Source: Clostridia bacterium (GTDB lineage Bacteria > Bacillota > Clostridia > CAKSNL01 > HGM11501). From it: a stretch of 64,000 bases of DNA. Positions 1-64,000 of this stretch are shown piece after piece. How positions within the stretch are numbered: position 1 is the stretch's first letter; each line of letters starts with the position of its first letter. The stretch covers positions 12,169 to 76,168 of the forward strand of contig JAZQAZ010000019.1 of assembly GCA_045545475.1 (NCBI GenBank). Direction: 5' to 3'. The translations under genes were made by a program, and so were the position numbers. The notes below the pieces were generated by a model that was given only the letters and a program-made list of their open reading frames with translations, was not told where the DNA came from and searched no databases.

Positions 1-64
1 TTAATAAGCTATCAGAAAAGCTTTATAAAAGGAGATAATAGGTGTCAGGTTTTATGAAAAAATA

Positions 65-93
65 TTTACATTTGAAGTAATATGCTGTATAAT
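65..93 (+). promoter_or_regulatory. sigma-A promoter of cassette A1-B1
   Basis: TTTACA-17 bp-TATAAT upstream of RBS AAAGGAGG and GTG at 121. Confidence 0.65.
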
Positions 94-120
94 ACCTTTA
101 TCAATAAAGGAGGAGTTAAT

Positions 121-2880
121 GTGAAAAAAATACTTGCATTAATGCTTTCGGCTATGCTGTGTCTGGCGTTTTTCACGGTTGCCGAAGCGAAAGAGGTTAA
201 AACCTTTATTCCTGCGGATATAAACGAAGGAAGGGAAAATATCACAGAATCTGGAGATAAAACTTCCGGTGAATATTTTTCCGTGAAGGAAGGTATGACT
301 TATTTCGGAATTAAAAATGTTGACCTTACGGGAGTAAAATCCATAAGCGTTGATGCCTTAATCGGTATGAACGGCACAAACAACGGTCAGATTTTAAGAA
401 TTAAGGTAGATGATCCTTATGCAGAGTCCATCGGACATATTGCGCTTAATCAGTATTCTCCCGATAAGAGCGTGACCGTAAGCGGAAATATAAAGGAAGT
501 AAACGGTGTACATAATCTTTATTTTGCAACAACCCTTACAAAAAATACCGGTGACTGGAAAATAAAGAAAATCACCTTGAATGATGAAGAATATAAAACT
601 GAGCCGACCACGCCCGACTCTGCCATAGTTGATTTTTATTCAGACACATGGGTGGCGGTTGACGATTACGGCAGAAAGGTTTCCGACTTTGAAGAAGTGG
701 GCCCCGTAAAAGAAGGGGAAAGAGATGTGGCTATGTTTTACTGGAACTGGCACGTGGGTCTAAATGAAACCGACAATCTCGTAATTCCCGATGTTTACAG
801 AGAATATCCCGAAGCAAAGAACAATATGCTTCATCCTGCCTGGGGATCTATGCACTCAAAGGGATGGTGGGGCGAGCCCATCTACGGCTTTTACTCAAGC
901 TATGACTATTTTGTATACCGTAAGCAGGCAGAGCTTTTTGACCTTGCCGGTGTGGATGTTCTCTTCTTTGACTACACCAACGGAACAAACTGCTTTATCC
1001 GTCCTTTAATCTGTATGATTGAAGCTTTTGACGATGCAAAGGCAGCAGGCGTAAATGTTCCGAAGCTTTCTGCTTTTTGTGCTATGAGCAATACAAACAC
1101 CACCACCTATGATCAGGTTATGGCAATATACTATAACATAATACTTGATGAAAGATATAATGACTTCTGGTATTACAAAGACGGTCTTCCATATCTTGTA
1201 GCATATGAGCCTACTAATGTTACTCACGGAGATGTTAACTACAAAGATAAAGATACCGTGAAAATGATAAATGAGATTGCAGGCAAGTTCAATTTAAGGC
1301 ATTGCGGAAGGCGTGATAAGTCAACCGGAAATGATGCCCTTGTTCATTGGCTCGATAACTACCCTCAGCCCGTAAGAGGATTTAAGATGACAGATGGCAG
1401 AAACGAATGGATGGCTGTCGGTATGGCGGTAAACGAATCCTATGTTGACCACGGTGCAAAAACAGGCGTATTCTCTGATCCTTATTCCAAGGGCAAAGGT
1501 TATTCTGAGGCATTCGGCGAAGATTATTCTGCAGACTGTGCAAGAAAGCCTTACTTCTTCCGTGAGCAGGCAGCCCTTTCACTTGAGGCTGATCCTCACA
1601 TTATGTTTGTTGACGGCTGGAATGAATGGAATACTGTTAAGTATACGGAATATTCGGGCTATAAAAATGCCTTCGTTGACCTTTGCGATGAAGAGGGCAG
1701 CCGTGACTTTGAGCCTTCGAGAAGCTATATAAAGGACGACTATTTCAATCTTTTGGTTGACTTTACAAGAAAGTACAAGGGCGTTCGTCCCGCACCCGTT
1801 GCATCGGCTGAAAAGACAATTGATATAGAAGGCGATGCAAAAGTATGGAGCGATGTGGCACCCGAATTCTTAAACTACAACGGGGAATACACCCGTGACG
1901 AAATCGGTTTCCTTGATAAGGAAACGGGCAAGAGTCTTCACTATACATCAACCACCTACAATTCTGTTGTTAAATCTAAGGTTGCAAGAGACAAGGATAA
2001 CTTCTATTTCTATGCTGAAACCGCAGAAGATTTAGTTGAATCTCCCGCCTGGATGCATCTATATATCAATGCCGACAGAAACATTGCAACAGGCTGGATA
2101 GGCTATGATTATGCGGTAAACGTAAACGGCAAAGGTGTTGTTTCAAAGTACGAAAATGGTACCTGGATAAATATAGGCACAGCATCGCTTAACGAATCGG
2201 GCAGAATTTTACAGCTTTCCTTTGCAAGAAGCTTAATCGGCGAAACAGGCATCGTTGATATTGAATTTAAGTGGACAGACAACTTTACAGGCACGGATTA
2301 TCTTGATTTTTATGACAAGGCATCCGTCGCACCCGCAGGAAAGTTTAACTATCTCTATACAGAAATTCAGCAGACCGCTTTGACGGCCGATGAGCGAAAA
2401 GCTCTTTATGAAACCACAATCGTTAAAGCCGGAAGCAATAAGATGATAATTGACGGCGGTAAAGTGGGAGTTTTTGAGGCTGATACAAGAATTACACCTT
2501 TTGAAGCAAACGGCACAGTTTACGTTCCTTTTATGACCTATGAGGATATACTGGGCTATGGGTATGCAAAGGTTGAATATGATTCTGAGGATAATATCCT
2601 CTATATGGCACGCCACGACCTTTCCGAGGACAAGAGGGAGATTACAAACTATCAGTGGACGTATAATGAGATTGGTACGCTTGCTGCCAGAATTAACGGA
2701 AGAGAAGTTTCACTCAGCAAGCCGGTAATGGTTGTAGACGGTCTTATTTATGTACCGCTTACTTATGTGAGTGATACTTTCGGATGGAACATAAAGAGCT
2801 TCGGAAACGGAGTATATGCACTGTCAAGAAATGCGATAGACGATAATCTTATATTAAGCGTTGTATCGCATATTGAATAA
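121..2880 (+). CDS. Cassette gene A1: secreted CBM6-like + GH99-like glycoside hydrolase + CBM9/DOMON-like + copper-amine-oxidase-N (stalk) domain
   Basis: Start GTG 121 after AAAGGAGG; signal peptide MKKILALML..AEA; CBM6-like FGIKNVDLTG..GVHNLYF; barrel motifs FYWNWH, WGEPIYGFY, AGVDVLFFD, DGWNEW; C-terminal NGTVYVP..DGLIYVPLTYVSDTFGW. Confidence 0.7.
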   Translation: MKKILALMLSAMLCLAFFTVAEAKEVKTFIPADINEGRENITESGDKTSGEYFSVKEGMTYFGIKNVDLTGVKSISVDALIGMNGTNNGQILRIKVDDPYAESIGHIALNQYSPDKSVTVSGNIKEVNGVHNLYFATTLTKNTGDWKIKKITLNDEEYKTEPTTPDSAIVDFYSDTWVAVDDYGRKVSDFEEVGPVKEGERDVAMFYWNWHVGLNETDNLVIPDVYREYPEAKNNMLHPAWGSMHSKGWWGEPIYGFYSSYDYFVYRKQAELFDLAGVDVLFFDYTNGTNCFIRPLICMIEAFDDAKAAGVNVPKLSAFCAMSNTNTTTYDQVMAIYYNIILDERYNDFWYYKDGLPYLVAYEPTNVTHGDVNYKDKDTVKMINEIAGKFNLRHCGRRDKSTGNDALVHWLDNYPQPVRGFKMTDGRNEWMAVGMAVNESYVDHGAKTGVFSDPYSKGKGYSEAFGEDYSADCARKPYFFREQAALSLEADPHIMFVDGWNEWNTVKYTEYSGYKNAFVDLCDEEGSRDFEPSRSYIKDDYFNLLVDFTRKYKGVRPAPVASAEKTIDIEGDAKVWSDVAPEFLNYNGEYTRDEIGFLDKETGKSLHYTSTTYNSVVKSKVARDKDNFYFYAETAEDLVESPAWMHLYINADRNIATGWIGYDYAVNVNGKGVVSKYENGTWINIGTASLNESGRILQLSFARSLIGETGIVDIEFKWTDNFTGTDYLDFYDKASVAPAGKFNYLYTEIQQTALTADERKALYETTIVKAGSNKMIIDGGKVGVFEADTRITPFEANGTVYVPFMTYEDILGYGYAKVEYDSEDNILYMARHDLSEDKREITNYQWTYNEIGTLAARINGREVSLSKPVMVVDGLIYVPLTYVSDTFGWNIKSFGNGVYALSRNAIDDNLILSVVSHIE

Positions 2881-2892
2881 GGAGGTTTTGGT

Positions 2893-5361
2893 ATGAAAAA
2901 AATATTTGCACTTATTTTAAGCATCGTACTTATGATATCCTCTTTATACATCTGTGTAAATGCAAAGGTTACGGAAGTTCCGGTTGAAAACTTAAAGGAA
3001 TCTGAAGCACTTCCTGCAAGAAGCACTTGGACTATTACGGCATCAAACTCATGGAAATGGGGGCCTGCCGAGAAAATGCTTGACGGCGATATAAAGACAA
3101 TGTGGCATTCATATTATAAGGAACAGGACGGAAAGGCAGTCGATAAAGCACCTGCACCTTATTATATTGATATCGAACTTCCCAAAAAAGCAGAAATAAC
3201 CGGCTTTGTATATGCACCCAGGCAGGATATTGATTCGGGCTATGTGTTTAACTGGGAAGCTTATTCCGTTTCAGATGACGGGAAAGAAGAATTGCTTGCA
3301 ACAGGTGAATTTGCCAGAAACAAAAATGCAAAGGTTGCATCATGGCAGGGCAAGGAAACCAAGAAAATCCGCATTGTGTTTACAAAGACTACAGGTGTAG
3401 GTACCTGTGCAGAGCTTTACCTTTTAGGCAAAGGGGAGGATGCATCGCTTTTCGCATCATCCGGCAATGCTACTGCTGATGAAAAAGAAAGCGTTGACGC
3501 TTCCCTTGAATCCAAGGTTCTCCCCGAAAGAAGCACCTGGACCATTACCTCATCAAGCTCATTGTCCTGGGCAGGACCTGAAAGAATGCTTGACGGAAAC
3601 GTGAAAACCTATTGGCATTCTTACTATAAGGAGCAGGACGGAAAGGCTGTTGATAAAGCACCCGCACCTTATTATATAGATATTGAACTTCCTGAAGAAA
3701 GCGTTGTAAAAGGCTTTACCTATGTGCCGAGAATTGATAATAATTCAGGTTATGTATTTAACTGGGAAGCATATGCTGTTTCAGATGACGGAACGGAAAC
3801 AAGACTTGGTGCAGGCACCTTCGCCAATGATGCAAACCCCAAAAGTGCAATCTGGAACGAAGTGAGCCTTAAAAAAATTCGCATAGTGTTTACTAAAACC
3901 ACAGGCGTTGGTACCTGTGCAGAGCTTTACTTAATCGGTAAAGGCGAAAGCGGAGTAAAGGCTCCTGCAACCGAAAAAAAGGAAGAGGTCAAAGATTCAA
4001 ATGTAAACGACAAAGGCTGGATTGTAACGGCATCATCTGAAAAGAACTGGGCCCCCGGCATAAGAGCATTTGACGGCAAAATGAATACCTACTGGCATAC
4101 AGATTACGAGGAGGAAGGCGGCAAAGTAATAAGCCACGATATGCCTCCTCACGATCTTAAGGTGACCTTCCCCGAAAAGAAGGTTATCAGCGGATTTACC
4201 ATTTATCCGAGAGAAGGGGCAACTTCTCAGGCGGGACTTGTAGAAAAGATTAACTTCTATGTATCCGATTCTGACGAAGGGGAATATTATCTTCTTTGCA
4301 CAGAGGAGTTTAATGCAACAACAACGGCAAAGGTTGTTGACTTTGCCTGCAGTATAGAAGTAAAAAGAATTTGGGTTGAAATAACAACAAGCTTTGGCGG
4401 CTATGCTGTTATTGCGGAAATGGAATTTTCAGAGCCGGGAGAAGATACGAAAATTGTTTCTTATGAGGATTTTGCTGCCACAAGAGATGAAAACCGTCTC
4501 TATAAGATTGATTCCTCGGGATTTACGGTAACGGATCCTGATAATACGCCTACATGGTCAGGAAACCCCGGAACACTTGTGGACGGAACAGAGAGAGGAT
4601 TCTGGCAGACAGAAAAGCTTGCACCGGGAACAGTGATATTTATCAATATGGATTTAGGCGAGGTTAAGGAATTTACACATATGTCAATTATTCCCAGACC
4701 TTCTGACGATTATCACGGCTATTGGGAAAAGTTTAATGTTTATGTGTCGGAGGACGGCGTTGACTATAAAGAGCTTTTATACGATTATTCCTTTGAAGAG
4801 GAAGAAAAGGATATATCCGAAAAATTCATTTTCTTTGAGGAAGGCGTAAAGGCGAGATATGTGGAGTTTGAAATAACGGAATATTTCAACGCCCGTGTAA
4901 GCTGTGCCGAAATAAGCTTCTGGCAGAACAAGGAAATGCACGATAAAACTTCCGATTCAGGTAAATATGTACTTAAAATAGGCTCTCCCGAAATTGAAAT
5001 CACAAAGGGAGGAAAGACCTATATCAAAACAATGGATGTTGCACCTTTCATAACTGCAAAAGGACAGACAATGATACCCTTGCGTGGACTTGTCGAAGAA
5101 ATGGGTATGGAGATAGAATGGATTGCTGAGACCCAGGAAATCATTCTTTCCAAAGGGATAAGAAAAATTAATCTTCAGATCAGAAACAAACTTGTAAAGG
5201 TGGAGGGTACGCCATACGGTGATGTGGTATACACTCTTTATTCTCCTCCGAAAATCAAGGATTCAAGAACCTTTGTGCCGGTAAGATTCTTATCCGAGCA
5301 GATGGGCTATACCGTAAATTGGGACGGCGAAAGCCAGACTGTAACAATTGAAAAAGAATAA
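2893..5361 (+). CDS. Cassette gene B1: secreted protein with 4 F5/8 type C (discoidin/CBM32-like) modules + stalk domain
   Basis: Signal peptide; four repeats of W..TAS..DG...T.WH/QS/T..PR; C-terminal APFI..TMIPLRGLVEEMG..RTFVPVRFLSEQMGYTVNWD. Confidence 0.8.
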   Translation: MKKIFALILSIVLMISSLYICVNAKVTEVPVENLKESEALPARSTWTITASNSWKWGPAEKMLDGDIKTMWHSYYKEQDGKAVDKAPAPYYIDIELPKKAEITGFVYAPRQDIDSGYVFNWEAYSVSDDGKEELLATGEFARNKNAKVASWQGKETKKIRIVFTKTTGVGTCAELYLLGKGEDASLFASSGNATADEKESVDASLESKVLPERSTWTITSSSSLSWAGPERMLDGNVKTYWHSYYKEQDGKAVDKAPAPYYIDIELPEESVVKGFTYVPRIDNNSGYVFNWEAYAVSDDGTETRLGAGTFANDANPKSAIWNEVSLKKIRIVFTKTTGVGTCAELYLIGKGESGVKAPATEKKEEVKDSNVNDKGWIVTASSEKNWAPGIRAFDGKMNTYWHTDYEEEGGKVISHDMPPHDLKVTFPEKKVISGFTIYPREGATSQAGLVEKINFYVSDSDEGEYYLLCTEEFNATTTAKVVDFACSIEVKRIWVEITTSFGGYAVIAEMEFSEPGEDTKIVSYEDFAATRDENRLYKIDSSGFTVTDPDNTPTWSGNPGTLVDGTERGFWQTEKLAPGTVIFINMDLGEVKEFTHMSIIPRPSDDYHGYWEKFNVYVSEDGVDYKELLYDYSFEEEEKDISEKFIFFEEGVKARYVEFEITEYFNARVSCAEISFWQNKEMHDKTSDSGKYVLKIGSPEIEITKGGKTYIKTMDVAPFITAKGQTMIPLRGLVEEMGMEIEWIAETQEIILSKGIRKINLQIRNKLVKVEGTPYGDVVYTLYSPPKIKDSRTFVPVRFLSEQMGYTVNWDGESQTVTIEKE

Positions 5362-5395
5362 AATAAACCCGCAGACAAAAGTCTGCGGGTTTATT
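5362..5395. terminator. Bidirectional intrinsic terminator
   Basis: AATAAACCCGCAGAC-AAAA-GTCTGCGGGTTTATT perfect stem between convergent genes. Confidence 0.85.
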
Positions 5396-5396
5396 A

Positions 5397-6149
5397 CTAT
5401 CTGTGTTTGTAAAGCTTCGAAGGAGGAACACCGTATTCTTTTTTTACCACACGGCTGAAATAATTGGCGTCGGTAAAGCCTGACATAAGCGCGACTTCAC
5501 TTATAGAGTGGTTTCCCGACAACAATAATTGTTCTGCAAATTTAAGCCTCTCCGAGATTAAAAATTCCGTGGGCGAACAGCCTGTTTTTTCAGCAAACAG
5601 TCGCCTGAAATAGGTTCCGCTTATGCCGGAGGCGGCAATTACGCTGTCAATGGATAAATCCGGGTTTTTAAAATTTTCCTTGATGTATAAAAATGACTTT
5701 TCAAATAAATCTTCGCCTTTACTTTTATTAGATGAGAAAGACCTGTCCATAAGTGCTTTCATTATATCACAAAACAGAGAAAGGGAATTAATAGCATAGC
5801 CTGCTTCTTTTTTATCCCATACGGCAGAAATCTTTTTGAAAATTTCTTTTGTATCTCGGGCATTCGGGAAGTTTTCGGGCAAAGCTATTATGTCAGAATA
5901 AAAGTTTATGTATAAAATTTCGTTGTATGAATGGTATTTGGCAAAGTAAGGGGTATCTTTGGGCATAAAAAACACATCTCCGGCATTGCTGTCAAGGGAA
6001 AAACCGTCTCCCGTCATACTTCCGCTTCCTTTAAGGCGGTATACAAGAGCGTTATAGCCCCTTGGTGCAACATTTGCTTCGTGGGCATTCCAGCGAAGTG
6101 AGCCCGCATGTGTTATTTTTATACTCATGTTTTTGTTTAAGATTGACAT
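5397..6149 (-). CDS. AraC-family transcriptional regulator
   Basis: C-terminal ISGTYFRRLF..G.SPTEFL..RL..A..LL..SISEVALMSGFTDANYFSRVVKKEYGVPPS; ATG at 6149 after GGTGA is the likely start. Confidence 0.9.
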   Translation of the reverse strand: MSILNKNMSIKITHAGSLRWNAHEANVAPRGYNALVYRLKGSGSMTGDGFSLDSNAGDVFFMPKDTPYFAKYHSYNEILYINFYSDIIALPENFPNARDTKEIFKKISAVWDKKEAGYAINSLSLFCDIMKALMDRSFSSNKSKGEDLFEKSFLYIKENFKNPDLSIDSVIAASGISGTYFRRLFAEKTGCSPTEFLISERLKFAEQLLLSGNHSISEVALMSGFTDANYFSRVVKKEYGVPPSKLYKHR

Positions 6150-6194
6150 TTTTATCACCAGTTACATTATAGCAGTAAAGAAAACAAAAATCAA

Positions 6195-6259
6195 GTGTTG
6201 AAAAGTCCTGATTTGTGTTGAAATGTCTTCTTGAAACGTTATTAAAGCCGTGGTATCCT
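6195..6259 (+). promoter_or_regulatory. Direct-repeat activator site plus promoter for the GH20 gene
   Basis: GTGTTGAAAAGTCCT (6195) / GTGTTGAAATGTCTT (6215), 20-bp period, directly upstream of TTGAAA-17-TATCCT; divergent from the AraC gene. Confidence 0.55.
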
Positions 6260-6280
6260 TGAATAGAAGGAGTGATTTAT

Positions 6281-7603
6281 ATGAGTTTTGTTTTAGACGA
6301 AAAAATGTTATTTTCGTTCCCCGAAAAGGCAAATAATGAAGCTTTGATGGAAATCTTCGGGAATTTCACACACGGAAAGTTTAAGAATGTGAAGTTCTCA
6401 TCGGAAGAAAATGTTATTGTTATTGGCGAAGGTGAAGCTGCTGACATCGCTGACGCAGAAAATGTAATCAATGCTACGGATAAAGGCGTTTACATCAAGG
6501 GTACAAACTATACAAATTTAGTACACGGATTTTTCCTTTTCCTTGAAGGGCTTTCCTATGACAGAAAGAGCGATTCCTATTCCTTTAAGCAAGGCACTTT
6601 CAGAAGAAGCGGAGAAGTTTCCTTCAGAAGCATCCATTTTTGCATATTTCCTGAGACGGAGCTTAAATTTTTGAGAAAAAGCATCCGTACTGCGGCTCTT
6701 TCTAAATTCACTCACGTAGTGCTTGAATTCTGGGGGATGATTAAATTTGATTGCCTTAAAGAGCTTGCCTGGCCGATGGCTTATGAAAAAGATGAAATAC
6801 GTGCCATAGTTGCAGAGGCAAATGCCCTTGGGCTTGAAGTAATTCCTATGTTTAACCACCTTGCACACGCATCAGGATGTCGTGAAGCAAACGGTAAGCA
6901 CGTAGTACTCGATCAGAACCTTTCCCTTGACTATATGTTTAACTGCTACGGCTGGAGCTGGAACTTCAAAAATGACGAGGTATTGTCGCTTTTGAGAAAG
7001 GTGAGAGCAGAGCTTATTGATGTCTGCGGAGAAGGAAAATATTTCCACATTGGCTGTGATGAAGAGTACATCTGCGTTCACGACATTGAAAAAATGGACG
7101 AGGTTATTGATTATATGAACGGCCTTTCCGATGAACTTAAAAAAGTGGGAAGACGAGCTATAATGTGGTGCGACATACTTTGTCCCAATGTCGGTGAGTT
7201 TTATGAATATGCCCAGAAAAAACTTTCAAAGGACATTCTTATTGTATACTACGATTATACCAGATCGTTGGTTGATTCTTTTAAGAGAATAGATATGTTC
7301 GCTGAATCTGGATTCGACTTTATAACAGGTCCCTGGGAGGGAAGGGAAAATGTAAAAGCGGCATCGGACAAAGCGAAGGAATATAAGCTTCCGGGCGTTA
7401 TGATGACAACCTGGCATTCGCTTTTCAGAAACTTCGGCGAAATCGTTTATATGGGAGAAGAATCTTATGGGGGTTATCCCGATTTGCCCGTGCAAATAAG
7501 ACGTTTCCATCAGGCTGAAGTGGCAAGGCGTGCCTTTTTCTCTGATGATGATTATAAAATAGCGGGTTGGTCCGAAAAGATGACAGGCCCCGGTCTTATG
7601 TAA
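6281..7603 (+). CDS. Glycoside hydrolase family 20-like (beta-N-acetylhexosaminidase-like), cytoplasmic
   Basis: EVIPMFNHLAH and FHIGCDE catalytic motif; no signal peptide; RBS AGGAGTGA before ATG 6281. Confidence 0.8.
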   Translation: MSFVLDEKMLFSFPEKANNEALMEIFGNFTHGKFKNVKFSSEENVIVIGEGEAADIADAENVINATDKGVYIKGTNYTNLVHGFFLFLEGLSYDRKSDSYSFKQGTFRRSGEVSFRSIHFCIFPETELKFLRKSIRTAALSKFTHVVLEFWGMIKFDCLKELAWPMAYEKDEIRAIVAEANALGLEVIPMFNHLAHASGCREANGKHVVLDQNLSLDYMFNCYGWSWNFKNDEVLSLLRKVRAELIDVCGEGKYFHIGCDEEYICVHDIEKMDEVIDYMNGLSDELKKVGRRAIMWCDILCPNVGEFYEYAQKKLSKDILIVYYDYTRSLVDSFKRIDMFAESGFDFITGPWEGRENVKAASDKAKEYKLPGVMMTTWHSLFRNFGEIVYMGEESYGGYPDLPVQIRRFHQAEVARRAFFSDDDYKIAGWSEKMTGPGLM

Positions 7604-7642
7604 TTGAGGAAAAATAAAAGTATTCCGAAGCAGTTCAATTTA

Positions 7643-7671
7643 TTGACAGTTTCAGTCCTTTGTGGTATATT
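7643..7671 (+). promoter_or_regulatory. sigma-A promoter
   Basis: TTGACA-17-TATATT with TG extension. Confidence 0.6.
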
Positions 7672-7705
7672 ATTAAGTAAGTAATTTGACTAAAAGAGAA
7701 GGACG

Positions 7706-8641
7706 ATGCATATGGAAAATTTAACTGAGCACAATGGTTATCCTGTGTATTACGGAGACTTTTCTTGCAAGGCAGATAAATGCAGAAATTCCTGCTGTGT
7801 AGGATGGGTGATAAACGTTGATTCCGACACGCTTTCCTTGTATGAAAATTTAGAAGGCGAATATTCGGATATAATCAGGAAAAGCATAAAAACGAAAAAA
7901 GGGAAATCGTTTTTTGATTACGGAAAAGGCGAAAGATGCCCACACCTTAACGAAAATGGACTTTGTAATATAATAACGGAATACTCGGAGACGGCACTTT
8001 GCGAAATTTGCCGCCTTCATCCAAGATTCAGACACTTTTTCACAGGCTATGTTGAAACAGGCCTTGGCCTTTCCTGTGAGGAAGTGGCAAGAATTATTGT
8101 TAATACCGAAGAGCCCTTTCACATAATAACGGATTCCAATTATGATGAAAGCCTTTCAGATGCGGAAAGAAAAATTTTAGGAATGAGGGAGGACGTATTT
8201 GCCATACTTGCTTCCAGAGAACGTAAGCTTTCGGAGAGGCTTAAATATCTTTGCAAGATATTTGAAATAAATATTGAAAAACTCAATCCCAAAAAGTTCA
8301 TGAATAAACTTTTAAGGATTGAAATATTAACCGATGAGTGGAAGAAAACACTTAAAGCGGCAAAGAAAAACGAGTTCAGTTTTGAACTATTGGATTCCGA
8401 AAAACTTGAAATAGCGTATGAGCAACTTTCTGCCTATTTTATTTTCAGACATTTCCCGGCGTGTTTTGAAGATGGAGACATACAGTCAAAAGTTAAGTTT
8501 TCGGTTTTTGCGGTGTTGCTTTTAGCTTTTTTGATGAATGGAAATGAAGATAAAGAAATGCTTTCGGAATACGCAAGAGTTTTTTCCACGGAAATTGAAT
8601 ACTCTGAAGAAAATACATGTAAATTATATAAAAAATTGTGA
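7706..8641 (+). CDS. fliB: FliB-family (flagellin lysine-N-methylase-like) cysteine-cluster protein
   Basis: FSCKADKCRNSCCVGW, CPHLNENGLC, LCEICRLHPRF, LSCEE motifs. Confidence 0.75.
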   Translation: MHMENLTEHNGYPVYYGDFSCKADKCRNSCCVGWVINVDSDTLSLYENLEGEYSDIIRKSIKTKKGKSFFDYGKGERCPHLNENGLCNIITEYSETALCEICRLHPRFRHFFTGYVETGLGLSCEEVARIIVNTEEPFHIITDSNYDESLSDAERKILGMREDVFAILASRERKLSERLKYLCKIFEINIEKLNPKKFMNKLLRIEILTDEWKKTLKAAKKNEFSFELLDSEKLEIAYEQLSAYFIFRHFPACFEDGDIQSKVKFSVFAVLLLAFLMNGNEDKEMLSEYARVFSTEIEYSEENTCKLYKKL

Positions 8642-8654
8642 GGGGGAACTAAGA

Positions 8655-9518
8655 ATGAAAACATCAACAGAAATCAATTCAGCATCAAGAATAGTGGGCG
8701 AGGAAAAGGCGATAGAATTAATCGCAAAAGCAGGCTTTGATGCCTGGGACTTTTCAATGTTCAGTATGGGAGTTTATGATTGGGGAAAGAAAACCTTTAA
8801 TTTTGAAACAGGCCATCCGCTGTCGGGAAATGATTATCTTGCGTTTGCCCGCAAGCTTAAAAAGATAGGCGAGGACAACGGTATTCACTGCAATCAGTCC
8901 CACGCACCGTTTCCGTCGGGAAGCGAGGAAGTTTTTCCTTATCTTTTGCGTGCCATAGAATGTACTGCAGAAGCCGGCGGTGAAATATGCGTAATTCACC
9001 CTGAGAGCTTTTCGACTCCCGAGGAAAACAGAGAAATGTATGCGAAATTACTTGAATTTTCAAAGCCTATGGGTGTAAAGATTGCAACCGAGAACATGTG
9101 GGGCTGGAACAGCGAAAAAAACAGAGCAGATTTTGCGGCTTGTGCAACCCCCGAAAGCTTTGTTGCCCACGTTGATGCTTTGAATGACGATTATATGGTA
9201 GCATGCCTTGATATCGGACACGCCGAAATGATGGATGATACCAATGCCGTAGAGCTTATCAAGGCACTTTCGCACAGACTTAAGTCACTTCATATTCACG
9301 ATAATGATAAGTGGCACGATTCACATCAGATTCCCTTTACTATGCAGATTGATTTCCCACCCATTATAAAGGCTCTTAAAGAAATAAATTATGATGGATA
9401 TTTCACACTTGAATGTGACTCGTATTTGAAGGCGTTTAATACAGAAAATGTTGAAGAAGGTGTTAAAAACTTAAGCGATTCTGTAAAAAAGCTTGCAGTT
9501 ATGTTTGAGGAAATGTAA
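8655..9518 (+). CDS. Sugar phosphate isomerase/epimerase (xylose-isomerase-like TIM barrel)
   Basis: QSHAPF, IATENM, CLDIGH, LHIHDN, TLE motifs; ATG 8655 after GAGGGGG. Confidence 0.85.
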   Translation: MKTSTEINSASRIVGEEKAIELIAKAGFDAWDFSMFSMGVYDWGKKTFNFETGHPLSGNDYLAFARKLKKIGEDNGIHCNQSHAPFPSGSEEVFPYLLRAIECTAEAGGEICVIHPESFSTPEENREMYAKLLEFSKPMGVKIATENMWGWNSEKNRADFAACATPESFVAHVDALNDDYMVACLDIGHAEMMDDTNAVELIKALSHRLKSLHIHDNDKWHDSHQIPFTMQIDFPPIIKALKEINYDGYFTLECDSYLKAFNTENVEEGVKNLSDSVKKLAVMFEEM

Positions 9519-9549
9519 ATTTGTTGCAGAATTTCGCAACCTACATACC

Positions 9550-9578
9550 TTGTCTTATTTTATGAAAAATGATAAAAT
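9550..9578 (+). promoter_or_regulatory. sigma-A promoter of cassette A2-B2
   Basis: TTGTCT-17-TAAAAT with TG extension. Confidence 0.55.
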
Positions 9579-9612
9579 ATTTATACCGACATAAATAAAG
9601 GAGGATAAAAAT

Positions 9613-12351
9613 ATGAAAAAAGTTGTATCGCTGCTTCTGACATTAATTATGATTATGTCTTTGGCAGCAACAGCATTTGCTGAAGGCGATATTGTGCTTG
9701 AAGCAAAAAATGCAACGCTTAATTCCGGTGCTACTGTGGACACAAGCGGTGCATATAACATTGTAAGAGGAGATTATTTCGGCTTTAAAGGTGTTGACCT
9801 TACCGGGATAAATTCCATAGGATTTCAGGTCAAGAGTAAAATCACAGGCGGAAACAACGGTGAAACCTATGCAATAAAGATTGACCATCCCGACTCGGGT
9901 CAGACAATCGGCTACATAACCGTTGAAAAGGAGTATGATAATGCGGTTATTATGACCGGAGTTGACTCGGCATCCGGCACACACGACCTTTATTTCAAGG
10001 GTACCTACGGATTTCAGATTGCAAACGAAATTATCGTAGAAAAGGTAATTCTTTCAAAAGATGTGTATACCTACGATAATACTGCCGCTCAGGTTTCAGA
10101 TGACTACATAAAGGATTTTTATCAGGATACCTGGGTTGCGGTTGACGATTTGGGCCGTAAGGTTGCAGACTTTGAAGAAGTAGGTCCTGTGAAGGAAGGC
10201 AAGAGAGAGTTTGGTCTTATCTACTGGAACTGGTTCGGAAGAAGAAATTCTCCTGCTATTGTTATCGAAGAGATAATCAAAAACAATCCCGATGCAAAGG
10301 ACGATTACAACCATCCTGCGTGGATTGTAGGTGCTAACTGTTATTGGGGCGAGCCTCTTTTAGGTTTTTATGATTCCTATGATTACTGGGTTTACAGAAA
10401 GCACGGCGAAATGTTTGCGACTGCAGGAGTCGATGCCATTTTCTTTGATTATTCAAACCAAGGATTAAACTTTCCCGGTGCTGTCGATGCAATAGTAGAG
10501 GCGTTCCGTGATGCTAAAAAGGCAGGCGTTGACGTTCCCGGAATTACCGGTATGTTCTCTCTGGGTGATAATCCTGAATTAAACACCCGTGCACTTCAGG
10601 AAATTTATCTTCACTGCTTTGTGAAAGAGGATTATTCCGATGTTTGGTTCCATATGGACGGAAAGCCCATGCTCTATTCCGGCAAAAAAATGTCACCCAA
10701 CAAAAAAGATCCGTATGAAGTTGCACTTACAGAAGAAATTACTGAATTTTTCACTTTCCGCACAAATGGTTACAGAAACCGTTACGATGAGCCTGATTAC
10801 TGGATGTGGCTTGAAAACTATCCACAGGTTAAGAGAATGGTAAATAAAGAAACCGGAAGAGTCGGATTTATGGTTGTTGGTACCGGTATAAATCAGTCTA
10901 CCGTTAATGCGGGTACGACAGGCGTATTCTCCGATCCTTATGCAAAAGGAAGAGGCTATTCAGAAGCCTTTGGTGAAGATTATACTGCTGATGGTATGAG
11001 GAAGGCATATTTCTTCCGCGAACAGGGAGGATTGGCTCTTTCCACCGATCCCGAGTTTGTTTTAGTTGATGGTTGGAACGAATGGAATACCGCGAGATAT
11101 GCAAACTATCAGAATCACAGAGGAAATGTTTTCGTTGACCTTTACGATCCTGAAAACAGCCGTGACTTCGAGCCCAACAACGGCCCCTTAAAAGACGACT
11201 ATTATCTCCTTATGACAGACTTTATAAGAAAGTATAAGGGCGTTCGTCCCGCTCCCGTTGCAAGCGGCGCAAAGACAATTGATATAGCAGGGGATATGGC
11301 TCAGTGGAATGGCGTTGGTCCCGAATTCTTAAACTTCGACCAGAGCTATGAGCGTGATTCTTACGGTGCAATTGACCCTTCGACAAACGCAAAGATTCAC
11401 TATACAACAACTGTTTCAAATGCAATTCTTTCGTCCAAGGTATCTTTTGATACAGAAAACATCTACTTCCTTGCAACAACAAAGGAAGCAATTGATGAAA
11501 ATTCCAAGGGCTTTATGAACCTTTACATTAATATCGACCGCAACCGTGCAACAGGCTGGGAAGGCTATGACTTTGCCGTAAACGTTGAAGGTAAGGGTAT
11601 AATTTCCAAAGCAAACGGAAACACCTGGGCGTGGACTAATGCAGGAAATGTTGCAACAAAGGTAAACGGAAACAATTATATGGTTGTAATTCCGAGAAGC
11701 GTACTTTCCGAAACAGCAACTGTTGACTTTGAATTCAAGTGGACAGATTCTGTAGAATGTAATGGAGATATATTAAGATTCTATGTTGACGGCTCAACTG
11801 CTCCTTACGGAAGATTTAACTATCTCTACACCGAAATAGAGCAGACATCACTTTCCGCAAGCGAAAGAGCGGCACTTTCAGGTACTTCTATTCTTAAAGC
11901 CGGTGCAGAAAATATGATAGTTTCCGGTGCAAAGATGGATATTTATGAAAAGGATACAACGGTGCGTGCATTTGAAATGAACGGCACACTTTATGTTCCT
12001 TCTGATGTATTTGAAGAGATTATGGGCTTTGGTAAGGCAAAGGTTGAATACGATCCCAACTACAACGTATTCTTCACACATCACATCACTTTAACTGAGG
12101 ATGAACAGGCGATAAAAGAACATAACTGGACAGTATCTGCTCTTAATTCTCTTGAAGTAAGAGTCGACGGCTCCGTTAAGACTATGTCAGCTCCCGTAAT
12201 CGCAAAGGATAATATGGTATGGGCTCCTCTTTCATTAATAGCTGATTGCTACGGATGGAATGTAACAAACTTAGGCAACGGTGTATATACAGTAGGAGAA
12301 AATGCCCCTGATATGAATACTGTAAACGCTGTACTTTCACATCTTAATTAA
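9613..12351 (+). CDS. Cassette gene A2 (paralog of A1)
   Basis: Same architecture: signal peptide, FGFKGVDLTG, DTWVAVDDLGRKV, WGEPLLGFY, DGWNEW, SRDFEP, stalk. Confidence 0.7.
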   Translation: MKKVVSLLLTLIMIMSLAATAFAEGDIVLEAKNATLNSGATVDTSGAYNIVRGDYFGFKGVDLTGINSIGFQVKSKITGGNNGETYAIKIDHPDSGQTIGYITVEKEYDNAVIMTGVDSASGTHDLYFKGTYGFQIANEIIVEKVILSKDVYTYDNTAAQVSDDYIKDFYQDTWVAVDDLGRKVADFEEVGPVKEGKREFGLIYWNWFGRRNSPAIVIEEIIKNNPDAKDDYNHPAWIVGANCYWGEPLLGFYDSYDYWVYRKHGEMFATAGVDAIFFDYSNQGLNFPGAVDAIVEAFRDAKKAGVDVPGITGMFSLGDNPELNTRALQEIYLHCFVKEDYSDVWFHMDGKPMLYSGKKMSPNKKDPYEVALTEEITEFFTFRTNGYRNRYDEPDYWMWLENYPQVKRMVNKETGRVGFMVVGTGINQSTVNAGTTGVFSDPYAKGRGYSEAFGEDYTADGMRKAYFFREQGGLALSTDPEFVLVDGWNEWNTARYANYQNHRGNVFVDLYDPENSRDFEPNNGPLKDDYYLLMTDFIRKYKGVRPAPVASGAKTIDIAGDMAQWNGVGPEFLNFDQSYERDSYGAIDPSTNAKIHYTTTVSNAILSSKVSFDTENIYFLATTKEAIDENSKGFMNLYINIDRNRATGWEGYDFAVNVEGKGIISKANGNTWAWTNAGNVATKVNGNNYMVVIPRSVLSETATVDFEFKWTDSVECNGDILRFYVDGSTAPYGRFNYLYTEIEQTSLSASERAALSGTSILKAGAENMIVSGAKMDIYEKDTTVRAFEMNGTLYVPSDVFEEIMGFGKAKVEYDPNYNVFFTHHITLTEDEQAIKEHNWTVSALNSLEVRVDGSVKTMSAPVIAKDNMVWAPLSLIADCYGWNVTNLGNGVYTVGENAPDMNTVNAVLSHLN

Positions 12352-12362
12352 AGGAGGCGGTA

Positions 12363-14936
12363 ATGATGAAAAAAATAATAGCAATACTTTCAGCAATTTC
12401 AATTATTTTCACACTTTTAACTGTGACATCCTTTGCCGCAGGCAGTGAAATTCCTTATAATTCATCCTGGGTTGTTACCGAAAGCTCGCATTTTGGCAAC
12501 AACAATGCAACACTTTGCTTTGACGATAAACCGACATCCTACTGGCACTCATTATATACAGTTGTAGACGGTAAGGTTGCATCCAAGGTTGAATGTCCTC
12601 ACACAATAACCGTTGATTTCGGTGAAACATTAGAGGTTTCCGGTTGGAGATATACCCCAAGAACAGACAACAATAACGGTACTTTTAAGACATATAACAT
12701 TTATGCATCCGAAGACGGTACTACATTCAAGAAGATTTTCGAGGGTGCATTTGAATACGCAGGCTCTGCAAAGGATTTTACACCTTCCGAGGCTTCCTGG
12801 GGCAATGTTTCAATGAGAGCGATAAAAATCGAAGTAGTTTCATCCATATCAAATTATGGAACCTGTGCTGAAATTGATTTCTTCACAGGTACAAGCGGAA
12901 CAAAAATCGAAAACGGTGAAATCTATAAGGGAGAAGAAACTCCCAAGGCTGATGAAAAGAAGGAAGAAGTAACATCCGCTGAAATCGGAACACTCATTCC
13001 CACAAATTCGTCCTGGACCATTACCGAAAGCACACATTTCGGTAACAACAAGGCAACACTTTGCTTTGATGGTAACGCAAAATCTTACTGGCACACTTTA
13101 TATACAGTTGAAGACGGTAAGGTTGCATCCAAGGTTGAATGCCCCCATACAATAACTGTTGATTTCGGTGAAACACTTAAAGTTTCAGGTTGGAGATATA
13201 CCCCCAGAACCGATAATGCATCAGGTACAATTACAAAGTACAACATCTATGCATCTGAAGACGGCAGCACATTTACCAAAATTTACGAAGGTGCATTCGA
13301 ATACAAACCCGGCCCTGCAGCGGATTATAAGCCCTCTGTAGCTTCCTGGGGCGATGTTTCCATGAGAGCAATAAAAATCGAAGCTACCGCAACAATTTCC
13401 GGCTACGGCACCTGTGCTGAGATTGATTTCTTAACCGGCGGCAGCGGAGATGCAATAAAAGGCGGAGACTCCTATAAAGAGCAGTCAGGCTCTACAACAA
13501 AGGTTGAAACCACTCCTGCTGAAAAGAAGGAAGAGACAAATACGGATGACGTAAAGAAAGCATCAAACGGAACACCCATGCTTGACAGAACAGGTTGGAG
13601 TGCAACTGTTAACTCTGAAATGGGTTCCTGTGTAAATAAAATATTTGACGGCAAAATTGAAACCTACTGGCATTCTCACTACACCTTTGAGGGAACCAAG
13701 GTAACAGGACACGACAATCCTCCTTACTACCTTGAGGTTACACTTCCCGAAGCGAAGTATGTTTCCGGTATAACTCTTTGCCCCAGAACAGACAACTCAA
13801 ACGGACGTATTCTTACAACCGATATTCTTGTTTCTGATTCTGACGACGGTGAATTTTACTGCATTTATGAAGATTATGAATTCGACAATACATCAACAGA
13901 GAAGGAAATACTCTTTGCTTCAAACATCCTTGTTAAGAAGGTTAAGCTTGAAATAACTGTTACCGCCGGAGGATACGGAACACTTGCAGAGTTTTATCTT
14001 GCAGGAGAAAACGAAGCTTTCAATAAGGTTTCCTTTGAAGACTTCGCCAAGAATGAAGCTGAAAACAGGCTTTATAAATTAAATGCTGCAGATATGCGCG
14101 TTGAGTGCGATTATCTCCACTGGGCAAACAATCACGTAAACAATATACTTGACGGTAATGCTACAAGCTTCTGGCAGACGGAACATGTTCCTAACGGCAC
14201 AATTCCTCCCACACTTAAAATTGACTTAGGTTCTGTTCAGACTTTCTCGAGGTTTGACTATACACCCAGACAGTCAGCTGACTGCCACGGTTATTGGTAT
14301 GTAATTAATCTCTGGGGAAGTATTGACGGAGAAAACTGGGATATTATCGAAGAGGGAATTGATTGCGGCGAAAAGACCACAAACACATTTATTTACAACT
14401 TCGAAGTTCCCGCTACTGCAAGATACCTTGAAATTGAATTCGTTGAATTTAATGCCCAGCGAATTTCCTGTGCAGAGCTTGTGTTCTACCAGACAAAGGC
14501 TGACCGTGATGCATCAGGAGCAGGTCTTTCAGAGAAGTACGAGCTTAAGATTGGATCCAATACAATCAAGGTTACAAAGGGCGAAGAAAGCTATGAAAAG
14601 ACTATTGACGTTGCTCCTTACATCGTAAACGGTTCGACTTTAATTCCCCTTCGAGGATTGCTCGAGGAAATGGGTGCGGAGATCGAATGGGAAGCTGCAA
14701 AGGAAAAGGTGCATATCACAAAGGGTAACTTAAAGCTTACTCTTCAGATATGGAACAAGCTTGTGTATGCGGATGATCCGAGATACGGTGAGATAAGATA
14801 TACACTTCTTAACTATCCTGTGATAAACAATTCAAGAACATTCATCCCGGTACGTTTCGTATCCGAACAGCTCGGCTATAACGTGGCCTGGGACGGTGCA
14901 ACACAGACAATTACAATAACATCGGTAACAGAATAA
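12363..14936 (+). CDS. Cassette gene B2: 4 F5/8C modules + stalk domain
   Basis: Signal peptide; YWHS/T..PR modules x3 plus one FWQT module; APYIVNGSTLIPLRG..RTFIPVRFVSEQLG. Confidence 0.8.
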   Translation: MMKKIIAILSAISIIFTLLTVTSFAAGSEIPYNSSWVVTESSHFGNNNATLCFDDKPTSYWHSLYTVVDGKVASKVECPHTITVDFGETLEVSGWRYTPRTDNNNGTFKTYNIYASEDGTTFKKIFEGAFEYAGSAKDFTPSEASWGNVSMRAIKIEVVSSISNYGTCAEIDFFTGTSGTKIENGEIYKGEETPKADEKKEEVTSAEIGTLIPTNSSWTITESTHFGNNKATLCFDGNAKSYWHTLYTVEDGKVASKVECPHTITVDFGETLKVSGWRYTPRTDNASGTITKYNIYASEDGSTFTKIYEGAFEYKPGPAADYKPSVASWGDVSMRAIKIEATATISGYGTCAEIDFLTGGSGDAIKGGDSYKEQSGSTTKVETTPAEKKEETNTDDVKKASNGTPMLDRTGWSATVNSEMGSCVNKIFDGKIETYWHSHYTFEGTKVTGHDNPPYYLEVTLPEAKYVSGITLCPRTDNSNGRILTTDILVSDSDDGEFYCIYEDYEFDNTSTEKEILFASNILVKKVKLEITVTAGGYGTLAEFYLAGENEAFNKVSFEDFAKNEAENRLYKLNAADMRVECDYLHWANNHVNNILDGNATSFWQTEHVPNGTIPPTLKIDLGSVQTFSRFDYTPRQSADCHGYWYVINLWGSIDGENWDIIEEGIDCGEKTTNTFIYNFEVPATARYLEIEFVEFNAQRISCAELVFYQTKADRDASGAGLSEKYELKIGSNTIKVTKGEESYEKTIDVAPYIVNGSTLIPLRGLLEEMGAEIEWEAAKEKVHITKGNLKLTLQIWNKLVYADDPRYGEIRYTLLNYPVINNSRTFIPVRFVSEQLGYNVAWDGATQTITITSVTE

Positions 14937-14948
14937 TCAAATACAACC

Positions 14949-14982
14949 AAAGCCTCAGGGAGAAATCCCTGAGGCTTTTTTA
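14949..14982 (+). terminator. Intrinsic terminator
   Basis: AAAGCCTCAGGGA-GAAA-TCCCTGAGGCTTT followed by T tract. Confidence 0.85.
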
Positions 14983-14990
14983 TTGCATTT

Positions 14991-15068
14991 CAAGTGAAAA
15001 ATAGCAACTTTGTCCAAGTGTAATAGCAACAATTTCATATTGAAATCGATATTTTTGTATGCTATAAT
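14991..15068 (+). promoter_or_regulatory. Direct repeats plus sigma-A promoter
   Basis: CAAGTG..AATAGCAAC twice (AATAGCAAC at 15000 and 15022), then TTGAAA-17-TATAAT. Confidence 0.55.
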
Positions 15069-15095
15069 ATGGATAAATAGCAAAGGAGGGAGCTT

Positions 15096-16364
15096 ATGCT
15101 AAAAAAAGAAAGAATAAGAATAGGTGCATACAGCCCTGTTTTAACCTTTGACGAGGAGCATGTGAAAATGCTTTCTGAAGCCGGAGTTGACTTTGCCATA
15201 TATTTAATGGATCACGTTGATGTTATTCCCGATGAATACAAGGAAAAAATACTTCGCTGGATGGAAAAGTACAACATTGAGGCGGCGTTAAGAGATGCAT
15301 CTATTGACAAGGTTATAAACAATGCCAACGTGGCAGACCTTAACAATATTGATAAAATGTTCTTTAAGGATTCGCCTTCCTTTGCGGCATATTGTTTTAT
15401 GGATGAGCCGGGAATGGTTCATTTTGACATACTGGGTGAGGAAGCTAAAAAATTCAAGGAAGCTTTTCCGGGCAAAGAAGTTTACTTAAATCTCCTCCCG
15501 ATGTATGCAAACAATACTCAGCTTAAAAACGGCGCCTGGGGAACCGGCGACGATACTTTTCCCGAAGGGTGTGACCCTTATGAGGTATATCTTGACGAGT
15601 TCGTGAAAAAAGTAGATGTTAACCACATCGGGGTTGATATTTATCCTTGCATGAAAAGACCGTGTAAGAATAACCCCGAAAGCTTTCCTGAAAAATATAC
15701 ACCTTATACATATAACAGATATTTAAGAAGTATCGAGGCTGTGGCGGACAAGTGCAGAGAATCGGGAAGGGAGCTATGGACTTGCGTTCAGACCTGCTCG
15801 GATTTAAGAAATTTCCGTGCAATAAATCCATCGGAGCTAAGGTGGCAGACATACACAATGCTTTCCTTCGGTGCAACGGCAATTATCTATTTCATTTTCT
15901 CGTCAAGAAACGGATGTAAGGGCTGTATACTTGATGAGGACGGAAATCCTACGGAGCTTTTCTATGCCTCTTCAAAGATGTGCAAAGGACTTAAAAAGCT
16001 TTCTGATTTATATATGAGCTTCAAAAACGTCGGTGCATTTGTGCTTGGTTATGACGAAGCAAAAACGCCATATCTTTATCTTAAAAATCCTTATGCTATA
16101 AATGATTTCGGCGTGATTTCCGATATTGAAACAAACACACCGCTCCTTATCGGCTGTTTCGAAAAAAAGGACGGTAAGGGCAAAGCCTTTACACTTGTAA
16201 ACCAGCAGGACTGGGCAGAGCCGCTTGACTCGGTTATAAAAATGAAAATTTCAGGCAAGGTAACAAAATATTACGACGGTGAGCCGGAAGTTATGAAGTC
16301 GGAAAACGGTGTCTACGAATTTCACCTCGCTCAGGGTGACGGAATATTTGTGACTGTTGAATAA
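15096..16364 (+). CDS. Hypothetical cytoplasmic glycoside-hydrolase-like TIM-barrel protein
   Basis: FMDEP, VYLNLLPMYA, GVDIYP, ELRWQTYTMLSFGA..IIYF resemble uncharacterised GH42/clan-A-like barrels; family not assignable by eye. Confidence 0.5.
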   Translation: MLKKERIRIGAYSPVLTFDEEHVKMLSEAGVDFAIYLMDHVDVIPDEYKEKILRWMEKYNIEAALRDASIDKVINNANVADLNNIDKMFFKDSPSFAAYCFMDEPGMVHFDILGEEAKKFKEAFPGKEVYLNLLPMYANNTQLKNGAWGTGDDTFPEGCDPYEVYLDEFVKKVDVNHIGVDIYPCMKRPCKNNPESFPEKYTPYTYNRYLRSIEAVADKCRESGRELWTCVQTCSDLRNFRAINPSELRWQTYTMLSFGATAIIYFIFSSRNGCKGCILDEDGNPTELFYASSKMCKGLKKLSDLYMSFKNVGAFVLGYDEAKTPYLYLKNPYAINDFGVISDIETNTPLLIGCFEKKDGKGKAFTLVNQQDWAEPLDSVIKMKISGKVTKYYDGEPEVMKSENGVYEFHLAQGDGIFVTVE

Positions 16365-16367
16365 TCT

Positions 16368-16432
16368 TGTCCGAAAAGAACAAATAAATGTCCGAAAGGC
16401 ACATTTACAAGAAGTGTGTTTTACGACATAAT
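16368..16432 (+). promoter_or_regulatory. Direct-repeat activator site plus promoter of cassette A3-B3
   Basis: TGTCCGAAAAGAACA (16368) / TGTCCGAAAGGCACA (16389), 21-bp period, abutting TTTACA-17-CATAAT. Confidence 0.6.
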
Positions 16433-16460
16433 ATAAGGAACTAAAAAAGGAGGAATAAAA

Positions 16461-19202
16461 ATGGTGAAAAGACTTATTTCTGCATTGCTTGCACTTCTTA
16501 TGCTTTCATCAATGGCATTTGTAATTAATGCGGAAGAAACAAAAACCTTTACCAAGGCTGACATAACGGAAAATGTTGCCGACTTAAAGGTGGATGGGGA
16601 TTATTTTACCCTCAAGACAAAAATGTCCTATTTCGGTATTAAAAACGTGGATCTGACAGGTGTTAAATCCATCGGTTTAACCGGAATGTGCACAATCAAC
16701 GGTGGCGAAAATGCGGAAATTTTCCGTATTAAAATTGACGATCCTTACGGAAAAGCCATCGGATTTGTTGCATTTAATGAAAATTCCGGCTCTTCCGACG
16801 TTACCATTTACGGAAACATTTCCGAAGTAACAGGTGTCCATACACTTTATTTTGCAACAACCACAACAAAGAATACCGATAACTGGAAATTAAAATCCAT
16901 TAGCTTAAGCAATACTCTGTTAGAAACAGAAAAAGCTGTGCCTGATTCTGCGATTGTTGATACCTTTGCGGATACTTGGGTTGCAACAGATAGCTATGGA
17001 AGAAAAGTGGCAGACTTTGAAGAAGTTGGTACCGTTAAAGAGGGAACTCGTAAGGTTTTGATGTTCTATCATAACTGGCATACAGGAACAAGCAGTAACT
17101 ACAATCAGGTTGTTCCGGACATTCTGAAAAAAGCACCTGAAGCACGCTATGACTTCACACACGAGGCGTGGGGGAATCATATGAGCAAGTACTACTGGGG
17201 CGAGCCCGTTTTCGGTTTCTATACAAGCACAGATTATTGGGTATACCGTAAGCAGGCAGAGCTTTTTGCAACTGCAGGGGTTGACGCATTGGTGCTTGAC
17301 TACACAAATGCGGGACTTTGCTTTGTTCAGCCTATGAAGGTTATGTTTGACGCTTTGGCGGAGGCAAAAGCTGATGGTGTTAATGTTCCCAAGGTTACAT
17401 CCTATAACGGTATGGCGCAGACAAATGAAAACAGCTATGATGAAATGATGACACTTTATTACAACATTTATATGAATGAAAAATACCGTGATTTGTGGTT
17501 CTATTGGGAAGGTAAGCCCTTTGTTGCGGGATATGCTCCTACTAAAACTAAGATAACAACAAAAGATGCCGACATAGTGGAAACAAAAAATCTTATTGAA
17601 GAGCTTTTTACATACAGATATCATGGTGATCGTAAAGAGTCCGAAGGCTATATGGACGACATTTCTTGGCTTGACGGTTATCCTCAGCCTCTCCGAGGAA
17701 TTGAAAGAGCAGACGGAAGAGTTGAATCAGTTTCCGTTGGTGTAGCGTTAAACGAGTCCACGGTTGACAAGGGAGCAAAGACAGGCGTTTTTTCCGATCC
17801 ATATTCTCAGGGACGAGGATTTTCCAAGGCATTCGGTGAAGATTATTCCGTTGATAACGGAAGAAAGGCATACTTCTTCCGTGAGCAGGCAGCCTTGGCT
17901 CTCAGTGTTGACCCCGCAATGGTTATGATTGACGGCTGGAACGAATGGACAACTCCGAAGTATTCTGAATACAAGGGACACAAGGTTGCCTTTGTCGACC
18001 TTTTTGACGAAGAAAACAGCCGTGACTTTGAACCCACAAGAAATTACATAAAGGACGACTATTACAACCTTCTTTGCGACTTTGTGAGAAAATATAAGGG
18101 AGTTCGTCCTGCTCCCATAGCAAGCGAAAAGGTAACGATTGATATTAACGGTGATGCATCGGCATGGGATGTAGTTGCTCCCGAATTTATCAACTATACA
18201 GGTCAATATGAGCGTGATGCATATGGCTTTAAGGATACTGCGACGGACAAAAATATTCACTATACCACAAAAGTAAATAATGCGGTATTAAGAGCAAAGG
18301 TTGCCAGAGATGATAATAATCTCTATTTCTATGCAAAAACAGTAATGTCTATAAAAACCGATAACGACGGTTGGATGAATCTTTATATAAATGCAGACAG
18401 AAATTATGCAACCGGTTGGGAAGGATATGACTATGCGGTAAACAAGCTTGGTGCAGGTACTGTCGCAAAATATGAAAACGGTGCATGGAGCATAATCGGT
18501 AATGCGGAATATAATATTTCCGGTAATGTTTTACAGATGTCACTTCCCAAAGCGTTAATAGGCGAAACAGGCATATCTGACTTTGAATTCAAGTGGGTAG
18601 ACTCTGTAACATCCGATGACCTTCTTGATTTCTATTCAGAAGGAAGCGTTGCACCTACCGGAAGATTTAACTATCTTTATACAGAAATAGAGCAGACTGC
18701 CTTATCTGACGCAGAAAGAAAAGCTCTTTCTGAAACAACAATCGTTAAAGCCGGCTCATCAAAGATGATAATTGACGGCGGAAAGGTAAATGTTCATGAG
18801 GCGGATACAAGAATTACACCCTTCGAAATGAACGGAACAATTTATATTCCTTATATGACATATGAGGATATTTTAGGCTACGGACTTGCCAAAGTTGAAT
18901 ATGATGCAGAACAGAATATTTTACACCTTTCAAGACATGACCTTTCAGAGGACTATAAGGAAATTACAAACAAGGAATGGACATACACTGTCGTAGGTTC
19001 TTTGGAAGCACGAAACAACGGCAGAATTAAGACGATTTCAGCACCAGTTGTGGTGGCTGACGGACTTATCTATGTTCCGCTTTCCTATGTTTCCGAAGTG
19101 TTCGGATGGAATTATCAGAGTCTGGGCAATGGATTTTATGCCGTTTCGAGAAATACAATAGATGCTTCGCTTGCAGTAAGCGTAGCGAGTCACATTCAGT
19201 AA
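16461..19202 (+). CDS. Cassette gene A3 (closest to A1)
   Basis: Same domain order and motifs; C-terminal half highly similar to A1. Confidence 0.7.
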   Translation: MVKRLISALLALLMLSSMAFVINAEETKTFTKADITENVADLKVDGDYFTLKTKMSYFGIKNVDLTGVKSIGLTGMCTINGGENAEIFRIKIDDPYGKAIGFVAFNENSGSSDVTIYGNISEVTGVHTLYFATTTTKNTDNWKLKSISLSNTLLETEKAVPDSAIVDTFADTWVATDSYGRKVADFEEVGTVKEGTRKVLMFYHNWHTGTSSNYNQVVPDILKKAPEARYDFTHEAWGNHMSKYYWGEPVFGFYTSTDYWVYRKQAELFATAGVDALVLDYTNAGLCFVQPMKVMFDALAEAKADGVNVPKVTSYNGMAQTNENSYDEMMTLYYNIYMNEKYRDLWFYWEGKPFVAGYAPTKTKITTKDADIVETKNLIEELFTYRYHGDRKESEGYMDDISWLDGYPQPLRGIERADGRVESVSVGVALNESTVDKGAKTGVFSDPYSQGRGFSKAFGEDYSVDNGRKAYFFREQAALALSVDPAMVMIDGWNEWTTPKYSEYKGHKVAFVDLFDEENSRDFEPTRNYIKDDYYNLLCDFVRKYKGVRPAPIASEKVTIDINGDASAWDVVAPEFINYTGQYERDAYGFKDTATDKNIHYTTKVNNAVLRAKVARDDNNLYFYAKTVMSIKTDNDGWMNLYINADRNYATGWEGYDYAVNKLGAGTVAKYENGAWSIIGNAEYNISGNVLQMSLPKALIGETGISDFEFKWVDSVTSDDLLDFYSEGSVAPTGRFNYLYTEIEQTALSDAERKALSETTIVKAGSSKMIIDGGKVNVHEADTRITPFEMNGTIYIPYMTYEDILGYGLAKVEYDAEQNILHLSRHDLSEDYKEITNKEWTYTVVGSLEARNNGRIKTISAPVVVADGLIYVPLSYVSEVFGWNYQSLGNGFYAVSRNTIDASLAVSVASHIQ

Positions 19203-19215
19203 GGAGGGGATAGCT

Positions 19216-21618
19216 GTGAAAAAATTATTATCTGTACTTTCAGCACTTACATTAATATTAGCATTGTTTGCAGTTCCTTCCTTTGCGGAGGAGTATCTTG
19301 ACAGAAGCGACTGGACTTTTAAGGCATCCTCTGAAATCTCCTGGGGCTTTATCGACGAAGCGTTTGACGGAAAGGCTGACACCTTCTGGCATACATTTTA
19401 TAAAGCAGAAGGCTCAACCGTAACGGAAAAGGATAAGCCTCCCCATACGGTTGAAATAACCCTTCCTACGGCAGAAAACATTTCGGGTATTGCATATTTG
19501 CCCCGTCAGGATCATCAGTCGGGAAGACTTCTTTCCTTCGAGGTTTACATTTCAAGCACGGGAAATGATAAGGGAGAAAAGGCGGCAACCGTTACAATTT
19601 CCGACCAGACCTCGACAGACGAAGTTAAGACAATGTTTGCTAAGACATATTCTGCAAAGAAAATCACCATTGTTATAACCAAAACCGCGGGCGATATAGG
19701 AGCCTGTGCGGAGTTTAACTTTATCGGCGGAACAGACGGTGTTAAAACCGAAGAAAGCAAAGCAGAAAGCACAACAACTGCGACTCTTGATAAGTCCAAC
19801 TGGACAGCAAAGGCAAGTACGGAAATCGGCTGGGGGCTTGTTGAAGAATCTTTTGACGGCAAGGAAGATACCTACTGGCATACAATGTATACAGCGGAAG
19901 GCTCAACCATAACAAGCAAGGCAGAGCTTCCTCATATCCTTGAATTTACATTCCCGAAGGCTGAAACCGTTACCGCCATGAAGTACCTGCCCCGTCAGGA
20001 CGGACAGTCTGGACGTTGGCTTGAAGCAGAAGTTTACGCATCGGCGGACGGAAGCAGCAAGGGCGACCTTGTTACAAAAGCAACCTTTAAGCAGGAAGAT
20101 GCCGCATGGCAGACGGTGGATTTTAGCAAGAGCGTAACAGCGAAGAAAATCACCATAGTTATAACAAAATCTGCAGGCGGTCACGGTACCTGTGCGGAAA
20201 TCGATTTCCTTACAACTGCGGTTGAATCGGAAAAAGAAGAAGCATCTGACGGCCACATTAAAAACGGCAAGTTTGATACATCAAAATGGCAGATAACTGC
20301 AACCAGCGAAAAAGCGGGATGGGGTGCTATTACAAAGGCTTTTGACGGAGATGTCTCCACATTCTGGCACACACACTATGACGAGGCTGACGGTAAGGTT
20401 TTAGGCCACGATATGCCTCCTTATGATGTAGATATAATTCTTCCCGAACTTTCCGTAATTACCGGCTTTGCCGTAACTCCAAGACCGGGAAATGCGGCAG
20501 GTAAAATTAAGGCGTATAAGCTTTATATGTCCAAGGAAGACGAAGGCGAATTTACCCTTCTTATGGAAGGAACACTCCTTGGTGCAATTGCTACGGAAAA
20601 AATTGAATTCAACTGCGGTGTTGAAGCAAAGAGAATACGATTTGAGGTTTTGGAAGGTCAGGGAGGTTATGCCACAATGGCAGAGCTTGAATTCTTCCCA
20701 GGAGATTCTTCGACACAGATTGTAGCCTATGAAGATTTAGAAAAGACAATGAATGAAAACTCCCTTCACAAAATTGATTCATCCATCTTCAAGGCGGAAA
20801 ACGAATTGCCCACATGGGCAAATTGCTCTGCGGGAATGGTGTTTGACGGAACTATGTCGGGACTCTGGCAGACAGACGATTTATCCGGCAGAACTGACCC
20901 TGTTATACTTTCAACAGACCTTGGTAAAGTTCATGAGTTTTCAGCTATTTCTATCACTCCCAGACAGTCGGCAGACTATCACGGCTATTGGCTTGAATTT
21001 AATATCTGGGCAAGTGAAGACGGAGAACATTTCGAACCCTTGGTTGAAAATTACAGCTTTTCCAAGAGAACTCTTGACGAAAAGTTTATTCACTTTGATG
21101 AGCCAGTAAAGGCACGTTATGTAGAGTTTGAAATTACCAAATATAATGCATACCGTGTAAGCTGCGGAGAAATTTCCTTCTGGCAGAATTATAATCAGAA
21201 AATGGCAAGTGAAGACGGCGGCTCCTTCGTTATGCAGATAGGCTCTAAGGATATTAAGGTAGAAAAGGGCGGAGAGAGCTATACAAAAACTATCGACGTT
21301 GCACCTTATATCACATCTGCAGGCTCTACACTTATTCCTTTAAGAGGATTACTCGAGGAAATGGGTGCTGAAATTGAGTGGATTGGTGATACACAGACAA
21401 TCAAGGTTACAAAGGATTCGCTTAAAATTGAACTTCAGATTCAGAATAAGCTTGTTTATGTTGACGACCCTGTTTACGGACTAACAATGTATACACTTAC
21501 TTCTGCTCCGAGAATCAAGGATTCAAGAACCTTTATTCCTGTCCGTTTCGTATCAGAACAGCTTGGCTATACAGTTTCCTGGGACGGCGAAACTCAGACT
21601 ATTACGATTACAAAATGA
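19216..21618 (+). CDS. Cassette gene B3: 4 F5/8C modules + stalk domain
   Basis: GTG start after AAGGAGG; WHT..PR modules x3 plus one LWQT module; stalk. Confidence 0.8.
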   Translation: MKKLLSVLSALTLILALFAVPSFAEEYLDRSDWTFKASSEISWGFIDEAFDGKADTFWHTFYKAEGSTVTEKDKPPHTVEITLPTAENISGIAYLPRQDHQSGRLLSFEVYISSTGNDKGEKAATVTISDQTSTDEVKTMFAKTYSAKKITIVITKTAGDIGACAEFNFIGGTDGVKTEESKAESTTTATLDKSNWTAKASTEIGWGLVEESFDGKEDTYWHTMYTAEGSTITSKAELPHILEFTFPKAETVTAMKYLPRQDGQSGRWLEAEVYASADGSSKGDLVTKATFKQEDAAWQTVDFSKSVTAKKITIVITKSAGGHGTCAEIDFLTTAVESEKEEASDGHIKNGKFDTSKWQITATSEKAGWGAITKAFDGDVSTFWHTHYDEADGKVLGHDMPPYDVDIILPELSVITGFAVTPRPGNAAGKIKAYKLYMSKEDEGEFTLLMEGTLLGAIATEKIEFNCGVEAKRIRFEVLEGQGGYATMAELEFFPGDSSTQIVAYEDLEKTMNENSLHKIDSSIFKAENELPTWANCSAGMVFDGTMSGLWQTDDLSGRTDPVILSTDLGKVHEFSAISITPRQSADYHGYWLEFNIWASEDGEHFEPLVENYSFSKRTLDEKFIHFDEPVKARYVEFEITKYNAYRVSCGEISFWQNYNQKMASEDGGSFVMQIGSKDIKVEKGGESYTKTIDVAPYITSAGSTLIPLRGLLEEMGAEIEWIGDTQTIKVTKDSLKIELQIQNKLVYVDDPVYGLTMYTLTSAPRIKDSRTFIPVRFVSEQLGYTVSWDGETQTITITK

Positions 21619-21622
21619 TGAT

Positions 21623-21653
21623 AAAAGCTCCGAACAGCGTTCGGAGCTTTTTT
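21623..21653 (+). terminator. Intrinsic terminator
   Basis: AAAAGCTCCGAAC-AGC-GTTCGGAGCTTTT followed by T tract. Confidence 0.85.
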
Positions 21654-21667
21654 ACGGAAAAAATATG

Positions 21668-21775
21668 TTGGCAATTGCGAAATTATGTGATATAATACAC
21701 ACAAAAGGGCATAGCCCAAAGCCGCCCGTGGCGTCTTTGCAGATTATATCTGCTTTGTGTTCCTTGACGGCTTCG
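21668..21775 (+). ncRNA. Candidate promoter-driven structured RNA (possible 6S-RNA 5' remnant or hsdR leader)
   Basis: TTGGCA-17-TATAAT followed by a GC-richer non-coding stretch with several hairpins; identity unverified. Confidence 0.3.
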
Positions 21776-21861
21776 TAAAAAAGTCCTTGCAAGCAAGCTT
21801 TTTTACTCATGGTATAATGTAAAAGTATTATTGTAATTACTTAGAAAAAGGAGGGTGAAAA

Positions 21862-24222
21862 ATGATCTTAGATAAAAAACAAATGACAGAAGAAGATATA
21901 AAATTGCAATATATAACTCCTGCTATACAAGCCAAATGGGGGCTTGAGCGCATCACAATGGAAACCAAGATAACCGATGGCAGAATTAATCTTAAAGGGA
22001 ACATGGTTACACGTGAAAAACCTAAAAAGGCAGACTATGTTTTGTATATAAACAAAAATAAGCCAATTGCAATTGTTGAGGCAAAGGATAACAATCATTC
22101 AATATCATACGGTCTTCAACAGGCAATTACTTATGCGAAAATGCAGGATATTCCGTTCGCATTCAGCTCTAACGGTGACGGATTTCAGGAACACGATCTT
22201 CTTACAGGTTTTGAACGCACTATTTCTATGGAAGAGTTTCCTACGATGGAAGAACTGCGGGAGCGTTGGGAGAGAGAGGCTAACAGCGGAAAAGGAATCT
22301 CTGCTGATGAGAAAAAGGTCATAGAACAGCCTTATTATACAAGTCAAAATACTTATGATCCGAGATATTATCAACGAAATGCAATTAACCGCACAGTAGA
22401 AGCAATTGCTAAAGGACAAGAACGCTTACTGCTTGTTATGGCTACAGGTACCGGAAAGACATATACGGCATTTCAAATTGTTTATCGCTTATTGCAAAGC
22501 GGATTAAAGAAAAAAGTTTTATATCTGGCAGACCGTAATATTCTTGTGGATCAGTCCATTCAACAGGACTTTGCACCTCTTGAAAAAACGATTCATAAAA
22601 TAAACTTTGCAAAAGATGATCCCACAACTATCACTTCATATGAAGTATATTTTTCGCTTTATCAACAGCTTGCGGGAAATGAAGAAAGTGAAGATGAAGG
22701 AAATGACGAAGAAACAGTGGCAAGATTTGCAAAGCTTTTCAGTAAAGATTTCTTCGACCTTATCATCGTAGACGAGTGTCACAGAGGATCGGCGAAGAAG
22801 GATAGTAATTGGCGTAAAATTCTTGATTACTTTTCTTCTGCGACACAAATAGGTATGACAGCAACACCGAAAGAAACGAAATATATTTCAAATATAGATT
22901 ATTTTGGTGAGCCTGTATACACTTATAGTTTACGTGAAGGGATTGAAGACGGATTTCTCGCACCGTTCAAGGTTGTCAATATTAAAACCGATATTTCTGA
23001 TGGATGGAGACCTTGTAAAGGACAGCTTGATAAGTTCGGAAACGTAATTGAAGATCGCATATATACTAACAGTGACTTTGACTATAACATAATTTTAGAA
23101 GACAGAACCTATGAAGTTGCGAAAGAAATAACCGAATACTTAAAGAGCACCGACAGAATGCAAAAAACAATCGTTTTCTGTGCAACTGAAGACCATGCGG
23201 AACGTATGAGGATTGCACTTAATAATTTAAATGCAGATATGGTAAAAGAGAATCCCGATTATGTTGTGAGAATTACAGGATCCGATACCTATGGAAAAAG
23301 CAAACTTGATTATTTCATTTCTGTTGCGGCTCCTTATCCTGTTATAGCAACTACATCGAAGCTTTTATCTACCGGTGCAGACTGCAAAATGACAAAACTT
23401 ATTGTGCTTGATGAAATGATAAGTTCCATGACGGAATTTAAGCAGATTATTGGCCGTGGCACACGTTTGCGTGAAAAGGAAGGAAAAAATCATTTTGTTG
23501 TAATGGATTTCAGAAATGTAACAAGATTGTTTTCTGATCCCGACTGGGATGGGCCGATTGAAATTGTTGATGGCTTTGATCCCGATCATAAACCAACGCC
23601 AAAGCCTCCTGTTTCACCGGGGCCTGAACCTCCTTTGCCTCCGACTGTGGAAAAATACATTGTGGATGAAAATGGCTGTGATGTTCACGTCATCGGAAAA
23701 CGAGTTGAAGTTTATGATGTTGACGGAAAACTTCTCCGTCAGGAAAGCATAGTCGATTATACAAAATCAAATATTCTTGGCAAATATGCATCACTCGATA
23801 ACTTTATTTTGAAATGGAAGACTGAAGAAAAGAAGGAAGCTATTCGTGAACTCTTAAGAGAGCAGGGAATAGACCTTGACAGGATGAAAGAAGAAAAAGA
23901 AATGACCGATGTGGATGACTTTGACTTTATTTGTCATGTTGCATTTGACCAAAAACCACTGACTCGTAGGGAAAGAGCGGACAATGTTAAAAAACGTGAT
24001 TTTTTAAGTAAGTATAGTGGTGTGGCAAGGGATGTTTTAGAGGCTCTTCTTGACAGATACATGAATAGCGGAATTTATGAGATTGAAAAAACAGAGATCC
24101 TGCAGCTTGATCCCTTTAATAAGTTTGGTAAACCTTCAAGAATTGCTACTTATTTTGGAGGAAAAGATGGGTATCTGGCTGCAATTAAAGAACTGGAAGA
24201 AGAATTATATAAGGCGGTTTGA
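21862..24222 (+). CDS. hsdR: Type I restriction enzyme R subunit (EcoAI/EcoEI-like)
   Basis: ADYVL..IVEAK nuclease motif, MATGTGKT, DECHRGS, MTATP, QIIGRGTR. Confidence 0.95.
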   Translation: MILDKKQMTEEDIKLQYITPAIQAKWGLERITMETKITDGRINLKGNMVTREKPKKADYVLYINKNKPIAIVEAKDNNHSISYGLQQAITYAKMQDIPFAFSSNGDGFQEHDLLTGFERTISMEEFPTMEELRERWEREANSGKGISADEKKVIEQPYYTSQNTYDPRYYQRNAINRTVEAIAKGQERLLLVMATGTGKTYTAFQIVYRLLQSGLKKKVLYLADRNILVDQSIQQDFAPLEKTIHKINFAKDDPTTITSYEVYFSLYQQLAGNEESEDEGNDEETVARFAKLFSKDFFDLIIVDECHRGSAKKDSNWRKILDYFSSATQIGMTATPKETKYISNIDYFGEPVYTYSLREGIEDGFLAPFKVVNIKTDISDGWRPCKGQLDKFGNVIEDRIYTNSDFDYNIILEDRTYEVAKEITEYLKSTDRMQKTIVFCATEDHAERMRIALNNLNADMVKENPDYVVRITGSDTYGKSKLDYFISVAAPYPVIATTSKLLSTGADCKMTKLIVLDEMISSMTEFKQIIGRGTRLREKEGKNHFVVMDFRNVTRLFSDPDWDGPIEIVDGFDPDHKPTPKPPVSPGPEPPLPPTVEKYIVDENGCDVHVIGKRVEVYDVDGKLLRQESIVDYTKSNILGKYASLDNFILKWKTEEKKEAIRELLREQGIDLDRMKEEKEMTDVDDFDFICHVAFDQKPLTRRERADNVKKRDFLSKYSGVARDVLEALLDRYMNSGIYEIEKTEILQLDPFNKFGKPSRIATYFGGKDGYLAAIKELEEELYKAV

Positions 24223-24226
24223 TTAA

Positions 24227-25705
24227 ATGAGTAATTTATCAGGATTTGTAAAAAGATTTCGTGACATTATGAGAAACGATGCCGGCATCAACGGCGATGC
24301 ACAGCGAATCGAGCAAATTGCGTGGATGCTTTTCTTAAAAGTATATGATGCCAAGGAGCAGGACTGGGAATTTGATGATGAAGCCTTTGTTTCCATTATT
24401 CCTGAAACCTGCCGTTGGCAGAACTGGGCACACGATGATAAATCAGGCACTGCTATGACCGGGGAAACGCTTTTGAATTTTGTAAATAATACGCTGTTTC
24501 CAACATTGAAAAAACTGCCGGTGGATGCTTCTACGCCTATTAAAAAGGCTATTGTCCAAACCACCTTTGCCGACGCCAATAACTATATGAAAGACGGTGT
24601 CCTGCTTCGTCAGGTTATTAATGTTATTGATGAACTTGACCTTTCCGATTACGAGGAAAGCCATGCTTTCGGAGATATTTATGAATCAATCTTGAAAGAA
24701 CTGCAGAGTGCGGGTTCAGCGGGAGAATTTTATACCCCTCGTGCAGTAACTGACTTTATGGCACAGATGATCGGTCCGAAAATTGGTGAAACTATGGCAG
24801 ACTTTGCTTGTGGTACCGGTGGATTTATTGTTAGTTGGTTAAAAGAACTCCAAAAACAAATTCGCAGCACTGCGGATGCCGAAAAATACGGTGAATCCAT
24901 TTACGGTATCGAGAAAAAACAGTTTCCGTATATGCTTTGCATCACAAATTTATTGCTACACGGTCTCGATGTTCCGCAGGTGTTCCATGATAACACTCTT
25001 TTGAAAGATGTGCTTGACTATACCGTGGAAGATCAGTTTGACGTTATACTTATGAATCCGCCATATGGCGGTAGCGAAAAGGCAGACGTAAAGAATCATT
25101 TTCCGTCTGACCTTGCAAGCAGCGAGACGGCAGACCTATTTATGTCGGTTATTATGTATCGTTTAAAGCAGAACGGTCGTGTGGCTGTAATTTTGCCTGA
25201 CGGTTTCTTGTTCGGTACCGATAATGCAAAAGTAAATATTAAGAAGAAATTATTGTCAGAGTTCAACCTTCATACCGTTATCCGTATGCCGGGTAGTGTT
25301 TTTGCTCCTTATACGTCTATTACAACAAATATTCTGTTCTTTGACCGCACAGGAGCAACGGAAGAAACTTGGTTTTACCGACTTGATATGCCGGAGGGAT
25401 ATAAGCATTTTTCAAAAACAAAACCCATGAAGCTGGAACATTTTGAACCCGTGATGGAATGGTGGAATAATCGCCGTGAGATTACGTTAGATGGTTTTGA
25501 TAAGGCAAGATGTTTTACTGCAGAGCAGCTTACCGAAGAATTCGGCTATAACCTTGACCAATGCGGATATCCCCATGTGGAAGAAGAAATTTTAGATCCT
25601 ATGGACTTGATTCAAAGATACCAGGAAGAACGTGCGTCTCTTAATGCAGAGATTGACCGTGTATTAGCTGATATTACTGCAATTCTTGGAGGTGGTCAGG
25701 AATGA
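24227..25705 (+). CDS. hsdM: Type I restriction-modification methyltransferase (N6-adenine)
   Basis: GEFYTPR, DFACGTGGF, MNPPYGG. Confidence 0.95.
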   Translation: MSNLSGFVKRFRDIMRNDAGINGDAQRIEQIAWMLFLKVYDAKEQDWEFDDEAFVSIIPETCRWQNWAHDDKSGTAMTGETLLNFVNNTLFPTLKKLPVDASTPIKKAIVQTTFADANNYMKDGVLLRQVINVIDELDLSDYEESHAFGDIYESILKELQSAGSAGEFYTPRAVTDFMAQMIGPKIGETMADFACGTGGFIVSWLKELQKQIRSTADAEKYGESIYGIEKKQFPYMLCITNLLLHGLDVPQVFHDNTLLKDVLDYTVEDQFDVILMNPPYGGSEKADVKNHFPSDLASSETADLFMSVIMYRLKQNGRVAVILPDGFLFGTDNAKVNIKKKLLSEFNLHTVIRMPGSVFAPYTSITTNILFFDRTGATEETWFYRLDMPEGYKHFSKTKPMKLEHFEPVMEWWNNRREITLDGFDKARCFTAEQLTEEFGYNLDQCGYPHVEEEILDPMDLIQRYQEERASLNAEIDRVLADITAILGGGQE

Positions 25706-27201
25706 CACCGCAGGAATTATTAGGAAGTGCATTAAGTCTAGCTGTGCAAGGAAAACTTGTTGAACAATTGGAGGTTGAAGGAACTTCCGATGATTTATAT
25801 AAATATCTTATTGAAACAAAAAGCGGTCTTATAAAAAAAGGAATCGCCAAAAAATCCAAAACACTTTCTCAAATAACAGAAGATGAAAAACTGTTTGATA
25901 TTCCTGACAGTTGGCGCTGGATAAAGATAGGAGAAATATCGTCGTTAATTACTAAAGGGACAACGCCACGCGGAGGAAATGTTAGCTATTTGGATGCTGG
26001 CGTTGGATTCTTGCGAGCAGAAAATGTTGCGGGGTTAGATAGACTTGATAAATCTAATCTAAAGTATATAGATGAAAACACCCATTTTGGTTTTCTTAAA
26101 AGGTCGGTACTCGAAGCTAATGATATTCTAATTACTATTGCTGGAACATTGGGGCGAACCGCGATTGTTAGAGAAGTTGATTTACCGCTCAATGCAAATC
26201 AAGCGGTTTCGATGATTCGTCTTGCGGATCCAGATGCGTTGAATTTAACATATCTTGTTTATGCTTTGAATTCTCCTGAAATACAGGATTACTTAACAAA
26301 GCAAAAAAAAGTTACAGCGATTCCCAATTTAACATTAGAGATAATAGAAAACTGTTTGTTGCCTCTTCCACCTCTTGCTGAACAGAAGCGCATTGTAGCA
26401 AAGATTGAGGAACTGTTACCTCTTATCGACCGCTATGAGCAAGCATGGAGCAAACTTGAAGACTTCAATAAGCGTTTCCCCGTGGATATGCAGAAATCCA
26501 TTCTCCAGATGGCAATTCAGGGCAAACTTGTTGAACAACGTCCCGAAGAAGGTACCGGAGAAGATTTGTTCCGTATAGTTCAAAAGAAAAAAGAGCAGCT
26601 GGTAAAAAACGGAGCAATAAAAAAGGATAAGCCGTTGCCAGAAATAACTGATGAAGAAATACCTTTTGAAATACCGACATCATGGAAATGGGTAAGAATA
26701 CAGGATTTGTTTAATGTTCGATCGGCAATGAGAATTCACCAAACAGACTGGAAAACAAGTGGTATCCCGTTTTTTAGAGGCCGAGAATTGGTGCAACTTG
26801 TAAAAACAGGAACGGTTAATTTTGAAATATACATTTCCAGAGAATTGTATGAAGCGAACAAAGCTAAAGGTGGAGTTCCACAAAAGGATGACCTTCTTAT
26901 TTCGGCAGTTGGTACTTTGGGTAAGGTGTATGTTGTTCAAGGCACTCATGAGTTTTATTACAAAGATGCCTATATTCTATGCTTGGAGAATATAGGAAAT
27001 GTTTATCCAAAATACATTAAGTATGTTTTGGAGAGTCCATATAATCAAACGGAAATACACCGAGATTCAATGGCGACTACCGTTGCACAATTAACGATTA
27101 TTAAAACAAAAAAACTATTAGTTCCACTCCCGCCTCTTGCCGAGCAGAAGCGTATCGTAGCCAAACTGGAAGAAATCCTGCCGTTGTGCGAGCAGATATA
27201 A
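25702..27201 (+). CDS. hsdS: Type I restriction-modification specificity subunit (two target recognition domains)
   Basis: Two QGKLVEQ..FD/EIP.SW.W..PLPPLAEQKRIVAK units; 4-bp overlap with hsdM. Confidence 0.93.
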   Translation: MTPQELLGSALSLAVQGKLVEQLEVEGTSDDLYKYLIETKSGLIKKGIAKKSKTLSQITEDEKLFDIPDSWRWIKIGEISSLITKGTTPRGGNVSYLDAGVGFLRAENVAGLDRLDKSNLKYIDENTHFGFLKRSVLEANDILITIAGTLGRTAIVREVDLPLNANQAVSMIRLADPDALNLTYLVYALNSPEIQDYLTKQKKVTAIPNLTLEIIENCLLPLPPLAEQKRIVAKIEELLPLIDRYEQAWSKLEDFNKRFPVDMQKSILQMAIQGKLVEQRPEEGTGEDLFRIVQKKKEQLVKNGAIKKDKPLPEITDEEIPFEIPTSWKWVRIQDLFNVRSAMRIHQTDWKTSGIPFFRGRELVQLVKTGTVNFEIYISRELYEANKAKGGVPQKDDLLISAVGTLGKVYVVQGTHEFYYKDAYILCLENIGNVYPKYIKYVLESPYNQTEIHRDSMATTVAQLTIIKTKKLLVPLPPLAEQKRIVAKLEEILPLCEQI

Positions 27202-27220
27202 TTAAAAAGGAGGAAACGAA

Positions 27221-28300
27221 ATGGGAAAATATAATAGCTTCAGACCGGGCGAGGTGTGGCTTGATACAAACGGAAACAGAATTCAGGCACACGGCGGTTC
27301 TGTAATGTTCATTGACGGAACATATTATTTTTACGGCGAAAACAAGGAAAAGACCGACGGCAAAAACGGAATATGGCATTGGGGCGTAAGATGCTACAGT
27401 TCCAAGGATTTATACAACTGGGAAGACCTTGGAATTATAATTCCGCCCGATTTGGAGGACGAAAATTCACCTCTTCATCCCACAGCCTGCATGGACAGAC
27501 CGCACATCATCTACAACAAGGATACGAAAAAATATGTGTGCTGGCTTAAGATTATGCAAAAGGACGGTATACAGTCGGAAACCGTTCTTACAGCGGATAA
27601 AATCACGGGGCCCTATGAAATGGTTAAAAAGGGACTTCGTCCTCTCGGTATGAGCGCAGGAGACTTTGACCTGGTTGTAGCTCCCGACGGTAAAGGCTAT
27701 TACTATTTTGAGAGAGTGCATAGTGAAACAATCTGTGCAGACCTGACAAGCGACTACACCGATGTTACGGGCTATTATTCAACGCATTTTCCGCATCCTC
27801 ATCCGCCTTATGTAAGAGAGGCGACAGCTCATTTTACCCGTAATTACAAGCATTATCTTGTAACCTCGGGAACAACAGGTTATTACCCCAATCCTTCCGA
27901 GGTTGCTATAGCCGATACCTATCACGGTCCTTTTACGGTACTTGGAAATCCCCATCCGGATGATGAAACAAACACAAGCTTCCATTCGCAGATTTCATCC
28001 GTATTCAAGGTAGAGGGTAAGAAGGATTTGTACATAGCCTGTGCTGACAGATGGCTTCCCGGATATATGGATATTCCGTATGAACAATACGAAGAAATGT
28101 TTAATCTCCTGTTTTCGGATGAAAGAAATTCGGAGCGCTGTCGTGAGCTTCTTGCCAAGCACAGAGAAGTTGTTGAAAAAACAATGGAGGCAAATTATGT
28201 ATGGCTTCCTTTAAGATTTGTTGAGCCCTCTGAAGAGCATCCCCACGGTATGGTTTATATCGACTGGTATGACGAATGGAAATGGGAAGACTGGGAATAA
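27221..28300 (+). CDS. Glycoside hydrolase family 43 (GH43_24-like, beta-1,3-galactanase-like)
   Basis: PGEVWLDTNGNRIQAHGG..YYFYGENK, YSSKDLYNW, DRPHIIYN, SFHSQ, ADRW. Confidence 0.85.
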   Translation: MGKYNSFRPGEVWLDTNGNRIQAHGGSVMFIDGTYYFYGENKEKTDGKNGIWHWGVRCYSSKDLYNWEDLGIIIPPDLEDENSPLHPTACMDRPHIIYNKDTKKYVCWLKIMQKDGIQSETVLTADKITGPYEMVKKGLRPLGMSAGDFDLVVAPDGKGYYYFERVHSETICADLTSDYTDVTGYYSTHFPHPHPPYVREATAHFTRNYKHYLVTSGTTGYYPNPSEVAIADTYHGPFTVLGNPHPDDETNTSFHSQISSVFKVEGKKDLYIACADRWLPGYMDIPYEQYEEMFNLLFSDERNSERCRELLAKHREVVEKTMEANYVWLPLRFVEPSEEHPHGMVYIDWYDEWKWEDWE

Positions 28301-28306
28301 GATAAT

Positions 28307-28336
28307 AAAACGCTGGATTTTAAAAATCCGGCGTTT
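28307..28336 (+). terminator. Probable intrinsic terminator
   Basis: AAACGCTGGATTT..AAATCCGGCGTTT hairpin. Confidence 0.6.
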
Positions 28337-28456
28337 ATGCATTAAAGCATTTTTCATTCATGCACAAAATCATCCGATTTTTCCGGTTTTTCAAAAAATA
28401 CTTGAAAAACGGTGAGAATGTGATAAGATTAAACTATCACAAAGTGAGGTGTTTGC

Positions 28457-30787
28457 ATGAGAGAAACATTGCTTTTTAACGACAATTGGCGTTTTCATGA
28501 AGGGGATATTGACACATCAATACCCAACAAAAAAGGACCGTTATACATAAGCTCCAAAACCGAGAGAGCAAAGTGGGGACCTGCTTCTCTTTACTACAGA
28601 GATATGCCGGATGACTATTCTATGACAGCGGAGCTTAACAACCGTGATGCGTGGGATAGTGTAACGCTTCCCCATGACTATGTTATACTTCATACTCCAA
28701 AAGAAAACGAAAATAATACGCTTGGGTATCTTCCGTATAACAACGCCTGGTACAGAAAGCATTTTACATTATCCGAAGATGAGAGAGGTAAAAGGTTCGT
28801 TTTGCATTTTGACGGTGTGGCAACCAATGCAACTGTTTATTTCAACGGAAGCTTGATGAAGCATAACTTCTGCGGATACACGCCATTTGATGTTGATATA
28901 ACCGACTATATCCGTTTTGGACAGGATAATGTTGTTGCAGTTTATGTGAATACCGAAAATCATGAGGGTTGGTGGTATGAAGGCGGCGGCATATACAGAG
29001 ACGTTTTCCTCATCAAAACTAACCGTGTTTCGGTTGATACTTACGGTGTTTATGTTCACCCTGAAAAGAAGGAAAAGAACTGGGATATAAACATCGAAAC
29101 AACCATTGCCAATGAAGACTATGAAGATGCATATGTAAAGCTTATAAGTACCGTTAAAGATAATGATGGAAATACGGTGGCAACCGCAACAAGTGAACTT
29201 TATATCCCTACAAAAGAAGCAGCGACAGCCGTATATAAAACGGAAATTACCAACCCCGTTTTGTGGAATCTGGATAATCCCTGTCAGTACAAGGTTATAA
29301 CCGAAGTGGAAAAAGACGGGGAAACAATAGACGTTTACGAAACAAAAACAGGATTCAGAACCTTTAGAGCAGATCCCAACGAAGGCTTTTTCCTGAACGG
29401 AAATTATGTGAAAATTAAAGGCGTTTGTGCACACTCTGACTGCGGTCTTACAGGTAAAGCCGTTGCTGACAATGTTAACAGGTATAAAGCAGAGCTTCTT
29501 AAGGAAATGGGAGCAAACGGCTACAGAACAAGTCATTATCCTCAAAATCCCGCCATGATGGATGCACTTGACGATCTCGGATTCATCGTTATGGCAGAAA
29601 CCCGCTGGTTCGACTCTACGGATGAGGGCAAAGAGCAGCTCAAAACCCTTATTAAGCGTGACAGAAACCGTCCATCAATTTTCTTTTGGTCCATAGGAAA
29701 TGAAGAACCGTTTTTTGTAACCGAACAGGGACAAAATATAGCAAAAGCCTTGAAGCGTGAAATTAACAAACTTGACAAGACAAGACTTATAATGACTGCA
29801 GTTGACAGAACGCCGGAACAAGCGACGGTTTATTCCGAGCTTGATGCGGTAGGTGTAAACTATAACCTTCAGTCATATGACATACTGCACGAAACATATC
29901 CCGATATACCGGTATTTTCATCTGAATGTTGCGCAACCGGCTCCACAAGAGGCTGGTATTATGACGATTGCCCCGATAAAGGATATATTTCTGCATATGA
30001 CAAGGCCACTAATAACTGGTTTCTCGGCAGGGAGCAGACCTGGAAGTTTATGTGCGAGCGTAAATGGCTTCTCGGTAGTTTTCAGTGGGCAGGCTTTGAA
30101 CACAGAGGAGAAACAGTATGGCCACGTCTTTGCTCGCAGTCGGGAGCGATTGACTTGTTCCTTCAGAAAAAGGATGCTTTCTATCAGAATCAGTCCCATT
30201 GGCTCGAAAATCCCATGATACACATGATTCCTCACTGGAACCTTAAAACCGCTTTCCCTGGTGAAGATATAAAGGTGTGGGCATACACAAACTGTGAAGA
30301 AGCCGAGCTTATATTAAACGGAAAAAGCTATGGAAAAGTTTCTGTTGAAAAATATGGCCATGCCCAGTGGTTTGTTCCTTATGAAGAGGGTACAATCGAA
30401 GTTATCGGATATATCGGTGGCAGGGAGGTTTGCCGTGACGGTCACGAAACCACAAAAGCTCCCGCTAAATTAAAGCTTCGTCTCGAAAACAAGGTTACAG
30501 GCTCAGGCAGAGATGTGGCTATTTTGACTTGTTACACGGAGGATGAAGACGGACTCTTTGTTCCCGATGCATCACCGTTTGTTGAATTCCATACAAATGC
30601 CAAAGGAAATATCATCGGAACAGGAAGTGATATTTCCGACCACAATCCCGTTACGGAAAAGAACCGTAAAATGAGAGAAGGCCTTATCTCGGTTGCAGTA
30701 GCTGTAAAGGGCGGAGCAGGTAAACTTTCTGTCTATGCAAAAGCAGAAGGACTTATTCCTGCAAGACTTGACATCGAAATTGATTAA
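28457..30787 (+). CDS. Glycoside hydrolase family 2 (beta-galactosidase-like)
   Basis: LPHD, WYRKHF, FDGV, WYEGGGIYRDV, RTSHYP, RDRNRPSIFFWSIGNEE, SSE. Confidence 0.92.
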   Translation: MRETLLFNDNWRFHEGDIDTSIPNKKGPLYISSKTERAKWGPASLYYRDMPDDYSMTAELNNRDAWDSVTLPHDYVILHTPKENENNTLGYLPYNNAWYRKHFTLSEDERGKRFVLHFDGVATNATVYFNGSLMKHNFCGYTPFDVDITDYIRFGQDNVVAVYVNTENHEGWWYEGGGIYRDVFLIKTNRVSVDTYGVYVHPEKKEKNWDINIETTIANEDYEDAYVKLISTVKDNDGNTVATATSELYIPTKEAATAVYKTEITNPVLWNLDNPCQYKVITEVEKDGETIDVYETKTGFRTFRADPNEGFFLNGNYVKIKGVCAHSDCGLTGKAVADNVNRYKAELLKEMGANGYRTSHYPQNPAMMDALDDLGFIVMAETRWFDSTDEGKEQLKTLIKRDRNRPSIFFWSIGNEEPFFVTEQGQNIAKALKREINKLDKTRLIMTAVDRTPEQATVYSELDAVGVNYNLQSYDILHETYPDIPVFSSECCATGSTRGWYYDDCPDKGYISAYDKATNNWFLGREQTWKFMCERKWLLGSFQWAGFEHRGETVWPRLCSQSGAIDLFLQKKDAFYQNQSHWLENPMIHMIPHWNLKTAFPGEDIKVWAYTNCEEAELILNGKSYGKVSVEKYGHAQWFVPYEEGTIEVIGYIGGREVCRDGHETTKAPAKLKLRLENKVTGSGRDVAILTCYTEDEDGLFVPDASPFVEFHTNAKGNIIGTGSDISDHNPVTEKNRKMREGLISVAVAVKGGAGKLSVYAKAEGLIPARLDIEID

Positions 30788-30789
30788 TT

Positions 30790-30822
30790 AAAGGGCGGAG
30801 AAGCATTGCTTCTCCGCCCTTT
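30790..30822 (+). terminator. Intrinsic terminator
   Basis: AAAGGGCGGAGAAGCA-T-TGCTTCTCCGCCCTTT. Confidence 0.8.
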
Positions 30823-30831
30823 CGCAAAAAA

Positions 30832-30903
30832 GATAAAAAAGCTAAGAAAATCAACAATGATGACAAAAAAACTAAGGAATTTACAGTTTTTATGTGTTAT
30901 AAT
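30832..30903 (+). promoter_or_regulatory. Tandem operator plus extended -10 promoter of cassette A4-B4
   Basis: GATAAAAAAGCTAAGAAA (30832) / GACAAAAAAACTAAGGAA (30862), then TGnTATAAT with -10 at 30898. Confidence 0.65.
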
Positions 30904-30934
30904 GATTGCAGGAATATTAACAGGAGGAGATTAT

Positions 30935-33694
30935 ATGAAAAAAATTGTATCAACCTTGCTCATTATATCTATGCTGGCATCCTTTTCTTTAGCAATTTCT
31001 GCGGAAACAGAAAAGGAATTAGATATACTTAAGCCTGACTTTAAAAATAATATTATGGTTTATGAAGATTGCATCAGATACAATACTAAAGACAGCTATT
31101 TCGGATTTAAGGCAGTTGACCTCACCGGAATAAAATCCATTGGAATCAGGGTGCTCAATACGTTTATAAGAGGCGCCGGAGAAAACGGAGATACTCTTGT
31201 TGTTAAGGCGGATGATCCGTTAAAAGGCGATGTGCTCGGATATATAGTTATGGCAGAAGCGGGAGAGCACATTTTCAAAACATCAATCTTTGAAACGGAG
31301 GGCGTTCACGATTTATACTTTGTTTCGCTTTACGGAGAAAACAGAGGAAATTCCAATATATATGAAATAAACTTATATAAAGATGAGTATGTTCAGGACA
31401 AATCCGCCTGTGTACCGGACTCATATATTAAAGACCTTTATTCGGATACCTGGGCAGCAACAGATTCCTACGGAAGAAAGGTGGCAGACTATTGTGAAAC
31501 CGGGGCTGTTAAAACCGACGGACGTGAAGTGGGAATTATGTACTGGAACTGGTTTGTTGCAGATACTGCTAAATACCGCGGAAGGGTTATTTCAGACGTA
31601 TTAAAGGAACACCCCGAAGCAAGAGACGATTATTACCACGAAGCCTGGGGGAAGAACAATAAATATTTCTGGACAGAGCCGGTGCTGGGATTTTACGATT
31701 CCTATGACTACTGGGTATACCGTAAACACGCCGAAATGCTTGCAGTTGCAGGCGTCGATGTGATATTTACCGACTGTACAAATGCGGGATATACATATAC
31801 CGAGCCTCTTACAATTCTTGCAAAAGCTTTTCGTGATGCGAAAAGGACGGGAATTGATGTTCCGAAAATTTCGGTTATAGGCTCCCTTGGCCGCGGTAAA
31901 TATGCATTTACCCAGCCTATGGCGATATATATGAATTTCTTTGTGGGAAACGATTATTCCGATATATGGTATTACCGCGACGGAAAGCCTATGATTTTTT
32001 CTACGGTATATAAAGCGGATACAAAGAAATATGCCAATGAAAAAGATACTGCACAGATGGATCTGGCGGAAGAAATACACGACTTTTTCACTTTCAGATA
32101 TGCCGGGGCGTACAGAAACAGTAAGGTTGCTCCCAATGAATGGTTCTGGCTTGAAGAATTTCCGCAGCAGCTTCGTAATCCCGATGAAACCGGACGGCCT
32201 GAAATGGTGGCGGTGGGATGCTCTATAAACACAACAGTCAATGCGGCAATGGGCGTGGCTACAGCTGCATCCAATCCCTGTGCAAAGGGCAGAAGCTTTT
32301 CCGAGGTATTCAACCGCGACTATTCTGCTGACAGTGCAAGAAAGGCATATTTCTTCCGTGAGCAGGCAGCGCTTGCTTTAGCGGCTGATCCTGAGTTTGT
32401 ATTTATTAACGGATGGAACGAGCTTTCGGCAGAACGAAAGAGCGAATGGTACGGGCAGACCAACACCTTTGTAGATACCTTTGATGACGAAAACAGCCGT
32501 GATTTCGAGCCGTCAAGAGGTGCTCTGAAGGATGATTATTATATGCTCCTTTGCGATTTTGTAAGAAAATTCAAGGGTGTTCGCCCTGCACCTGTTGCAA
32601 GCGGAATGAAAGCTATAGATATTAACGGTGAGCTTTCACAGTGGAGCGAAGTGGGTCCTGAATTTTTAAATACAAATCAGGATTACGAAAGAGATTCTGT
32701 GGGCTATGCAAAAGCGGGTACTGATTTTGAACCGAATATCTATAAAACAACTGTAAACAATGCTGTAAAGAGTGCAAAGGTGTCTTTTGACAATGAAAAT
32801 TTCTATTTCCTTGTATCCTGTGAAAAGGACATAAAGGAACACGACAAAAGCTTTCTTAATCTCTATATAAACACAGACAGGATGTATAATACCGGGTGGG
32901 AAGGTTATGACTATGCCTTTAATGTATCCGGAAAAGGTGTAATTTCAAAAAATGCAGGAAATGTATGGTGTTGGGAAAGTATCGGTAATGCAGAATACAG
33001 GATAACCGGAAATTCTATGATGGTTTCCTTTCCGAGAAGCTTTATCGGAGAGACGGAAAAGGTAGATTTTGAATTTAAATGGACAGATTCTGTTTCAGCG
33101 GAAGACGACTTTATGAATTTCTATTCTGACGGCTCGGTTGCACCCTATGGTCGCTTTAATTATCTCTATACAGAAAAAGAGCAGACAGCACTTACGGATT
33201 ATGAAAGAATGATGCTGTCGGATACGGCAATTATAAAAGCCGGTGCTGAAAATATGATAGTTGCAGGCGGAAAAATGCCGGTTTACGAAAAGAACAGAAA
33301 TGTACGTGCTTTTTCACAGAACGGAACACTTTATATCCCTGAAGATACATTGTGCGAAGTGCTGGGCTACGGCAGAACAAAAACAGACTATAATTCATTC
33401 TACAATGTTTCTAGAACCTATCATTACGAGATGAACGACGAACTGACAGAAGTAATTAATTATAAGTGGACATATACAACCCTCGGCACTAATGAAGCGA
33501 GAGTGGACGGAAAGCTTACCGGGCTTTCAAACCCCGTTATCTCAAGGGACGGAATTGTATTCATTCCCTTAAGCTTTATTGAAGAATGCTACGGATATGA
33601 AGTGAAGGCAATAGGAGAGGACGTTTATACCGTATGCACAAGGGGAACAGCACCGATTGATACGGTTATGAGTGTTTTGCATCACTTTGATTGA
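30935..33694 (+). CDS. Cassette gene A4 (closest to A2)
   Basis: ATG 30935 after AGGAGG; same architecture; motif variant NGWNEL. Confidence 0.7.
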   Translation: MKKIVSTLLIISMLASFSLAISAETEKELDILKPDFKNNIMVYEDCIRYNTKDSYFGFKAVDLTGIKSIGIRVLNTFIRGAGENGDTLVVKADDPLKGDVLGYIVMAEAGEHIFKTSIFETEGVHDLYFVSLYGENRGNSNIYEINLYKDEYVQDKSACVPDSYIKDLYSDTWAATDSYGRKVADYCETGAVKTDGREVGIMYWNWFVADTAKYRGRVISDVLKEHPEARDDYYHEAWGKNNKYFWTEPVLGFYDSYDYWVYRKHAEMLAVAGVDVIFTDCTNAGYTYTEPLTILAKAFRDAKRTGIDVPKISVIGSLGRGKYAFTQPMAIYMNFFVGNDYSDIWYYRDGKPMIFSTVYKADTKKYANEKDTAQMDLAEEIHDFFTFRYAGAYRNSKVAPNEWFWLEEFPQQLRNPDETGRPEMVAVGCSINTTVNAAMGVATAASNPCAKGRSFSEVFNRDYSADSARKAYFFREQAALALAADPEFVFINGWNELSAERKSEWYGQTNTFVDTFDDENSRDFEPSRGALKDDYYMLLCDFVRKFKGVRPAPVASGMKAIDINGELSQWSEVGPEFLNTNQDYERDSVGYAKAGTDFEPNIYKTTVNNAVKSAKVSFDNENFYFLVSCEKDIKEHDKSFLNLYINTDRMYNTGWEGYDYAFNVSGKGVISKNAGNVWCWESIGNAEYRITGNSMMVSFPRSFIGETEKVDFEFKWTDSVSAEDDFMNFYSDGSVAPYGRFNYLYTEKEQTALTDYERMMLSDTAIIKAGAENMIVAGGKMPVYEKNRNVRAFSQNGTLYIPEDTLCEVLGYGRTKTDYNSFYNVSRTYHYEMNDELTEVINYKWTYTTLGTNEARVDGKLTGLSNPVISRDGIVFIPLSFIEECYGYEVKAIGEDVYTVCTRGTAPIDTVMSVLHHFD

Positions 33695-33730
33695 ATTAAA
33701 GTTATACATCAATTGAAAGGGTGAATTATT

Positions 33731-36046
33731 TTGAAAAAGAGACTTTTTAGCTTAATATCAGCACTGTTTATTGTTACAGGAAGTGTTTTTGCGGCAGCCA
33801 ATGATGTTGACTTTGTCAAAGTCGAAGGCAGCGGAGGATCTGTCGGATATTATTCTGATTTACAGGAAGCTTTTAATTCTGTTTCAGAGGGGGATACGGT
33901 TACTTTACTTAAGGACTATACCTTTAATTATACAGGAAAAAGCATAACAGGAATTGATTTTCCTGAAGTGAAGTTCACATTTGACGGCGGGGGATTTACA
34001 ATAACTGACGCCTTTGACAGAAAGCTGCACGGAAATCATGACGACAGAGGATCGTATAAAATCTCCGGCGGTGATGTAACCGTAAAAAACGTAACCTTCA
34101 GAATGGATAACGCCATCACATCGGAGGATCAGGGGCATACAAACGGATGCTTTCTTGTTACAAACGGAACAGTCCGGCTTAATAATGTAACCATCACACA
34201 TTATTACGGACATAACGGAAGTGCCTTCTGGGGACAGGGCAACGGAAAAATAATCATAGAGGATAAAGTGACCGTTTCCGATTGTCACGCCAAAACGCGC
34301 GGAATTATCGGCCTTTACTTTCTCGATGCTGAAATTAACGGACTTACCGTAGATGGCGGAACGGGTGATGCGATAGTTGCAGGACCTGTAGGAGCAAAGG
34401 TAGAGCTTAAGCTTTCGGACACATCCATAAGCGGTGTTACAGGAAGCGGAATTGTGGCAGGCGGAACAAAAAGTGAAGAAAAGACGACAGTTGTTAACAT
34501 CAGTGGAGGTATAAAAATAACAAATTGTGAAGGCAGCGGAATACATATTAATCCCGGAGCACAGGTAAAGGTGAGAGGGGAAGCCGATTTATCCGGAAAC
34601 AAAGGTGGGAATATAAAGATAACCGGAAGCGGTATTTTAGACGCCGATCCTCCGATTATTGCAGAGGGTGAAAAAATTGTTGCCGGTGAAATTTCAAAAG
34701 CAGGGTGGACTGTTTCTGCAACCTCTGAATTTGTTAAAAATCCCGCTAAATATCTTATTGATAATGATACAAAAACCTTCTGGCATTCAAAGTATGATGA
34801 GATTGACGGAAAAGCGAAAAATATTGAGCCTGCACCGTACACTTTGGATTTTATACTTCCTGAAGTTACGGATATTTCCGGCTTCGCCCTCCTTTCAAGA
34901 AAGGATTCAAATTCAGGAGACCTTAAAAGCTATGATATTTTGGTATCGGATTCCGATGACGGAGAATTTTATGCTGTAGCTAAAGATATTACGGTTCCAT
35001 CGTATATGTATGAAGCAAAAGGATATACAAAGGTTATAAACCTTGTTGCAAATGTAAATGCAAAAAGAATAAGGCTTTATATAAAAGAGGGCTCGGTTGC
35101 GGCATTTGCGGAATTTTCCGTAATAAAAGGAGATGATGGGAAAGAAACGATGACTCCTGCGTCATACCTTGAGTATGCATCGCAGAACACTCCGCAGCTG
35201 ATTCCTTCCGATAAGTTTAAGGTTTCGTGTGAAGAAGAAGCCTGGATGCAATTTACAATAGTAAAGGCGTTTGACGGAACAAATCAGTCAATGTGGCAGA
35301 CGGAGGCTGTAGGCAGTCGTCCGGTTAAAATCTGCATAGATCTCGGAGAGGTTTACGAAATCGAAGAAATACATTATTTACCAAGACTTACAGAGGATAA
35401 ACACGGACTCTGGCTTAAAGCAAATATATCTTATTCAACAGATAAAACCGTATATGAGAAAATTGAAAATTACACTTTCAAAGAGAATCTTGACGAGAAA
35501 ATCATAAGCTTTGGCGAAGGGTGCAAAATGCGCTATGTCGAGATAGAAGTAACCGAATATGTTGCAAACAGAGTATCGGCATCGGAAATCAGCTTCTATG
35601 AAACAGGAAAAGGACATCGCGAAAGAATAGAAGAGAATAAAACCACTTATACACTTACCATAGGCTCAGATGTAATAAAAATAGCAAAAGGTAAAAACAA
35701 TGAAATTTCGGAAAAGAAAATAGATGTTGCACCTTATATTGTAAACGGTTCCACATTTATTCCTTTAAGAGGACTTCTTGAGGAAATGGGTGCGGAAATC
35801 TCCTGGGATGGAGAAAGACAGCTTATTACCGTAAAAAACAATGCACTCACCATTGAGCTTCAGATATGGAATAACACGGTTTGGGTAACAAATTCAAAGG
35901 TTGACGGCAGAATGATGTATTCTGTTCCGAATCCGCCCGTAATAAGTGACAACCGTACTTTTGTGCCGGTAAGATTTCTTTCGGAGATTCTTGGGTATAC
36001 CGTTTCCTGGGACGGTACTGCGCAGACTGTCACCATAAAAAATTAA
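33731..36046 (+). CDS. Cassette gene B4: pectin-lyase-like beta-helix + 2 F5/8C modules + stalk domain
   Basis: YSDLQEAF..GDTVTLLKD cap and G/N/V-rich repeats; FWHS and MWQT modules; APYIVNGSTFIPLRG stalk. Confidence 0.7.
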   Translation: MKKRLFSLISALFIVTGSVFAAANDVDFVKVEGSGGSVGYYSDLQEAFNSVSEGDTVTLLKDYTFNYTGKSITGIDFPEVKFTFDGGGFTITDAFDRKLHGNHDDRGSYKISGGDVTVKNVTFRMDNAITSEDQGHTNGCFLVTNGTVRLNNVTITHYYGHNGSAFWGQGNGKIIIEDKVTVSDCHAKTRGIIGLYFLDAEINGLTVDGGTGDAIVAGPVGAKVELKLSDTSISGVTGSGIVAGGTKSEEKTTVVNISGGIKITNCEGSGIHINPGAQVKVRGEADLSGNKGGNIKITGSGILDADPPIIAEGEKIVAGEISKAGWTVSATSEFVKNPAKYLIDNDTKTFWHSKYDEIDGKAKNIEPAPYTLDFILPEVTDISGFALLSRKDSNSGDLKSYDILVSDSDDGEFYAVAKDITVPSYMYEAKGYTKVINLVANVNAKRIRLYIKEGSVAAFAEFSVIKGDDGKETMTPASYLEYASQNTPQLIPSDKFKVSCEEEAWMQFTIVKAFDGTNQSMWQTEAVGSRPVKICIDLGEVYEIEEIHYLPRLTEDKHGLWLKANISYSTDKTVYEKIENYTFKENLDEKIISFGEGCKMRYVEIEVTEYVANRVSASEISFYETGKGHRERIEENKTTYTLTIGSDVIKIAKGKNNEISEKKIDVAPYIVNGSTFIPLRGLLEEMGAEISWDGERQLITVKNNALTIELQIWNNTVWVTNSKVDGRMMYSVPNPPVISDNRTFVPVRFLSEILGYTVSWDGTAQTVTIKN

Positions 36047-36057
36047 TACTGTGAAAA

Positions 36058-36129
36058 GACAAAAAAACCAAGAAATTGAATAAAGAGGACAAAAAAACTA
36101 AGGAAATGACGTTTGCGTTGTGATATACT
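36058..36129 (+). promoter_or_regulatory. Tandem operator plus extended -10 promoter of the phosphoesterase pair
   Basis: GACAAAAAAACCAAGAAA (36058) / GACAAAAAAACTAAGGAA (36088), then TGnTATACT with -10 at 36124. Confidence 0.65.
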
Positions 36130-36159
36130 GAAGCCAAAATGATAAAAGGAGTGGGTTAA

Positions 36160-37056
36160 ATGAAAGAATCAGTAAAATTTGCAGCATTGGCAGACTTTCA
36201 TCAGGCAATGTTTCCCGACAGGGCAGAAGATATGCTTGATCAGTTTATAGAAGCGGCTAAAAAAGAAAAGGTTGATTTTGTTATTGACCTCGGAGACTTT
36301 GCTTATCCGCTTCCTGCAAACGATATTCCTGTAGAAAACAGCAAACCTCTCATAGATAAATTCAATTCGGCATTCGATGTTCCCGTTTACCACGTGCTCG
36401 GAAACCACGAATGCGATTATTTCACCAAAAAGAAAAGTCTTGAGTTCCACGGCTTCGGAACAGAAGGAACTTATTACTCCTTTGATTCAGAGCCTTTCCA
36501 CTTCGTTGTGCTTGATGCAAACTTTATGAAGCTTCCTGAAGGCTATGTAGCATACGAAAACAGAAACTATTATAAATGGTCTTATGAAAATCCGCCCGTA
36601 ATTCCTTATCTTCCGGATTACGAACTTGAGTGGCTTCGTGAAGACCTTTTAAAGGCAAAATATCCCACAATACTTTTTTCACATCAGCGTTTATCTCCCG
36701 GATATTTTAACTCAGGCATCAGAAACCGTGACGAATTTCTTGAAGTTGTAAATTCAGCACCCAACAAAGTCGTTCTTTCCATCAACGGACACGAACACGT
36801 TGACTATGTGGAAAAAATAGATAACATCTGGTACTACAGCCTGATAAGCGGAAGCAATATGTATGCAGGAAGCAAATATAAACAGTCTGTATGCCCATAT
36901 TCAAAGACACAGTACGGAATCATAACACTGGACAATAAAGGTGCTTATGTCAAGAAAACAGATGGGGAATATATCGGTCTTACACCGGTTGATATCGGCT
37001 ATCCCCACGGCGAAAGGTATTTACCCTACGTTACCGAAAAATATCTTGAATTTTAA
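36160..37056 (+). CDS. Calcineurin-like metallophosphoesterase, copy 1
   Basis: ADFH, LGDF, GNHE, FSHQ, GHEH motifs. Confidence 0.9.
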   Translation: MKESVKFAALADFHQAMFPDRAEDMLDQFIEAAKKEKVDFVIDLGDFAYPLPANDIPVENSKPLIDKFNSAFDVPVYHVLGNHECDYFTKKKSLEFHGFGTEGTYYSFDSEPFHFVVLDANFMKLPEGYVAYENRNYYKWSYENPPVIPYLPDYELEWLREDLLKAKYPTILFSHQRLSPGYFNSGIRNRDEFLEVVNSAPNKVVLSINGHEHVDYVEKIDNIWYYSLISGSNMYAGSKYKQSVCPYSKTQYGIITLDNKGAYVKKTDGEYIGLTPVDIGYPHGERYLPYVTEKYLEF

Positions 37057-37073
37057 CATAGGAGAAGTTGATT

Positions 37074-38021
37074 ATGAAAGAAAAAGTTAAATTTGCAGTA
37101 CTTGCAGACTTTCATCAGGCGATGTTTGCAGACACCGCAGAAGAAAAGCTCGATCAGTTTATCGAAGCGGTAAACAGCGATAAAGAGATAGAATTTGTTG
37201 TTGACCTTGGTGACTTTGCATTTCCGCTTCCTGCAAACAATATCCCGATAGAAAACAGCAAGCCTTTAATCGATAAATTCAATTCAGCTTTTAATGTTCC
37301 CTTATATCACGTACTGGGAAATCACGAGTGCGACTATTTCACCAAAAAAGAAAGCCTTGAGTTTCACGGCTTTAACACAGAGGAAACCTATTATTCCTTC
37401 GATGCAGAGCCTTTCCACTTCGTTGTACTTGATGCAAACTTTATGAAACTTCCTGAAGGCTATGTTGCTTACGAAAACAGAAACTATTATAAGTGGTCAT
37501 ATGAAAATCCTCCTGTAATTCCTTATTTGCCGGATTATGAGCTTGAGTGGCTTCGTGAGGATTTGGCAAAAGCGAAATATCCTACGATTTTATTTTCACA
37601 TCAGCATCTTGCAGACAAGGTATTCGGCACAGGAATAAGAAACTACGATGAGCTTAAAAAGATAATGGACGAATCTCCGAATGGCGTTGTTATGTCCATA
37701 AACGGACACGAGCATTTAGACTTTGCTCACAAGCTTGACGGAAGATGGTTCTACAGCCTTATCAGCGGAACAAATATGATGATAGGAAGTAAGCACCCCT
37801 TAAAGGGAAGATATACAGAAGACTATATGCGTTCACTTCCTTGCATACATATGACACTTCCTTATTCAAAGACGCAATACGGTATATTTACAGCTGATAA
37901 AAACGGAGTTTTCGTAAAGGGAACGGAAGGCGGCTTCGAAGGTCCTGACCTTTACGAGGTTGGCTATCCGGATCCGGAATATTTTGTCCCTTATGTAAAA
38001 GAAAGATATTTTGAATTTTAA
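37074..38021 (+). CDS. Calcineurin-like metallophosphoesterase, copy 2
   Basis: Same five motifs; tandem paralog of copy 1. Confidence 0.9.
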   Translation: MKEKVKFAVLADFHQAMFADTAEEKLDQFIEAVNSDKEIEFVVDLGDFAFPLPANNIPIENSKPLIDKFNSAFNVPLYHVLGNHECDYFTKKESLEFHGFNTEETYYSFDAEPFHFVVLDANFMKLPEGYVAYENRNYYKWSYENPPVIPYLPDYELEWLREDLAKAKYPTILFSHQHLADKVFGTGIRNYDELKKIMDESPNGVVMSINGHEHLDFAHKLDGRWFYSLISGTNMMIGSKHPLKGRYTEDYMRSLPCIHMTLPYSKTQYGIFTADKNGVFVKGTEGGFEGPDLYEVGYPDPEYFVPYVKERYFEF

Positions 38022-38023
38022 TT

Positions 38024-38052
38024 TATACGGGCATCTGTCGGATGCCCGTATA
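38024..38052 (+). terminator. Intrinsic terminator
   Basis: TATACGGGCATC..GATGCCCGTATA hairpin. Confidence 0.7.
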
Positions 38053-38111
38053 TTTATGCAAAACTTATGAAGAAAAGAACAAAAACTTATGGAAAATGCC
38101 GCTTTTATCCC

Positions 38112-38140
38112 TTGACAAATCAACGCGGAATTGCTATAAT
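38112..38140 (+). promoter_or_regulatory. Consensus sigma-A promoter of nifJ
   Basis: TTGACA-17-TATAAT with TG extension. Confidence 0.8.
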
Positions 38141-38204
38141 AAAGTGATGCATAATGTAAAGTTATCAAAAAACATCAAATATATATCTAAGGAGGAATTG
38201 TCTT

Positions 38205-41200
38205 ATGGCAAGAAAAATGAAGACTATGGACGGTAACAACGCTGCCGCTTGGGCGTCTTATGCGTTTACCGACGTAGCCGCAATCTATCCTATTACTCCT
38301 TCTTCTGTTATGGCTGAAGTAACAGACGAATGGGCAGTAGAAGAAAGAAAGAACATTTTCGGACAGCCTGTTAAGGTAGTTGAAATGCAGTCCGAAGCAG
38401 GTGCAGCAGGTGCTGTACACGGTTCACTCGGAGCAGGTGCTCTCACCACAACTTATACAGCTTCTCAGGGTCTTCTTCTTATGATCCCCAATATGTATAA
38501 GATGGCAGGTGAATTACTTCCCTCTGTTATCCATGTAAGTGCAAGATGCGTAGCTTCTCATGCCCTTAACATTTTCGGTGACCACTCCGACGTTATGGCA
38601 TGCCGTCAGACCGGTTATGCTATGCTTTGCTCCAACAGCCCCCAGGAAGTTATGGACTTAGGTGCTGTTGCTCACCTTGCAGCAATCAAGGGAAGAGTAC
38701 CCTTCCTTCACTTCTTTGACGGTTTCAGAACTTCTCACGAAATCGAAAAGATCGAAGTATGTGATTATGAAGACCTTAAAGAAATGGTTGATATGGACGC
38801 TCTTCAGGAATTCAGAAACGGCTCCTTAAACCCCGAGCATCCTGTTTTAAGAGGTTCTGCTCAAAACCCCGACATCTTCTTCCAGAACAGAGAAGCTTGT
38901 AATAAATATTATGACAACGTTCCCGCAGTAGTAGAAGAATACCTTGCAAAGGTAAACGCTAAGATCGGCACAAACTACGGTCTTGTTAACTACTATGGTG
39001 CTCCCGATGCTGAAAAGGTATTGGTTGCCATGGGTTCTGTTTGCGAAACAATCGAAGAAACAGTTGATTATTTAACTGCAAAGGGCGAAAAGGTTGGTCT
39101 TATCAAGATTCACCTTTACAGACCTTTCCCTGTTGATGCATTCTTAAAGGCAGTTCCTGCTACATGTAAGAAGATTGCAGTTCTCGACAGAACAAAGGAA
39201 CCCGGTTCCATCGGTGAACCCTTATATCTTGACGTTTGCGCTTGCTACAACGGCATGACAGACGTTCCCATGATCATTGGCGGAAGATACGGCCTTGGTT
39301 CTAAGGACACAGTTCCCGCTGACATCATCGCAGCTTACAGAAACTTAGATGCTGAAAAGCCCGTTAAGGGATTCACTCTTTCCATCGAAGACGACGTAAC
39401 AAACCTTTCTCTTGCACGTGTTGAAAATCCCGACACATCTGCTGAGGGCAACACATCCTGTAAGTTCTGGGGTCTTGGTTCCGACGGTACAGTTGGTGCT
39501 AACAAGAACTCCATCAAGATTATCGGTGACCACACAGACCTCTTTGCTCAGGCATATTTCTCATATGACTCCAAGAAGTCCGGCGGTATCACAGTATCTC
39601 ACTTAAGATTCGGTAAGAAGCCCATCAAGTCTACTTACCTCATCAATAAGGCTAACTTCGTTGCCTGCCACAATCCTTCTTATGTTGATAAGTACGATAT
39701 GGTAGAAGACCTTGTGCCCGGTGGAAGCTTCCTTCTTAACTGTGCTTGGGATGTTGAAGAACTCTCTAAGAGACTTCCCGGTAAGATGAAGAAGTTCATC
39801 GCTGAAAACGACATCAACTTCTACACAATCGATGCTATCGGCATTGCTAAGGAACTTGGTCTTGGCAATAAGACTTCTATCGTGCTCCAGTCTGCATTCT
39901 TCAAGATTGCTAACGTAATTCCCTTCGAGGATGCTGTTGGCTACATGAAGGACGCTGTTGTTAAGTCCTTCGGTGCGAAGGGTGAAAAGATTGTAAGCAT
40001 GAACCACGCTGCAATCGCAGAAGGCGAAAAGAACATCAAGAAGATTGAAGTTCCCGCTGACTGGAAGAACGCTACAGACGAAGCTAAGGTTGAAGCTGAC
40101 GTTCCCGAATTCGTTAAGAATATCCAGATGCCCTGTAACGCACAGGCAGGTGACAAGCTTCCCGTATCTACATTTATGGGTATGGTTGACGGTCATATGC
40201 CTCAGGGTAGCGCAGCATACGAAAAGAGAGGTATCGCTGTTGACGTTCCCGTTTGGGATAACACAAAGTGTATCCAGTGTAACCAGTGTTCTGTTGCTTG
40301 TCCTCACGCTGCAATCCGTCCTATCGCATTAAATGCTGACGAAGTTGCAAAGGCTCCTGCTAACCTTAAGCATAAGCCCATGACAGGCAAGAAGGAATAC
40401 GAGTTCACAATGGCTATTTCTGTTCTCGACTGTTCCGGATGCGGAAACTGCGTAAAGGTTTGTCCCGAAAAGGTTCAGGCTCTTTCCATGGCTCCCATCG
40501 ATACACAGAGAGATCAGCAGGCTTGCTTCGACTATGCAGTTAAGGAAGTTACAACCAAGGAAGACCTCTTAAGCCTTCCTCTCAACGTTAAGAACTCTCA
40601 GTTCCGTCAGCCTCTCCTTGAATTCTCCGGCGCTTGTGCAGGCTGCGGTGAAACACCTTATGCTAAGCTTATCACTCAGATCTGCGGTGACAGAGCTTAC
40701 ATCTCCAACGCTACAGGATGCTCCTCTATCTGGGGCGGTAGTGCACCGTCTACTCCTTACACAACCAACTATAAGGGACACGGTCCTGCTTGGGCTAACT
40801 CCTTGTTCGAGGATAACGCTGAGCACGGTTTAGGTATGGCAGTTGCTAATAAGCAGCTTCGTTCCAGACTTGCTGAGCAGGTTAAGGCTATTGACGATGC
40901 AGCTGTTAAGGCAGCAGCAGAAACTTGGTTTGCAACCTATGAAGACGGCGACGCTAACGGTGCTGCAACAGATGCGTTAATCGCAGCTCTTGAAGCAAAC
41001 GGCTCTGCAGAGGCTAAGGCAATCCTTGAAAACAAGGAATTCCTTTCCAAGAAGGCTATCTGGATCTTCGGTGGTGACGGTTGGGCATACGATATCGGTT
41101 TCGGCGGTCTTGACCACGTAATCGCTTCCGGTGAAGATGTAAACATCATGGTATTTGATACAGAAGTTTACTCCAACACAGGCGGACAGGCTTCCAAGGC

Positions 41201-41705
41201 TACACCCACAGGTGCAGTTGCTCAGTTCGCAGCAGGCGGTAAGCCCATCACAAAGAAGAACCTTGCTGAAATCGCAATGTCTTACGGTTATGTATACGTA
41301 GCTCAGATCGCTCTCGGTTACGATATGGCTCAGTCTGTAAAGGCTATTAAGGAAGCTGTAAGCTACAACGGTCCTTCTATCATCATCGGTTATGCTCCCT
41401 GTATCAACCACGGTATCAAGGGCGGTATGACAAATACTCAGAACGTTATCAAGAATGCAGTTATGGCAGGTTACTGGCATACATTCAGATACGACCCCAG
41501 GCTCAAGGAAGAGGGTAAGGTTCCCTTCCAGATGGATTCCAAGGATCCTTCTACTTCCTACAGAGACTTCATCATGAACGAGGTTCGTTACAGCTCTCTT
41601 GCTCGTAAGTTCCCCGAAAAGGCTGAAGAGCTCTTCGCTGAGGCTGAAAAGCAGGCTAAGGCTAAGTATGAGCACTGGACAAAGTACGGTAAGCTCTACG
41701 AATAA
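38205..41705 (+). CDS. nifJ: Pyruvate:ferredoxin (flavodoxin) oxidoreductase
   Basis: YPITPSS, EMQSEAGAAG, two CxxCxxCxxxCP clusters, GACAGCGE, GGDGWAYDIG; strong codon bias. Confidence 0.97.
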   Translation: MARKMKTMDGNNAAAWASYAFTDVAAIYPITPSSVMAEVTDEWAVEERKNIFGQPVKVVEMQSEAGAAGAVHGSLGAGALTTTYTASQGLLLMIPNMYKMAGELLPSVIHVSARCVASHALNIFGDHSDVMACRQTGYAMLCSNSPQEVMDLGAVAHLAAIKGRVPFLHFFDGFRTSHEIEKIEVCDYEDLKEMVDMDALQEFRNGSLNPEHPVLRGSAQNPDIFFQNREACNKYYDNVPAVVEEYLAKVNAKIGTNYGLVNYYGAPDAEKVLVAMGSVCETIEETVDYLTAKGEKVGLIKIHLYRPFPVDAFLKAVPATCKKIAVLDRTKEPGSIGEPLYLDVCACYNGMTDVPMIIGGRYGLGSKDTVPADIIAAYRNLDAEKPVKGFTLSIEDDVTNLSLARVENPDTSAEGNTSCKFWGLGSDGTVGANKNSIKIIGDHTDLFAQAYFSYDSKKSGGITVSHLRFGKKPIKSTYLINKANFVACHNPSYVDKYDMVEDLVPGGSFLLNCAWDVEELSKRLPGKMKKFIAENDINFYTIDAIGIAKELGLGNKTSIVLQSAFFKIANVIPFEDAVGYMKDAVVKSFGAKGEKIVSMNHAAIAEGEKNIKKIEVPADWKNATDEAKVEADVPEFVKNIQMPCNAQAGDKLPVSTFMGMVDGHMPQGSAAYEKRGIAVDVPVWDNTKCIQCNQCSVACPHAAIRPIALNADEVAKAPANLKHKPMTGKKEYEFTMAISVLDCSGCGNCVKVCPEKVQALSMAPIDTQRDQQACFDYAVKEVTTKEDLLSLPLNVKNSQFRQPLLEFSGACAGCGETPYAKLITQICGDRAYISNATGCSSIWGGSAPSTPYTTNYKGHGPAWANSLFEDNAEHGLGMAVANKQLRSRLAEQVKAIDDAAVKAAAETWFATYEDGDANGAATDALIAALEANGSAEAKAILENKEFLSKKAIWIFGGDGWAYDIGFGGLDHVIASGEDVNIMVFDTEVYSNTGGQASKATPTGAVAQFAAGGKPITKKNLAEIAMSYGYVYVAQIALGYDMAQSVKAIKEAVSYNGPSIIIGYAPCINHGIKGGMTNTQNVIKNAVMAGYWHTFRYDPRLKEEGKVPFQMDSKDPSTSYRDFIMNEVRYSSLARKFPEKAEELFAEAEKQAKAKYEHWTKYGKLYE

Positions 41706-41718
41706 GATTAATAAAAAT

Positions 41719-41750
41719 AAAGCGTTTCTTCTGAAACGCTTTGTTTTTTT
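41719..41750 (+). terminator. Intrinsic terminator
   Basis: AAAGCGTTTC-TTCT-GAAACGCTTT followed by T tract. Confidence 0.8.
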
Positions 41751-41790
41751 GTCACCGAGGTGCTGTTACTCAGACAATAAGTCATTATAT

Positions 41791-42010
41791 GTTAGCTTGC
41801 GACCGGAAAATCTTTTTTTACAAGCCTTCGTCCTATCAGGAGGCTCTTCACTCCGCCTGAAGGCAAAGTTTAGGATGACATTATAGAGTTAGTCATCCTT
41901 CTGCCGCATTGTCATTCTGAGTTGCAGGAGTTTTTTAACGCAGAAAACGAAGAATCCCATCCTCTGAAAATCTAAATTCTTTGGAGATTCTTCGCTCCGC
42001 CTGACATCTT
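41791..42010. repeat. Degenerate REP-like palindromic repeat cluster
   Basis: GGAGGCTCTTCACTCCGCCTGA (41839) / GGAGATTCTTCGCTCCGCCTGA (41983); GTCATTCTGAG..CGAAGAATC..GATTCTTCG; AGGATGAC..GTCATCCT hairpin. Confidence 0.6.
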
Positions 42011-42130
42011 CGTTAAGAAAATAATTGTGAAAAAATTAACATTTATTTTAAATAAATTTATTGACGGGGGAATATAATTAATGGTAAAATAAAGTTAAAC
42101 AATATTGCATTTTAAGAAAGGCGTGATTTA

Positions 42131-45100
42131 ATGAAAAAATCAAGAAAATTAACAGCGTGGGTTTTAAGCCTTGTTATGCTTGTTTCCCTCATTCCGGGCG
42201 TTACGCTGACCGCAAGTGCGGCAACAACAAGTGGCACTACAGGCGAATGTACCTGGACATTTGACGACAGCACAGGCACGCTGACCATCAGCGGCGAAGG
42301 CATAGTAGGCAATGAACAGTCGTGGATAGAGCATATAGATTCAATTACTTCAATCGTTATTGAAGATGGAATTACATATATTACCAACTATGCTTTTTGT
42401 GAATGCTCAAGCGTTAAGAGCGTCTCGCTTCCTACAAGCTTGACGAAGATTGGGAATTATGCTTTTACCGGCTGTTCAAATCTTGAAAGCATAACAATTC
42501 CCGCAAACGTGTCAACGATTGGAAATGCAGCTTTCTACGGATGCTCTTCTTTGACGACAGTAAACTATCTCGGTACGTCAGAACCTTCGACGATGGGTAG
42601 TTATGTTTTCGATGGATGCTCCTTAACCCACATTACCGTTTCGGAGGCTTATACGGGAAGCAGTTTTGGAGAACTGCCCATAGTGAAGAGTGGCTCTTCC
42701 ACACCTGTTACCTACACAGTAACTGTAAACACAAGTGCAAACGGCACAGTTGCAGCCAACGTTGATGAAGCGAAAGAGGGCGACACAGTTACTCTTATCG
42801 TAACACCTGCAACAGGATACGAGCTTGATACACTTAGCGTTAAGGATGCTGACAGTGGTGATGTTACTGTTAACGACAATAAATTCACAATGCCTGCAAA
42901 AAACGTTACTGTTACCACTACATTTAAGGCGGTAACTCCTGCTACTTATACCGTAAGCTTCAACGCAAACGGCGGTAGCGGTGAGATGGATGACCAGACA
43001 ATAACTTCGGGCGTTGCAACCGCACTTTCAGAAAACACCTTCACAAGAGATAAATACACATTTAAGGGTTGGGCAACCTCAGCAAACGGTTCTGTTACAT
43101 ATACAGACAAGGAGTCAGTTACTGACATTGCGATAGCAGATGGCAGCATTACACTTTACGCTGTCTGGGAATCAATTTATAAAAACTACCTTGTGAATTC
43201 TACAACCCTTTCTGATGTGCAGGATGTATTCAAAGACCTTGCAGAGGTAACAAAGACGGGGGATGTAATCACAATAAAGCTTCTTTCAGACATCACAGGC
43301 AGAATTGAGTTTAACGATATTGGCAGCGAATTCGTTATGGACTTAAACGGAAAGACTGTTGATGCAGGTTCTGTCATCCAGGAAGCACTCTGTCTGAATA
43401 ACAACTTCAGCGGCACCGTAACCGTAACCGGTAACGGTACTTTTACAAGCGGAAGCAATAATGTAATTTATAAATCTTTCAGAGCCACGCTTAAGTTTGC
43501 ACCAGCTGAAGGATATGATTGTTTTACACTTAAAGACGGCACAAGAAATGTACTGGCAAACGAGAATAATTTTGAAGCAACAAGCTTGACGGGCACCTAC
43601 AACAGAGGTACAAGCTATGTTCTTACACAAAAGATTCTTCCTGACTACACTGTAACGTTTGACGCAAACGGCGGCAGCGGCACTATGGCAAGTGTTACTG
43701 TTAAGGAGGGTAAGAAATATACCTTACCCGAAAACGGTTTTACCGCACAGACCGGTTACAGATTTGCAGGCTGGGATAAAGGTGCCGCGGGCGATGAAAT
43801 TACGGTTTCTTCCGATACCGCCATTAAGGCAGAGTGGGAGAAAATCCCCGCAGAAACACCGGGAATCACATCGGAGCCTCAGGGCTTTGATGGTGCTGCT
43901 GCCTTGACATATGGCGAAATCGGCACAGATAAAAAGTTAAGCGTCGAAACCGATGCCGATACAGATTTATACGATGTAGCATATCAGTGGTATAAAAACA
44001 CCGAAAGCTCCAAAGATGGTGCTGCTTTAATCGGAACATCCGATGAGCTTTCGATAGAAAGCAATCTTTCTGCAGGAGATTATTACTACTACTGCGTCAT
44101 TACCGTTACAAGAAAAGACAACGGTGAAGATACATCTGTCGAAACCGCATTGGTAAAGGTTACGGTTAATAAAGCCGATCCTTTGTATACTGTCCCCGAA
44201 GGGCTTGAAGCAATCTATGGCGATACCCTTTCGGATGTTATATTGCCTGCCGGATGGAGCTGGAAATTGGAAAGCTCGATGCCTGTAGGTGAAACGGGAA
44301 CAAACACCTTTGTTGCAGTATTCACGCCCGAAGACACAGAAAACTATAACACCATTGAAGCCGACGTTGATATAACTGTTGCAAGGCAGAAGGTTACAAT
44401 GCCTGTGGCAGATGCCACTACATTTACCTACAATGGACAGTTGCAAGTATATAAGATTACTGCAAACGATAACTATACCATTACAGACAACACGAGAACA
44501 GATGCAGGAAGTCAGACTGTTACGGTTTCGCTTAACTATCCCACAAATTATGAATGGACTGACGGCACTACGGATGATTTAACCTTCAATTTTGAAATAG
44601 GCAGAAAAGATATTTCCGATGCCGTAATCACTCTCGGCGAAGAACTTACCTATACAGGAGAAGAGCAGGAGAGAGATTTTACCGTAGCACCTCTTGAAGG
44701 ACTTACCATTACTTATGATGTTTCCGGAAACAAGGGAATAAATGCAGGGGATTATACGCTTACCCTGACAGGTAACGGCAATTTTAAGGGAACCGTTGAA
44801 AAGGCATGGGATATAAAAAAGGCGAACCATGCTATAAGCGATGAAGATATTCCTTCAGCGGAGCGTCTTGTAGCAGGAAAGCCGCTTTCTACATCGACTC
44901 TTACACCTTCTGAACTCTACGATGAAGGTGATAACCTTTTGGGTATATTCGTATGGGATGATGAGGATAGCACAATTGAAGAAAGCGGAACATATACAAA
45001 AACAGTAAGATTTATCCCTGAAGACAGCTTGAACTACAACGAGCAGACCTTTGAAGTAAGTATCAGAGTATTTATTAACGTTGGTAGTGTCGGCGGAGAC

Positions 45101-45934
45101 GAAACACGTTATTTCAACATTCAGTTTGAATCAAACGGCGGAAGCTATGTGAAGATTCAGAATGTTGAAGAAGGATCTAGAGTCAAAGAACCTGCCGAAC
45201 CCACAAAGGAAGGCTTTATCTTTGACGGCTGGTATACCAATAAGAAGCTTACCGATGAATATAACTTCAAAAACAAAGTTGATGAAGGCTTTATTCTTTA
45301 TGCAAAGTGGGTAGAAGAAGAGATAAAGGATGAGAATAAAGAGGAAGAGGAAGATAAGGATAAGAATGAACACGATTGTCCTTCTGAGGCCTTTGATGAT
45401 CTTGATTCAGATGCGTGGTATCATTCTGACATTGACTTCGTTCTTTCAGAAGGTCTTATGAAGGGAATGAGCGAGGATAGCTTTGAACCTTCTCTTAACC
45501 TTACCAGAGCAATGCTAGTAACTATTCTTTACCGACTTGAAGGAGAGCCTGCTACTAACAGAAGCATACCTTTCAGTGATGTAGATATGGGTTCGTACTA
45601 TGCAAATGCGGTATCATGGGCAAAGCAGAACGGTATTGTAATGGGTGTAACAGAAAACGAATTTGCTCCCGATGAAAATGTAACAAGAGAGCAGATTGCG
45701 ACAATCATGTTCCGCTATGCAGTTTTTAAGGGAATGAACGCTGTTACAATGGAAGAAAATCTTCATTTTGATGATACGGAAGAAATTTCCGAGTATGCAA
45801 TTTCCGCACTTAACTGGGCGGTAGGAACAGGACTTATAAAGGGCAGAGGCGAAAACACCCTGGCACCAAAGGAAAACGCGACGAGAGCCGAAATCGCGGC
45901 AATCCTTCACAGATTTATAGAATCTGATAAATAA
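42131..45934 (+). CDS. S-layer-anchored surface protein: BspA-type LRRs, InlB-B/Flg_new repeats, Ig-like domains, 3 SLH domains
   Basis: Signal peptide; IEDGITYITNYAF..LPTSLTKIGNYAF; YTVSFNANGGSG repeats; LTRAM, VTREQ and ATRAE SLH motifs. Confidence 0.88.
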   Translation: MKKSRKLTAWVLSLVMLVSLIPGVTLTASAATTSGTTGECTWTFDDSTGTLTISGEGIVGNEQSWIEHIDSITSIVIEDGITYITNYAFCECSSVKSVSLPTSLTKIGNYAFTGCSNLESITIPANVSTIGNAAFYGCSSLTTVNYLGTSEPSTMGSYVFDGCSLTHITVSEAYTGSSFGELPIVKSGSSTPVTYTVTVNTSANGTVAANVDEAKEGDTVTLIVTPATGYELDTLSVKDADSGDVTVNDNKFTMPAKNVTVTTTFKAVTPATYTVSFNANGGSGEMDDQTITSGVATALSENTFTRDKYTFKGWATSANGSVTYTDKESVTDIAIADGSITLYAVWESIYKNYLVNSTTLSDVQDVFKDLAEVTKTGDVITIKLLSDITGRIEFNDIGSEFVMDLNGKTVDAGSVIQEALCLNNNFSGTVTVTGNGTFTSGSNNVIYKSFRATLKFAPAEGYDCFTLKDGTRNVLANENNFEATSLTGTYNRGTSYVLTQKILPDYTVTFDANGGSGTMASVTVKEGKKYTLPENGFTAQTGYRFAGWDKGAAGDEITVSSDTAIKAEWEKIPAETPGITSEPQGFDGAAALTYGEIGTDKKLSVETDADTDLYDVAYQWYKNTESSKDGAALIGTSDELSIESNLSAGDYYYYCVITVTRKDNGEDTSVETALVKVTVNKADPLYTVPEGLEAIYGDTLSDVILPAGWSWKLESSMPVGETGTNTFVAVFTPEDTENYNTIEADVDITVARQKVTMPVADATTFTYNGQLQVYKITANDNYTITDNTRTDAGSQTVTVSLNYPTNYEWTDGTTDDLTFNFEIGRKDISDAVITLGEELTYTGEEQERDFTVAPLEGLTITYDVSGNKGINAGDYTLTLTGNGNFKGTVEKAWDIKKANHAISDEDIPSAERLVAGKPLSTSTLTPSELYDEGDNLLGIFVWDDEDSTIEESGTYTKTVRFIPEDSLNYNEQTFEVSIRVFINVGSVGGDETRYFNIQFESNGGSYVKIQNVEEGSRVKEPAEPTKEGFIFDGWYTNKKLTDEYNFKNKVDEGFILYAKWVEEEIKDENKEEEEDKDKNEHDCPSEAFDDLDSDAWYHSDIDFVLSEGLMKGMSEDSFEPSLNLTRAMLVTILYRLEGEPATNRSIPFSDVDMGSYYANAVSWAKQNGIVMGVTENEFAPDENVTREQIATIMFRYAVFKGMNAVTMEENLHFDDTEEISEYAISALNWAVGTGLIKGRGENTLAPKENATRAEIAAILHRFIESDK

Positions 45935-45938
45935 TTTT

Positions 45939-45996
45939 AAAGGAGCTGTATTTACAGCTCCTTTTTCTTGACAAACAGCCCAAATTATGCCATAAT
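45939..45996 (+). terminator. Terminator followed by galT promoter
   Basis: AAAGGAGCTGTA-TT-TACAGCTCCTTT, then TTGACA-17-CATAAT. Confidence 0.75.
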
Positions 45997-46031
45997 ATTA
46001 AAGTTAGAAATTTAACAAGCGGGGGACGGAA

Positions 46032-47525
46032 ATGATTAATAAAAGCATAAAAAAACTTGTTACATACGGGATAGAAAAAGAACTTATAGAAAAAGAAGAT
46101 AAGATATATATAACCAATCAGATTATGGCACTTCTTAACCTTTCGGAATATGACGAGCCGGAAGAGGATTTTTCGGAGATTAATCTCCGGGAGACTCTAG
46201 AAGAAATTTTGGATTTTGCAGTAAAAAACGGCATTGTCGAAGACAGTATCGTATACCGGGATTTATTTGACACAAAAATTATGGGCGTTCTTACTGAAAG
46301 ACCTTCGGAAGTCATCAAAAAATTCAATGCATTACGCGAAGAATCGGGAGAAAAGGCGACAGATTGGTTTTATAAATTTTGTCAGGACACCGATTATATA
46401 AGACGCTACAGAATTAAAAAGGACGTAAAATGGGTTACGGAAAGCAAATATGGAGATATTGATATAACAATTAATCTTTCCAAACCCGAAAAAGATCCCA
46501 AGGCAATTGCTGCAGCAAAATTAAAAAAGCAGACCGGATACCCCAAATGTCAGCTTTGCAGAGAAAGCGAAGGCTATGCCGGAAACGAAAGTTTTCCTGC
46601 AAGGGAAAATCATAGAATTATACCGATTACGGTAAACGGAAAGCCATGGTGCTTCCAGTATTCGCCTTATGTTTATTATAACGAGCATTGCATAGTGTTT
46701 AATTCCGAGCATACGCCTATGCAGATTAATCCTGATACATTCAGAAAGCTTTTATCCTTTGTAGAGCAGTTTCCCCATTATTTTGTGGGTTCTAATGCGG
46801 ATTTGCCTATTGTGGGCGGCTCTATTCTTACTCACGATCACTTCCAGGGCGGAAGGTATGAATTTGCTATGGCGAAAGCACCTATAGAAGAAAAGATAGA
46901 ATTTACAGGCTTTTCAGATATAGAAGCAGGGATTGTAGTCTGGCCTATGGCAACAATAAGACTCCGTAGCAAAGATAAAGACAGAATATGTCTTCTTGCA
47001 GATAAAATTCTTGCTTCATGGAGAGTTTACACTGATGAGGAAGCATTTATATTCGCAGAAACAGACGGAGAACCTCATAATACTATAACACCCATAGCAA
47101 GAATGAAGGACGGTCTTTTTGAACTTGACCTTGTTCTTCGTAATAATATAACAACTGCGGAGCATCCTTTGGGATTATATCATCCCCATTCGGAACTTCA
47201 CAATATTAAGAAAGAAAATATTGGCCTTATCGAAGTTATGGGACTTGCGGTTCTTCCTGCAAGACTCAAGGAAGAACTCAGCTTGGTAGGAGAATTCATC
47301 GTTTCGGGAAAGAACCTTGCATCCGATGAGCGTACCGCAAAGCACGAAGATTGGGTTAATAGTTTTCTTGGCAATTATAACAACATTACCGCCGAAAACG
47401 TTGACTCTGTAATAAGAGACGAAGTCGGTAAGGTATTTATAAAAGTTTTAGAGCATGCCGGAGTTTATAAATGCACTAAAGAGGGAAGGAAAGCTTTCCG
47501 TAGGTTTACTGAATCTGTAAAATAA
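46032..47525 (+). CDS. galT: UDP-glucose--hexose-1-phosphate uridylyltransferase (type II)
   Basis: ITINLSKPEKDPK, YPKCQLC, QYSPYVYYNEH, SNADLPIVGGSILTHDHFQGG, IKKENIGLIEVMG. Confidence 0.95.
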   Translation: MINKSIKKLVTYGIEKELIEKEDKIYITNQIMALLNLSEYDEPEEDFSEINLRETLEEILDFAVKNGIVEDSIVYRDLFDTKIMGVLTERPSEVIKKFNALREESGEKATDWFYKFCQDTDYIRRYRIKKDVKWVTESKYGDIDITINLSKPEKDPKAIAAAKLKKQTGYPKCQLCRESEGYAGNESFPARENHRIIPITVNGKPWCFQYSPYVYYNEHCIVFNSEHTPMQINPDTFRKLLSFVEQFPHYFVGSNADLPIVGGSILTHDHFQGGRYEFAMAKAPIEEKIEFTGFSDIEAGIVVWPMATIRLRSKDKDRICLLADKILASWRVYTDEEAFIFAETDGEPHNTITPIARMKDGLFELDLVLRNNITTAEHPLGLYHPHSELHNIKKENIGLIEVMGLAVLPARLKEELSLVGEFIVSGKNLASDERTAKHEDWVNSFLGNYNNITAENVDSVIRDEVGKVFIKVLEHAGVYKCTKEGRKAFRRFTESVK

Positions 47526-47542
47526 ATGTAAGGAGTATAAAA

Positions 47543-48481
47543 ATGAAAAAATTAGTGGTAGGAATAATAACTTTACTAGCCTTGCTTGCGATTTATACTG
47601 TTGGGATTTGTGCCGAACAAAAAACCGTGAATGTAGGAGCGTTAAAAGTAGTTGGATACGATTCTCATTCGTTGAACGAGGAAACAAATGCCAGAGGCGA
47701 AAAAATTCTGGTAAATAAAATATGCATGAATTACGGGGGAAGCATATCAACTCTTTATGACGGTGATATGTATGTCACTTGTCACTATAAGTGGGATTCG
47801 TCAAGACCCGAATACACAGCTTCTTACAATCATGGAGCAAAGCCTACAACAGAAGACTGTTCGGTATACACAAGTCTCTATACCTTAGGCATATCTTGCT
47901 CTAATGTGTCCAGAAAAGACGGAGTATTTGCTGCAGGTTATACCTGGACGTTCAAGGACAAAGGTTACACCCCTCATATCATCATTGTGGAATGTAACGG
48001 ACGGGAATATTATTATTCAATTAAGTTTAAATACGGAAGTATTTTGCTTGAAAATTACGCCTATCCGTCTAATTCGAAACTTATTGTTAACGGGAACGAA
48101 GTTTCGTGCGGAGCGTATAAGATTATTGGAAATAATTATTTTAAAATCCGAGATATTGCACAGATGCTGAAAGGAACCAATGCACAGTTTTCCGTGGAAT
48201 GGGATGATAATCTTAAGGCTATAAATCTTGTTTCGGGAGGAATTTACCAAAGTCTTGGTAATGAATTGGCGGCGGTGCCAATCAAAGATAAGAAAACCGC
48301 AAAGTTTCCTCCTCCCAGTCTTTACAAAGACGGTATAGCCGAAGTTGTCAGAAGTTATAATATAGATGGCAGTAATTATTTCAAATTAAGAGATATAGGA
48401 ATGATTTTTAATTTTTATATCGGCTGGGATGAAGTTACAAACTGCATTACTATAGACACAACGAAACCTTATACAGAATAA
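47543..48481 (+). CDS. Secreted hypothetical protein with C-terminal stalk-like cell-surface domain
   Basis: Signal peptide; duplicated AY.I.GNNYFK.RDI..WD motif. Confidence 0.6.
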   Translation: MKKLVVGIITLLALLAIYTVGICAEQKTVNVGALKVVGYDSHSLNEETNARGEKILVNKICMNYGGSISTLYDGDMYVTCHYKWDSSRPEYTASYNHGAKPTTEDCSVYTSLYTLGISCSNVSRKDGVFAAGYTWTFKDKGYTPHIIIVECNGREYYYSIKFKYGSILLENYAYPSNSKLIVNGNEVSCGAYKIIGNNYFKIRDIAQMLKGTNAQFSVEWDDNLKAINLVSGGIYQSLGNELAAVPIKDKKTAKFPPPSLYKDGIAEVVRSYNIDGSNYFKLRDIGMIFNFYIGWDEVTNCITIDTTKPYTE

Positions 48482-48515
48482 AAATGTATCCGTTCGAAAG
48501 AACGGATACATTTTT
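48480..48515. terminator. Bidirectional intrinsic terminator
   Basis: AAAAATGTATCCGTTC-GAAA-GAACGGATACATTTTT between convergent genes. Confidence 0.85.
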
Positions 48516-49326
48516 ATATTTTGATGCAAAACGGCTGTCTTTTTTTGTAGTAATAATATTCTGAGAAACCAATTGCTTTCAGTTTTTCTTTAGTTTCGCT
48601 GAAAGCTTTTCCGACATTTTGTGCTATATGAGCATCGCTGCCTAAGGTTATAAGTCTTCCGCCCATATTATAATACATTTCAACAACATTTAGCGGAGGC
48701 ATATATTCACTGTAAAATGAGTAAAGTCCGGAGGTGTTTATTTCAAGGGCGATATTTCTTTTTATGATTGCAAATAAGATTTTTTCAATTATATCCATAT
48801 GGTTGTTAACGTCAATTCCTTTACCGTATTTGCCATTAATGTATCTCAGCGGACATGTCAGATGAGCAAGGATGTCAATATCGGAGTTTTCAGCTGTATA
48901 TAAAACTTCGGACAAATATTTCCTGAAATAATTATTGAGAAAGTTCGAAGTAAAACCGGAAAAATCAATCAATGAATAAAAGGTGTTCACATCTTCCATT
49001 AAGGTGCAGTGTACCGACCCTATTACAACGTCAAGGTCGGGGAGGGCGAGGATGCTTTTCGTGTAATCTGAATCAAGGAATCCTTCTGCTAGTTCTACTC
49101 CTTTGAAAATGGTGAGTTTATCTCCGTATTTTGCTCTTGCTGCATCAACAGCTTTATGACTGCTTTTTATTCGCTGATACGCGTTGGTCCTTTTGGAACT
49201 TGGTATATCAACGTGATCGGTTATGCATATACCGGAAAGTCCTTTCCTTATAGCATAGGAACAAAGACCGTCAAGATCCTGCATGCAGTCATCCGAGTTA
49301 TCTGTATGGGTATGAGAATCGAACAT
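48514..49326 (-). CDS. PHP-family histidinol-phosphatase-like protein (HisJ/HisK family)
   Basis: DSHTHT, ITDH, GVE, GSVH, AHL, LEINTSG, TLGSDAH. Confidence 0.88.
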   Translation of the reverse strand: MFDSHTHTDNSDDCMQDLDGLCSYAIRKGLSGICITDHVDIPSSKRTNAYQRIKSSHKAVDAARAKYGDKLTIFKGVELAEGFLDSDYTKSILALPDLDVVIGSVHCTLMEDVNTFYSLIDFSGFTSNFLNNYFRKYLSEVLYTAENSDIDILAHLTCPLRYINGKYGKGIDVNNHMDIIEKILFAIIKRNIALEINTSGLYSFYSEYMPPLNVVEMYYNMGGRLITLGSDAHIAQNVGKAFSETKEKLKAIGFSEYYYYKKRQPFCIKI

Positions 49327-49354
49327 ATAAACGCCACCTTTCTAATGTTGATTT

Positions 49355-49383
49355 ATTTTATCACATTAAGGCTTTTTTATCAA
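49355..49383 (-). promoter_or_regulatory. sigma-A promoter of the PHP gene
   Basis: Minus strand TTGATA-17-TAAAAT with TG extension; RBS AAAGGTGG downstream. Confidence 0.65.
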
Positions 49384-49407
49384 GTTATATTTCGTCTTTA
49401 CACATTC

Positions 49408-49899
49408 ATTCCAATGATAATCGGAGAGATAAGGAGGTATTTAAGAGATTATAACACAATTAGAGTGAGTCGCTCTGTAAGGGATCTTGCATATAAAGTG
49501 ATTGCGGTCAGAGAAAAACTTTCCAACGAAAAACAAACTGAAGTCACTAACGAAGATATTGCAAAAGTCCTTGAGGTAGAAAAAAAGGATGTTGATATGG
49601 CTCTTGATGCAATCGCTGATCCGGTTTCGATTTTCGACCCGGTTTATCACGATGGAGGAGATGCAGTATATCTTATGGATCAGATATCCGATGAAAAGAA
49701 TACGGATGAAAACTGGACGGAATCCATAGCTCTTTCGGAAGCTATGAAAAAGCTTGGGGAAAGAGAAAAAAAGATATTGAAGCTTCGCTTTTTTGAAGGG
49801 AAAACGCAAATGGAAGTGGCTGAAGAAGTGGGAATAAGCCAAGCTCAGGTGTCGCGTCTCGAAAAGAGTGCGATTGATATTATGAGAAGAAATATTTGA
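49408..49899 (+). pseudogene. sigG: 3' part of forespore sigma factor SigG (split or 5'-truncated gene)
   Basis: PMIIGEIRRYLRD..IRVSRS.RDLAYK..ALDAI.DPVS..DGGD..MDQISDE..GKTQMEVAEE.GISQAQVSRLEK is SigG-specific; roughly 95 N-terminal residues absent; no RBS before ATG 49414. Confidence 0.85.
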
Positions 49900-49945
49900 A
49901 AAGAAAAATATTGTCAGAATATATTAATCTAAAGTAAAATAGTCT

Positions 49946-49974
49946 TTGACAAATTATGGGGTTTGTGCTATAAT
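49946..49974 (+). promoter_or_regulatory. Consensus sigma-A promoter of lysA-scpAB
   Basis: TTGACA-17-TATAAT with TG extension. Confidence 0.8.
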
Positions 49975-50013
49975 TTACTAGTGAGAATTTGTTCAATTGA
50001 GGAGTAGACAATT

Positions 50014-51303
50014 ATGTTTGGCGATTATGAAGTAAGAAACGGACATTTATATATTTCAGGAGCTGATACAGTCAGTCTTGCCCGTAAATACGGCACACCG
50101 CTTTATGTGATGAGTGAAGATGTGGTGAGAGCATCTTGCCGAGAACTAAAAGGAGCACTTGATAAGTATTATGATTCTTGCGGGATGATTACCTATGCGT
50201 CGAAAGCAATGTGCATTAAAGAAATGTGCAGAATCGTTTCTTCGGAAGGTCTTGGTATAGATTGTGTATCCGGTGGAGAACTCTACACAGCCAAAGAAGC
50301 CGGAGTTGCCATGGAAAAAATCCACTATCACGGAAACAATAAAACTGATGAAGAAATAAAATTCGGCCTTTCAATGGGCGTTGGAAAGTTCATCGTAGAC
50401 AGCGAGGAAGAGCTTATAAAAATAAACCGCTTTGCAAAAGAAAAAGGAATGGTGCAGAAAATACTCATTCGTGTAACACCGGGAGTTGACGCACATACCC
50501 ACGATTTTATAAAGACAGGTCAGATTGATTCAAAATTCGGCTTCGCAATCGAAACGGGTGCTGCTGAAGAAATTTGTAAAAAGGCCCTGACTCTCGAAAA
50601 TGTTCATCTTAGCGGTTTTCATTGTCATATTGGCTCACAAATTTTTGAAAAAGAACCGTTTGTAGAAACTGCCGAAATAATGCTTGATTTTATAAACGAT
50701 ATGGAAAATAAATACGGAAAAGCGTTTACAAATCTTGTACTAGGCGGAGGATTTGGAATTAAATATACCGAAGAGGATAATCCCTTACCTTTTGATGAAA
50801 TATTGAAACCCGTTCTTTGTTATATAAAGGAGCGCAGAGTAAAAGAGGGCAAGGATCTTATAAGACTCGGTTTTGAACCAGGAAGAAGCATAGCAGGGCC
50901 TGCGGGAGTTACTCTTTATACAGTCGGCAGTGTGAAAGAAATTCCCAATATCCGTACTTATGTTTCTGTTGACGGAGGAATGGGGGATAATCCGAGATAT
51001 ATTTTATATCAGGCAAAATATGAATTTCTTATTGCAGAAAGAGCGGACCAGGCCAAAGAAAAAACAGTCTCCGTATGTGGCAAATGCTGTGAATCAGGAG
51101 ATATGCTTGGTGAAAACGTACCGCTCGGAGAGGTTTCGGAAGGCGATATATTAGCCGTTAAAGCTACAGGTGCTTATAATTATTCTATGGCCAGCAACTA
51201 CAACAGGATTCCACGTCCTCCGGTTGTATTTATAAAAAACGGCGAAGACAGACTTTGTGTAAAGAGAGAAACTTACGAAGATTTAATTAAACTTGATATA
51301 TAA
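50014..51303 (+). CDS. lysA: Diaminopimelate decarboxylase
   Basis: YGTPLYV, YASKA, SGGE, HGNNK, SKFG, HCHIGSQ, EPGRS, CESGD, GAYNYSMASNYN. Confidence 0.96.
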   Translation: MFGDYEVRNGHLYISGADTVSLARKYGTPLYVMSEDVVRASCRELKGALDKYYDSCGMITYASKAMCIKEMCRIVSSEGLGIDCVSGGELYTAKEAGVAMEKIHYHGNNKTDEEIKFGLSMGVGKFIVDSEEELIKINRFAKEKGMVQKILIRVTPGVDAHTHDFIKTGQIDSKFGFAIETGAAEEICKKALTLENVHLSGFHCHIGSQIFEKEPFVETAEIMLDFINDMENKYGKAFTNLVLGGGFGIKYTEEDNPLPFDEILKPVLCYIKERRVKEGKDLIRLGFEPGRSIAGPAGVTLYTVGSVKEIPNIRTYVSVDGGMGDNPRYILYQAKYEFLIAERADQAKEKTVSVCGKCCESGDMLGENVPLGEVSEGDILAVKATGAYNYSMASNYNRIPRPPVVFIKNGEDRLCVKRETYEDLIKLDI

Positions 51304-51324
51304 GGCGATAGCCTTTTAGAGGAG

Positions 51325-52047
51325 GTGTTAAAAACGGAGGAGGTAATTTTTAAAACTGAAGAATTTGAAGGTCCTCTCGATCTGCTTTTACACCTTATCA
51401 GCAAGAATAAATTAAGTATCGTTGATGTTTCCCTTGCAAAAATAACCGATCAGTATTTCTCTTATATAGAACAGTGGAAGAATGAAAATATAGAGTTCTC
51501 AAGTGAATTTTTGGTTGTGGCGTCGGAACTTCTCTATATTAAATCTAAATTCTTACTTCCACGTCACGAAGAGGAAGAGGCAAATCCGGAAGATGAAGAA
51601 CAAAACCTTCTTGCACGACTTAAAGAATATAAACTCTTTAAATATACTGCCACAAAAATCGGTGACAGACAATTTGAGTCAAAATATCTTTTCTTCCGTT
51701 TGGCAGAAGCTTTGAAATTCAAAGCTAAACCTATGAAAAAAATGCCTAAGGAAAAACTATTATCGGCACTTTATGGCTTGGCAGAAAGAAAGGCATCGTT
51801 GCTTCCACCCGGAAAAGAAACCCTTAAAGATGCTATAGTGAAAAAACCTGTAAGCATTTTTGCTAAAGTTAAAGATATTTTACGAAGCATTAAGAAAAAA
51901 ACAAAGCTTAAATATAAGGAACTCTTTAAGGGTACGAGAAGCGACAAAGTTGCTTCATTCCTTGCTCTTTTGGAGTTGATTAAATTAAGTCGTGTTAAAT
52001 TTGATGGCGAAGGTGACGATATTACAATCACACACGTAAAGAGGTGA
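51325..52047 (+). CDS. scpA: Segregation and condensation protein A
   Basis: FEGPLDLLLHLI..ITDQY..FLALLEL. Confidence 0.93.
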   Translation: MLKTEEVIFKTEEFEGPLDLLLHLISKNKLSIVDVSLAKITDQYFSYIEQWKNENIEFSSEFLVVASELLYIKSKFLLPRHEEEEANPEDEEQNLLARLKEYKLFKYTATKIGDRQFESKYLFFRLAEALKFKAKPMKKMPKEKLLSALYGLAERKASLLPPGKETLKDAIVKKPVSIFAKVKDILRSIKKKTKLKYKELFKGTRSDKVASFLALLELIKLSRVKFDGEGDDITITHVKR

Positions 52048-52052
52048 AGGCG

Positions 52053-52622
52053 ATGAACGAAAAAGAAAAACTTGCAGCTTTTGAGGCAATATTGTTTGCT
52101 TCGGGAGAGAGTGTCCCAAGAGAAGCTATAGCAGAATCCCTGGAAATAAGCGAAAGCGAAGTTGAAGAACTGTATATAAAGCTCGCAGAAAAATATAAAG
52201 ATGGGGGTATTTCTGTTATAAAGCTTGATACTGATTATCAGCTTACTACAAAGAAAGAATATTACGAGTATGTAAGAAAAGTAACAGAGCCAAAGCGTAA
52301 CACCCCACTTTCAAATGCTGCTTTAGAAGCTTTATCTATAATCGCCTATAAGCAACCTGTAACCAGAAGTCAGGTGGATTATATACGAGGAGTTGACAGT
52401 TCAAGCTCAATGAGCAGGCTTATAAACTGCGGGCTTATTGAAGCTATCGGCGTATCAGATGCTCCGGGTAGGCCTTCTCTTTACGCAACCACAAAAGAGT
52501 TTTTAAGAGTATTCGGACTCGAAAGTCTTGAAGATCTGCCGGACATCGGAATGCTGGAACGTGAAATTGAGCTGGAGGAAAGCGAACAGCTTACAATTGA
52601 CACAGAAGAAACGGAAGAATAA
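52053..52622 (+). CDS. scpB: Segregation and condensation protein B
   Basis: EAILFASG, LSNAALEALSIIAYKQPVTR..IRGV, GRPSLYATT..FL..FGL. Confidence 0.95.
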   Translation: MNEKEKLAAFEAILFASGESVPREAIAESLEISESEVEELYIKLAEKYKDGGISVIKLDTDYQLTTKKEYYEYVRKVTEPKRNTPLSNAALEALSIIAYKQPVTRSQVDYIRGVDSSSSMSRLINCGLIEAIGVSDAPGRPSLYATTKEFLRVFGLESLEDLPDIGMLEREIELEESEQLTIDTEETEE

Positions 52623-52676
52623 TATAAAGGTTGTGTTAGTCTGATTATCGGAATTATTATAGCAATTATACTGTCG

Positions 52677-53201
52677 GTGTGTGTAATTGCAACATATACA
52701 CCTATAAGGTTATGCTTTTCGTATAAGAATGAAAAATTCGAAATATCTTTGAATTTTTTGAAAATAAAGATTAAACTCCCTTTTAAGAAAAAGAAGCATT
52801 CGGAAAATAAAAAGAAAATCAAAAAGAAAAAATCTGAGAAAAAGGACGAATTCAGTGCCTTTCAAAACTTTTTGGCAATACTTCAGGCGTTCTATGATAC
52901 ATCAATTTCTATAAGAAAAACAATTATTGTTGAAAAACTTGATTTCGATGCACTGTTTGGAAGTACAGATGCTGCATTCACTGGCATGGCCGTAGGATTT
53001 GCATATGCTGAAATTTATAAACTTATTGGTTTTTTAAGTACAATTTTCACGGTAAAAAAGCCTAACTTTACAATTAAACCGGTGTTTAATGACGAATCGG
53101 TGTTTGATATTGAAGGAGAAGGCATAATCAAAACAAAAGCGGCACATATTATTTCTACGGCAATTAAATTTTATTTTAATTATAAAAAAGCTATAAAATG
53201 A
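52677..53201 (+). CDS. YtfI/DUF2953-like membrane protein (start may lie further upstream)
   Basis: FGSTDAAFTG..G motif, Lys-rich linker, position upstream of ytfJ. Confidence 0.65.
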   Translation: MCVIATYTPIRLCFSYKNEKFEISLNFLKIKIKLPFKKKKHSENKKKIKKKKSEKKDEFSAFQNFLAILQAFYDTSISIRKTIIVEKLDFDALFGSTDAAFTGMAVGFAYAEIYKLIGFLSTIFTVKKPNFTIKPVFNDESVFDIEGEGIIKTKAAHIISTAIKFYFNYKKAIK

Positions 53202-53215
53202 AAGGATTGATTATA

Positions 53216-53623
53216 ATGACACACCCCATTCAAGGTTTAATGGAAGCTTCAATGAAAAACATCAAGGAAATGATAGACGTTAATACAATAATCGGAGAGC
53301 CTGTTCAGACTCCTGACGGAACAACAATTATACCTGTTTCAAAGGTTGCTTTCGGATTTGGTGCCGGCGGCTCTGATATCCCTGTTAAAGGTGGCTCAGG
53401 GGCTGCAGAAACTCCGTTTGGAGGTGGTAGTGGTGCCGGTGTTTCTATTAAGCCGGTAGGTTTTTTGGTTGTTGGTACTGACCAAATCAAATTACTTCCT
53501 ATTGATACAGCTGCTTCAACTCCGGTGGACAAGCTTTTGGAATTTATACCCCAAATGATAGACAAGGTAAATAATATAGTAAAGGAAAAAAAGGATAAAA
53601 AAGAAAATACAACTGAACTTTGA
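53216..53623 (+). CDS. ytfJ: Sporulation/germination protein YtfJ (GerW family)
   Basis: HPIQGLM..M.NIKEMIDVNTIIGEP..IIPVSKVAFGFGAGGSD..FGGGSGAGVSI.PVGFLVV. Confidence 0.93.
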   Translation: MTHPIQGLMEASMKNIKEMIDVNTIIGEPVQTPDGTTIIPVSKVAFGFGAGGSDIPVKGGSGAAETPFGGGSGAGVSIKPVGFLVVGTDQIKLLPIDTAASTPVDKLLEFIPQMIDKVNNIVKEKKDKKENTTEL

Positions 53624-53631
53624 TTTTTGAT

Positions 53632-53659
53632 TAATAAACGATTGGCCTGTTCATATAAT
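53632..53659 (+). promoter_or_regulatory. Possible sigma-E-type promoter of dacB
   Basis: ATA..15 bp..CATATAAT resembles the sigma-E consensus; B. subtilis dacB is sigma-E controlled. Confidence 0.35.
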
Positions 53660-53680
53660 ATTTTAGGCAGGTGAATCGTA

Positions 53681-54814
53681 TTGAGGAAATCATTAGTATT
53701 GTTTTTAGTATTTTTGTGCACTCTTTTTCCGATAAAGACTAATTCTTCTTTGAATATTTCGGCAAAGTCTGCGGTATTGATAGACACTGAGACCGGAAGA
53801 ATAATTTATGAAAAAAATGCTGATGAAAGATTGGCGATGGCCAGTACTACAAAAATAATCACAGCAATTACTGCGATTAAATACGGAAACCTTTCCGATG
53901 TTGTGACAGTATCATTGAATGCGGCAACAACGGAAGGGTCTTCGGTTTGGCTTTCAGAAGGCGAAAAACTTAGCCTTTCGGATCTTTTGTATGCAATGAT
54001 GCTTGAATCAGGAAACGATGCTTCTGTTGCAGTCGCTGAACATGTCGGCGGAGATGTGGATAGCTTTGCAAAACTTATGAATATAACATGCAAGGAAGCG
54101 GGGGCTTTTTCTACAAATTGTATAACGCCAAGTGGACTTGATGACGATATGCACTATACTACTGCTAAAGATATGGCGAAAATAGCAAGATTTGCTATGA
54201 AAAACAAAACCTTCAGAGAAATTGTTTCTACATATCAAGCTACAATTCCGTGGGAAGGAAACAGCTGGGGAAGAACACTGGTTAATCATAACAAACTACT
54301 TTCTGTTTATGATGGTGCAAATGGGATTAAAACAGGTTATACAAAAAAGTCAGGGAGATGTCTGGTATCAAGTGCCACAAAAGATGGATGGAGCCTTATC
54401 GCCGTTACCCTAAATGCGTCAGATGACTGGAACGATCATACAAAGATGTTGGATTATGCTTTTGAAGGATTCAAAGAAACAGAATTATTGACAAAAGAAA
54501 ATTCTCCTTTGGGAGAGATAAATATCATCGGGTCTAAAAAACGGAAAGTTAAATTCGGAACTAATGAATCAGTAAGCGTAAGAAAAATCCCCGGAAGTTT
54601 CGATTACAAGCTTAAATATAATGTTGCTGAAAAAATTTACGCACCAATAAAATACGGTGAAAAAGTCGGTAGTGCGGACATTTTGTTCGGAAGCGATTAT
54701 TATAAAACAATACCGCTTTACGCCCTTGAGGAAGCAAATAAAGACGACAAAAAATACATTTTTAAGGAAAATTATAAAATATTGCTTAAAACATTACTTT
54801 ATTTAGTGAGGTAA
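53681..54814 (+). CDS. dacB: D-alanyl-D-alanine carboxypeptidase (DacB-like)
   Basis: MASTTK (SxxK), SGN, KTG; adjacent to ytfJ and rluB. Confidence 0.8.
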   Translation: MRKSLVLFLVFLCTLFPIKTNSSLNISAKSAVLIDTETGRIIYEKNADERLAMASTTKIITAITAIKYGNLSDVVTVSLNAATTEGSSVWLSEGEKLSLSDLLYAMMLESGNDASVAVAEHVGGDVDSFAKLMNITCKEAGAFSTNCITPSGLDDDMHYTTAKDMAKIARFAMKNKTFREIVSTYQATIPWEGNSWGRTLVNHNKLLSVYDGANGIKTGYTKKSGRCLVSSATKDGWSLIAVTLNASDDWNDHTKMLDYAFEGFKETELLTKENSPLGEINIIGSKKRKVKFGTNESVSVRKIPGSFDYKLKYNVAEKIYAPIKYGEKVGSADILFGSDYYKTIPLYALEEANKDDKKYIFKENYKILLKTLLYLVR

Positions 54815-54821
54815 GCTTTTT

Positions 54822-55535
54822 ATGCGTTTACAAAAGTTTTTAGCACTTTGCGGTGTAGCATCAAGAAGAAAAGCTGAGGAAATAATAGCTTCGGGAAGAG
54901 TAACTGTAAACGGAATCAAAATAACCGAAATGGGATTTTCGGTTGATGAAACTGAGGATGTTGTTACAGTTGATGGCAAAAAGTTGAAACCGGAAGATAA
55001 TAAGCGCTATATAATTTTAAATAAACCTAAAGGATATATAACCAGCATGAATGATCAGTTTGATAGACCTGATATAACCGCTTTAATTTCAGATGTAAAA
55101 GAAAGGGTATATCCTATCGGACGATTAGATTATGATACAGAGGGGCTTCTTCTCTTAACTAATGACGGAGAGTTTGCAAATGCCGTTGCACACCCCAGTA
55201 AGAGCATAGATAAGGTTTATATAGCAAAGGTTAAAGGAGTTTTTACTGAAGATATTGCGGATAAACTTAGGACAGGAGTTGTAATTGATGGAAAAAGAAC
55301 AGCACCTGCAAAAGTGACCATATTAAAATCGGATGGAAATGTTTCCGAAGTGCGAGTGACGATTCACGAAGGCAGAAACCGCCAGGTAAGAAAAATGTTT
55401 GAGACGGTTTCTTGCAGAGTTTCTGATCTTAAAAGAACAGCGATTGGCGGTTTTATGCTCGGGAATCTTCCTAAAGGCTCATGGAGAGACTTTACAGAAA
55501 GCGAAAAAAAGCTTATAGATAAATATAAAAAATAA
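54822..55535 (+). CDS. rluB: 23S rRNA pseudouridine synthase (RluB-like)
   Basis: RLQKFLA..GVASRR S4 domain, GRLDYDTEGLLLLTNDG, EGRNRQVR. Confidence 0.88.
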   Translation: MRLQKFLALCGVASRRKAEEIIASGRVTVNGIKITEMGFSVDETEDVVTVDGKKLKPEDNKRYIILNKPKGYITSMNDQFDRPDITALISDVKERVYPIGRLDYDTEGLLLLTNDGEFANAVAHPSKSIDKVYIAKVKGVFTEDIADKLRTGVVIDGKRTAPAKVTILKSDGNVSEVRVTIHEGRNRQVRKMFETVSCRVSDLKRTAIGGFMLGNLPKGSWRDFTESEKKLIDKYKK

Positions 55536-55555
55536 TTATACGGAGGGGACGGAAG

Positions 55556-55909
55556 ATGTACAAAATACATCCCGTTGAAGAACAGATAATAGCAAAAAGC
55601 ATTTGCCCTGAACTTTCTGATGGAGAACTCTTGTTTGTAGTTAATGAAGAAGGAAAGTTTACAGGAAAATCCGTTTGCGAGATTATTGATGATTCTATAT
55701 ATATTAAAAAACTTAATGCACCTTATGATGATGCAAGAACTCTTATGTTTCTTAATATGTTAAACTACGCTGAAAGACGCAAAATAAAAAAAGCCGTATG
55801 TCTTAATAATGAACTTATTGATTTATGCAAGCGATACGGCTTTGATGAAAATATGACAGTGAACCTCGAGGGATTTTTTGCTCCCGGGGCACATTGCAAT
55901 CACGAATAG
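55556..55909 (+). CDS. Hypothetical protein
   Basis: 117-aa ORF with RBS GGAGGGG. Confidence 0.65.
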   Translation: MYKIHPVEEQIIAKSICPELSDGELLFVVNEEGKFTGKSVCEIIDDSIYIKKLNAPYDDARTLMFLNMLNYAERRKIKKAVCLNNELIDLCKRYGFDENMTVNLEGFFAPGAHCNHE

Positions 55910-56001
55910 CAAATAAATTCTTTAAGATCACCTTAAAGAGTATTTGAATAATTCCTAAAATAAAAAGGAAAAAATATACATTATAAACAGGGGGTATTTC
56001 T

Positions 56002-57447
56002 TTGGACAAGCTTCAGGAATTGATCAACCGCAAAAATGCGGTGATGACAGGCAGCGGCGAACCTGAAAACGGAAAATTGTCTGCAAGAGACAGAATCGCT
56101 CATCTTTTTGATGAGGGAAGCTTTATCGAAACAGATATGTTTTCCGGAAGAGAAGGGGATGCGGCAGCTGAGGGGGTTATAACCGGCTACGGTACGGTTG
56201 ACTCAAGATTGGTATTTGTCTATGCTCAGGACGGACTTGCCGGTGGCGGTGCTTTCGGATGTGAACAGGCAAAGAAAATTACAAAAATAATGGATATGGC
56301 ATTAAAGACAGGAGCACCTATTGTTTCCTTACTTGATTCCTGCGGAACAAAGCTTTCTGATGGAGTTGCAGCACTTGGTGCTATGGGAGAAGTTATCTCA
56401 AGAAGCGTTAAGGCATCAGGCTCTATTCTTCAGATTTCTGCTATATTCGGCACCTGTGCAGGTGGAGCGGCATTTACACCCGCAATGGCTGACTTTCTCA
56501 TTATGACCGAGGACAGTGCTATGATGATAAATGGTCCTGCAACCTGTGCAAAAGACGGTGAAATTTTAACTGTGGAAGATATGTGCGGTGCAAAGGTTAA
56601 TGCAACTATAAGCGGAAATGCACATTTCGTAGCATCAACCGATGCTGAAGCTGTTGCTAAAATCCGCGAGCTTATAACTCTTCTTCCCGGAAATGCGGAA
56701 GAAATGGCACCAGAAACAGAGTGTGCTGACGATCTTAACAGAATTTCAGGTCAGCTTGGCTCAATCGGTATGCCTATGGTTGAAATTATCCGTCAGGTTG
56801 CTGATAATTGTGAATTTACAGAAGTTTCTGCATTATATGCTGAAAATGTACTCACAGGATTTATCCGCATCAACGGACGTACCGTTGCAGTTGTTGCTAA
56901 TAACGGAGAGCTTGACTCATCAGCATCAGAAAAAGCAGCTGATTTTATCCGCTTTGCAGACAGCTTCAATCTTCCTGTACTTACATTCTGCGACACAGAC
57001 GGATATAAGGCATCTAAGGAAGAGGAAAAGAACGGACTTGCAAAATATGCAGCCAAGCTTTTATATGCTTACAGCGAAGCAACCGTTCCCAAGGTAACAG
57101 TTATTTGCTCCAAGGCTTGCACAGCATCATCTGTTGCTATGGGCTCAAGAGCAGCCGGTGCAGACTTCGTCGTTGCATGGCCCAACGCAGTTATCGGTGC
57201 TCTTTCTTCCGATATGGCTTCTGTTCTTCTTTATGAAGAAGACCTCAAGGCAGGAATGAGCCGTGATCAGGTAAAGGCTAAGTACGAGGATGAAGCGGCA
57301 AATGCTTTTGAAGCGGCAAAAACCGGATTCATCGACGATGTTATCGAGCCTGATTCCACAAGACCCAGAGTTGCGGCAGCTCTCGAAATGCTTTACACAA
57401 AAAGCGATGTTTCTCCCGTAAAAAAGCACGGAAACTTTTCTTTCTAA
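56002..57447 (+). CDS. Acyl-CoA carboxyltransferase subunit (MmdA/PccB-like, divergent)
   Basis: GKLSARDRI..LFDEGSFIE, GTCAGGAAF, YAYSEATVPK, IDDVIEP..TR, KKHGN. Confidence 0.88.
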   Translation: MDKLQELINRKNAVMTGSGEPENGKLSARDRIAHLFDEGSFIETDMFSGREGDAAAEGVITGYGTVDSRLVFVYAQDGLAGGGAFGCEQAKKITKIMDMALKTGAPIVSLLDSCGTKLSDGVAALGAMGEVISRSVKASGSILQISAIFGTCAGGAAFTPAMADFLIMTEDSAMMINGPATCAKDGEILTVEDMCGAKVNATISGNAHFVASTDAEAVAKIRELITLLPGNAEEMAPETECADDLNRISGQLGSIGMPMVEIIRQVADNCEFTEVSALYAENVLTGFIRINGRTVAVVANNGELDSSASEKAADFIRFADSFNLPVLTFCDTDGYKASKEEEKNGLAKYAAKLLYAYSEATVPKVTVICSKACTASSVAMGSRAAGADFVVAWPNAVIGALSSDMASVLLYEEDLKAGMSRDQVKAKYEDEAANAFEAAKTGFIDDVIEPDSTRPRVAAALEMLYTKSDVSPVKKHGNFSF

Positions 57448-57459
57448 GGAGGGGTTCTG

Positions 57460-57789
57460 ATGACATTAAGTAACGGAAGTACTTTGATAGAGGTTTTATC
57501 TGTAACACTGCTTGGTATACTAATAGTTTTCTCAGCACTTGTAGTATTAATGATAGTGCTTTATCTTATGAAGCTTTTTGCTCCTTCAGAAGAAGGCAAA
57601 AAGGCTGAAAAAGTAAAAGAAACACCGGCACCTAAGATGACAGAAAAGCCTATTGTCAACGACACGGATGATGAAGAGCTTATCGCTGTACTTACAGCGG
57701 CAATTGCGGCATCACTTCAGACATCTGCATATAACTTAAGGATCAAGTCCTATAAGAGAGTTCCTTCCAAGAACTCCAAAAGAGTATAA
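57460..57789 (+). CDS. Na+-decarboxylase OadG/MmdD-type membrane anchor subunit
   Basis: Single N-terminal transmembrane helix, P/A/K linker, DDEELIAVLTAAIAA. Confidence 0.85.
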   Translation: MTLSNGSTLIEVLSVTLLGILIVFSALVVLMIVLYLMKLFAPSEEGKKAEKVKETPAPKMTEKPIVNDTDDEELIAVLTAAIAASLQTSAYNLRIKSYKRVPSKNSKRV

Positions 57790-57810
57790 GAAAGAGAAAG
57801 GATGAACATT

Positions 57811-58200
57811 ATGAAGAAATTTAACATAAAGGTAAACGGAAAAACATATGAGGTAGAGGTTGAAGAGCTCGGCGGAACTCCCGCTGTTTATACAGCACCC
57901 GTTGCACCCGTAGTAGCACCCGCTACTGCTCCTGCAGCTCCTGTTCAGGCAGCTCCTGCGGCTCCTGCAGCATCAGGCACTGCCGGCGCAATAAGCGTAA
58001 ATGCTCCTATGCCCGGAACAATCAATGCAATTAAGGTTAAGGTTGGAGATTCTGTTACAAAGGGACAGGTTTTAGTTGTTCTTGAAGCCATGAAGATGGA
58101 AAACGAAATTATGGCAGACTCTGACGGAACAGTTGCATCTGTTGCTGTTTCCCAGGGACAGACAGTTAATACAGGCGATGTACTTGTAACCCTTAACTAA
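57811..58200 (+). CDS. Biotin carboxyl carrier protein
   Basis: [13 protein letters not shown], Ala/Pro linker, [14 protein letters not shown]. Confidence 0.93.
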
Positions 58201-58214
58201 GGGAGGGGAATAAT

Positions 58215-59417
58215 TTGGAATTCTTTACAACATTAGGTACCGGCATAGTGGATTTTGTCAAGGAAACAGGCGTATCCATTTTGTTCGGTCAGGACGGAAA
58301 CCCCTTAAATCTTGTGATGATAGCAATTGCCTGTGTGCTTTTCTATCTTGCAATAGTAAAAGGGTTTGAACCGTTACTTCTTTTACCTATAGCTTTCGGT
58401 ATGCTTCTTACAAACCTTCCTGCGGCAGAAACATCAAGAATTTTCCACGCAGAATGGTTCGTTCAGAAAGATATCGATTTTGGTCAGGTTCTGCATGACG
58501 GCGGACTTTTAGACCTATTGTATCTCGGAGTTAAGCTTGGTATTTATCCTCCGCTTATCTTCCTCGGAATCGGTGCAATGACAGACTTTGGTCCGTTGAT
58601 TGCAAACCCCAAGAGCATTTTGCTCGGTGCTGCAGCACAGCTTGGAGTTTTCATTACCTTCTTCGGTGCAAATCTTATGGGATTCACACTTAAAGAAGCA
58701 AGTGCGATAGGTATCATCGGCGGTGCTGACGGTCCTACTGCAATTTATGTTACAAAAACCCTTGCTCCGGATCTTCTTCCGGCTATAGCAATTGCGGCAT
58801 ATTCCTATATGGCATTAATCCCTCTTATTCAGCCTCCGATTATGAAGCTTCTTACAACAAAGAAGGAGAGAGGCGTTGTAATGGAACAGCTTCGTACTGT
58901 TTCTAAAAAGGAAAAGATTATATTTCCCGTAATCGTTACAATCGTTGTAGGTCTTATAGTTCCTGATGCTGTACCGCTTGTTGGTATGCTTATGCTCGGT
59001 AACCTCATAAAGGAATCCGGCGTAGCAGACAGACTTTCAAAGACAGCACAGAACGAGCTTATGAACATAGTAACAATTTTCCTCGGCGTAACTGTTGGTG
59101 CAACTGCAACTGCAGAAAACTTCCTTTCGCCTAGAACACTCGGAATAATTGCACTCGGACTGGTGGCGTTTGCAATCAGCACAGCAGGCGGTCTGTTATT
59201 CGGTAAGATTATGTATAAGATGACAGGCGGAAAGGTTAACCCCTTAATAGGTTCTGCGGGCGTATCTGCTGTTCCTATGGCTGCAAGAATGAGTCAGAAG
59301 GTTGGACAGGAAGAAAATCCTTCAAACTTCCTTCTTATGCATGCAATGGGTCCCAATGTTGCAGGTGTAATCGGTTCTGCCGTTGCGGCAGGCGTATTCC
59401 TTGCTCTTTACGCGTAA
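58215..59417 (+). CDS. oadB: Na+-translocating decarboxylase beta subunit
   Basis: [50 protein letters not shown]. Confidence 0.93.
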
Positions 59418-59444
59418 ATTTTATTAGATTGGAGATTATTAAAC

Positions 59445-60839
59445 ATGGGTGTTAAAATAACAGAAACCATTCTTCGTGACGCGCATCAGTCTTTAATTGC
59501 CACAAGAATGACAACAGAAGAAATGCTTCCCGCCCTTGAAATGCTCGATAAAGTCGGCTATCACGCCCTTGAAGCGTGGGGTGGAGCAACATTTGATTCC
59601 TGCTTAAGATTCCTTAACGAAGATCCCTGGGAAAGACTCAGAAAGATTCGTGATAAGGTTAAAAACACAAAGCTCCAGATGCTTTTCAGAGGTCAGAATA
59701 TCTTAGGATATAAGCATTACGGAGACGATGTTGTTGAATATTTCGTACAGAAATCCATCGCAAACGGTATTGATATCATAAGAATATTCGACGCTCTTAA
59801 CGATACAAGAAACTTAAGAACTGCAATTGAGGCCACAAAGAAGGAAAAGGGTCACGTTCAGGCTGCACTTTCCTATACAATAGGCGGCCCCCACACTCAC
59901 GACAGCTTCGTTACTCTTGCAAAAGAGCTTGAAGAAATGGGTGCGGACAGTATCTGTATCAAGGATATGGCAGGCTTACTTCTTCCTTACAAGGCTGAAG
60001 AACTTGTTAAAGCGTTAAAGCAGAGCGTAAAGATTCCGATTGAGCTTCATACTCACTATACAAGTGGTGTTGCTTCCATGACTTACTTGAAGGCAATCGA
60101 AGCGGGCTGTGACATAGTTGACACAACTCTTTCGCCTCTTGCACTCGGTACTTCACAGCCTCCCACAGAGCCTTTAATTGAGACTCTTGCGGGAAGCAAG
60201 TACGATACAGGCTTAAAGCTTGACGCTCTTACAGAGGCTTCTGAATACTTCAAGGGCTTAAGAGAAAAATATCTTGCAGAAGGTCTCTTAAATCCGAAGC
60301 TTTTGTCAGTTGACGTAAACACACTTTTATATCAGGTTCCCGGTGGTATGCTTTCAAACCTTGTTTCTCAGCTTAAGCAGCAGGGCAAGGAGGACAAGCT
60401 GGACGAAGTTCTTAAGGAAGTTCCCAAGGTTCGTGAAGATTTAGGTTATCCTCCTCTTGTTACCCCCACAAGCCAGATTGTAGGTACACAGGCCGTTCTT
60501 AACGTAATCTGCGGTGAAAGATATAAGATGATTTCTAACGAAACAAAGGGTATCGTTCGCGGCGAATACGGTAAGACTCCCGTTCCGATTTCCGATGAAA
60601 TCAGAAAGAAGATTATTGGAGATGAAAAGCCCATTACCTGCAGACCTGCAGATAAGATTCCTGCGGAGCTTGATAAGTACAGAGATGAAATGAAAGAATA
60701 TATGGAGCAAGAAGAGGACGTTCTTTCCTATGCTCTCTTCGGTCAGGTTGCTGTTAAGTACTTCCAGGCAAGACAGGCTCAGAAATATAAGGTTGATGCA
60801 AGCCTTGCAGATGCCGAGAACAAGACTTATCCCGTATAA
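59445..60839 (+). CDS. oadA: Oxaloacetate decarboxylase alpha / pyruvate carboxyltransferase subunit (no fused biotin domain)
   Basis: LRDAHQSLIATRM, WGGATFD, IKDMAG, HTH, QVPGGM.SN, PPLVTPTSQIVG. Confidence 0.9.
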   Translation: MGVKITETILRDAHQSLIATRMTTEEMLPALEMLDKVGYHALEAWGGATFDSCLRFLNEDPWERLRKIRDKVKNTKLQMLFRGQNILGYKHYGDDVVEYFVQKSIANGIDIIRIFDALNDTRNLRTAIEATKKEKGHVQAALSYTIGGPHTHDSFVTLAKELEEMGADSICIKDMAGLLLPYKAEELVKALKQSVKIPIELHTHYTSGVASMTYLKAIEAGCDIVDTTLSPLALGTSQPPTEPLIETLAGSKYDTGLKLDALTEASEYFKGLREKYLAEGLLNPKLLSVDVNTLLYQVPGGMLSNLVSQLKQQGKEDKLDEVLKEVPKVREDLGYPPLVTPTSQIVGTQAVLNVICGERYKMISNETKGIVRGEYGKTPVPISDEIRKKIIGDEKPITCRPADKIPAELDKYRDEMKEYMEQEEDVLSYALFGQVAVKYFQARQAQKYKVDASLADAENKTYPV

Positions 60840-60842
60840 GCT

Positions 60843-61688
60843 ATGTATGATTTGACTTCGCCGTCAGTTATACGGCATTTATGCGATGAGTTCGGATTCT
60901 CTTTCAAAAAAGGCTTCGGACAGAATTTTTTAACCGATGCAGACGTGCTTTTATCCATTGCCGAAGCGGCAGGGAGTGAGGGTGTTTTAGAAATCGGTCC
61001 GGGCTTCGGAACATTAACGGCAGTTTTAGGTAACCGTGCAAAAAAGGTGGTTTCCATTGAAATTGACCGCACCTTGGAGCAGGTTTTAAAAACAACACTG
61101 GCAGGATTTGACAATATCAAAATCCATTTTGCCGACGTTATGAAAACCGATCTTAAGAAGCTTATAAATGAGGAATTTCCCGGTATGAGCTTAAGTGTTG
61201 CGGCAAACCTGCCTTACTATGTGACAAGCCCCATACTTATGAAGCTTCTGGAAGAAAAGCTGCCCTTTGAAAACATTGTTGTTATGGTTCAGAAAGAGGT
61301 TGCGGAAAGAATAGTTGCAAAGCCCGGCACCAAGGACTATGGTGCATTAACGCTTGCCGTATCTTATTATGCCGATGCTGAAATTATTACAACCGTTCCT
61401 GCCGAAAGCTTTGTTCCTGCCCCAAAGGTTGACTCTGCGGTAGTATCTATGAAGCTCTTAAAAGAGCCTCCCATTGATGCTCCCGAAAAGGATTATTTCC
61501 GTCTTGTCAAAGCGTCCTTTGCTCAGAGAAGGAAGACGATGCTTAATGCTCTTTCAAATGCCGGTTTTTACGGAAGTAAAGACGATATAAAGGCTGTTCT
61601 GGAAAGCCTTGGATATGACTCAAACTTAAGAGGAGAAACCCTTTCAATGAAAGAATTCTCCGAAATAGCAAAACGATTTGCAAAATAA
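60843..61688 (+). CDS. rsmA: 16S rRNA m6,2A dimethyltransferase
   Basis: KKGFGQNFL, LEIGPG.G.LT, ANLPYY, MVQKEVAERI, P.PKVDS, F.QRRKT. Confidence 0.96.
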   Translation: MYDLTSPSVIRHLCDEFGFSFKKGFGQNFLTDADVLLSIAEAAGSEGVLEIGPGFGTLTAVLGNRAKKVVSIEIDRTLEQVLKTTLAGFDNIKIHFADVMKTDLKKLINEEFPGMSLSVAANLPYYVTSPILMKLLEEKLPFENIVVMVQKEVAERIVAKPGTKDYGALTLAVSYYADAEIITTVPAESFVPAPKVDSAVVSMKLLKEPPIDAPEKDYFRLVKASFAQRRKTMLNALSNAGFYGSKDDIKAVLESLGYDSNLRGETLSMKEFSEIAKRFAK

Positions 61689-61771
61689 CAAAAAGTGTCA
61701 GGTGAGATAGACTCTTGCCTGACACTTTTTGTTATGCGAAACTTGACATGAAAAACACTATATGATAAAAT
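61688..61771 (+). terminator. Terminator followed by sigma-A promoter
   Basis: ACAAAAAGTGTCAGG..CCTGACACTTTTTGT, then TTGACA-17-TAAAAT. Confidence 0.7.
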
Positions 61772-61832
61772 TTTAATACAGAGGGGATAATTAAACATCA
61801 AGAAAAATTGCAGAAAACAAGGAGGAAAGCTA

Positions 61833-62357
61833 ATGGAATTTAACTTCGAAACTACATACAATCAGAAAGCGTTAACTGCAATGGCAAAAGGAGTAGGAAA
61901 AACGGCTCGTAGAAAGAGGAGTAAAAGAAGTCATATCCTGGGTTGGATAGTAATTGCGTTAGCACTTCTTTTAACACTTGCTGATATTAAAGACGGTATT
62001 GAATTTACTGCTAACAGAATTATTACTTTGGTTGCAGCACTTGTTATTTTTATTGTGCTTATATTTGAGGATAAGATTAACGGATATGTTGCAAGGAAGC
62101 GTATGCTCCCCGGAACAGAAAAAGCAAAAGCGACATTCACCGAAGAAGGCTTCCGCTCTGAAACAGAAGTCGGTAAAACCGAGTGGAATTATGACAGAAT
62201 ATTGATGCTTGCCGAAACAAAAGACTATTTTATATTTGTGTTCAGCGAAAGTCATGCACAAGTGTATGACAAAAACAATCTTTTGGGCGGAACGGCTGAT
62301 GAGTTCAGACAGTTCATCTCTGAAAGAACCGGAAAGACAATGACGACCATTAAATAA
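61833..62357 (+). CDS. YcxB-family membrane protein
   Basis: Two transmembrane helices, then F.EEG..W..I..LAETKDYFIF. Confidence 0.75.
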   Translation: MEFNFETTYNQKALTAMAKGVGKTARRKRSKRSHILGWIVIALALLLTLADIKDGIEFTANRIITLVAALVIFIVLIFEDKINGYVARKRMLPGTEKAKATFTEEGFRSETEVGKTEWNYDRILMLAETKDYFIFVFSESHAQVYDKNNLLGGTADEFRQFISERTGKTMTTIK

Positions 62358-62368
62358 GGAGGTTGTTT

Positions 62369-62884
62369 ATGAAAAAAGCGATTATAGTTTTTGCGATTCT
62401 TCTTGTGTTTATAATCTGTATCGGCGGAATTCGGTATTACAGCAGACCTGACGGCTCAACACTTGAAAGCAGGGAGGAAATATGTGCAGAGTTCCCAAGA
62501 GGTAAGGATTGGAAAATAGCCATTGAACAAGAACTGAATAATTATATCATAAGCGGTATTTATTCCAGTAATGAAATGAGCGGTATAGCGGTTTTCAAGC
62601 CTTATGGCAACGGCAAATATAAGCTCCATTCGAGAGAATGGCGTGACAATGACAGAATTATCATAACCGGAATTACCATTGACAATCAGTGGTACGATGT
62701 AATTTGGTTTAACGGAGCCAAAACCGACTATGCAGAGATAACATATACCCTTGACGGTATTAAGCAAGAACCGATTATACATAATTCAAAAAGTATGGAG
62801 ATATTCATCCATCCGGCTCCGACTAACAATGAATATGGAATAGAAGTGGTTTATTATGATAGCGAAGGAAATAAGTATGAGTGA
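62369..62884 (+). CDS. Hypothetical membrane-anchored protein
   Basis: RBS AAGGAGG, N-terminal hydrophobic helix. Confidence 0.7.
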   Translation: MKKAIIVFAILLVFIICIGGIRYYSRPDGSTLESREEICAEFPRGKDWKIAIEQELNNYIISGIYSSNEMSGIAVFKPYGNGKYKLHSREWRDNDRIIITGITIDNQWYDVIWFNGAKTDYAEITYTLDGIKQEPIIHNSKSMEIFIHPAPTNNEYGIEVVYYDSEGNKYE

Positions 62885-62893
62885 GGTGTTACT

Positions 62894-63217
62894 ATGGCGA
62901 AGTTAGAAAAAACAATTAACGGAAATTTCGATGAAATATTATATAAAATTGAAGACGGCATCATAAACGGAAGCGTTTCCGCAAGCCTTGAAGAAAGCAG
63001 TGACTTTCGTATCGGTGATACCCGTTGCAGTGTCAGAGTTTTTGAAAGATACAGTTATATGGGCGGAAACCGGGTAAGCCTCAGCGTGACTTTATTTGGC
63101 AACGGAGACACAATTCAACTGTCAGCAATTACGTCCGGCGGAAGTCAAGCTATGTTTTTCAAAATAAATACTTTTGGCGAAGAAGCATTTTTAGATAAGC
63201 TCCGTGAGATTCTGTAA
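62894..63217 (+). CDS. Conserved hypothetical protein (DUF6054-like)
   Basis: VFERYSY.GGNRVSLSVTL..AITSGGSQA..KINTFGEEAF. Confidence 0.7.
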   Translation: MAKLEKTINGNFDEILYKIEDGIINGSVSASLEESSDFRIGDTRCSVRVFERYSYMGGNRVSLSVTLFGNGDTIQLSAITSGGSQAMFFKINTFGEEAFLDKLREIL

Positions 63218-63231
63218 GTGAGGTGGTTTAA

Positions 63232-63780
63232 GTGAAAAAATCACATAAGATTATTATTTCAATTCTTATATCTCTGTTGGTTATCATTATAATTCTTGCT
63301 GCTTTGGGAATAGGTACATTCTTCTCTTTGAAGAATAATGATAACAAACCATTATTTGATATTTCTGAAATGATTGGTATAGAGATTTTAGATGAAGATA
63401 TGAATATGATAAATCATATTGAAACACACGGCGGTTTTCACGGTGATGGAACAACATTCTATTCAATGGAAATAAAAAATAGCGATACTATCGAAGAAAT
63501 TAAATCAGAATGGAAAGAATTGCCTTTGACAGAAAATCTGACCGCACTTGTATATGGACTCGAAGATGAAACATCTTCTATCGGCCCATATATTTCCGAA
63601 GATGGCGAAGTTCTATTCCCAAAAGTTGAAAATGGCTATTACTATTTCTACGATAGACATAGTGAAAGCAAAGACCATTTTGATGATACAAACGTTCTTG
63701 CTCGACCTTCTTTTAATTTTGTTATAGCTATTTTTGATACAGACACTAACAGATTGTATTACAGTAAATTTGATACATAA
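63232..63780 (+). CDS. Hypothetical membrane-anchored protein
   Basis: N-terminal transmembrane helix, THGGFHGDG motif, C-terminal LYY.KFDT. Confidence 0.7.
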   Translation: MKKSHKIIISILISLLVIIIILAALGIGTFFSLKNNDNKPLFDISEMIGIEILDEDMNMINHIETHGGFHGDGTTFYSMEIKNSDTIEEIKSEWKELPLTENLTALVYGLEDETSSIGPYISEDGEVLFPKVENGYYYFYDRHSESKDHFDDTNVLARPSFNFVIAIFDTDTNRLYYSKFDT

Positions 63781-63792
63781 GGAGCTGATGTT

Positions 63793-64000
63793 ATGAAAAG
63801 GATTGCAACTTGGTTAGCAGTAATATCCATTATCATATTTGTAATTGCTTGGGCCATCATCGGCTTGAAAATACTTGATAACAACTATGATTTTATTACG
63901 GAAGCATATATAGGATATGGTTCATTTGCGGTCTTTTTCACATCGCTTATCTGTTTGAAAATTTCAAATCGCTGCCCGCATTGTGGAAGGATAAAAACTT
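63793..64000 (+). CDS. Hypothetical small membrane protein, truncated by the window end
   Basis: RBS AAGGAG, ATG 63793, two hydrophobic helices then CPHCG; frame open to the window edge. Confidence 0.6.
   Translation, partial: MKRIATWLAVISIIIFVIAWAIIGLKILDNNYDFITEAYIGYGSFAVFFTSLICLKISNRCPHCGRIKT

Follow-up and report, generated by a model that had tools for sequence, protein, structure and literature searches.

In the cellulosome, many enzymes are held on one shared scaffoldin. The two-gene cassettes described here, each encoding an enzyme (A) and a partner bearing carbohydrate-binding modules (B), resemble this arrangement in that a secreted enzyme with a putative C-terminal docking module is combined with a non-catalytic, CBM-bearing protein, and homologs of A in other Clostridia bear real dockerins in the same slot, but each A has one partner gene in the same operon and the partnership is apparently pair-specific. 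The PULs of Bacteroidota and the gpPULs of Firmicutes likewise join an endo-enzyme, a lectin, nearby exo-glycosidases and regulators, and A homologs are themselves PUL genes; the cassettes differ in that they are without SusCD, almost none has its own sugar ABC importer, and docking between enzyme and lectin appears to be direct. The closest structures to the B domains come from the multi-CBM32 hydrolases of Clostridium perfringens (NanJ, NagJ, GH31, GH89 and ZmpB), in which CBM32 is part of the enzyme chain, whereas in the cassettes it is on a separate gene product, and functionally the A-B cassette is akin to a modular CAZyme in split form. We rate the cassette as new at the system level because only its CBM6 and CBM32 components are common to known assemblies. 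A search of titles and abstract openings found no paper on the cassette or the family.

The stretch of DNA analyzed here (64,000 nucleotides, hereafter the window) contains four of the 42 A-B cassettes in a 2.74-Mb Clostridia genome, where they make up 8.2% of the DNA. All eight open reading frames, on the + strand, lie where the initial annotation had placed them: A1 (121..2880, 919 aa, GTG start) with B1 (2893..5361, 822 aa), A2 (9613..12351, 912 aa) with B2 (12363..14936, 857 aa), A3 (16461..19202, 913 aa, our reference for residue numbers) with B3 (19216..21618, 800 aa, GTG start), and A4 (30935..33694, 919 aa) with B4 (33731..36046, 771 aa, TTG start). The amplification that it had read from the window is real, but 42-fold instead of 4-fold, with the other copies elsewhere in the genome. 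Within the window the paralogs are 42-60% (A) and 37-42% (B) identical, and the open reading frame at 15096-16364 had no match in a PDB search. A full B immediately follows A in 40 of the 42 cassettes; in one the B is cut by a contig end and in the other a 274-aa gene is inserted before B. Conversely, each complete B-type stalk in the genome is behind an A. Loss of the linkage in other genomes had been named beforehand as refuting the idea of an A-B unit, and the linkage is kept, with an F5/8 gene following at 63/66 and 71/71 evaluable loci in two overlapping sets. One relative (L229) has A without B, and no relative was found in viral contigs. The 42-fold amplification looks pair-specific.

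Much of the proposed gene organization was likewise borne out. In pairs 1-3 the stop codon of A runs into the ribosome-binding site of B (TAAGGAGG, TAAAGGAGG and TAAGGAGG, respectively), and, where terminators had been claimed behind B, strong terminator-like hairpins follow B1 (5362..5395, unstranded and common to a convergent AraC gene), B2 (14949..14978, +) and B3 (21624..21653, +, with a T run). Pair 4 has a 36-nt gap between A4 and B4 and no hairpin behind B4. Genome-wide, an RBS-like motif begins or ends no more than ~4 nt from the A stop in 37/41 pairs, in line with translational coupling, and a hairpin is behind 35/41 complete B partners. That each cassette has its own promoter, as was also claimed, is no more than plausible because promoter scans are near shuffle level overall (59 versus 45.9 ± 6.0 and 45 versus 44.1 ± 8.3); promoter-like sites are upstream of A1, A2 and A3, and A4 is preceded by an extended -10 box alone, as judged by eye. 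An upstream motif, GACAAAAAA, considered as a cassette-wide signal, was dropped because no more than 4 of the 42 regions upstream of a cassette have it. RNA runs gave small shares (0.06-0.13) and short contig pieces, mostly 90-95% alike, and are uninformative on expression or co-transcription.

Protein A consists of a signal peptide, a CBM6-like domain, a GH99-like barrel, a beta domain and an atypical PF07833 stalk, and the fold predicted for A3 has a pLDDT of 94 and a pTM of 0.94. In A3 the CBM6-like domain spans residues 25-152 (16533..16916, +), the barrel 165-549 (16953..18107, +), the all-beta domain, also present in Bacteroidota homologs, 555-742 (18123..18686, +) and the A-type stalk 745-913 (18693..19199, +). 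The CBM6-like domain, absent from the initial annotation, has a profile E value of 4e-6 to 1gmm, aligns in A3 to 2v4v with a Z of 15.8 (rmsd 2.1, 120 aligned), and matches PF03422 at 27.5 bits, slightly below the cut-off of 28.9. In a structure search, ranks 1-28 are all GH99 entries, matching the barrel (Z 19.2, rmsd 4.8, 269 aligned), with BxGH99 (4ad1), BtGH99 (4acy) and human MANEA (6zfn) closest at 12-16% identity, and a profile comparison with GH99 (hhalign 81%, E 1.2e-5) covers the N-terminal half. By eye, both also have an N-E-W motif ahead of an E-P...DDYY stretch. The GH71 alpha-1,3-glucanases (AnGH71C, 9fnf; Agn1, 8yfh) have a related barrel followed by a beta domain, at a Z of 14, lower than to GH99, and the GH71/99-like PmGH99 (PMC13421300) likewise has a related barrel followed by a beta domain. 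The same source gives EWHE, with two glutamates, as the catalytic motif of GH99, a motif also seen in our own comparison, and DYGE as the motif of GH71. Neither is found in A, which has W-N-E in 42/42 paralogs in comparison with DYGE. None of the motif rows shows Glu at the second EWHE position, where Ala occurs in 112/147 distant representatives and is followed by an inserted loop with a conserved Asp513. PF16317 has nine weak matches in the genome, all to A paralogs, and none of the nine reaches the cut-off of 33 bits (best 20.9). The GH99-like designation thus stands for the barrel, but because the EWHE motif is missing A falls outside GH99 proper and makes up an undescribed GH99/GH71-like family of its own, which differs further from GH99 by its CBM6, beta domain and stalk. 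The family has 1,137 clusters at E<=1e-10 and no Pfam or NCBIfam match; a single-sequence PDB search with A3 returned nothing significant, an NCBIfam search of nine proteins no real match, and in the ESM Atlas the barrel is closest to unnamed clusters, with GH99 clusters at 0.83-0.85 (leads only).

Judging from the fold and the invariant acids, A is probably an active glycoside hydrolase, endo-acting on alpha-linked glycans. Glu495 (codon 17943-17945 in A3) is invariant in 42/42 paralogs and in 147/147 distant representatives, as are Asp280 and Arg521 in the latter, while Asp513 is present in 146/147, with one Glu instead, and Asp522 in 145/147. The missing second glutamate of GH99 would also fit a barrel that does not degrade glycans, with the two proteins acting together as an adhesin or as a sensor of glycans, or with A as a transglycosylase remodeling the cell's own surface. 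Two features of the genome (95% complete) are in keeping with that idea: many cassettes adjoin housekeeping genes, and importers are few for 42 extracellular systems, with 5 PF01547, 6 PF13416 (4 over the cut-off), 14 PF00528 and 0 PF13347 matches, or 5-6 sugar-type solute-binding proteins and no MFS_2. A dedicated importer per locus was not found, one CUT-type locus being near C31. We nevertheless regard a non-degrading barrel as very improbable, given the conservation of the five residues above across phyla, the Bacteroidota homologs that lie in SusCD loci next to SusC/SusD and GH78/GH106 with exo-glycosidases, and the abundance of catabolic glycosidases and AraC regulators in the cassette flanks.

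By a crude rule all 42 A and all 42 B proteins have signal-like N-termini. A transmembrane segment and an LPxTG motif were looked for in both proteins, and a lipobox in B, and all were absent, as was any recognized wall anchor. The absence of cohesins and dockerins that had been claimed is true of the cassettes, with no match among the eight window proteins, although the genome has four dockerin and two cohesin matches, all outside the cassettes. As judged from relatives, the tail of A is a swappable attachment slot, since the barrel occurs in other families of Clostridia with a membrane anchor or a dockerin at its end instead, and without B. A dockerin tail was found on 4/4 tested A-homolog proteins from G203, G388 and G228, and a hydrophobic C-terminal anchor with a basic tail, by eye, in the f59 and f15 genomes and in G323; a crude survey of the C-termini of 147 representatives gave 20 with an A-stalk, 15 with another stalk, 13 with a transmembrane segment, 3 dockerin-like and 96 unassigned.

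Protein B has a signal peptide, two to five CBM32 domains and a distinct B-type stalk, and appears to be a non-catalytic array of lectin domains, for which the fold is seen and sugar binding is predicted. B1-B3 have four F5/8 domains each (in B3 at residues 26-173, 189-335, 351-497 and 518-659) and no catalytic Pfam domain, as previously claimed; B4 has two, behind an N-terminal region of ~300 residues that had no match in Pfam and PDB searches. The domains match PF00754 and have the CBM32 fold (Z 20.7 to 2v72, rmsd 1.7, 137 aligned). The W-H residues, which together with P-R we take to be the galactose-binding residues of CBM32, are found in 41/43 second-last and 64/73 earlier domains. The domain adjoining the stalk (n=135) carries W-Q in 82 cases, compared with 49 for W-H, and a supposed rule that the last CBM32 always lacks its His was dropped. 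No long fused form of the B core (1401-4000 aa) was found at E<=1e-20, which is weak evidence.

The C-terminal stalk expected on both proteins is confirmed by PF07833 matches at or over the curated cut-off (24.2 bits) at the end of all eight window proteins, with A scoring 24.4-38.7 bits and B 99.6-108. The stalks of A and of B belong to different subtypes, almost never found one without the other, and the genome has 24 further stalk proteins without such a partner. In the ESM Atlas the A stalk scores below 0.9. The D1 stalk of E. coli copper amine oxidase (1OAC) is a homodimer. A homodimerizing PF07833-type domain is also described at the N-terminus of Paenibacillus PaSOD (8IMD), where, according to PMC10432803, one-repeat domains dimerize into what a two-helix domain forms alone; because of this result, a stalk with two repeats might do without any binding partner. 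1OAC and 8IMD are both absent from our fold-search lists, which were taken up by matches to other domains. These known cases use the domain for protein-protein assembly as homodimers, while A and B carry two subtypes of the same Pfam family on different proteins.

The main evidence that the stalks meet is covariation between the chains (numbered as in A3 and B3). Across 135 A-B pairs, 99,246 column pairs were ranked, and each of the top 7 joins a patch on the A stalk (813-855, 18897-19025) to one on the B stalk (725-766, 21388-21513, within the stalk at residues 668-800, 21217..21615, +). Six chosen column pairs have z of 6.3-9.4 as paired and -0.2 to 3.8 after re-pairing with the nearest paralog's B, compared with maxima of 5.5-6.7 for shuffled pairing and 6.3 for barrel versus B. 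Opposite to same charges number 43:0 (855/725), 14:0 (851/727), 16:0 (822/743) and 31:2 (813/745), and 818/766 has eight same-charge cases. In a hold-out of 18 pairs the charge score was 22 versus 10.3 ± 3.2 (1 of 5000 permutations) and the partner rank 0.14 versus 0.42 for random column sets; covariation computed from these 18 pairs alone gave no signal (ranks 238 to 72,623 of 96,642), and when the training set is cut to its 41 non-G000 pairs, 851/727 alone stays in the top ten. Co-change in 56 disjoint sister pairs, a set that includes the 83 sequences on which the six column pairs were chosen, has an r of 0.41 versus -0.01 ± 0.06 (0 of 2000). Single high values can be noise, since the column pair 636/601 outside the patch (z 8.3, no charge pattern) was gone from the top 20 with more data. 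Because the covarying positions are not symmetric equivalents, being on strands of A and the loop end of B, the contact suggested is an asymmetric heterodimer, unlike the symmetric stalk dimer of E. coli amine oxidase. Such covariation, restricted to one stalk-stalk patch, agrees with the A-B assembly through stalks that the initial annotation had proposed.

It is conceivable, if quite unlikely, that A and B are co-transcribed and act on the same glycan without contact, each stalk being a self-contained cell-wall binder, a role loosely suggested for PF07833 in surface proteins of Firmicutes. According to PMC4137172 and PMC3413522, surface proteins carry PF07833, as does OlpC/ScaG, a cohesin protein of the cell surface, a membrane anchor fills the tail slot in other lineages, and the 24 partnerless stalk proteins fit as well. 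Co-duplication by itself also yields tree correlation (r 0.2-0.5 across A-B part comparisons), and since all A-B parts correlate (0.16-0.49; A-stalk versus last CBM32 0.49, versus B-stalk 0.43) we do not lean on tree distances. Such independence is at odds with charge-complementary covariation that is confined to one patch per stalk and absent from the barrel, and with two subtypes that nearly always occur together. Promiscuous binding, in which any A docks any B in a mix-and-match pool and covariation merely keeps the interface compatible, we think unlikely. The commonest states are indeed widespread (R/Q in 43/83 at 851/727 and K/E in 27/83 at 855/725) and the charge score is net repulsive for only 24% of the combinations between non-cognate partners, but cognate pairs should show compensatory change only where each A meets mainly the B of its own cassette, the signal is lost on re-pairing with the nearest paralog's B, and charge-reversed states occur. 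Residue codes are also diverse, with 39 distinct ones among 40 pairs on each side.

We therefore favor, as fairly likely, 1:1 heterodimers in which each enzyme is docked to its cognate lectin through the two stalks, with each cassette a bicistronic unit for one secreted two-chain glycan-foraging device. Once exported by Sec, A would dock with the outer sheet of its stalk (813-855) onto a loop end of the B-type stalk (725-766), as the covariation implies, and variable, charge-complementary interface residues would favor the same-operon partner among the 42 paralogous pairs. B would then tether its own A to a particular polysaccharide and, as the weakest step, the stalks may additionally hold the pair at the cell wall. 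The oligosaccharides set free would be passed on to exo-glycosidases of the cytoplasm that are encoded nearby, such as rhamnosidases and hexosaminidases, and between them the 42 pairs would deal with glycans of many different structures. As to the substrates, our leading guess, though a tentative one, is microbial capsules or exopolysaccharides.

A wider picture, which is possible but may well prove wrong, is that an uncultured Clostridia lineage has made the PF07833 stalk the basis of an orthogonal docking code, specific to each pair, and with this code has assembled enzyme-lectin devices by the dozen from a new GH99-like family, all insulated from one another and each for a different polysaccharide (possibly capsules or exopolysaccharides of other gut microbes), and that several unrelated uncultured Clostridia families have expanded the same enzyme with other anchors, together an unrecognized feeding guild. 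If true, anaerobes would have a third route, beside cohesin-dockerin and SusCD, to couple the capture and cleavage of glycans, and PF07833, very common but functionally obscure in Firmicutes, would gain a testable hetero-docking role, with ~40 natural cognate stalk pairs in one genome as possible orthogonal protein tags. Because the barrel family is matched by neither Pfam nor NCBIfam, a system on which several lineages of uncultured Clostridia may chiefly depend for feeding would be overlooked in annotation.

The eight open reading frames that the initial annotation had assigned to four cassettes in the window, each pairing a secreted GH99-like enzyme (A1-A4) with a secreted CBM32 array protein (B1-B4), were confirmed at their coordinates, and the PF07833 stalk claimed for the C-terminus of both proteins is present in all eight. 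The partner had been described as a multi-F5/8 protein, and four such domains were found in each of B1-B3 and two in B4. The spacing and termination proposed for pairs 1-3 were likewise recovered, as the A1-A3 stops run into the B ribosome-binding site and a hairpin lies 3' of B1-B3, with none behind B4. The proposal that every pair has its own promoter held only in part, in that promoter-like sites occur 5' of A1-A3 but the scans score at about the level of shuffled sequence. A type I restriction-modification operon (HsdR, HsdM, HsdS; 21862-27201) separates cassettes 3 and 4, and a 422-aa ORF (15096-16364) between B2 and A3 resembles a glycosidase barrel by eye, with no signal peptide and no match in Pfam, NCBIfam or PDB. 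A doubled GACAAAAAAACTAAGGAA-like motif is found 5' of A4 (30850-30885) and 5' of two tandem metallophosphoesterase genes (motif, 36055-36110; genes, 36160-38021), and is a possible site for a common regulator.

The genome of the window (G000; 2.74 Mb, 95% complete) encodes 42 full-length A paralogs, which are 33-60% identical to A1 (A1 itself excluded). A complete B lies directly 3' of 40 of them; in one of the other two the adjoining B is truncated by the contig end, and in the other a 274-aa xylose-isomerase-like gene is inserted before B. Together the A and B genes occupy 224,920 nt, or 8.2% of the assembly. By a crude rule all 42 A and all 42 B proteins have signal-like N-termini, and the same rule found no further transmembrane segment or LPxTG motif in any of them. 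In 37 of 41 pairs an RBS-like motif falls within about 4 nt of the A stop, and 35 of 41 complete partners have a hairpin 3' of them. Six A genes begin no more than 22 nt after an upstream gene, and hence an own promoter is not universal among the cassettes. One protein (P0064, from a cluster of two) is an in-frame A-B fusion in which the CBM6 and barrel continue into the two final CBM32 and the stalk of B, with the A stalk and most of the beta domain missing; it matches the cassette at C20:136249 and so represents either an allele that has undergone a deletion or an artefact of assembly. G000 also encodes three giant secreted proteins of 2,256-3,070 aa, each bearing several CBM32 (C30:100142-109354, C37:28695-36701 and C14:31707-38477), two of them just 3' of cassettes, and a small cohesin-dockerin cluster (C20:54400-59800). 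The latter includes a 1,329-aa protein that resembles OlpC in combining a cohesin with an ordinary stalk; OlpC/ScaG is described as carrying PF07833 (PMC3413522), as are surface proteins (PMC4137172).

The structure predicted for A from 112 sequences (pLDDT 94.1, pTM 0.94) has a CBM6-like domain at residues 25-152 (A3 numbering) and a barrel at 165-549 for which GH99 is the best match (Z 19.2; GH71, Z 14). Across the whole genome the GH99 Pfam model gave nine matches at E<=1, all of them A paralogs and all below the cut-off. All 42 paralogs share the W-N-E495 motif, and among 147 distant representatives Glu495, Asn494, Asp280 and Arg521 are invariant, Asp513 and Asp522 are nearly so, and Ala predominates at the site where GH99 has its second glutamate. 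The catalytic motifs are reported as EWHE in GH99 and DYGE in GH71 (PMC13421300), and EWHE was also seen in our analysis of GH99. Given these motifs, the invariant Glu495 and the missing second glutamate, A is predicted to work like a GH99/71 enzyme but stands outside both families, with Asp513 or Asp522 as candidates for the second acid. The barrel family is large, with 1,137 clusters at E<=1e-10; P0121 and L057:1-3036 are variants of A with one or two CBM32 at their own N-terminus.

The B domains are CBM32 both by profile and by fold, with two to five per protein in G000 and a constant core of two CBM32 plus stalk. As judged from its sequence the B stalk is a separate subtype, the motif PLRxLxxxM, as counted in the alignment, being present in 41 of 42 B stalks and in 0 of 24 other stalks of G000. 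In one relative, fragmented B genes lie alongside intact A genes (L051:8678-11104 and L053:8688-10801), reflecting decay or sequencing error.

All 13 same-family relatives carry the barrel. Where the locus could be evaluated, an F5/8 gene lies 3' of a stalk-bearing A in 63 of 66 cases (two more had no room) and, in a further set, in 71 of 71 (three had no room), although these sets share members and draw on few genomes and are thus not independent trials. The three remaining loci of the first set comprise a cut ORF, the arrangement with the inserted gene and a single true exception (L229). The barrel occurs in 27 of 400 sampled Clostridia genomes, and other families appear to have large expansions of their own; first-look figures, which are candidates and not copy numbers, are 44 in G000, of which 42 are true, 58 and 50 for the f59 family and as many as 34 for f15 (21-58 per genome in G128 and G409 of f59 and G178, G278, G301, G367 and G027 of f15). 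Each barrel copy seen in loci L196-L209 ends in a C-terminal membrane anchor, not a stalk. The 20 loci retrieved from other lineages showed no B gene, and most of their barrels end in a hydrophobic anchor and basic tail; others carry a dockerin (G203, G388, G228), an ordinary stalk (G267) or a weak stalk with a long extension (G012), which suggests that the tail is an exchangeable attachment slot. The type I dockerin fusions (L210:2797-5373, L211:2858-7820, L212:3312-5609) mark candidate cellulosome-like complexes around an uncharacterised GH99-like enzyme. In G012, from the sister genus, the A homolog (L215:2-4642; 1,500-1,650 aa) has a divergent stalk and a long C-terminal extension without assignment, and no B was seen up to the contig end, which falls there. 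Bacteroidota homologs consist of barrel and beta domain only, and among 43 proteins chosen at 14 of these loci several are SusC, SusD, GH78, GH106, GH127, GH36, GH32 or DUF5722.

A PF07833-type domain is described as a homodimer module in PaSOD (PMC10432803). Covariation between A (residues 545-913) and B (515-800) was analyzed in paired alignments. Of the eight best column pairs singled out from 83 A-B pairs, six connect positions 813-855 of A with positions 725-766 of B, at z 6.3-9.4. The maxima were 5.5-6.7 for shuffled pairings and 6.3 for barrel versus B columns, and the six column pairs fall to z -0.2 to 3.8 when each A is matched instead to the partner of its closest paralog. Charges are complementary and reversed states occur; when 120 x 121 columns were compared, the four strongest charge anti-correlations all fell inside this stalk-stalk patch, although the opposite tail also contains individual r values of comparable magnitude. 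In the set of 135 pairs, all of the top 7 of 99,246 column pairs are within the patch. A hold-out of 18 new pairs, whose stalks are <70% identical to those used for training, gave a charge score of 22 versus 10.3+/-3.2 (1 of 5000 permutations); the true partner was placed at rank 0.14 by the six-pair model, with random column sets at 0.42 (0.245 for the best of 200). Across 56 disjoint sister pairs the six positions co-change (r 0.41 versus -0.01+/-0.06; 0 of 2000), with the six pairs having been selected on data that also enter this last test. As counter-evidence, the 18 hold-out pairs alone are too small a set to show the covarying column pairs, the top ten of the non-G000 half includes only one of the six, and a further high-scoring pair, 636/601, is unsupported. 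By predicted secondary structure the A positions belong to strands in the second repeat of the stalk and those of B sit at turns and the tips of hairpins, so that the contact looks asymmetric. We consider this good computational evidence for cognate stalk-to-stalk docking; binding of some kind between A and B is very probable, and pair-specific heterodimers are likely, with somewhat less assurance.

The scanned flanks (163 of 259 flanking ORFs) and the window contain 19 AraC regulators and glycosidases of families GH20 (four), GH78, GH106 and GH43 (three each) and GH2 (two), with GH3, GH28, GH29, GH36, GH39, GH42, GH110-like and DUF2961 once each, intermixed with esterases, sugar oxidoreductases and housekeeping genes; the three glycosidases of the window have N-termini that are not signal-like by the crude rule. 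Sugar importers are scarce in G000 despite the many glycan genes, with five to six solute-binding proteins and no MFS_2 match in the whole genome. Our guess, from the rhamnosidases, hexosaminidases and many paralogs, is that the substrates are diverse heteropolysaccharides, perhaps microbial ones. A search of titles and abstract openings found no account of the cassette. A is a GH99-like enzyme without earlier description, and A-B is a real two-gene system that is lineage-wide and massively amplified.

Follow-up and report, generated by a model that had tools for sequence, protein, structure and literature searches.

Positions 49390-49899 of the window, the 64,000-nt stretch of Clostridia DNA analyzed here (assembly GCA_045545475.1), probably comprise an attR junction followed by the 3' part of a sigG gene that is kept split in the vegetative genome, is rejoined in the forespore by a large serine recombinase (LSR), and is later split again. 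This would mean that the heritable genome of the spore probably has to be rearranged for sporulation. The split is not confined to a single metagenome-assembled genome (MAG): of the LSR-bearing species examined, which are the best 80 of 331 LSR relatives, 72 have it. Coordinates of the relevant features are collected in Table 1.

Table 1. Positions of the sigG parts, the att-like sites, the recombination genes and the neighboring genes. Plain numbers are window positions; G000 denotes the genome from which the window was taken, followed by the contig.
Feature	Position	Strand	Remarks
hisJ-family histidinol-phosphatase (PHP) gene	48514..49326	-	TIGR01856 120.8 bits, cut-off 90.2
Sigma-70-type promoter-like site	49383-49355	-	TTGATA-17-TAAAAT with TG, 10/12 matches; assigned by consensus match
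attR-like site	49390..49433	+	non-sigG arm P 49390-49410 (TTTCGTCTTTACACATTCATT); central CC 49411-49412; sigG-side arm B' 49413 to ~49433
sigG 3' part	49411..49899	+	CC of Pro codon 49411-49412; ATG 49414 (MIIGEIRRYLRD...); stop 49897-49899
lysA promoter, perfect sigma-70-type	49946-49974	+	TTGACA-17-TATAAT
lysA (diaminopimelate decarboxylase)	50014..51303	+	TIGR01048 461 bits, cut-off 298; first gene downstream, sigG side
scpA, scpB, ytfI-like ORF, ytfJ (GerW family), D-Ala-D-Ala carboxypeptidase	51325..54814	+	all intact; NCBIfam
sigG 5' part and attL	G000:C34:95446-95770		after spoIIGA-sigE, 76 kb from dnaA
40-aa protein gene	G000:C18:57521-57640		just upstream of LSR
LSR, 449 aa	G000:C18:57640-58989		Resolvase, Recombinase and Zn_ribbon_recom domains

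The window carries the intact 3' two-thirds of sigG, coding for the end of sigma region 2.4 and for regions 3 and 4. The open frame at 49156-49899 (+) matches the SigG model from residue 76 onward only, and in a profile search it covered positions 84-253/254 of TIGR02850 (E 1e-77, 261-262 bits). The best sigma-factor model for this part was SigG (NCBIfam TIGR02850 / NF006071), ahead of SigF (180 bits), and Pfam detected Sigma70_r3 and Sigma70_r4 in the frame, with region 2 absent. The initial annotation had described a homology that begins abruptly and then continues without stops to the normal C-terminus, which is what we found. Its remarks that a ribosome-binding site is missing and that the DNA upstream is the promoter of a divergent gene also agree with our results: no Shine-Dalgarno sequence precedes the ATG at 49414, and the sole promoter-like site just upstream lies on the minus strand, 7 nt from the attR arm, and was assigned to the hisJ-family gene. 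This is the first gene of the flank on the non-sigG side (the Y flank), which was also found in G002 and G003, and the flank in G007 contains a hisJ-like gene and a homologue of window 38.2-41.7 kb. On the sigG side, ScpB (130.6 bits, cut-off 89.2) and spore_ytfJ (164.7 bits, cut-off 116.3) were identified with NCBIfam models, while the ScpA and D-Ala-D-Ala carboxypeptidase matches fell under their equivalog cut-offs. As noted earlier, ytfJ and the carboxypeptidase gene (then called dacB) are both intact, and so are sigE, a sigF-like gene and sigK in the same genome. Inspection of the region upstream of ytfI-ytfJ by eye revealed no clear motif.

The missing part of the gene was located on contig C34, where positions 1-97 of TIGR02850 match G000:C34:95455-95745 with an E of 9.5e-46. 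A 5' half had been predicted to follow spoIIGA-sigE, and this one is indeed preceded by ORFs for a SpoIIGA-like protein and SigE (366 bits, cut-off 339) and terminates at the CC of the proline codon from which the 3' part runs. It forms a complete ORF with a start codon and ribosome-binding site, ending NV* just beyond the break. The possibility that an intact sigG exists elsewhere was not borne out in this 95% complete assembly: no match reached the curated cut-off of 457 bits for full-length SigG, and the two pieces (model positions 1-97 and 84-253) lie on separate contigs, so that this mark would be reached by a joined gene alone. A match on C30 (199.9 bits) sits in a spoIIA-type operon and was rejected as sigF-like. 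The recombinase gene is likewise on another contig (C18), in line with the earlier statement that neither it nor a 5' half is visible in the window.

The junction sequences are GTG-CC-GATGAATGTATAAAGGCATGAAAAA on the 5' side and TTTCGTCTTTACACATTCATT-CC-AATGATAATCGG on the 3' side. The palindrome TCATT-CC-AATGA, to which attention had been drawn, is present at 49406-49417, but a 5+5 palindrome by itself is not beyond chance. We judge the site to be real because conservation of the arm and an inverted-repeat partner emerge from comparison. The 21 nt ahead of the CC (49390-49410) are kept in 11 related genomes despite saturated synonymous sites, and on C34 the 5' half is followed by an arm of which they form the inverted repeat, each arm measuring ~22 nt. 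Both junctions are preserved across 11 genomes, and the flanks diverge or become unalignable past ~22 nt. LSR att sites are ~40-50 bp long and have imperfect inverted-repeat arms around a central non-palindromic dinucleotide, with attL and attR being hybrids of attB and attP. The paired inverted arms resemble the attL and attR of such an enzyme, the central CC being the putative cut position, and arms that are mutually inverted repeats around the CC, as in LSR att sites, were found in 14 genomes. The same architecture with lineage-specific arms was present in G042, G064, G055, G080 and G114, and the arms co-vary as inverted repeats (11-17/20 within a lineage vs a mean of 10.8 across lineages). 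A further arm-like site, the third, was noted at C9:22981; it falls within an open reading frame and was attributed to chance.

Misassembly at about 49,410 can be rejected as the origin of the break. Logan contigs of runs X1, X2, X3 and X4 (listed as four studies, X2 and X3 being equal in size and possibly one data set) bridge position 49410 in the split form, and the identical junction occurs in 11 other assemblies. The Logan contigs of these four runs contained only the split form of the genus and no joined sigG/attP form. Among the loose ends listed, none was at the junction; these are assembled contigs, and a rare joined form is beyond their reach.

None of the 12 genomes of the genus has an intact sigG. 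Nine contain both halves, two the 5' half only and one the 3' half only, and all 12 break at the same codon, as would be expected from the initial annotation. The gene is likewise split in G013, from a sister genus. Full-length sigG was found in 23 of the 27 relatives searched outside the family, as well as in G012 inside it. The 3' piece shares 73-98% amino-acid identity with its counterpart in 10 relatives and is free of stops and frameshifts, and 21 sequences of the halves contained neither. The suggested calculation of dN/dS gave values far below 1 for both halves, with a median of 0.062 and a maximum of 0.153 for the 5' half (38 of 55 pairs usable) and a median of 0.035 for the 3' half (11 of 45 pairs usable, dS being saturated in the remainder). 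Judged by these ratios, both sigG halves are under strong purifying selection. Among the 80 LSR-bearing species, which belong to several Clostridia families, 56 have both halves, 16 have one half, five have full-length sigG and three have neither. Many split carriers are gut commensals, and one is a cultured isolate with a complete genome.

A serine recombinase had been expected nearby. This was correct insofar as a conserved LSR co-occurs with the split, but in the window's genome the gene is on another contig and not near either half. Orthologs are present in 12 of 13 split relatives vs 0 of 28 others, and in G013 the LSR lies directly upstream of attR. The enzyme comprises PF00239 (residues 4-152), PF07508 (176-252) and PF13408 (263-325). 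Residues R9, V10, S11 and T12 are invariant in 34 sequences, and residues 139-449 align to the C-terminal domain of A118 integrase. By sequence and domain matches, the enzyme thus has the catalytic domain with its serine, DBD1, DBD2 and the C-terminal coiled-coil region of the LSR class, and at 449 aa it differs from the small serine invertases, which have ~190 aa, a C-terminal HTH and short target segments. Among solved structures, the TP901-1 and A118 integrases were closer than SprA (PDB phmmer E 3e-9 for SprA). The NCBIfam XisF model was among the best matches with 141.5 bits (equivalog cut-off 375), and the Mpi model matched weakly with 27.8 bits (cut-off 272). A role as skin recombinase was ruled out by the intact sigK. 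A different LSR, located 8.3 kb past attL where C34 ends, was discarded as a partner; its identity to the conserved LSR is 26.5%, and it adjoins an apparent truncated recombinase ORF.

The small protein encoded upstream of the LSR is also conserved (34 sequences), and both proteins are kept at 72-91% identity. The predicted complex of the two scored 0.65, as compared to 0.00 for the best control, a mark attained by 58 of 80 solved complexes and 2 of 110 mismatched pairs; the score was obtained with our own alignments and this calibration holds only roughly. Contact agreement between runs was at least 88% and the partner pLDDT at least 76. The predicted interface on the LSR (residues 316-335, 410-432 and 441-449) is at the DBD2/coiled-coil junction and hence matches the place where verified recombination directionality factors (RDFs) are predicted to bind (PMC12286644, in part). 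The model supports binding of the small protein to the LSR in the way directionality factors bind, making it a candidate RDF. No copies of the small ORF were detected in 80 viral loci by tblastn with two proteins, and proteins this short are hard to detect.

The DNA ahead of the small ORF contains a G[GT]nnAnAHT box in 33 of 34 loci, mostly ~26-35 nt before the ATG (8.3 in shuffles, sd 2.6), and a two-block match to the B. subtilis SigF consensus was found at 14 of 34 loci (2.6 in shuffles, sd 1.4). The mother-cell-type CATAnnnT motif was not enriched (4/34 vs 5.1 in shuffles) and neither were sigma-A-type promoters (3/34 vs 6.8), while a loose ATA-N16-18-CATA pattern also exceeded the shuffles (6/34 vs 1.2, maximum 6). 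In the window's own clade (G000, G002 and G003) the -35 element is poor and the two-block match fails. A strict two-block scan of the whole genome gave 10 matches vs 6-18 in shuffles and did not pick up the LSR operon. SigF-type promoters resemble those of SigG (PMC3789822, in part), and from its sequence the promoter box of the operon appears forespore-like. The small ORF and the LSR look co-transcribed, which counts against the LSR acting without RDF in the reverse step.

Both inverted and direct arrangements of the halves occur. In the complete Lachnospiraceae genome G042, which comes from a Hominifimenecus isolate, they are on opposite strands, 49.6 kb apart, and in G114 they are inverted at a distance of ~37 kb. 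In G064, G055, G075 and G080 the halves are directly oriented at a distance of 2.5-17 kb and enclose the LSR; in these genomes, as in prophage contigs, a discrete and dispensable LSR-carrying element is apparent, which is not the case in the window's genome. The element of G064 measures 2.53 kb and consists of one ORF, tRNA-Thr, tRNA-Trp, the small ORF and the LSR. Within the genus, the halves are separated by chromosomal DNA (at least 72 kb in G000 and at least 315 kb in G007), and ileS, located 3.7 kb beyond attL, is single-copy in G000. Because of this, the event in the genus is probably an inversion spanning the origin or terminus, with excision of a large circle being less likely. Inversion, or excision with re-integration, had earlier been preferred to simple loss, which fits the single-copy ileS as well as the inverted halves of G042.

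Skew and gene strand of the 49.6-kb segment in G042 agree with those of its flanks, and by skew the split is the long-term state in that genome. In G000 all four flanks are co-oriented with replication, and GC skew excludes an inversion within one replichore and excludes nothing else. Contig-end overlaps at k=141 gave no link between C34 and C19, the latter being linked only to C8. The flanks next to the arms vary between subclades of the genus, so that the proposed scheme needs extra rearrangements, which counts against it.

The reciprocal state was found in one MAG, G041, which has an intact sigG, a 32-nt palindrome P-CC-P' centered on the CC, and an LSR ortholog (59% identity). Four other LSR-bearing genomes have an intact sigG (G049, G066, G089 and G099). 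A scan of genome contigs with the attP pattern returned G041 and a match in an Anaerolineales MAG that was taken as chance, as was a match in metagenome contigs inside an unrelated 1034-aa ORF. A general attP pattern had no match in G049, G066, G089 and G012; such a pattern search is no evidence of absence.

In the mechanism that we propose, LSR dimers on attL and attR would cut at the central CC and exchange strands, giving an in-frame sigG (...STYAVP-MIIGE...) and a palindromic attP-like site, with the small protein serving as the RDF that permits attL x attR recombination. Because the operon has a forespore-type promoter, the reaction is expected to occur in the forespore after sigma-F has become active, and it would license sigma-G synthesis. 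The sigG gene is forespore-specific in B. subtilis and C. difficile (PMC3789822, in part). Since the forespore genome is inherited, the rejoining would have to be undone, or an excised element kept and re-inserted; the LSR alone would re-split sigG (attB x attP) at or after germination.

A more explicit version of this scheme is offered tentatively, as we give it somewhat less than an even chance. In it, the rearrangement is a reversible one of the germ line, in which sigma-F-driven LSR and RDF invert a segment (in the genus one around the origin or terminus that may reach hundreds of kb) or, elsewhere, excise an element, so that sigG is assembled in the forespore, the joined genome is passed on with the spore, and the LSR by itself restores the split at germination. 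The split would act as a DNA-level timer or lock, because sigma-G synthesis would have to wait for sigma-F activity and for the transport of both sites into the forespore. The ancestors of the system would be temperate phages with sigG as their attB, carried along in the spore.

The same components might instead serve phase variation, with the LSR flipping or excising DNA stochastically or on signals during growth, mixtures of sigG-OFF and sigG-ON cells hedging sporulation, and the state being inherited through the spore. Inverted-repeat sites with a serine recombinase are the classical parts of an invertible switch, both states occur as the assembled majority form (split in 72 and intact in five of the best 80 of 331), and G041 combines intact sigG, attP and LSR. 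Nevertheless, we consider this unlikely. The enzyme has the full LSR architecture and is not a ~190-aa invertase, LSRs with an RDF are directional and regulated, and the operon is preceded by a conserved forespore-type -10 box without sigma-A-type enrichment. Furthermore, contigs pass the junctions unbroken in G000 and other runs, so no large minority form is evident, and direct-repeat elements of 2.5-17 kb would vanish upon excision in dividing cells.

Temperate phages with related LSRs use the same sigG site. Predicted prophages adjoining sigG halves carry related LSRs at their ends (L207, L225, L228, L235, L240, L176, L177 and L182), and a free attP is present beside the LSR in sibling phage contigs, namely 14 from one group and in addition L178, L180 and L181, with terminase genes in one of them. 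The sigG system has the appearance of a remnant, now domesticated, of prophages or elements that integrate into sigG. The phage loci would also fit sites that serve only a mobile element's own cycle, with the disruption of sigG as its cost or aim, carriers blocked in sporulation until the element leaves, and mere dead att scars in the genus. Work cited in a review points the same way, as phage-encoded sigF/sigG-like sigma factors lowered spore production when expressed in B. subtilis (PMC13492144, in part). This explanation appears very improbable, however, since no phage genes flank the sites in the genus, where ileS, galT, hisJ and the spoIIA operon are found instead, and since the LSR, the small protein, the arms and both sigG halves are selectively kept in 12 species, as scars would not be. 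In addition, skew marks the split as the long-term state in G042, and a fixed sporulation block would release sigG and other sporulation genes from selection. Least probable of all is a split that is never repaired in the genus, either as the relic of an old prophage integration or inversion in cells that do not need SigG or as a two-piece sigma factor (two-subunit sigma factors are known from SigO-RsoA of B. subtilis): the 5' piece is a complete ORF with its own start and RBS, and scans and Logan contigs gave no joined form, but relics would decay, whereas dN/dS is at most 0.15 for both halves and 21 sequences lack stops and frameshifts, the 3' piece has neither an RBS nor a plus-strand promoter-like site upstream, conservation extends to the non-coding arms, which co-vary as inverted repeats, and to the LSR and small protein, which co-occur strictly with the split, and sigE, the sigF-like gene, sigK and ytfJ are intact.

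Rejoining of sigG in the forespore thus remains the preferred reading. The known sporulation rearrangements (sigK, spsM, gerE and others) are described as confined to the terminally differentiated mother cell (PMC4191935, in part). A split sigG would break this mother-cell-only rule, because SigG acts in the forespore, whose genome is that of the next generation. The literature searched, from which subscription journals were excluded, contained no description of a split, interrupted or phage-targeted sigG. If the reading is correct, a DNA-level control step is added to the sigma-F to sigma-G switch. It would also account for the pseudogene-like sigG in many Clostridia annotations, which could mislead genome-based predictions of spore formation. 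A natural LSR would further become available together with its 40-aa candidate RDF and defined att sites, possibly working in both directions, and the entry of temperate phages into spores through forespore excision would become a testable idea.

The in-frame split, the intact parts and the carrier-encoded LSR are shared with the skin, SPbeta and gin elements, as is the RDF, here a candidate. The skin element in sigK is acted on by SpoIVCA in B. subtilis and C. difficile, and in C. difficile the RDF sets cell-type control (PMC5025042, PMC4191935, both in part). As in skin, a sporulation sigma-factor gene is split in frame, with rejoining by an LSR during sporulation established there and proposed here. 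Unlike in skin, the target is sigG, encoding the late forespore sigma factor, while sigK is intact; the intervening DNA in the genus is chromosomal and the recombinase gene unlinked; and some carriers have inverted halves, where the event would be an inversion. For the SPbeta prophage in spsM, with SprA and SprB, an RDF with a sporulation-specific promoter sets the direction, and excision is mother-cell-specific (PMC4191935, PMC5499854, both in part). The sigG system resembles it in having an LSR with a small candidate RDF encoded upstream and a sporulation gene as attB, but SprA is only distantly related and the promoter box is of the forespore type. The gin element in gerE of B. cereus ATCC 10987 is a non-prophage intervening element (PMC5595907, in part). 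Its minimal content, with little beyond recombination genes, recalls the 2.53-kb sigG element of G064, whereas the target gene and presumably the compartment differ and the window's genus has no compact element.

With the serine invertase switches Hin, Gin and Mpi the system shares inverted sites, a serine recombinase and, as suggested by the halves in G042 and G114, a putative on/off switching of a gene by reversible inversion. Those enzymes have ~190 aa and short segments, in contrast to a 449-aa LSR with DBD1, DBD2 and coiled coil and segments from 37 kb to possibly hundreds of kb. The fdxN element of Anabaena is similar in that developmental excision by an LSR, XisF, rebuilds a gene, and the XisF model is among the best matches of our LSR, although its score of 141.5 bits falls far short of the equivalog cut-off (375). 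Heterocysts are terminal cells, and their rearrangement need not be reversed. Reversible excision is known for phi10403S, which has an A118-type serine integrase. Residing in comK of Listeria monocytogenes, this prophage serves as a switch without lysis in a surviving cell line (PMC7397523, in part). It parallels sigG in using a regulatory gene as a prophage switch, and the A118 family is nearest to the present LSR among solved structures; it differs in being unrelated to sporulation and in involving no inversion, and its switching has been demonstrated experimentally, whereas that of sigG is inferred.

The SigG match in the window is confined to the last 172 residues of a single open frame at 49156-49899 (TIGR02850 positions 84-253 of 254, E 1e-77). 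Model NF006071 agrees with this assignment, and the SigF model gives 180 bits. Pfam places sigma-70 regions 3 and 4 in the piece and finds region 2 absent. The upstream, non-SigG part of the frame is accidental; it overlaps a divergent hisJ-family gene on the opposite strand. The junction reads TTTCGTCTTTACACATTCATT-CC-AATGATAATCGG, with the palindrome TCATT-CC-AATGA at 49406-49417, as the initial annotation claimed. Its description of the surroundings also holds: no Shine-Dalgarno sequence precedes the ATG at 49414, and the upstream DNA carries the putative promoter of the hisJ-family gene, assigned by consensus match. No promoter-like site was found on the plus strand upstream of the piece. 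A misassembly at this point is rejected, since each of the runs X1-X4 (X2 and X3 possibly being one data set) has contigs that bridge the junction in split form. Downstream, lysA has its own perfect sigma-70-type promoter with TG, 47 nt past the sigG stop, and is therefore independent of read-through transcription from the sigG fragment. The 312-aa ORF between galT and hisJ is hydrophobic at its N-terminus and matched no Pfam family at E 0.01.

The assembly of the window's own genome (2.74 Mb, 50 contigs, 95% complete) contains no full-length sigG detectable with the SigG model. The 5' half that had been predicted after spoIIGA-sigE, with the same CC core, is present on contig C34 (TIGR02850 positions 1-97, E 9.5e-46). 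It is a 99-codon ORF ending in ...FSTYAVPMNV*, preceded by a SpoIIGA-like ORF and then sigE (366 bits, cut-off 339). The gap between the sigE stop and the sigG start is just 11 nt (C34:95435-95446; L011 5436-5446), so any promoter of sigG would have to sit within sigE; otherwise, transcription of the spoIIG operon runs on into the 5' piece. The 5' junction is GCAGTG-CC-GATGAATGTATAAAGGCATGAAAAA. Joining both pieces at CC gives the in-frame ...STYAVP-MIIGE..., and the non-sigG arms of the two junctions are mutual inverted repeats, as in the attL (5' break) and attR (3' break) sites of a large serine recombinase.

Coordinates of features in the window, on contigs C34 and C18 and in genome G042
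Feature	Sequence	Position	Strand	Remark
312-aa ORF	window	47543-48481
hisJ-family gene	window	48514-49326	-	divergent from sigG piece
Promoter-like site	window	49383-49355	-	TTGATA-17-TAAAAT
lysA promoter	window	49946-49974		TTGACA-17-TATAAT
dnaA	C34	18553-19854		skew sign change there
5' sigG piece	C34	95455-95745
Mobile-element end	C34	102980-105635		L011 12983-15635
LSR gene	C18	57640-58989		449 aa
5' sigG piece	G042	1,953,942-1,954,229	-
3' sigG piece	G042	2,003,517-2,004,014	+

An intact sigG is missing from all 12 genomes of the genus: nine carry both pieces, on separate contigs every time, two the 5' piece alone and one the 3' piece alone. The 3' piece is also present in the sister-genus genome G013, and full-length sigG occurs in G012 and 23 genomes from other families. 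All split genomes of the comparison break at the same codon, which answers the question of random breakpoints raised by the initial annotation. About 22 nt are conserved per arm, and flanks further out are unalignable between subclades. Both pieces show strong purifying selection. No stops or frameshifts occur among 21 sequences of both pieces, and median dN/dS is 0.062 for the 5' piece (maximum 0.153; 38/55 pairs usable) and 0.035 for the 3' fragment (11/45 pairs usable, dS not computable for the remainder), synonymous sites being saturated between species.

The genome has nine resolvase-domain genes and an intact sigK. The conserved serine recombinase predicted to accompany the split was found, though on a separate contig (C18). 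This large serine recombinase (LSR) has Resolvase, Recombinase and Zn-ribbon domains; among solved structures, the TP901-1 and A118 integrases come closest to it. Of the 11 other genus genomes, 10 have an ortholog with 72-91% identity, as does G013. Among 41 relatives sampled, 12/13 split genomes have an ortholog versus 0/28 others, a count in which kin are not independent and the split genomes represent only two genera. The LSR gene lies directly upstream of the 3' break in G013 and 16 kb upstream of it in G007 and G009. Outside the window, 7 kb past the 5' break, lies a second mobile-element end. It consists of a recombinase-domain ORF that is truncated, another ORF of 205 aa and a large serine recombinase of 517 aa with 26.5% identity to the conserved LSR; contig C34 stops there.

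The position of dnaA and the skew sign change place the 5' break 76 kb from the origin, and 3.7 kb past that break is the assembly's sole ileS. All four flanks of the breaks are co-oriented with replication, which is compatible with halves that share a replichore in direct orientation and also with halves that are inverted and sit on opposite replichores. Minimum summed flank lengths are 72 kb here, 148 kb in G011 and 315 kb in G007. Inversion seems more likely than excision in the window's genome, although contig-end overlaps do not connect the two halves. In G007 and G009 the spoIIA operon follows the 5' piece immediately, giving sigE, the sigG piece and a sigF-like gene in one row (L048 and L049, about 2990-4760). 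This operon is collinear with the spoIIA region on contig C30 of the window's genome, away from the sigG piece, where an ORF precedes the operon and no att-like site is present.

An alignment search of species-representative genomes returned 331 LSR relatives. The best 80 of these, 56-91% identical, bear record titles including Oscillospiraceae, Lachnospiraceae, Defluviitaleaceae and Monoglobaceae; 56 of their genomes have both sigG pieces, 16 one piece, 5 full-length sigG and 3 neither. Genomes with both pieces on one contig show two layouts. Halves are direct, with the LSR within the intervening DNA, in G064 (2.5 kb), G055 and G075 (14.7 kb) and G080 (17 kb), and inverted in G114 (about 37 kb apart) and the complete Lachnospiraceae genome G042. 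The 49.6-kb segment of G042 contains ftsZ and genes resembling cell-wall genes by eye; its skew and gene strand match those of the flanks, so the split is the long-term state there. Arms are lineage-specific, yet the two arms of each genome are inverted repeats of each other (11-17/20 positions matching within a lineage versus a mean of 10.8 across lineages). Besides the LSR and the small ORF described below, the smallest intervening element (G064, L102 1848-4385, 2.53 kb) contains an ORF of 185 aa that weakly matches HNH_repeat, as well as tRNA-Thr(GGT) and tRNA-Trp(CCA); tRNA genes are unusual for an element of this size. G066 has full-length sigG, an LSR and a contig-start sigma fragment (C367:3-482, positions 93-252, 143 bits), which could be part of sigF or else reflect a second sigG state in the sampled population.

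Scanning for the arm-CC-arm arrangement revealed the reciprocal state in the Bacillota MAG G041: a perfect intergenic palindrome of 32 nt, CTTTGCACATTCATT-CC-GATGAATGTGCAAAG, together with an intact sigG (...GCGGTG-CC-GATGATAAT...) and an LSR ortholog that is 59% identical. IMG/VR holds 570 LSR relatives. In one phage group (contigs about 47-56 kb), five contigs (L207, L225, L228, L235, L240) end LSR-arm-CC-sigG 3' piece, as in a prophage, and fourteen siblings (L205, L209 and 12 others, about 7358-7420) read LSR-arm-CC-arm, the free form with attP beside the integrase; in one sibling, the small and the large terminase gene lie 4 kb on. Further viral contigs have palindromic attP sites or adjoin the 5' sigG piece. 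These junctions and free attP sites identify sigG as an attachment site for temperate Clostridia phages. The integrase of the phage group targets the same codon despite sharing only 38% identity with the LSR of the window's genome. The system in the window's genome resembles a domesticated descendant that is free of phage.

A programmed reassembly of sigG by the LSR would fit both the components found and the way they are distributed; we infer its occurrence, place and reversal alike. No description of split sigG was found in the literature searched. PMC4191935 describes the published rearrangements as mother-cell-confined, and a sporulation-gene survey lists skin elements and no split sigG (bioRxiv 10.1101/2022.02.25.481979).

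A small ORF (40-55 aa, MKIxRYxNGKK...V.RR, no Pfam family) stops where the LSR gene starts in at least 35/80 loci. The box G[GT]nnAnAHT lies ahead of its ATG, mostly by about 26-35 nt, in 33/34 distinct loci, against 8.3 in shuffles (sd 2.6, maximum 16). Both blocks of the B. subtilis SigF consensus, GYATA followed by GGnnAnAHTR (bioRxiv 10.1101/2023.12.01.569620), are matched in 14/34 (shuffles 2.6, sd 1.4); in the clade of the window itself, the -10 box is perfect and the -35 element poor. Mother-cell and sigma-A patterns were not enriched upstream of the 34 loci, apart from a single loose sigE-like pattern (6/34 vs 1.2). The predicted LSR-small protein complex scored 0.65 versus 0.00 for the best control, a mark attained by 58/80 solved complexes and 2/110 mismatched pairs in a calibration that is rough because the alignments were self-made. 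Contacts agreed by at least 88% between runs, with partner pLDDT of at least 76. The model supports binding as a prediction, with the first nine residues of the small protein paired with the last LSR strand (441-447) and its helix placed against 316-335 and 410-432. Verified directionality factors are predicted (PMC12286644) to bind the DBD2/coiled-coil junction, and the predicted interface of this candidate factor is that same junction.
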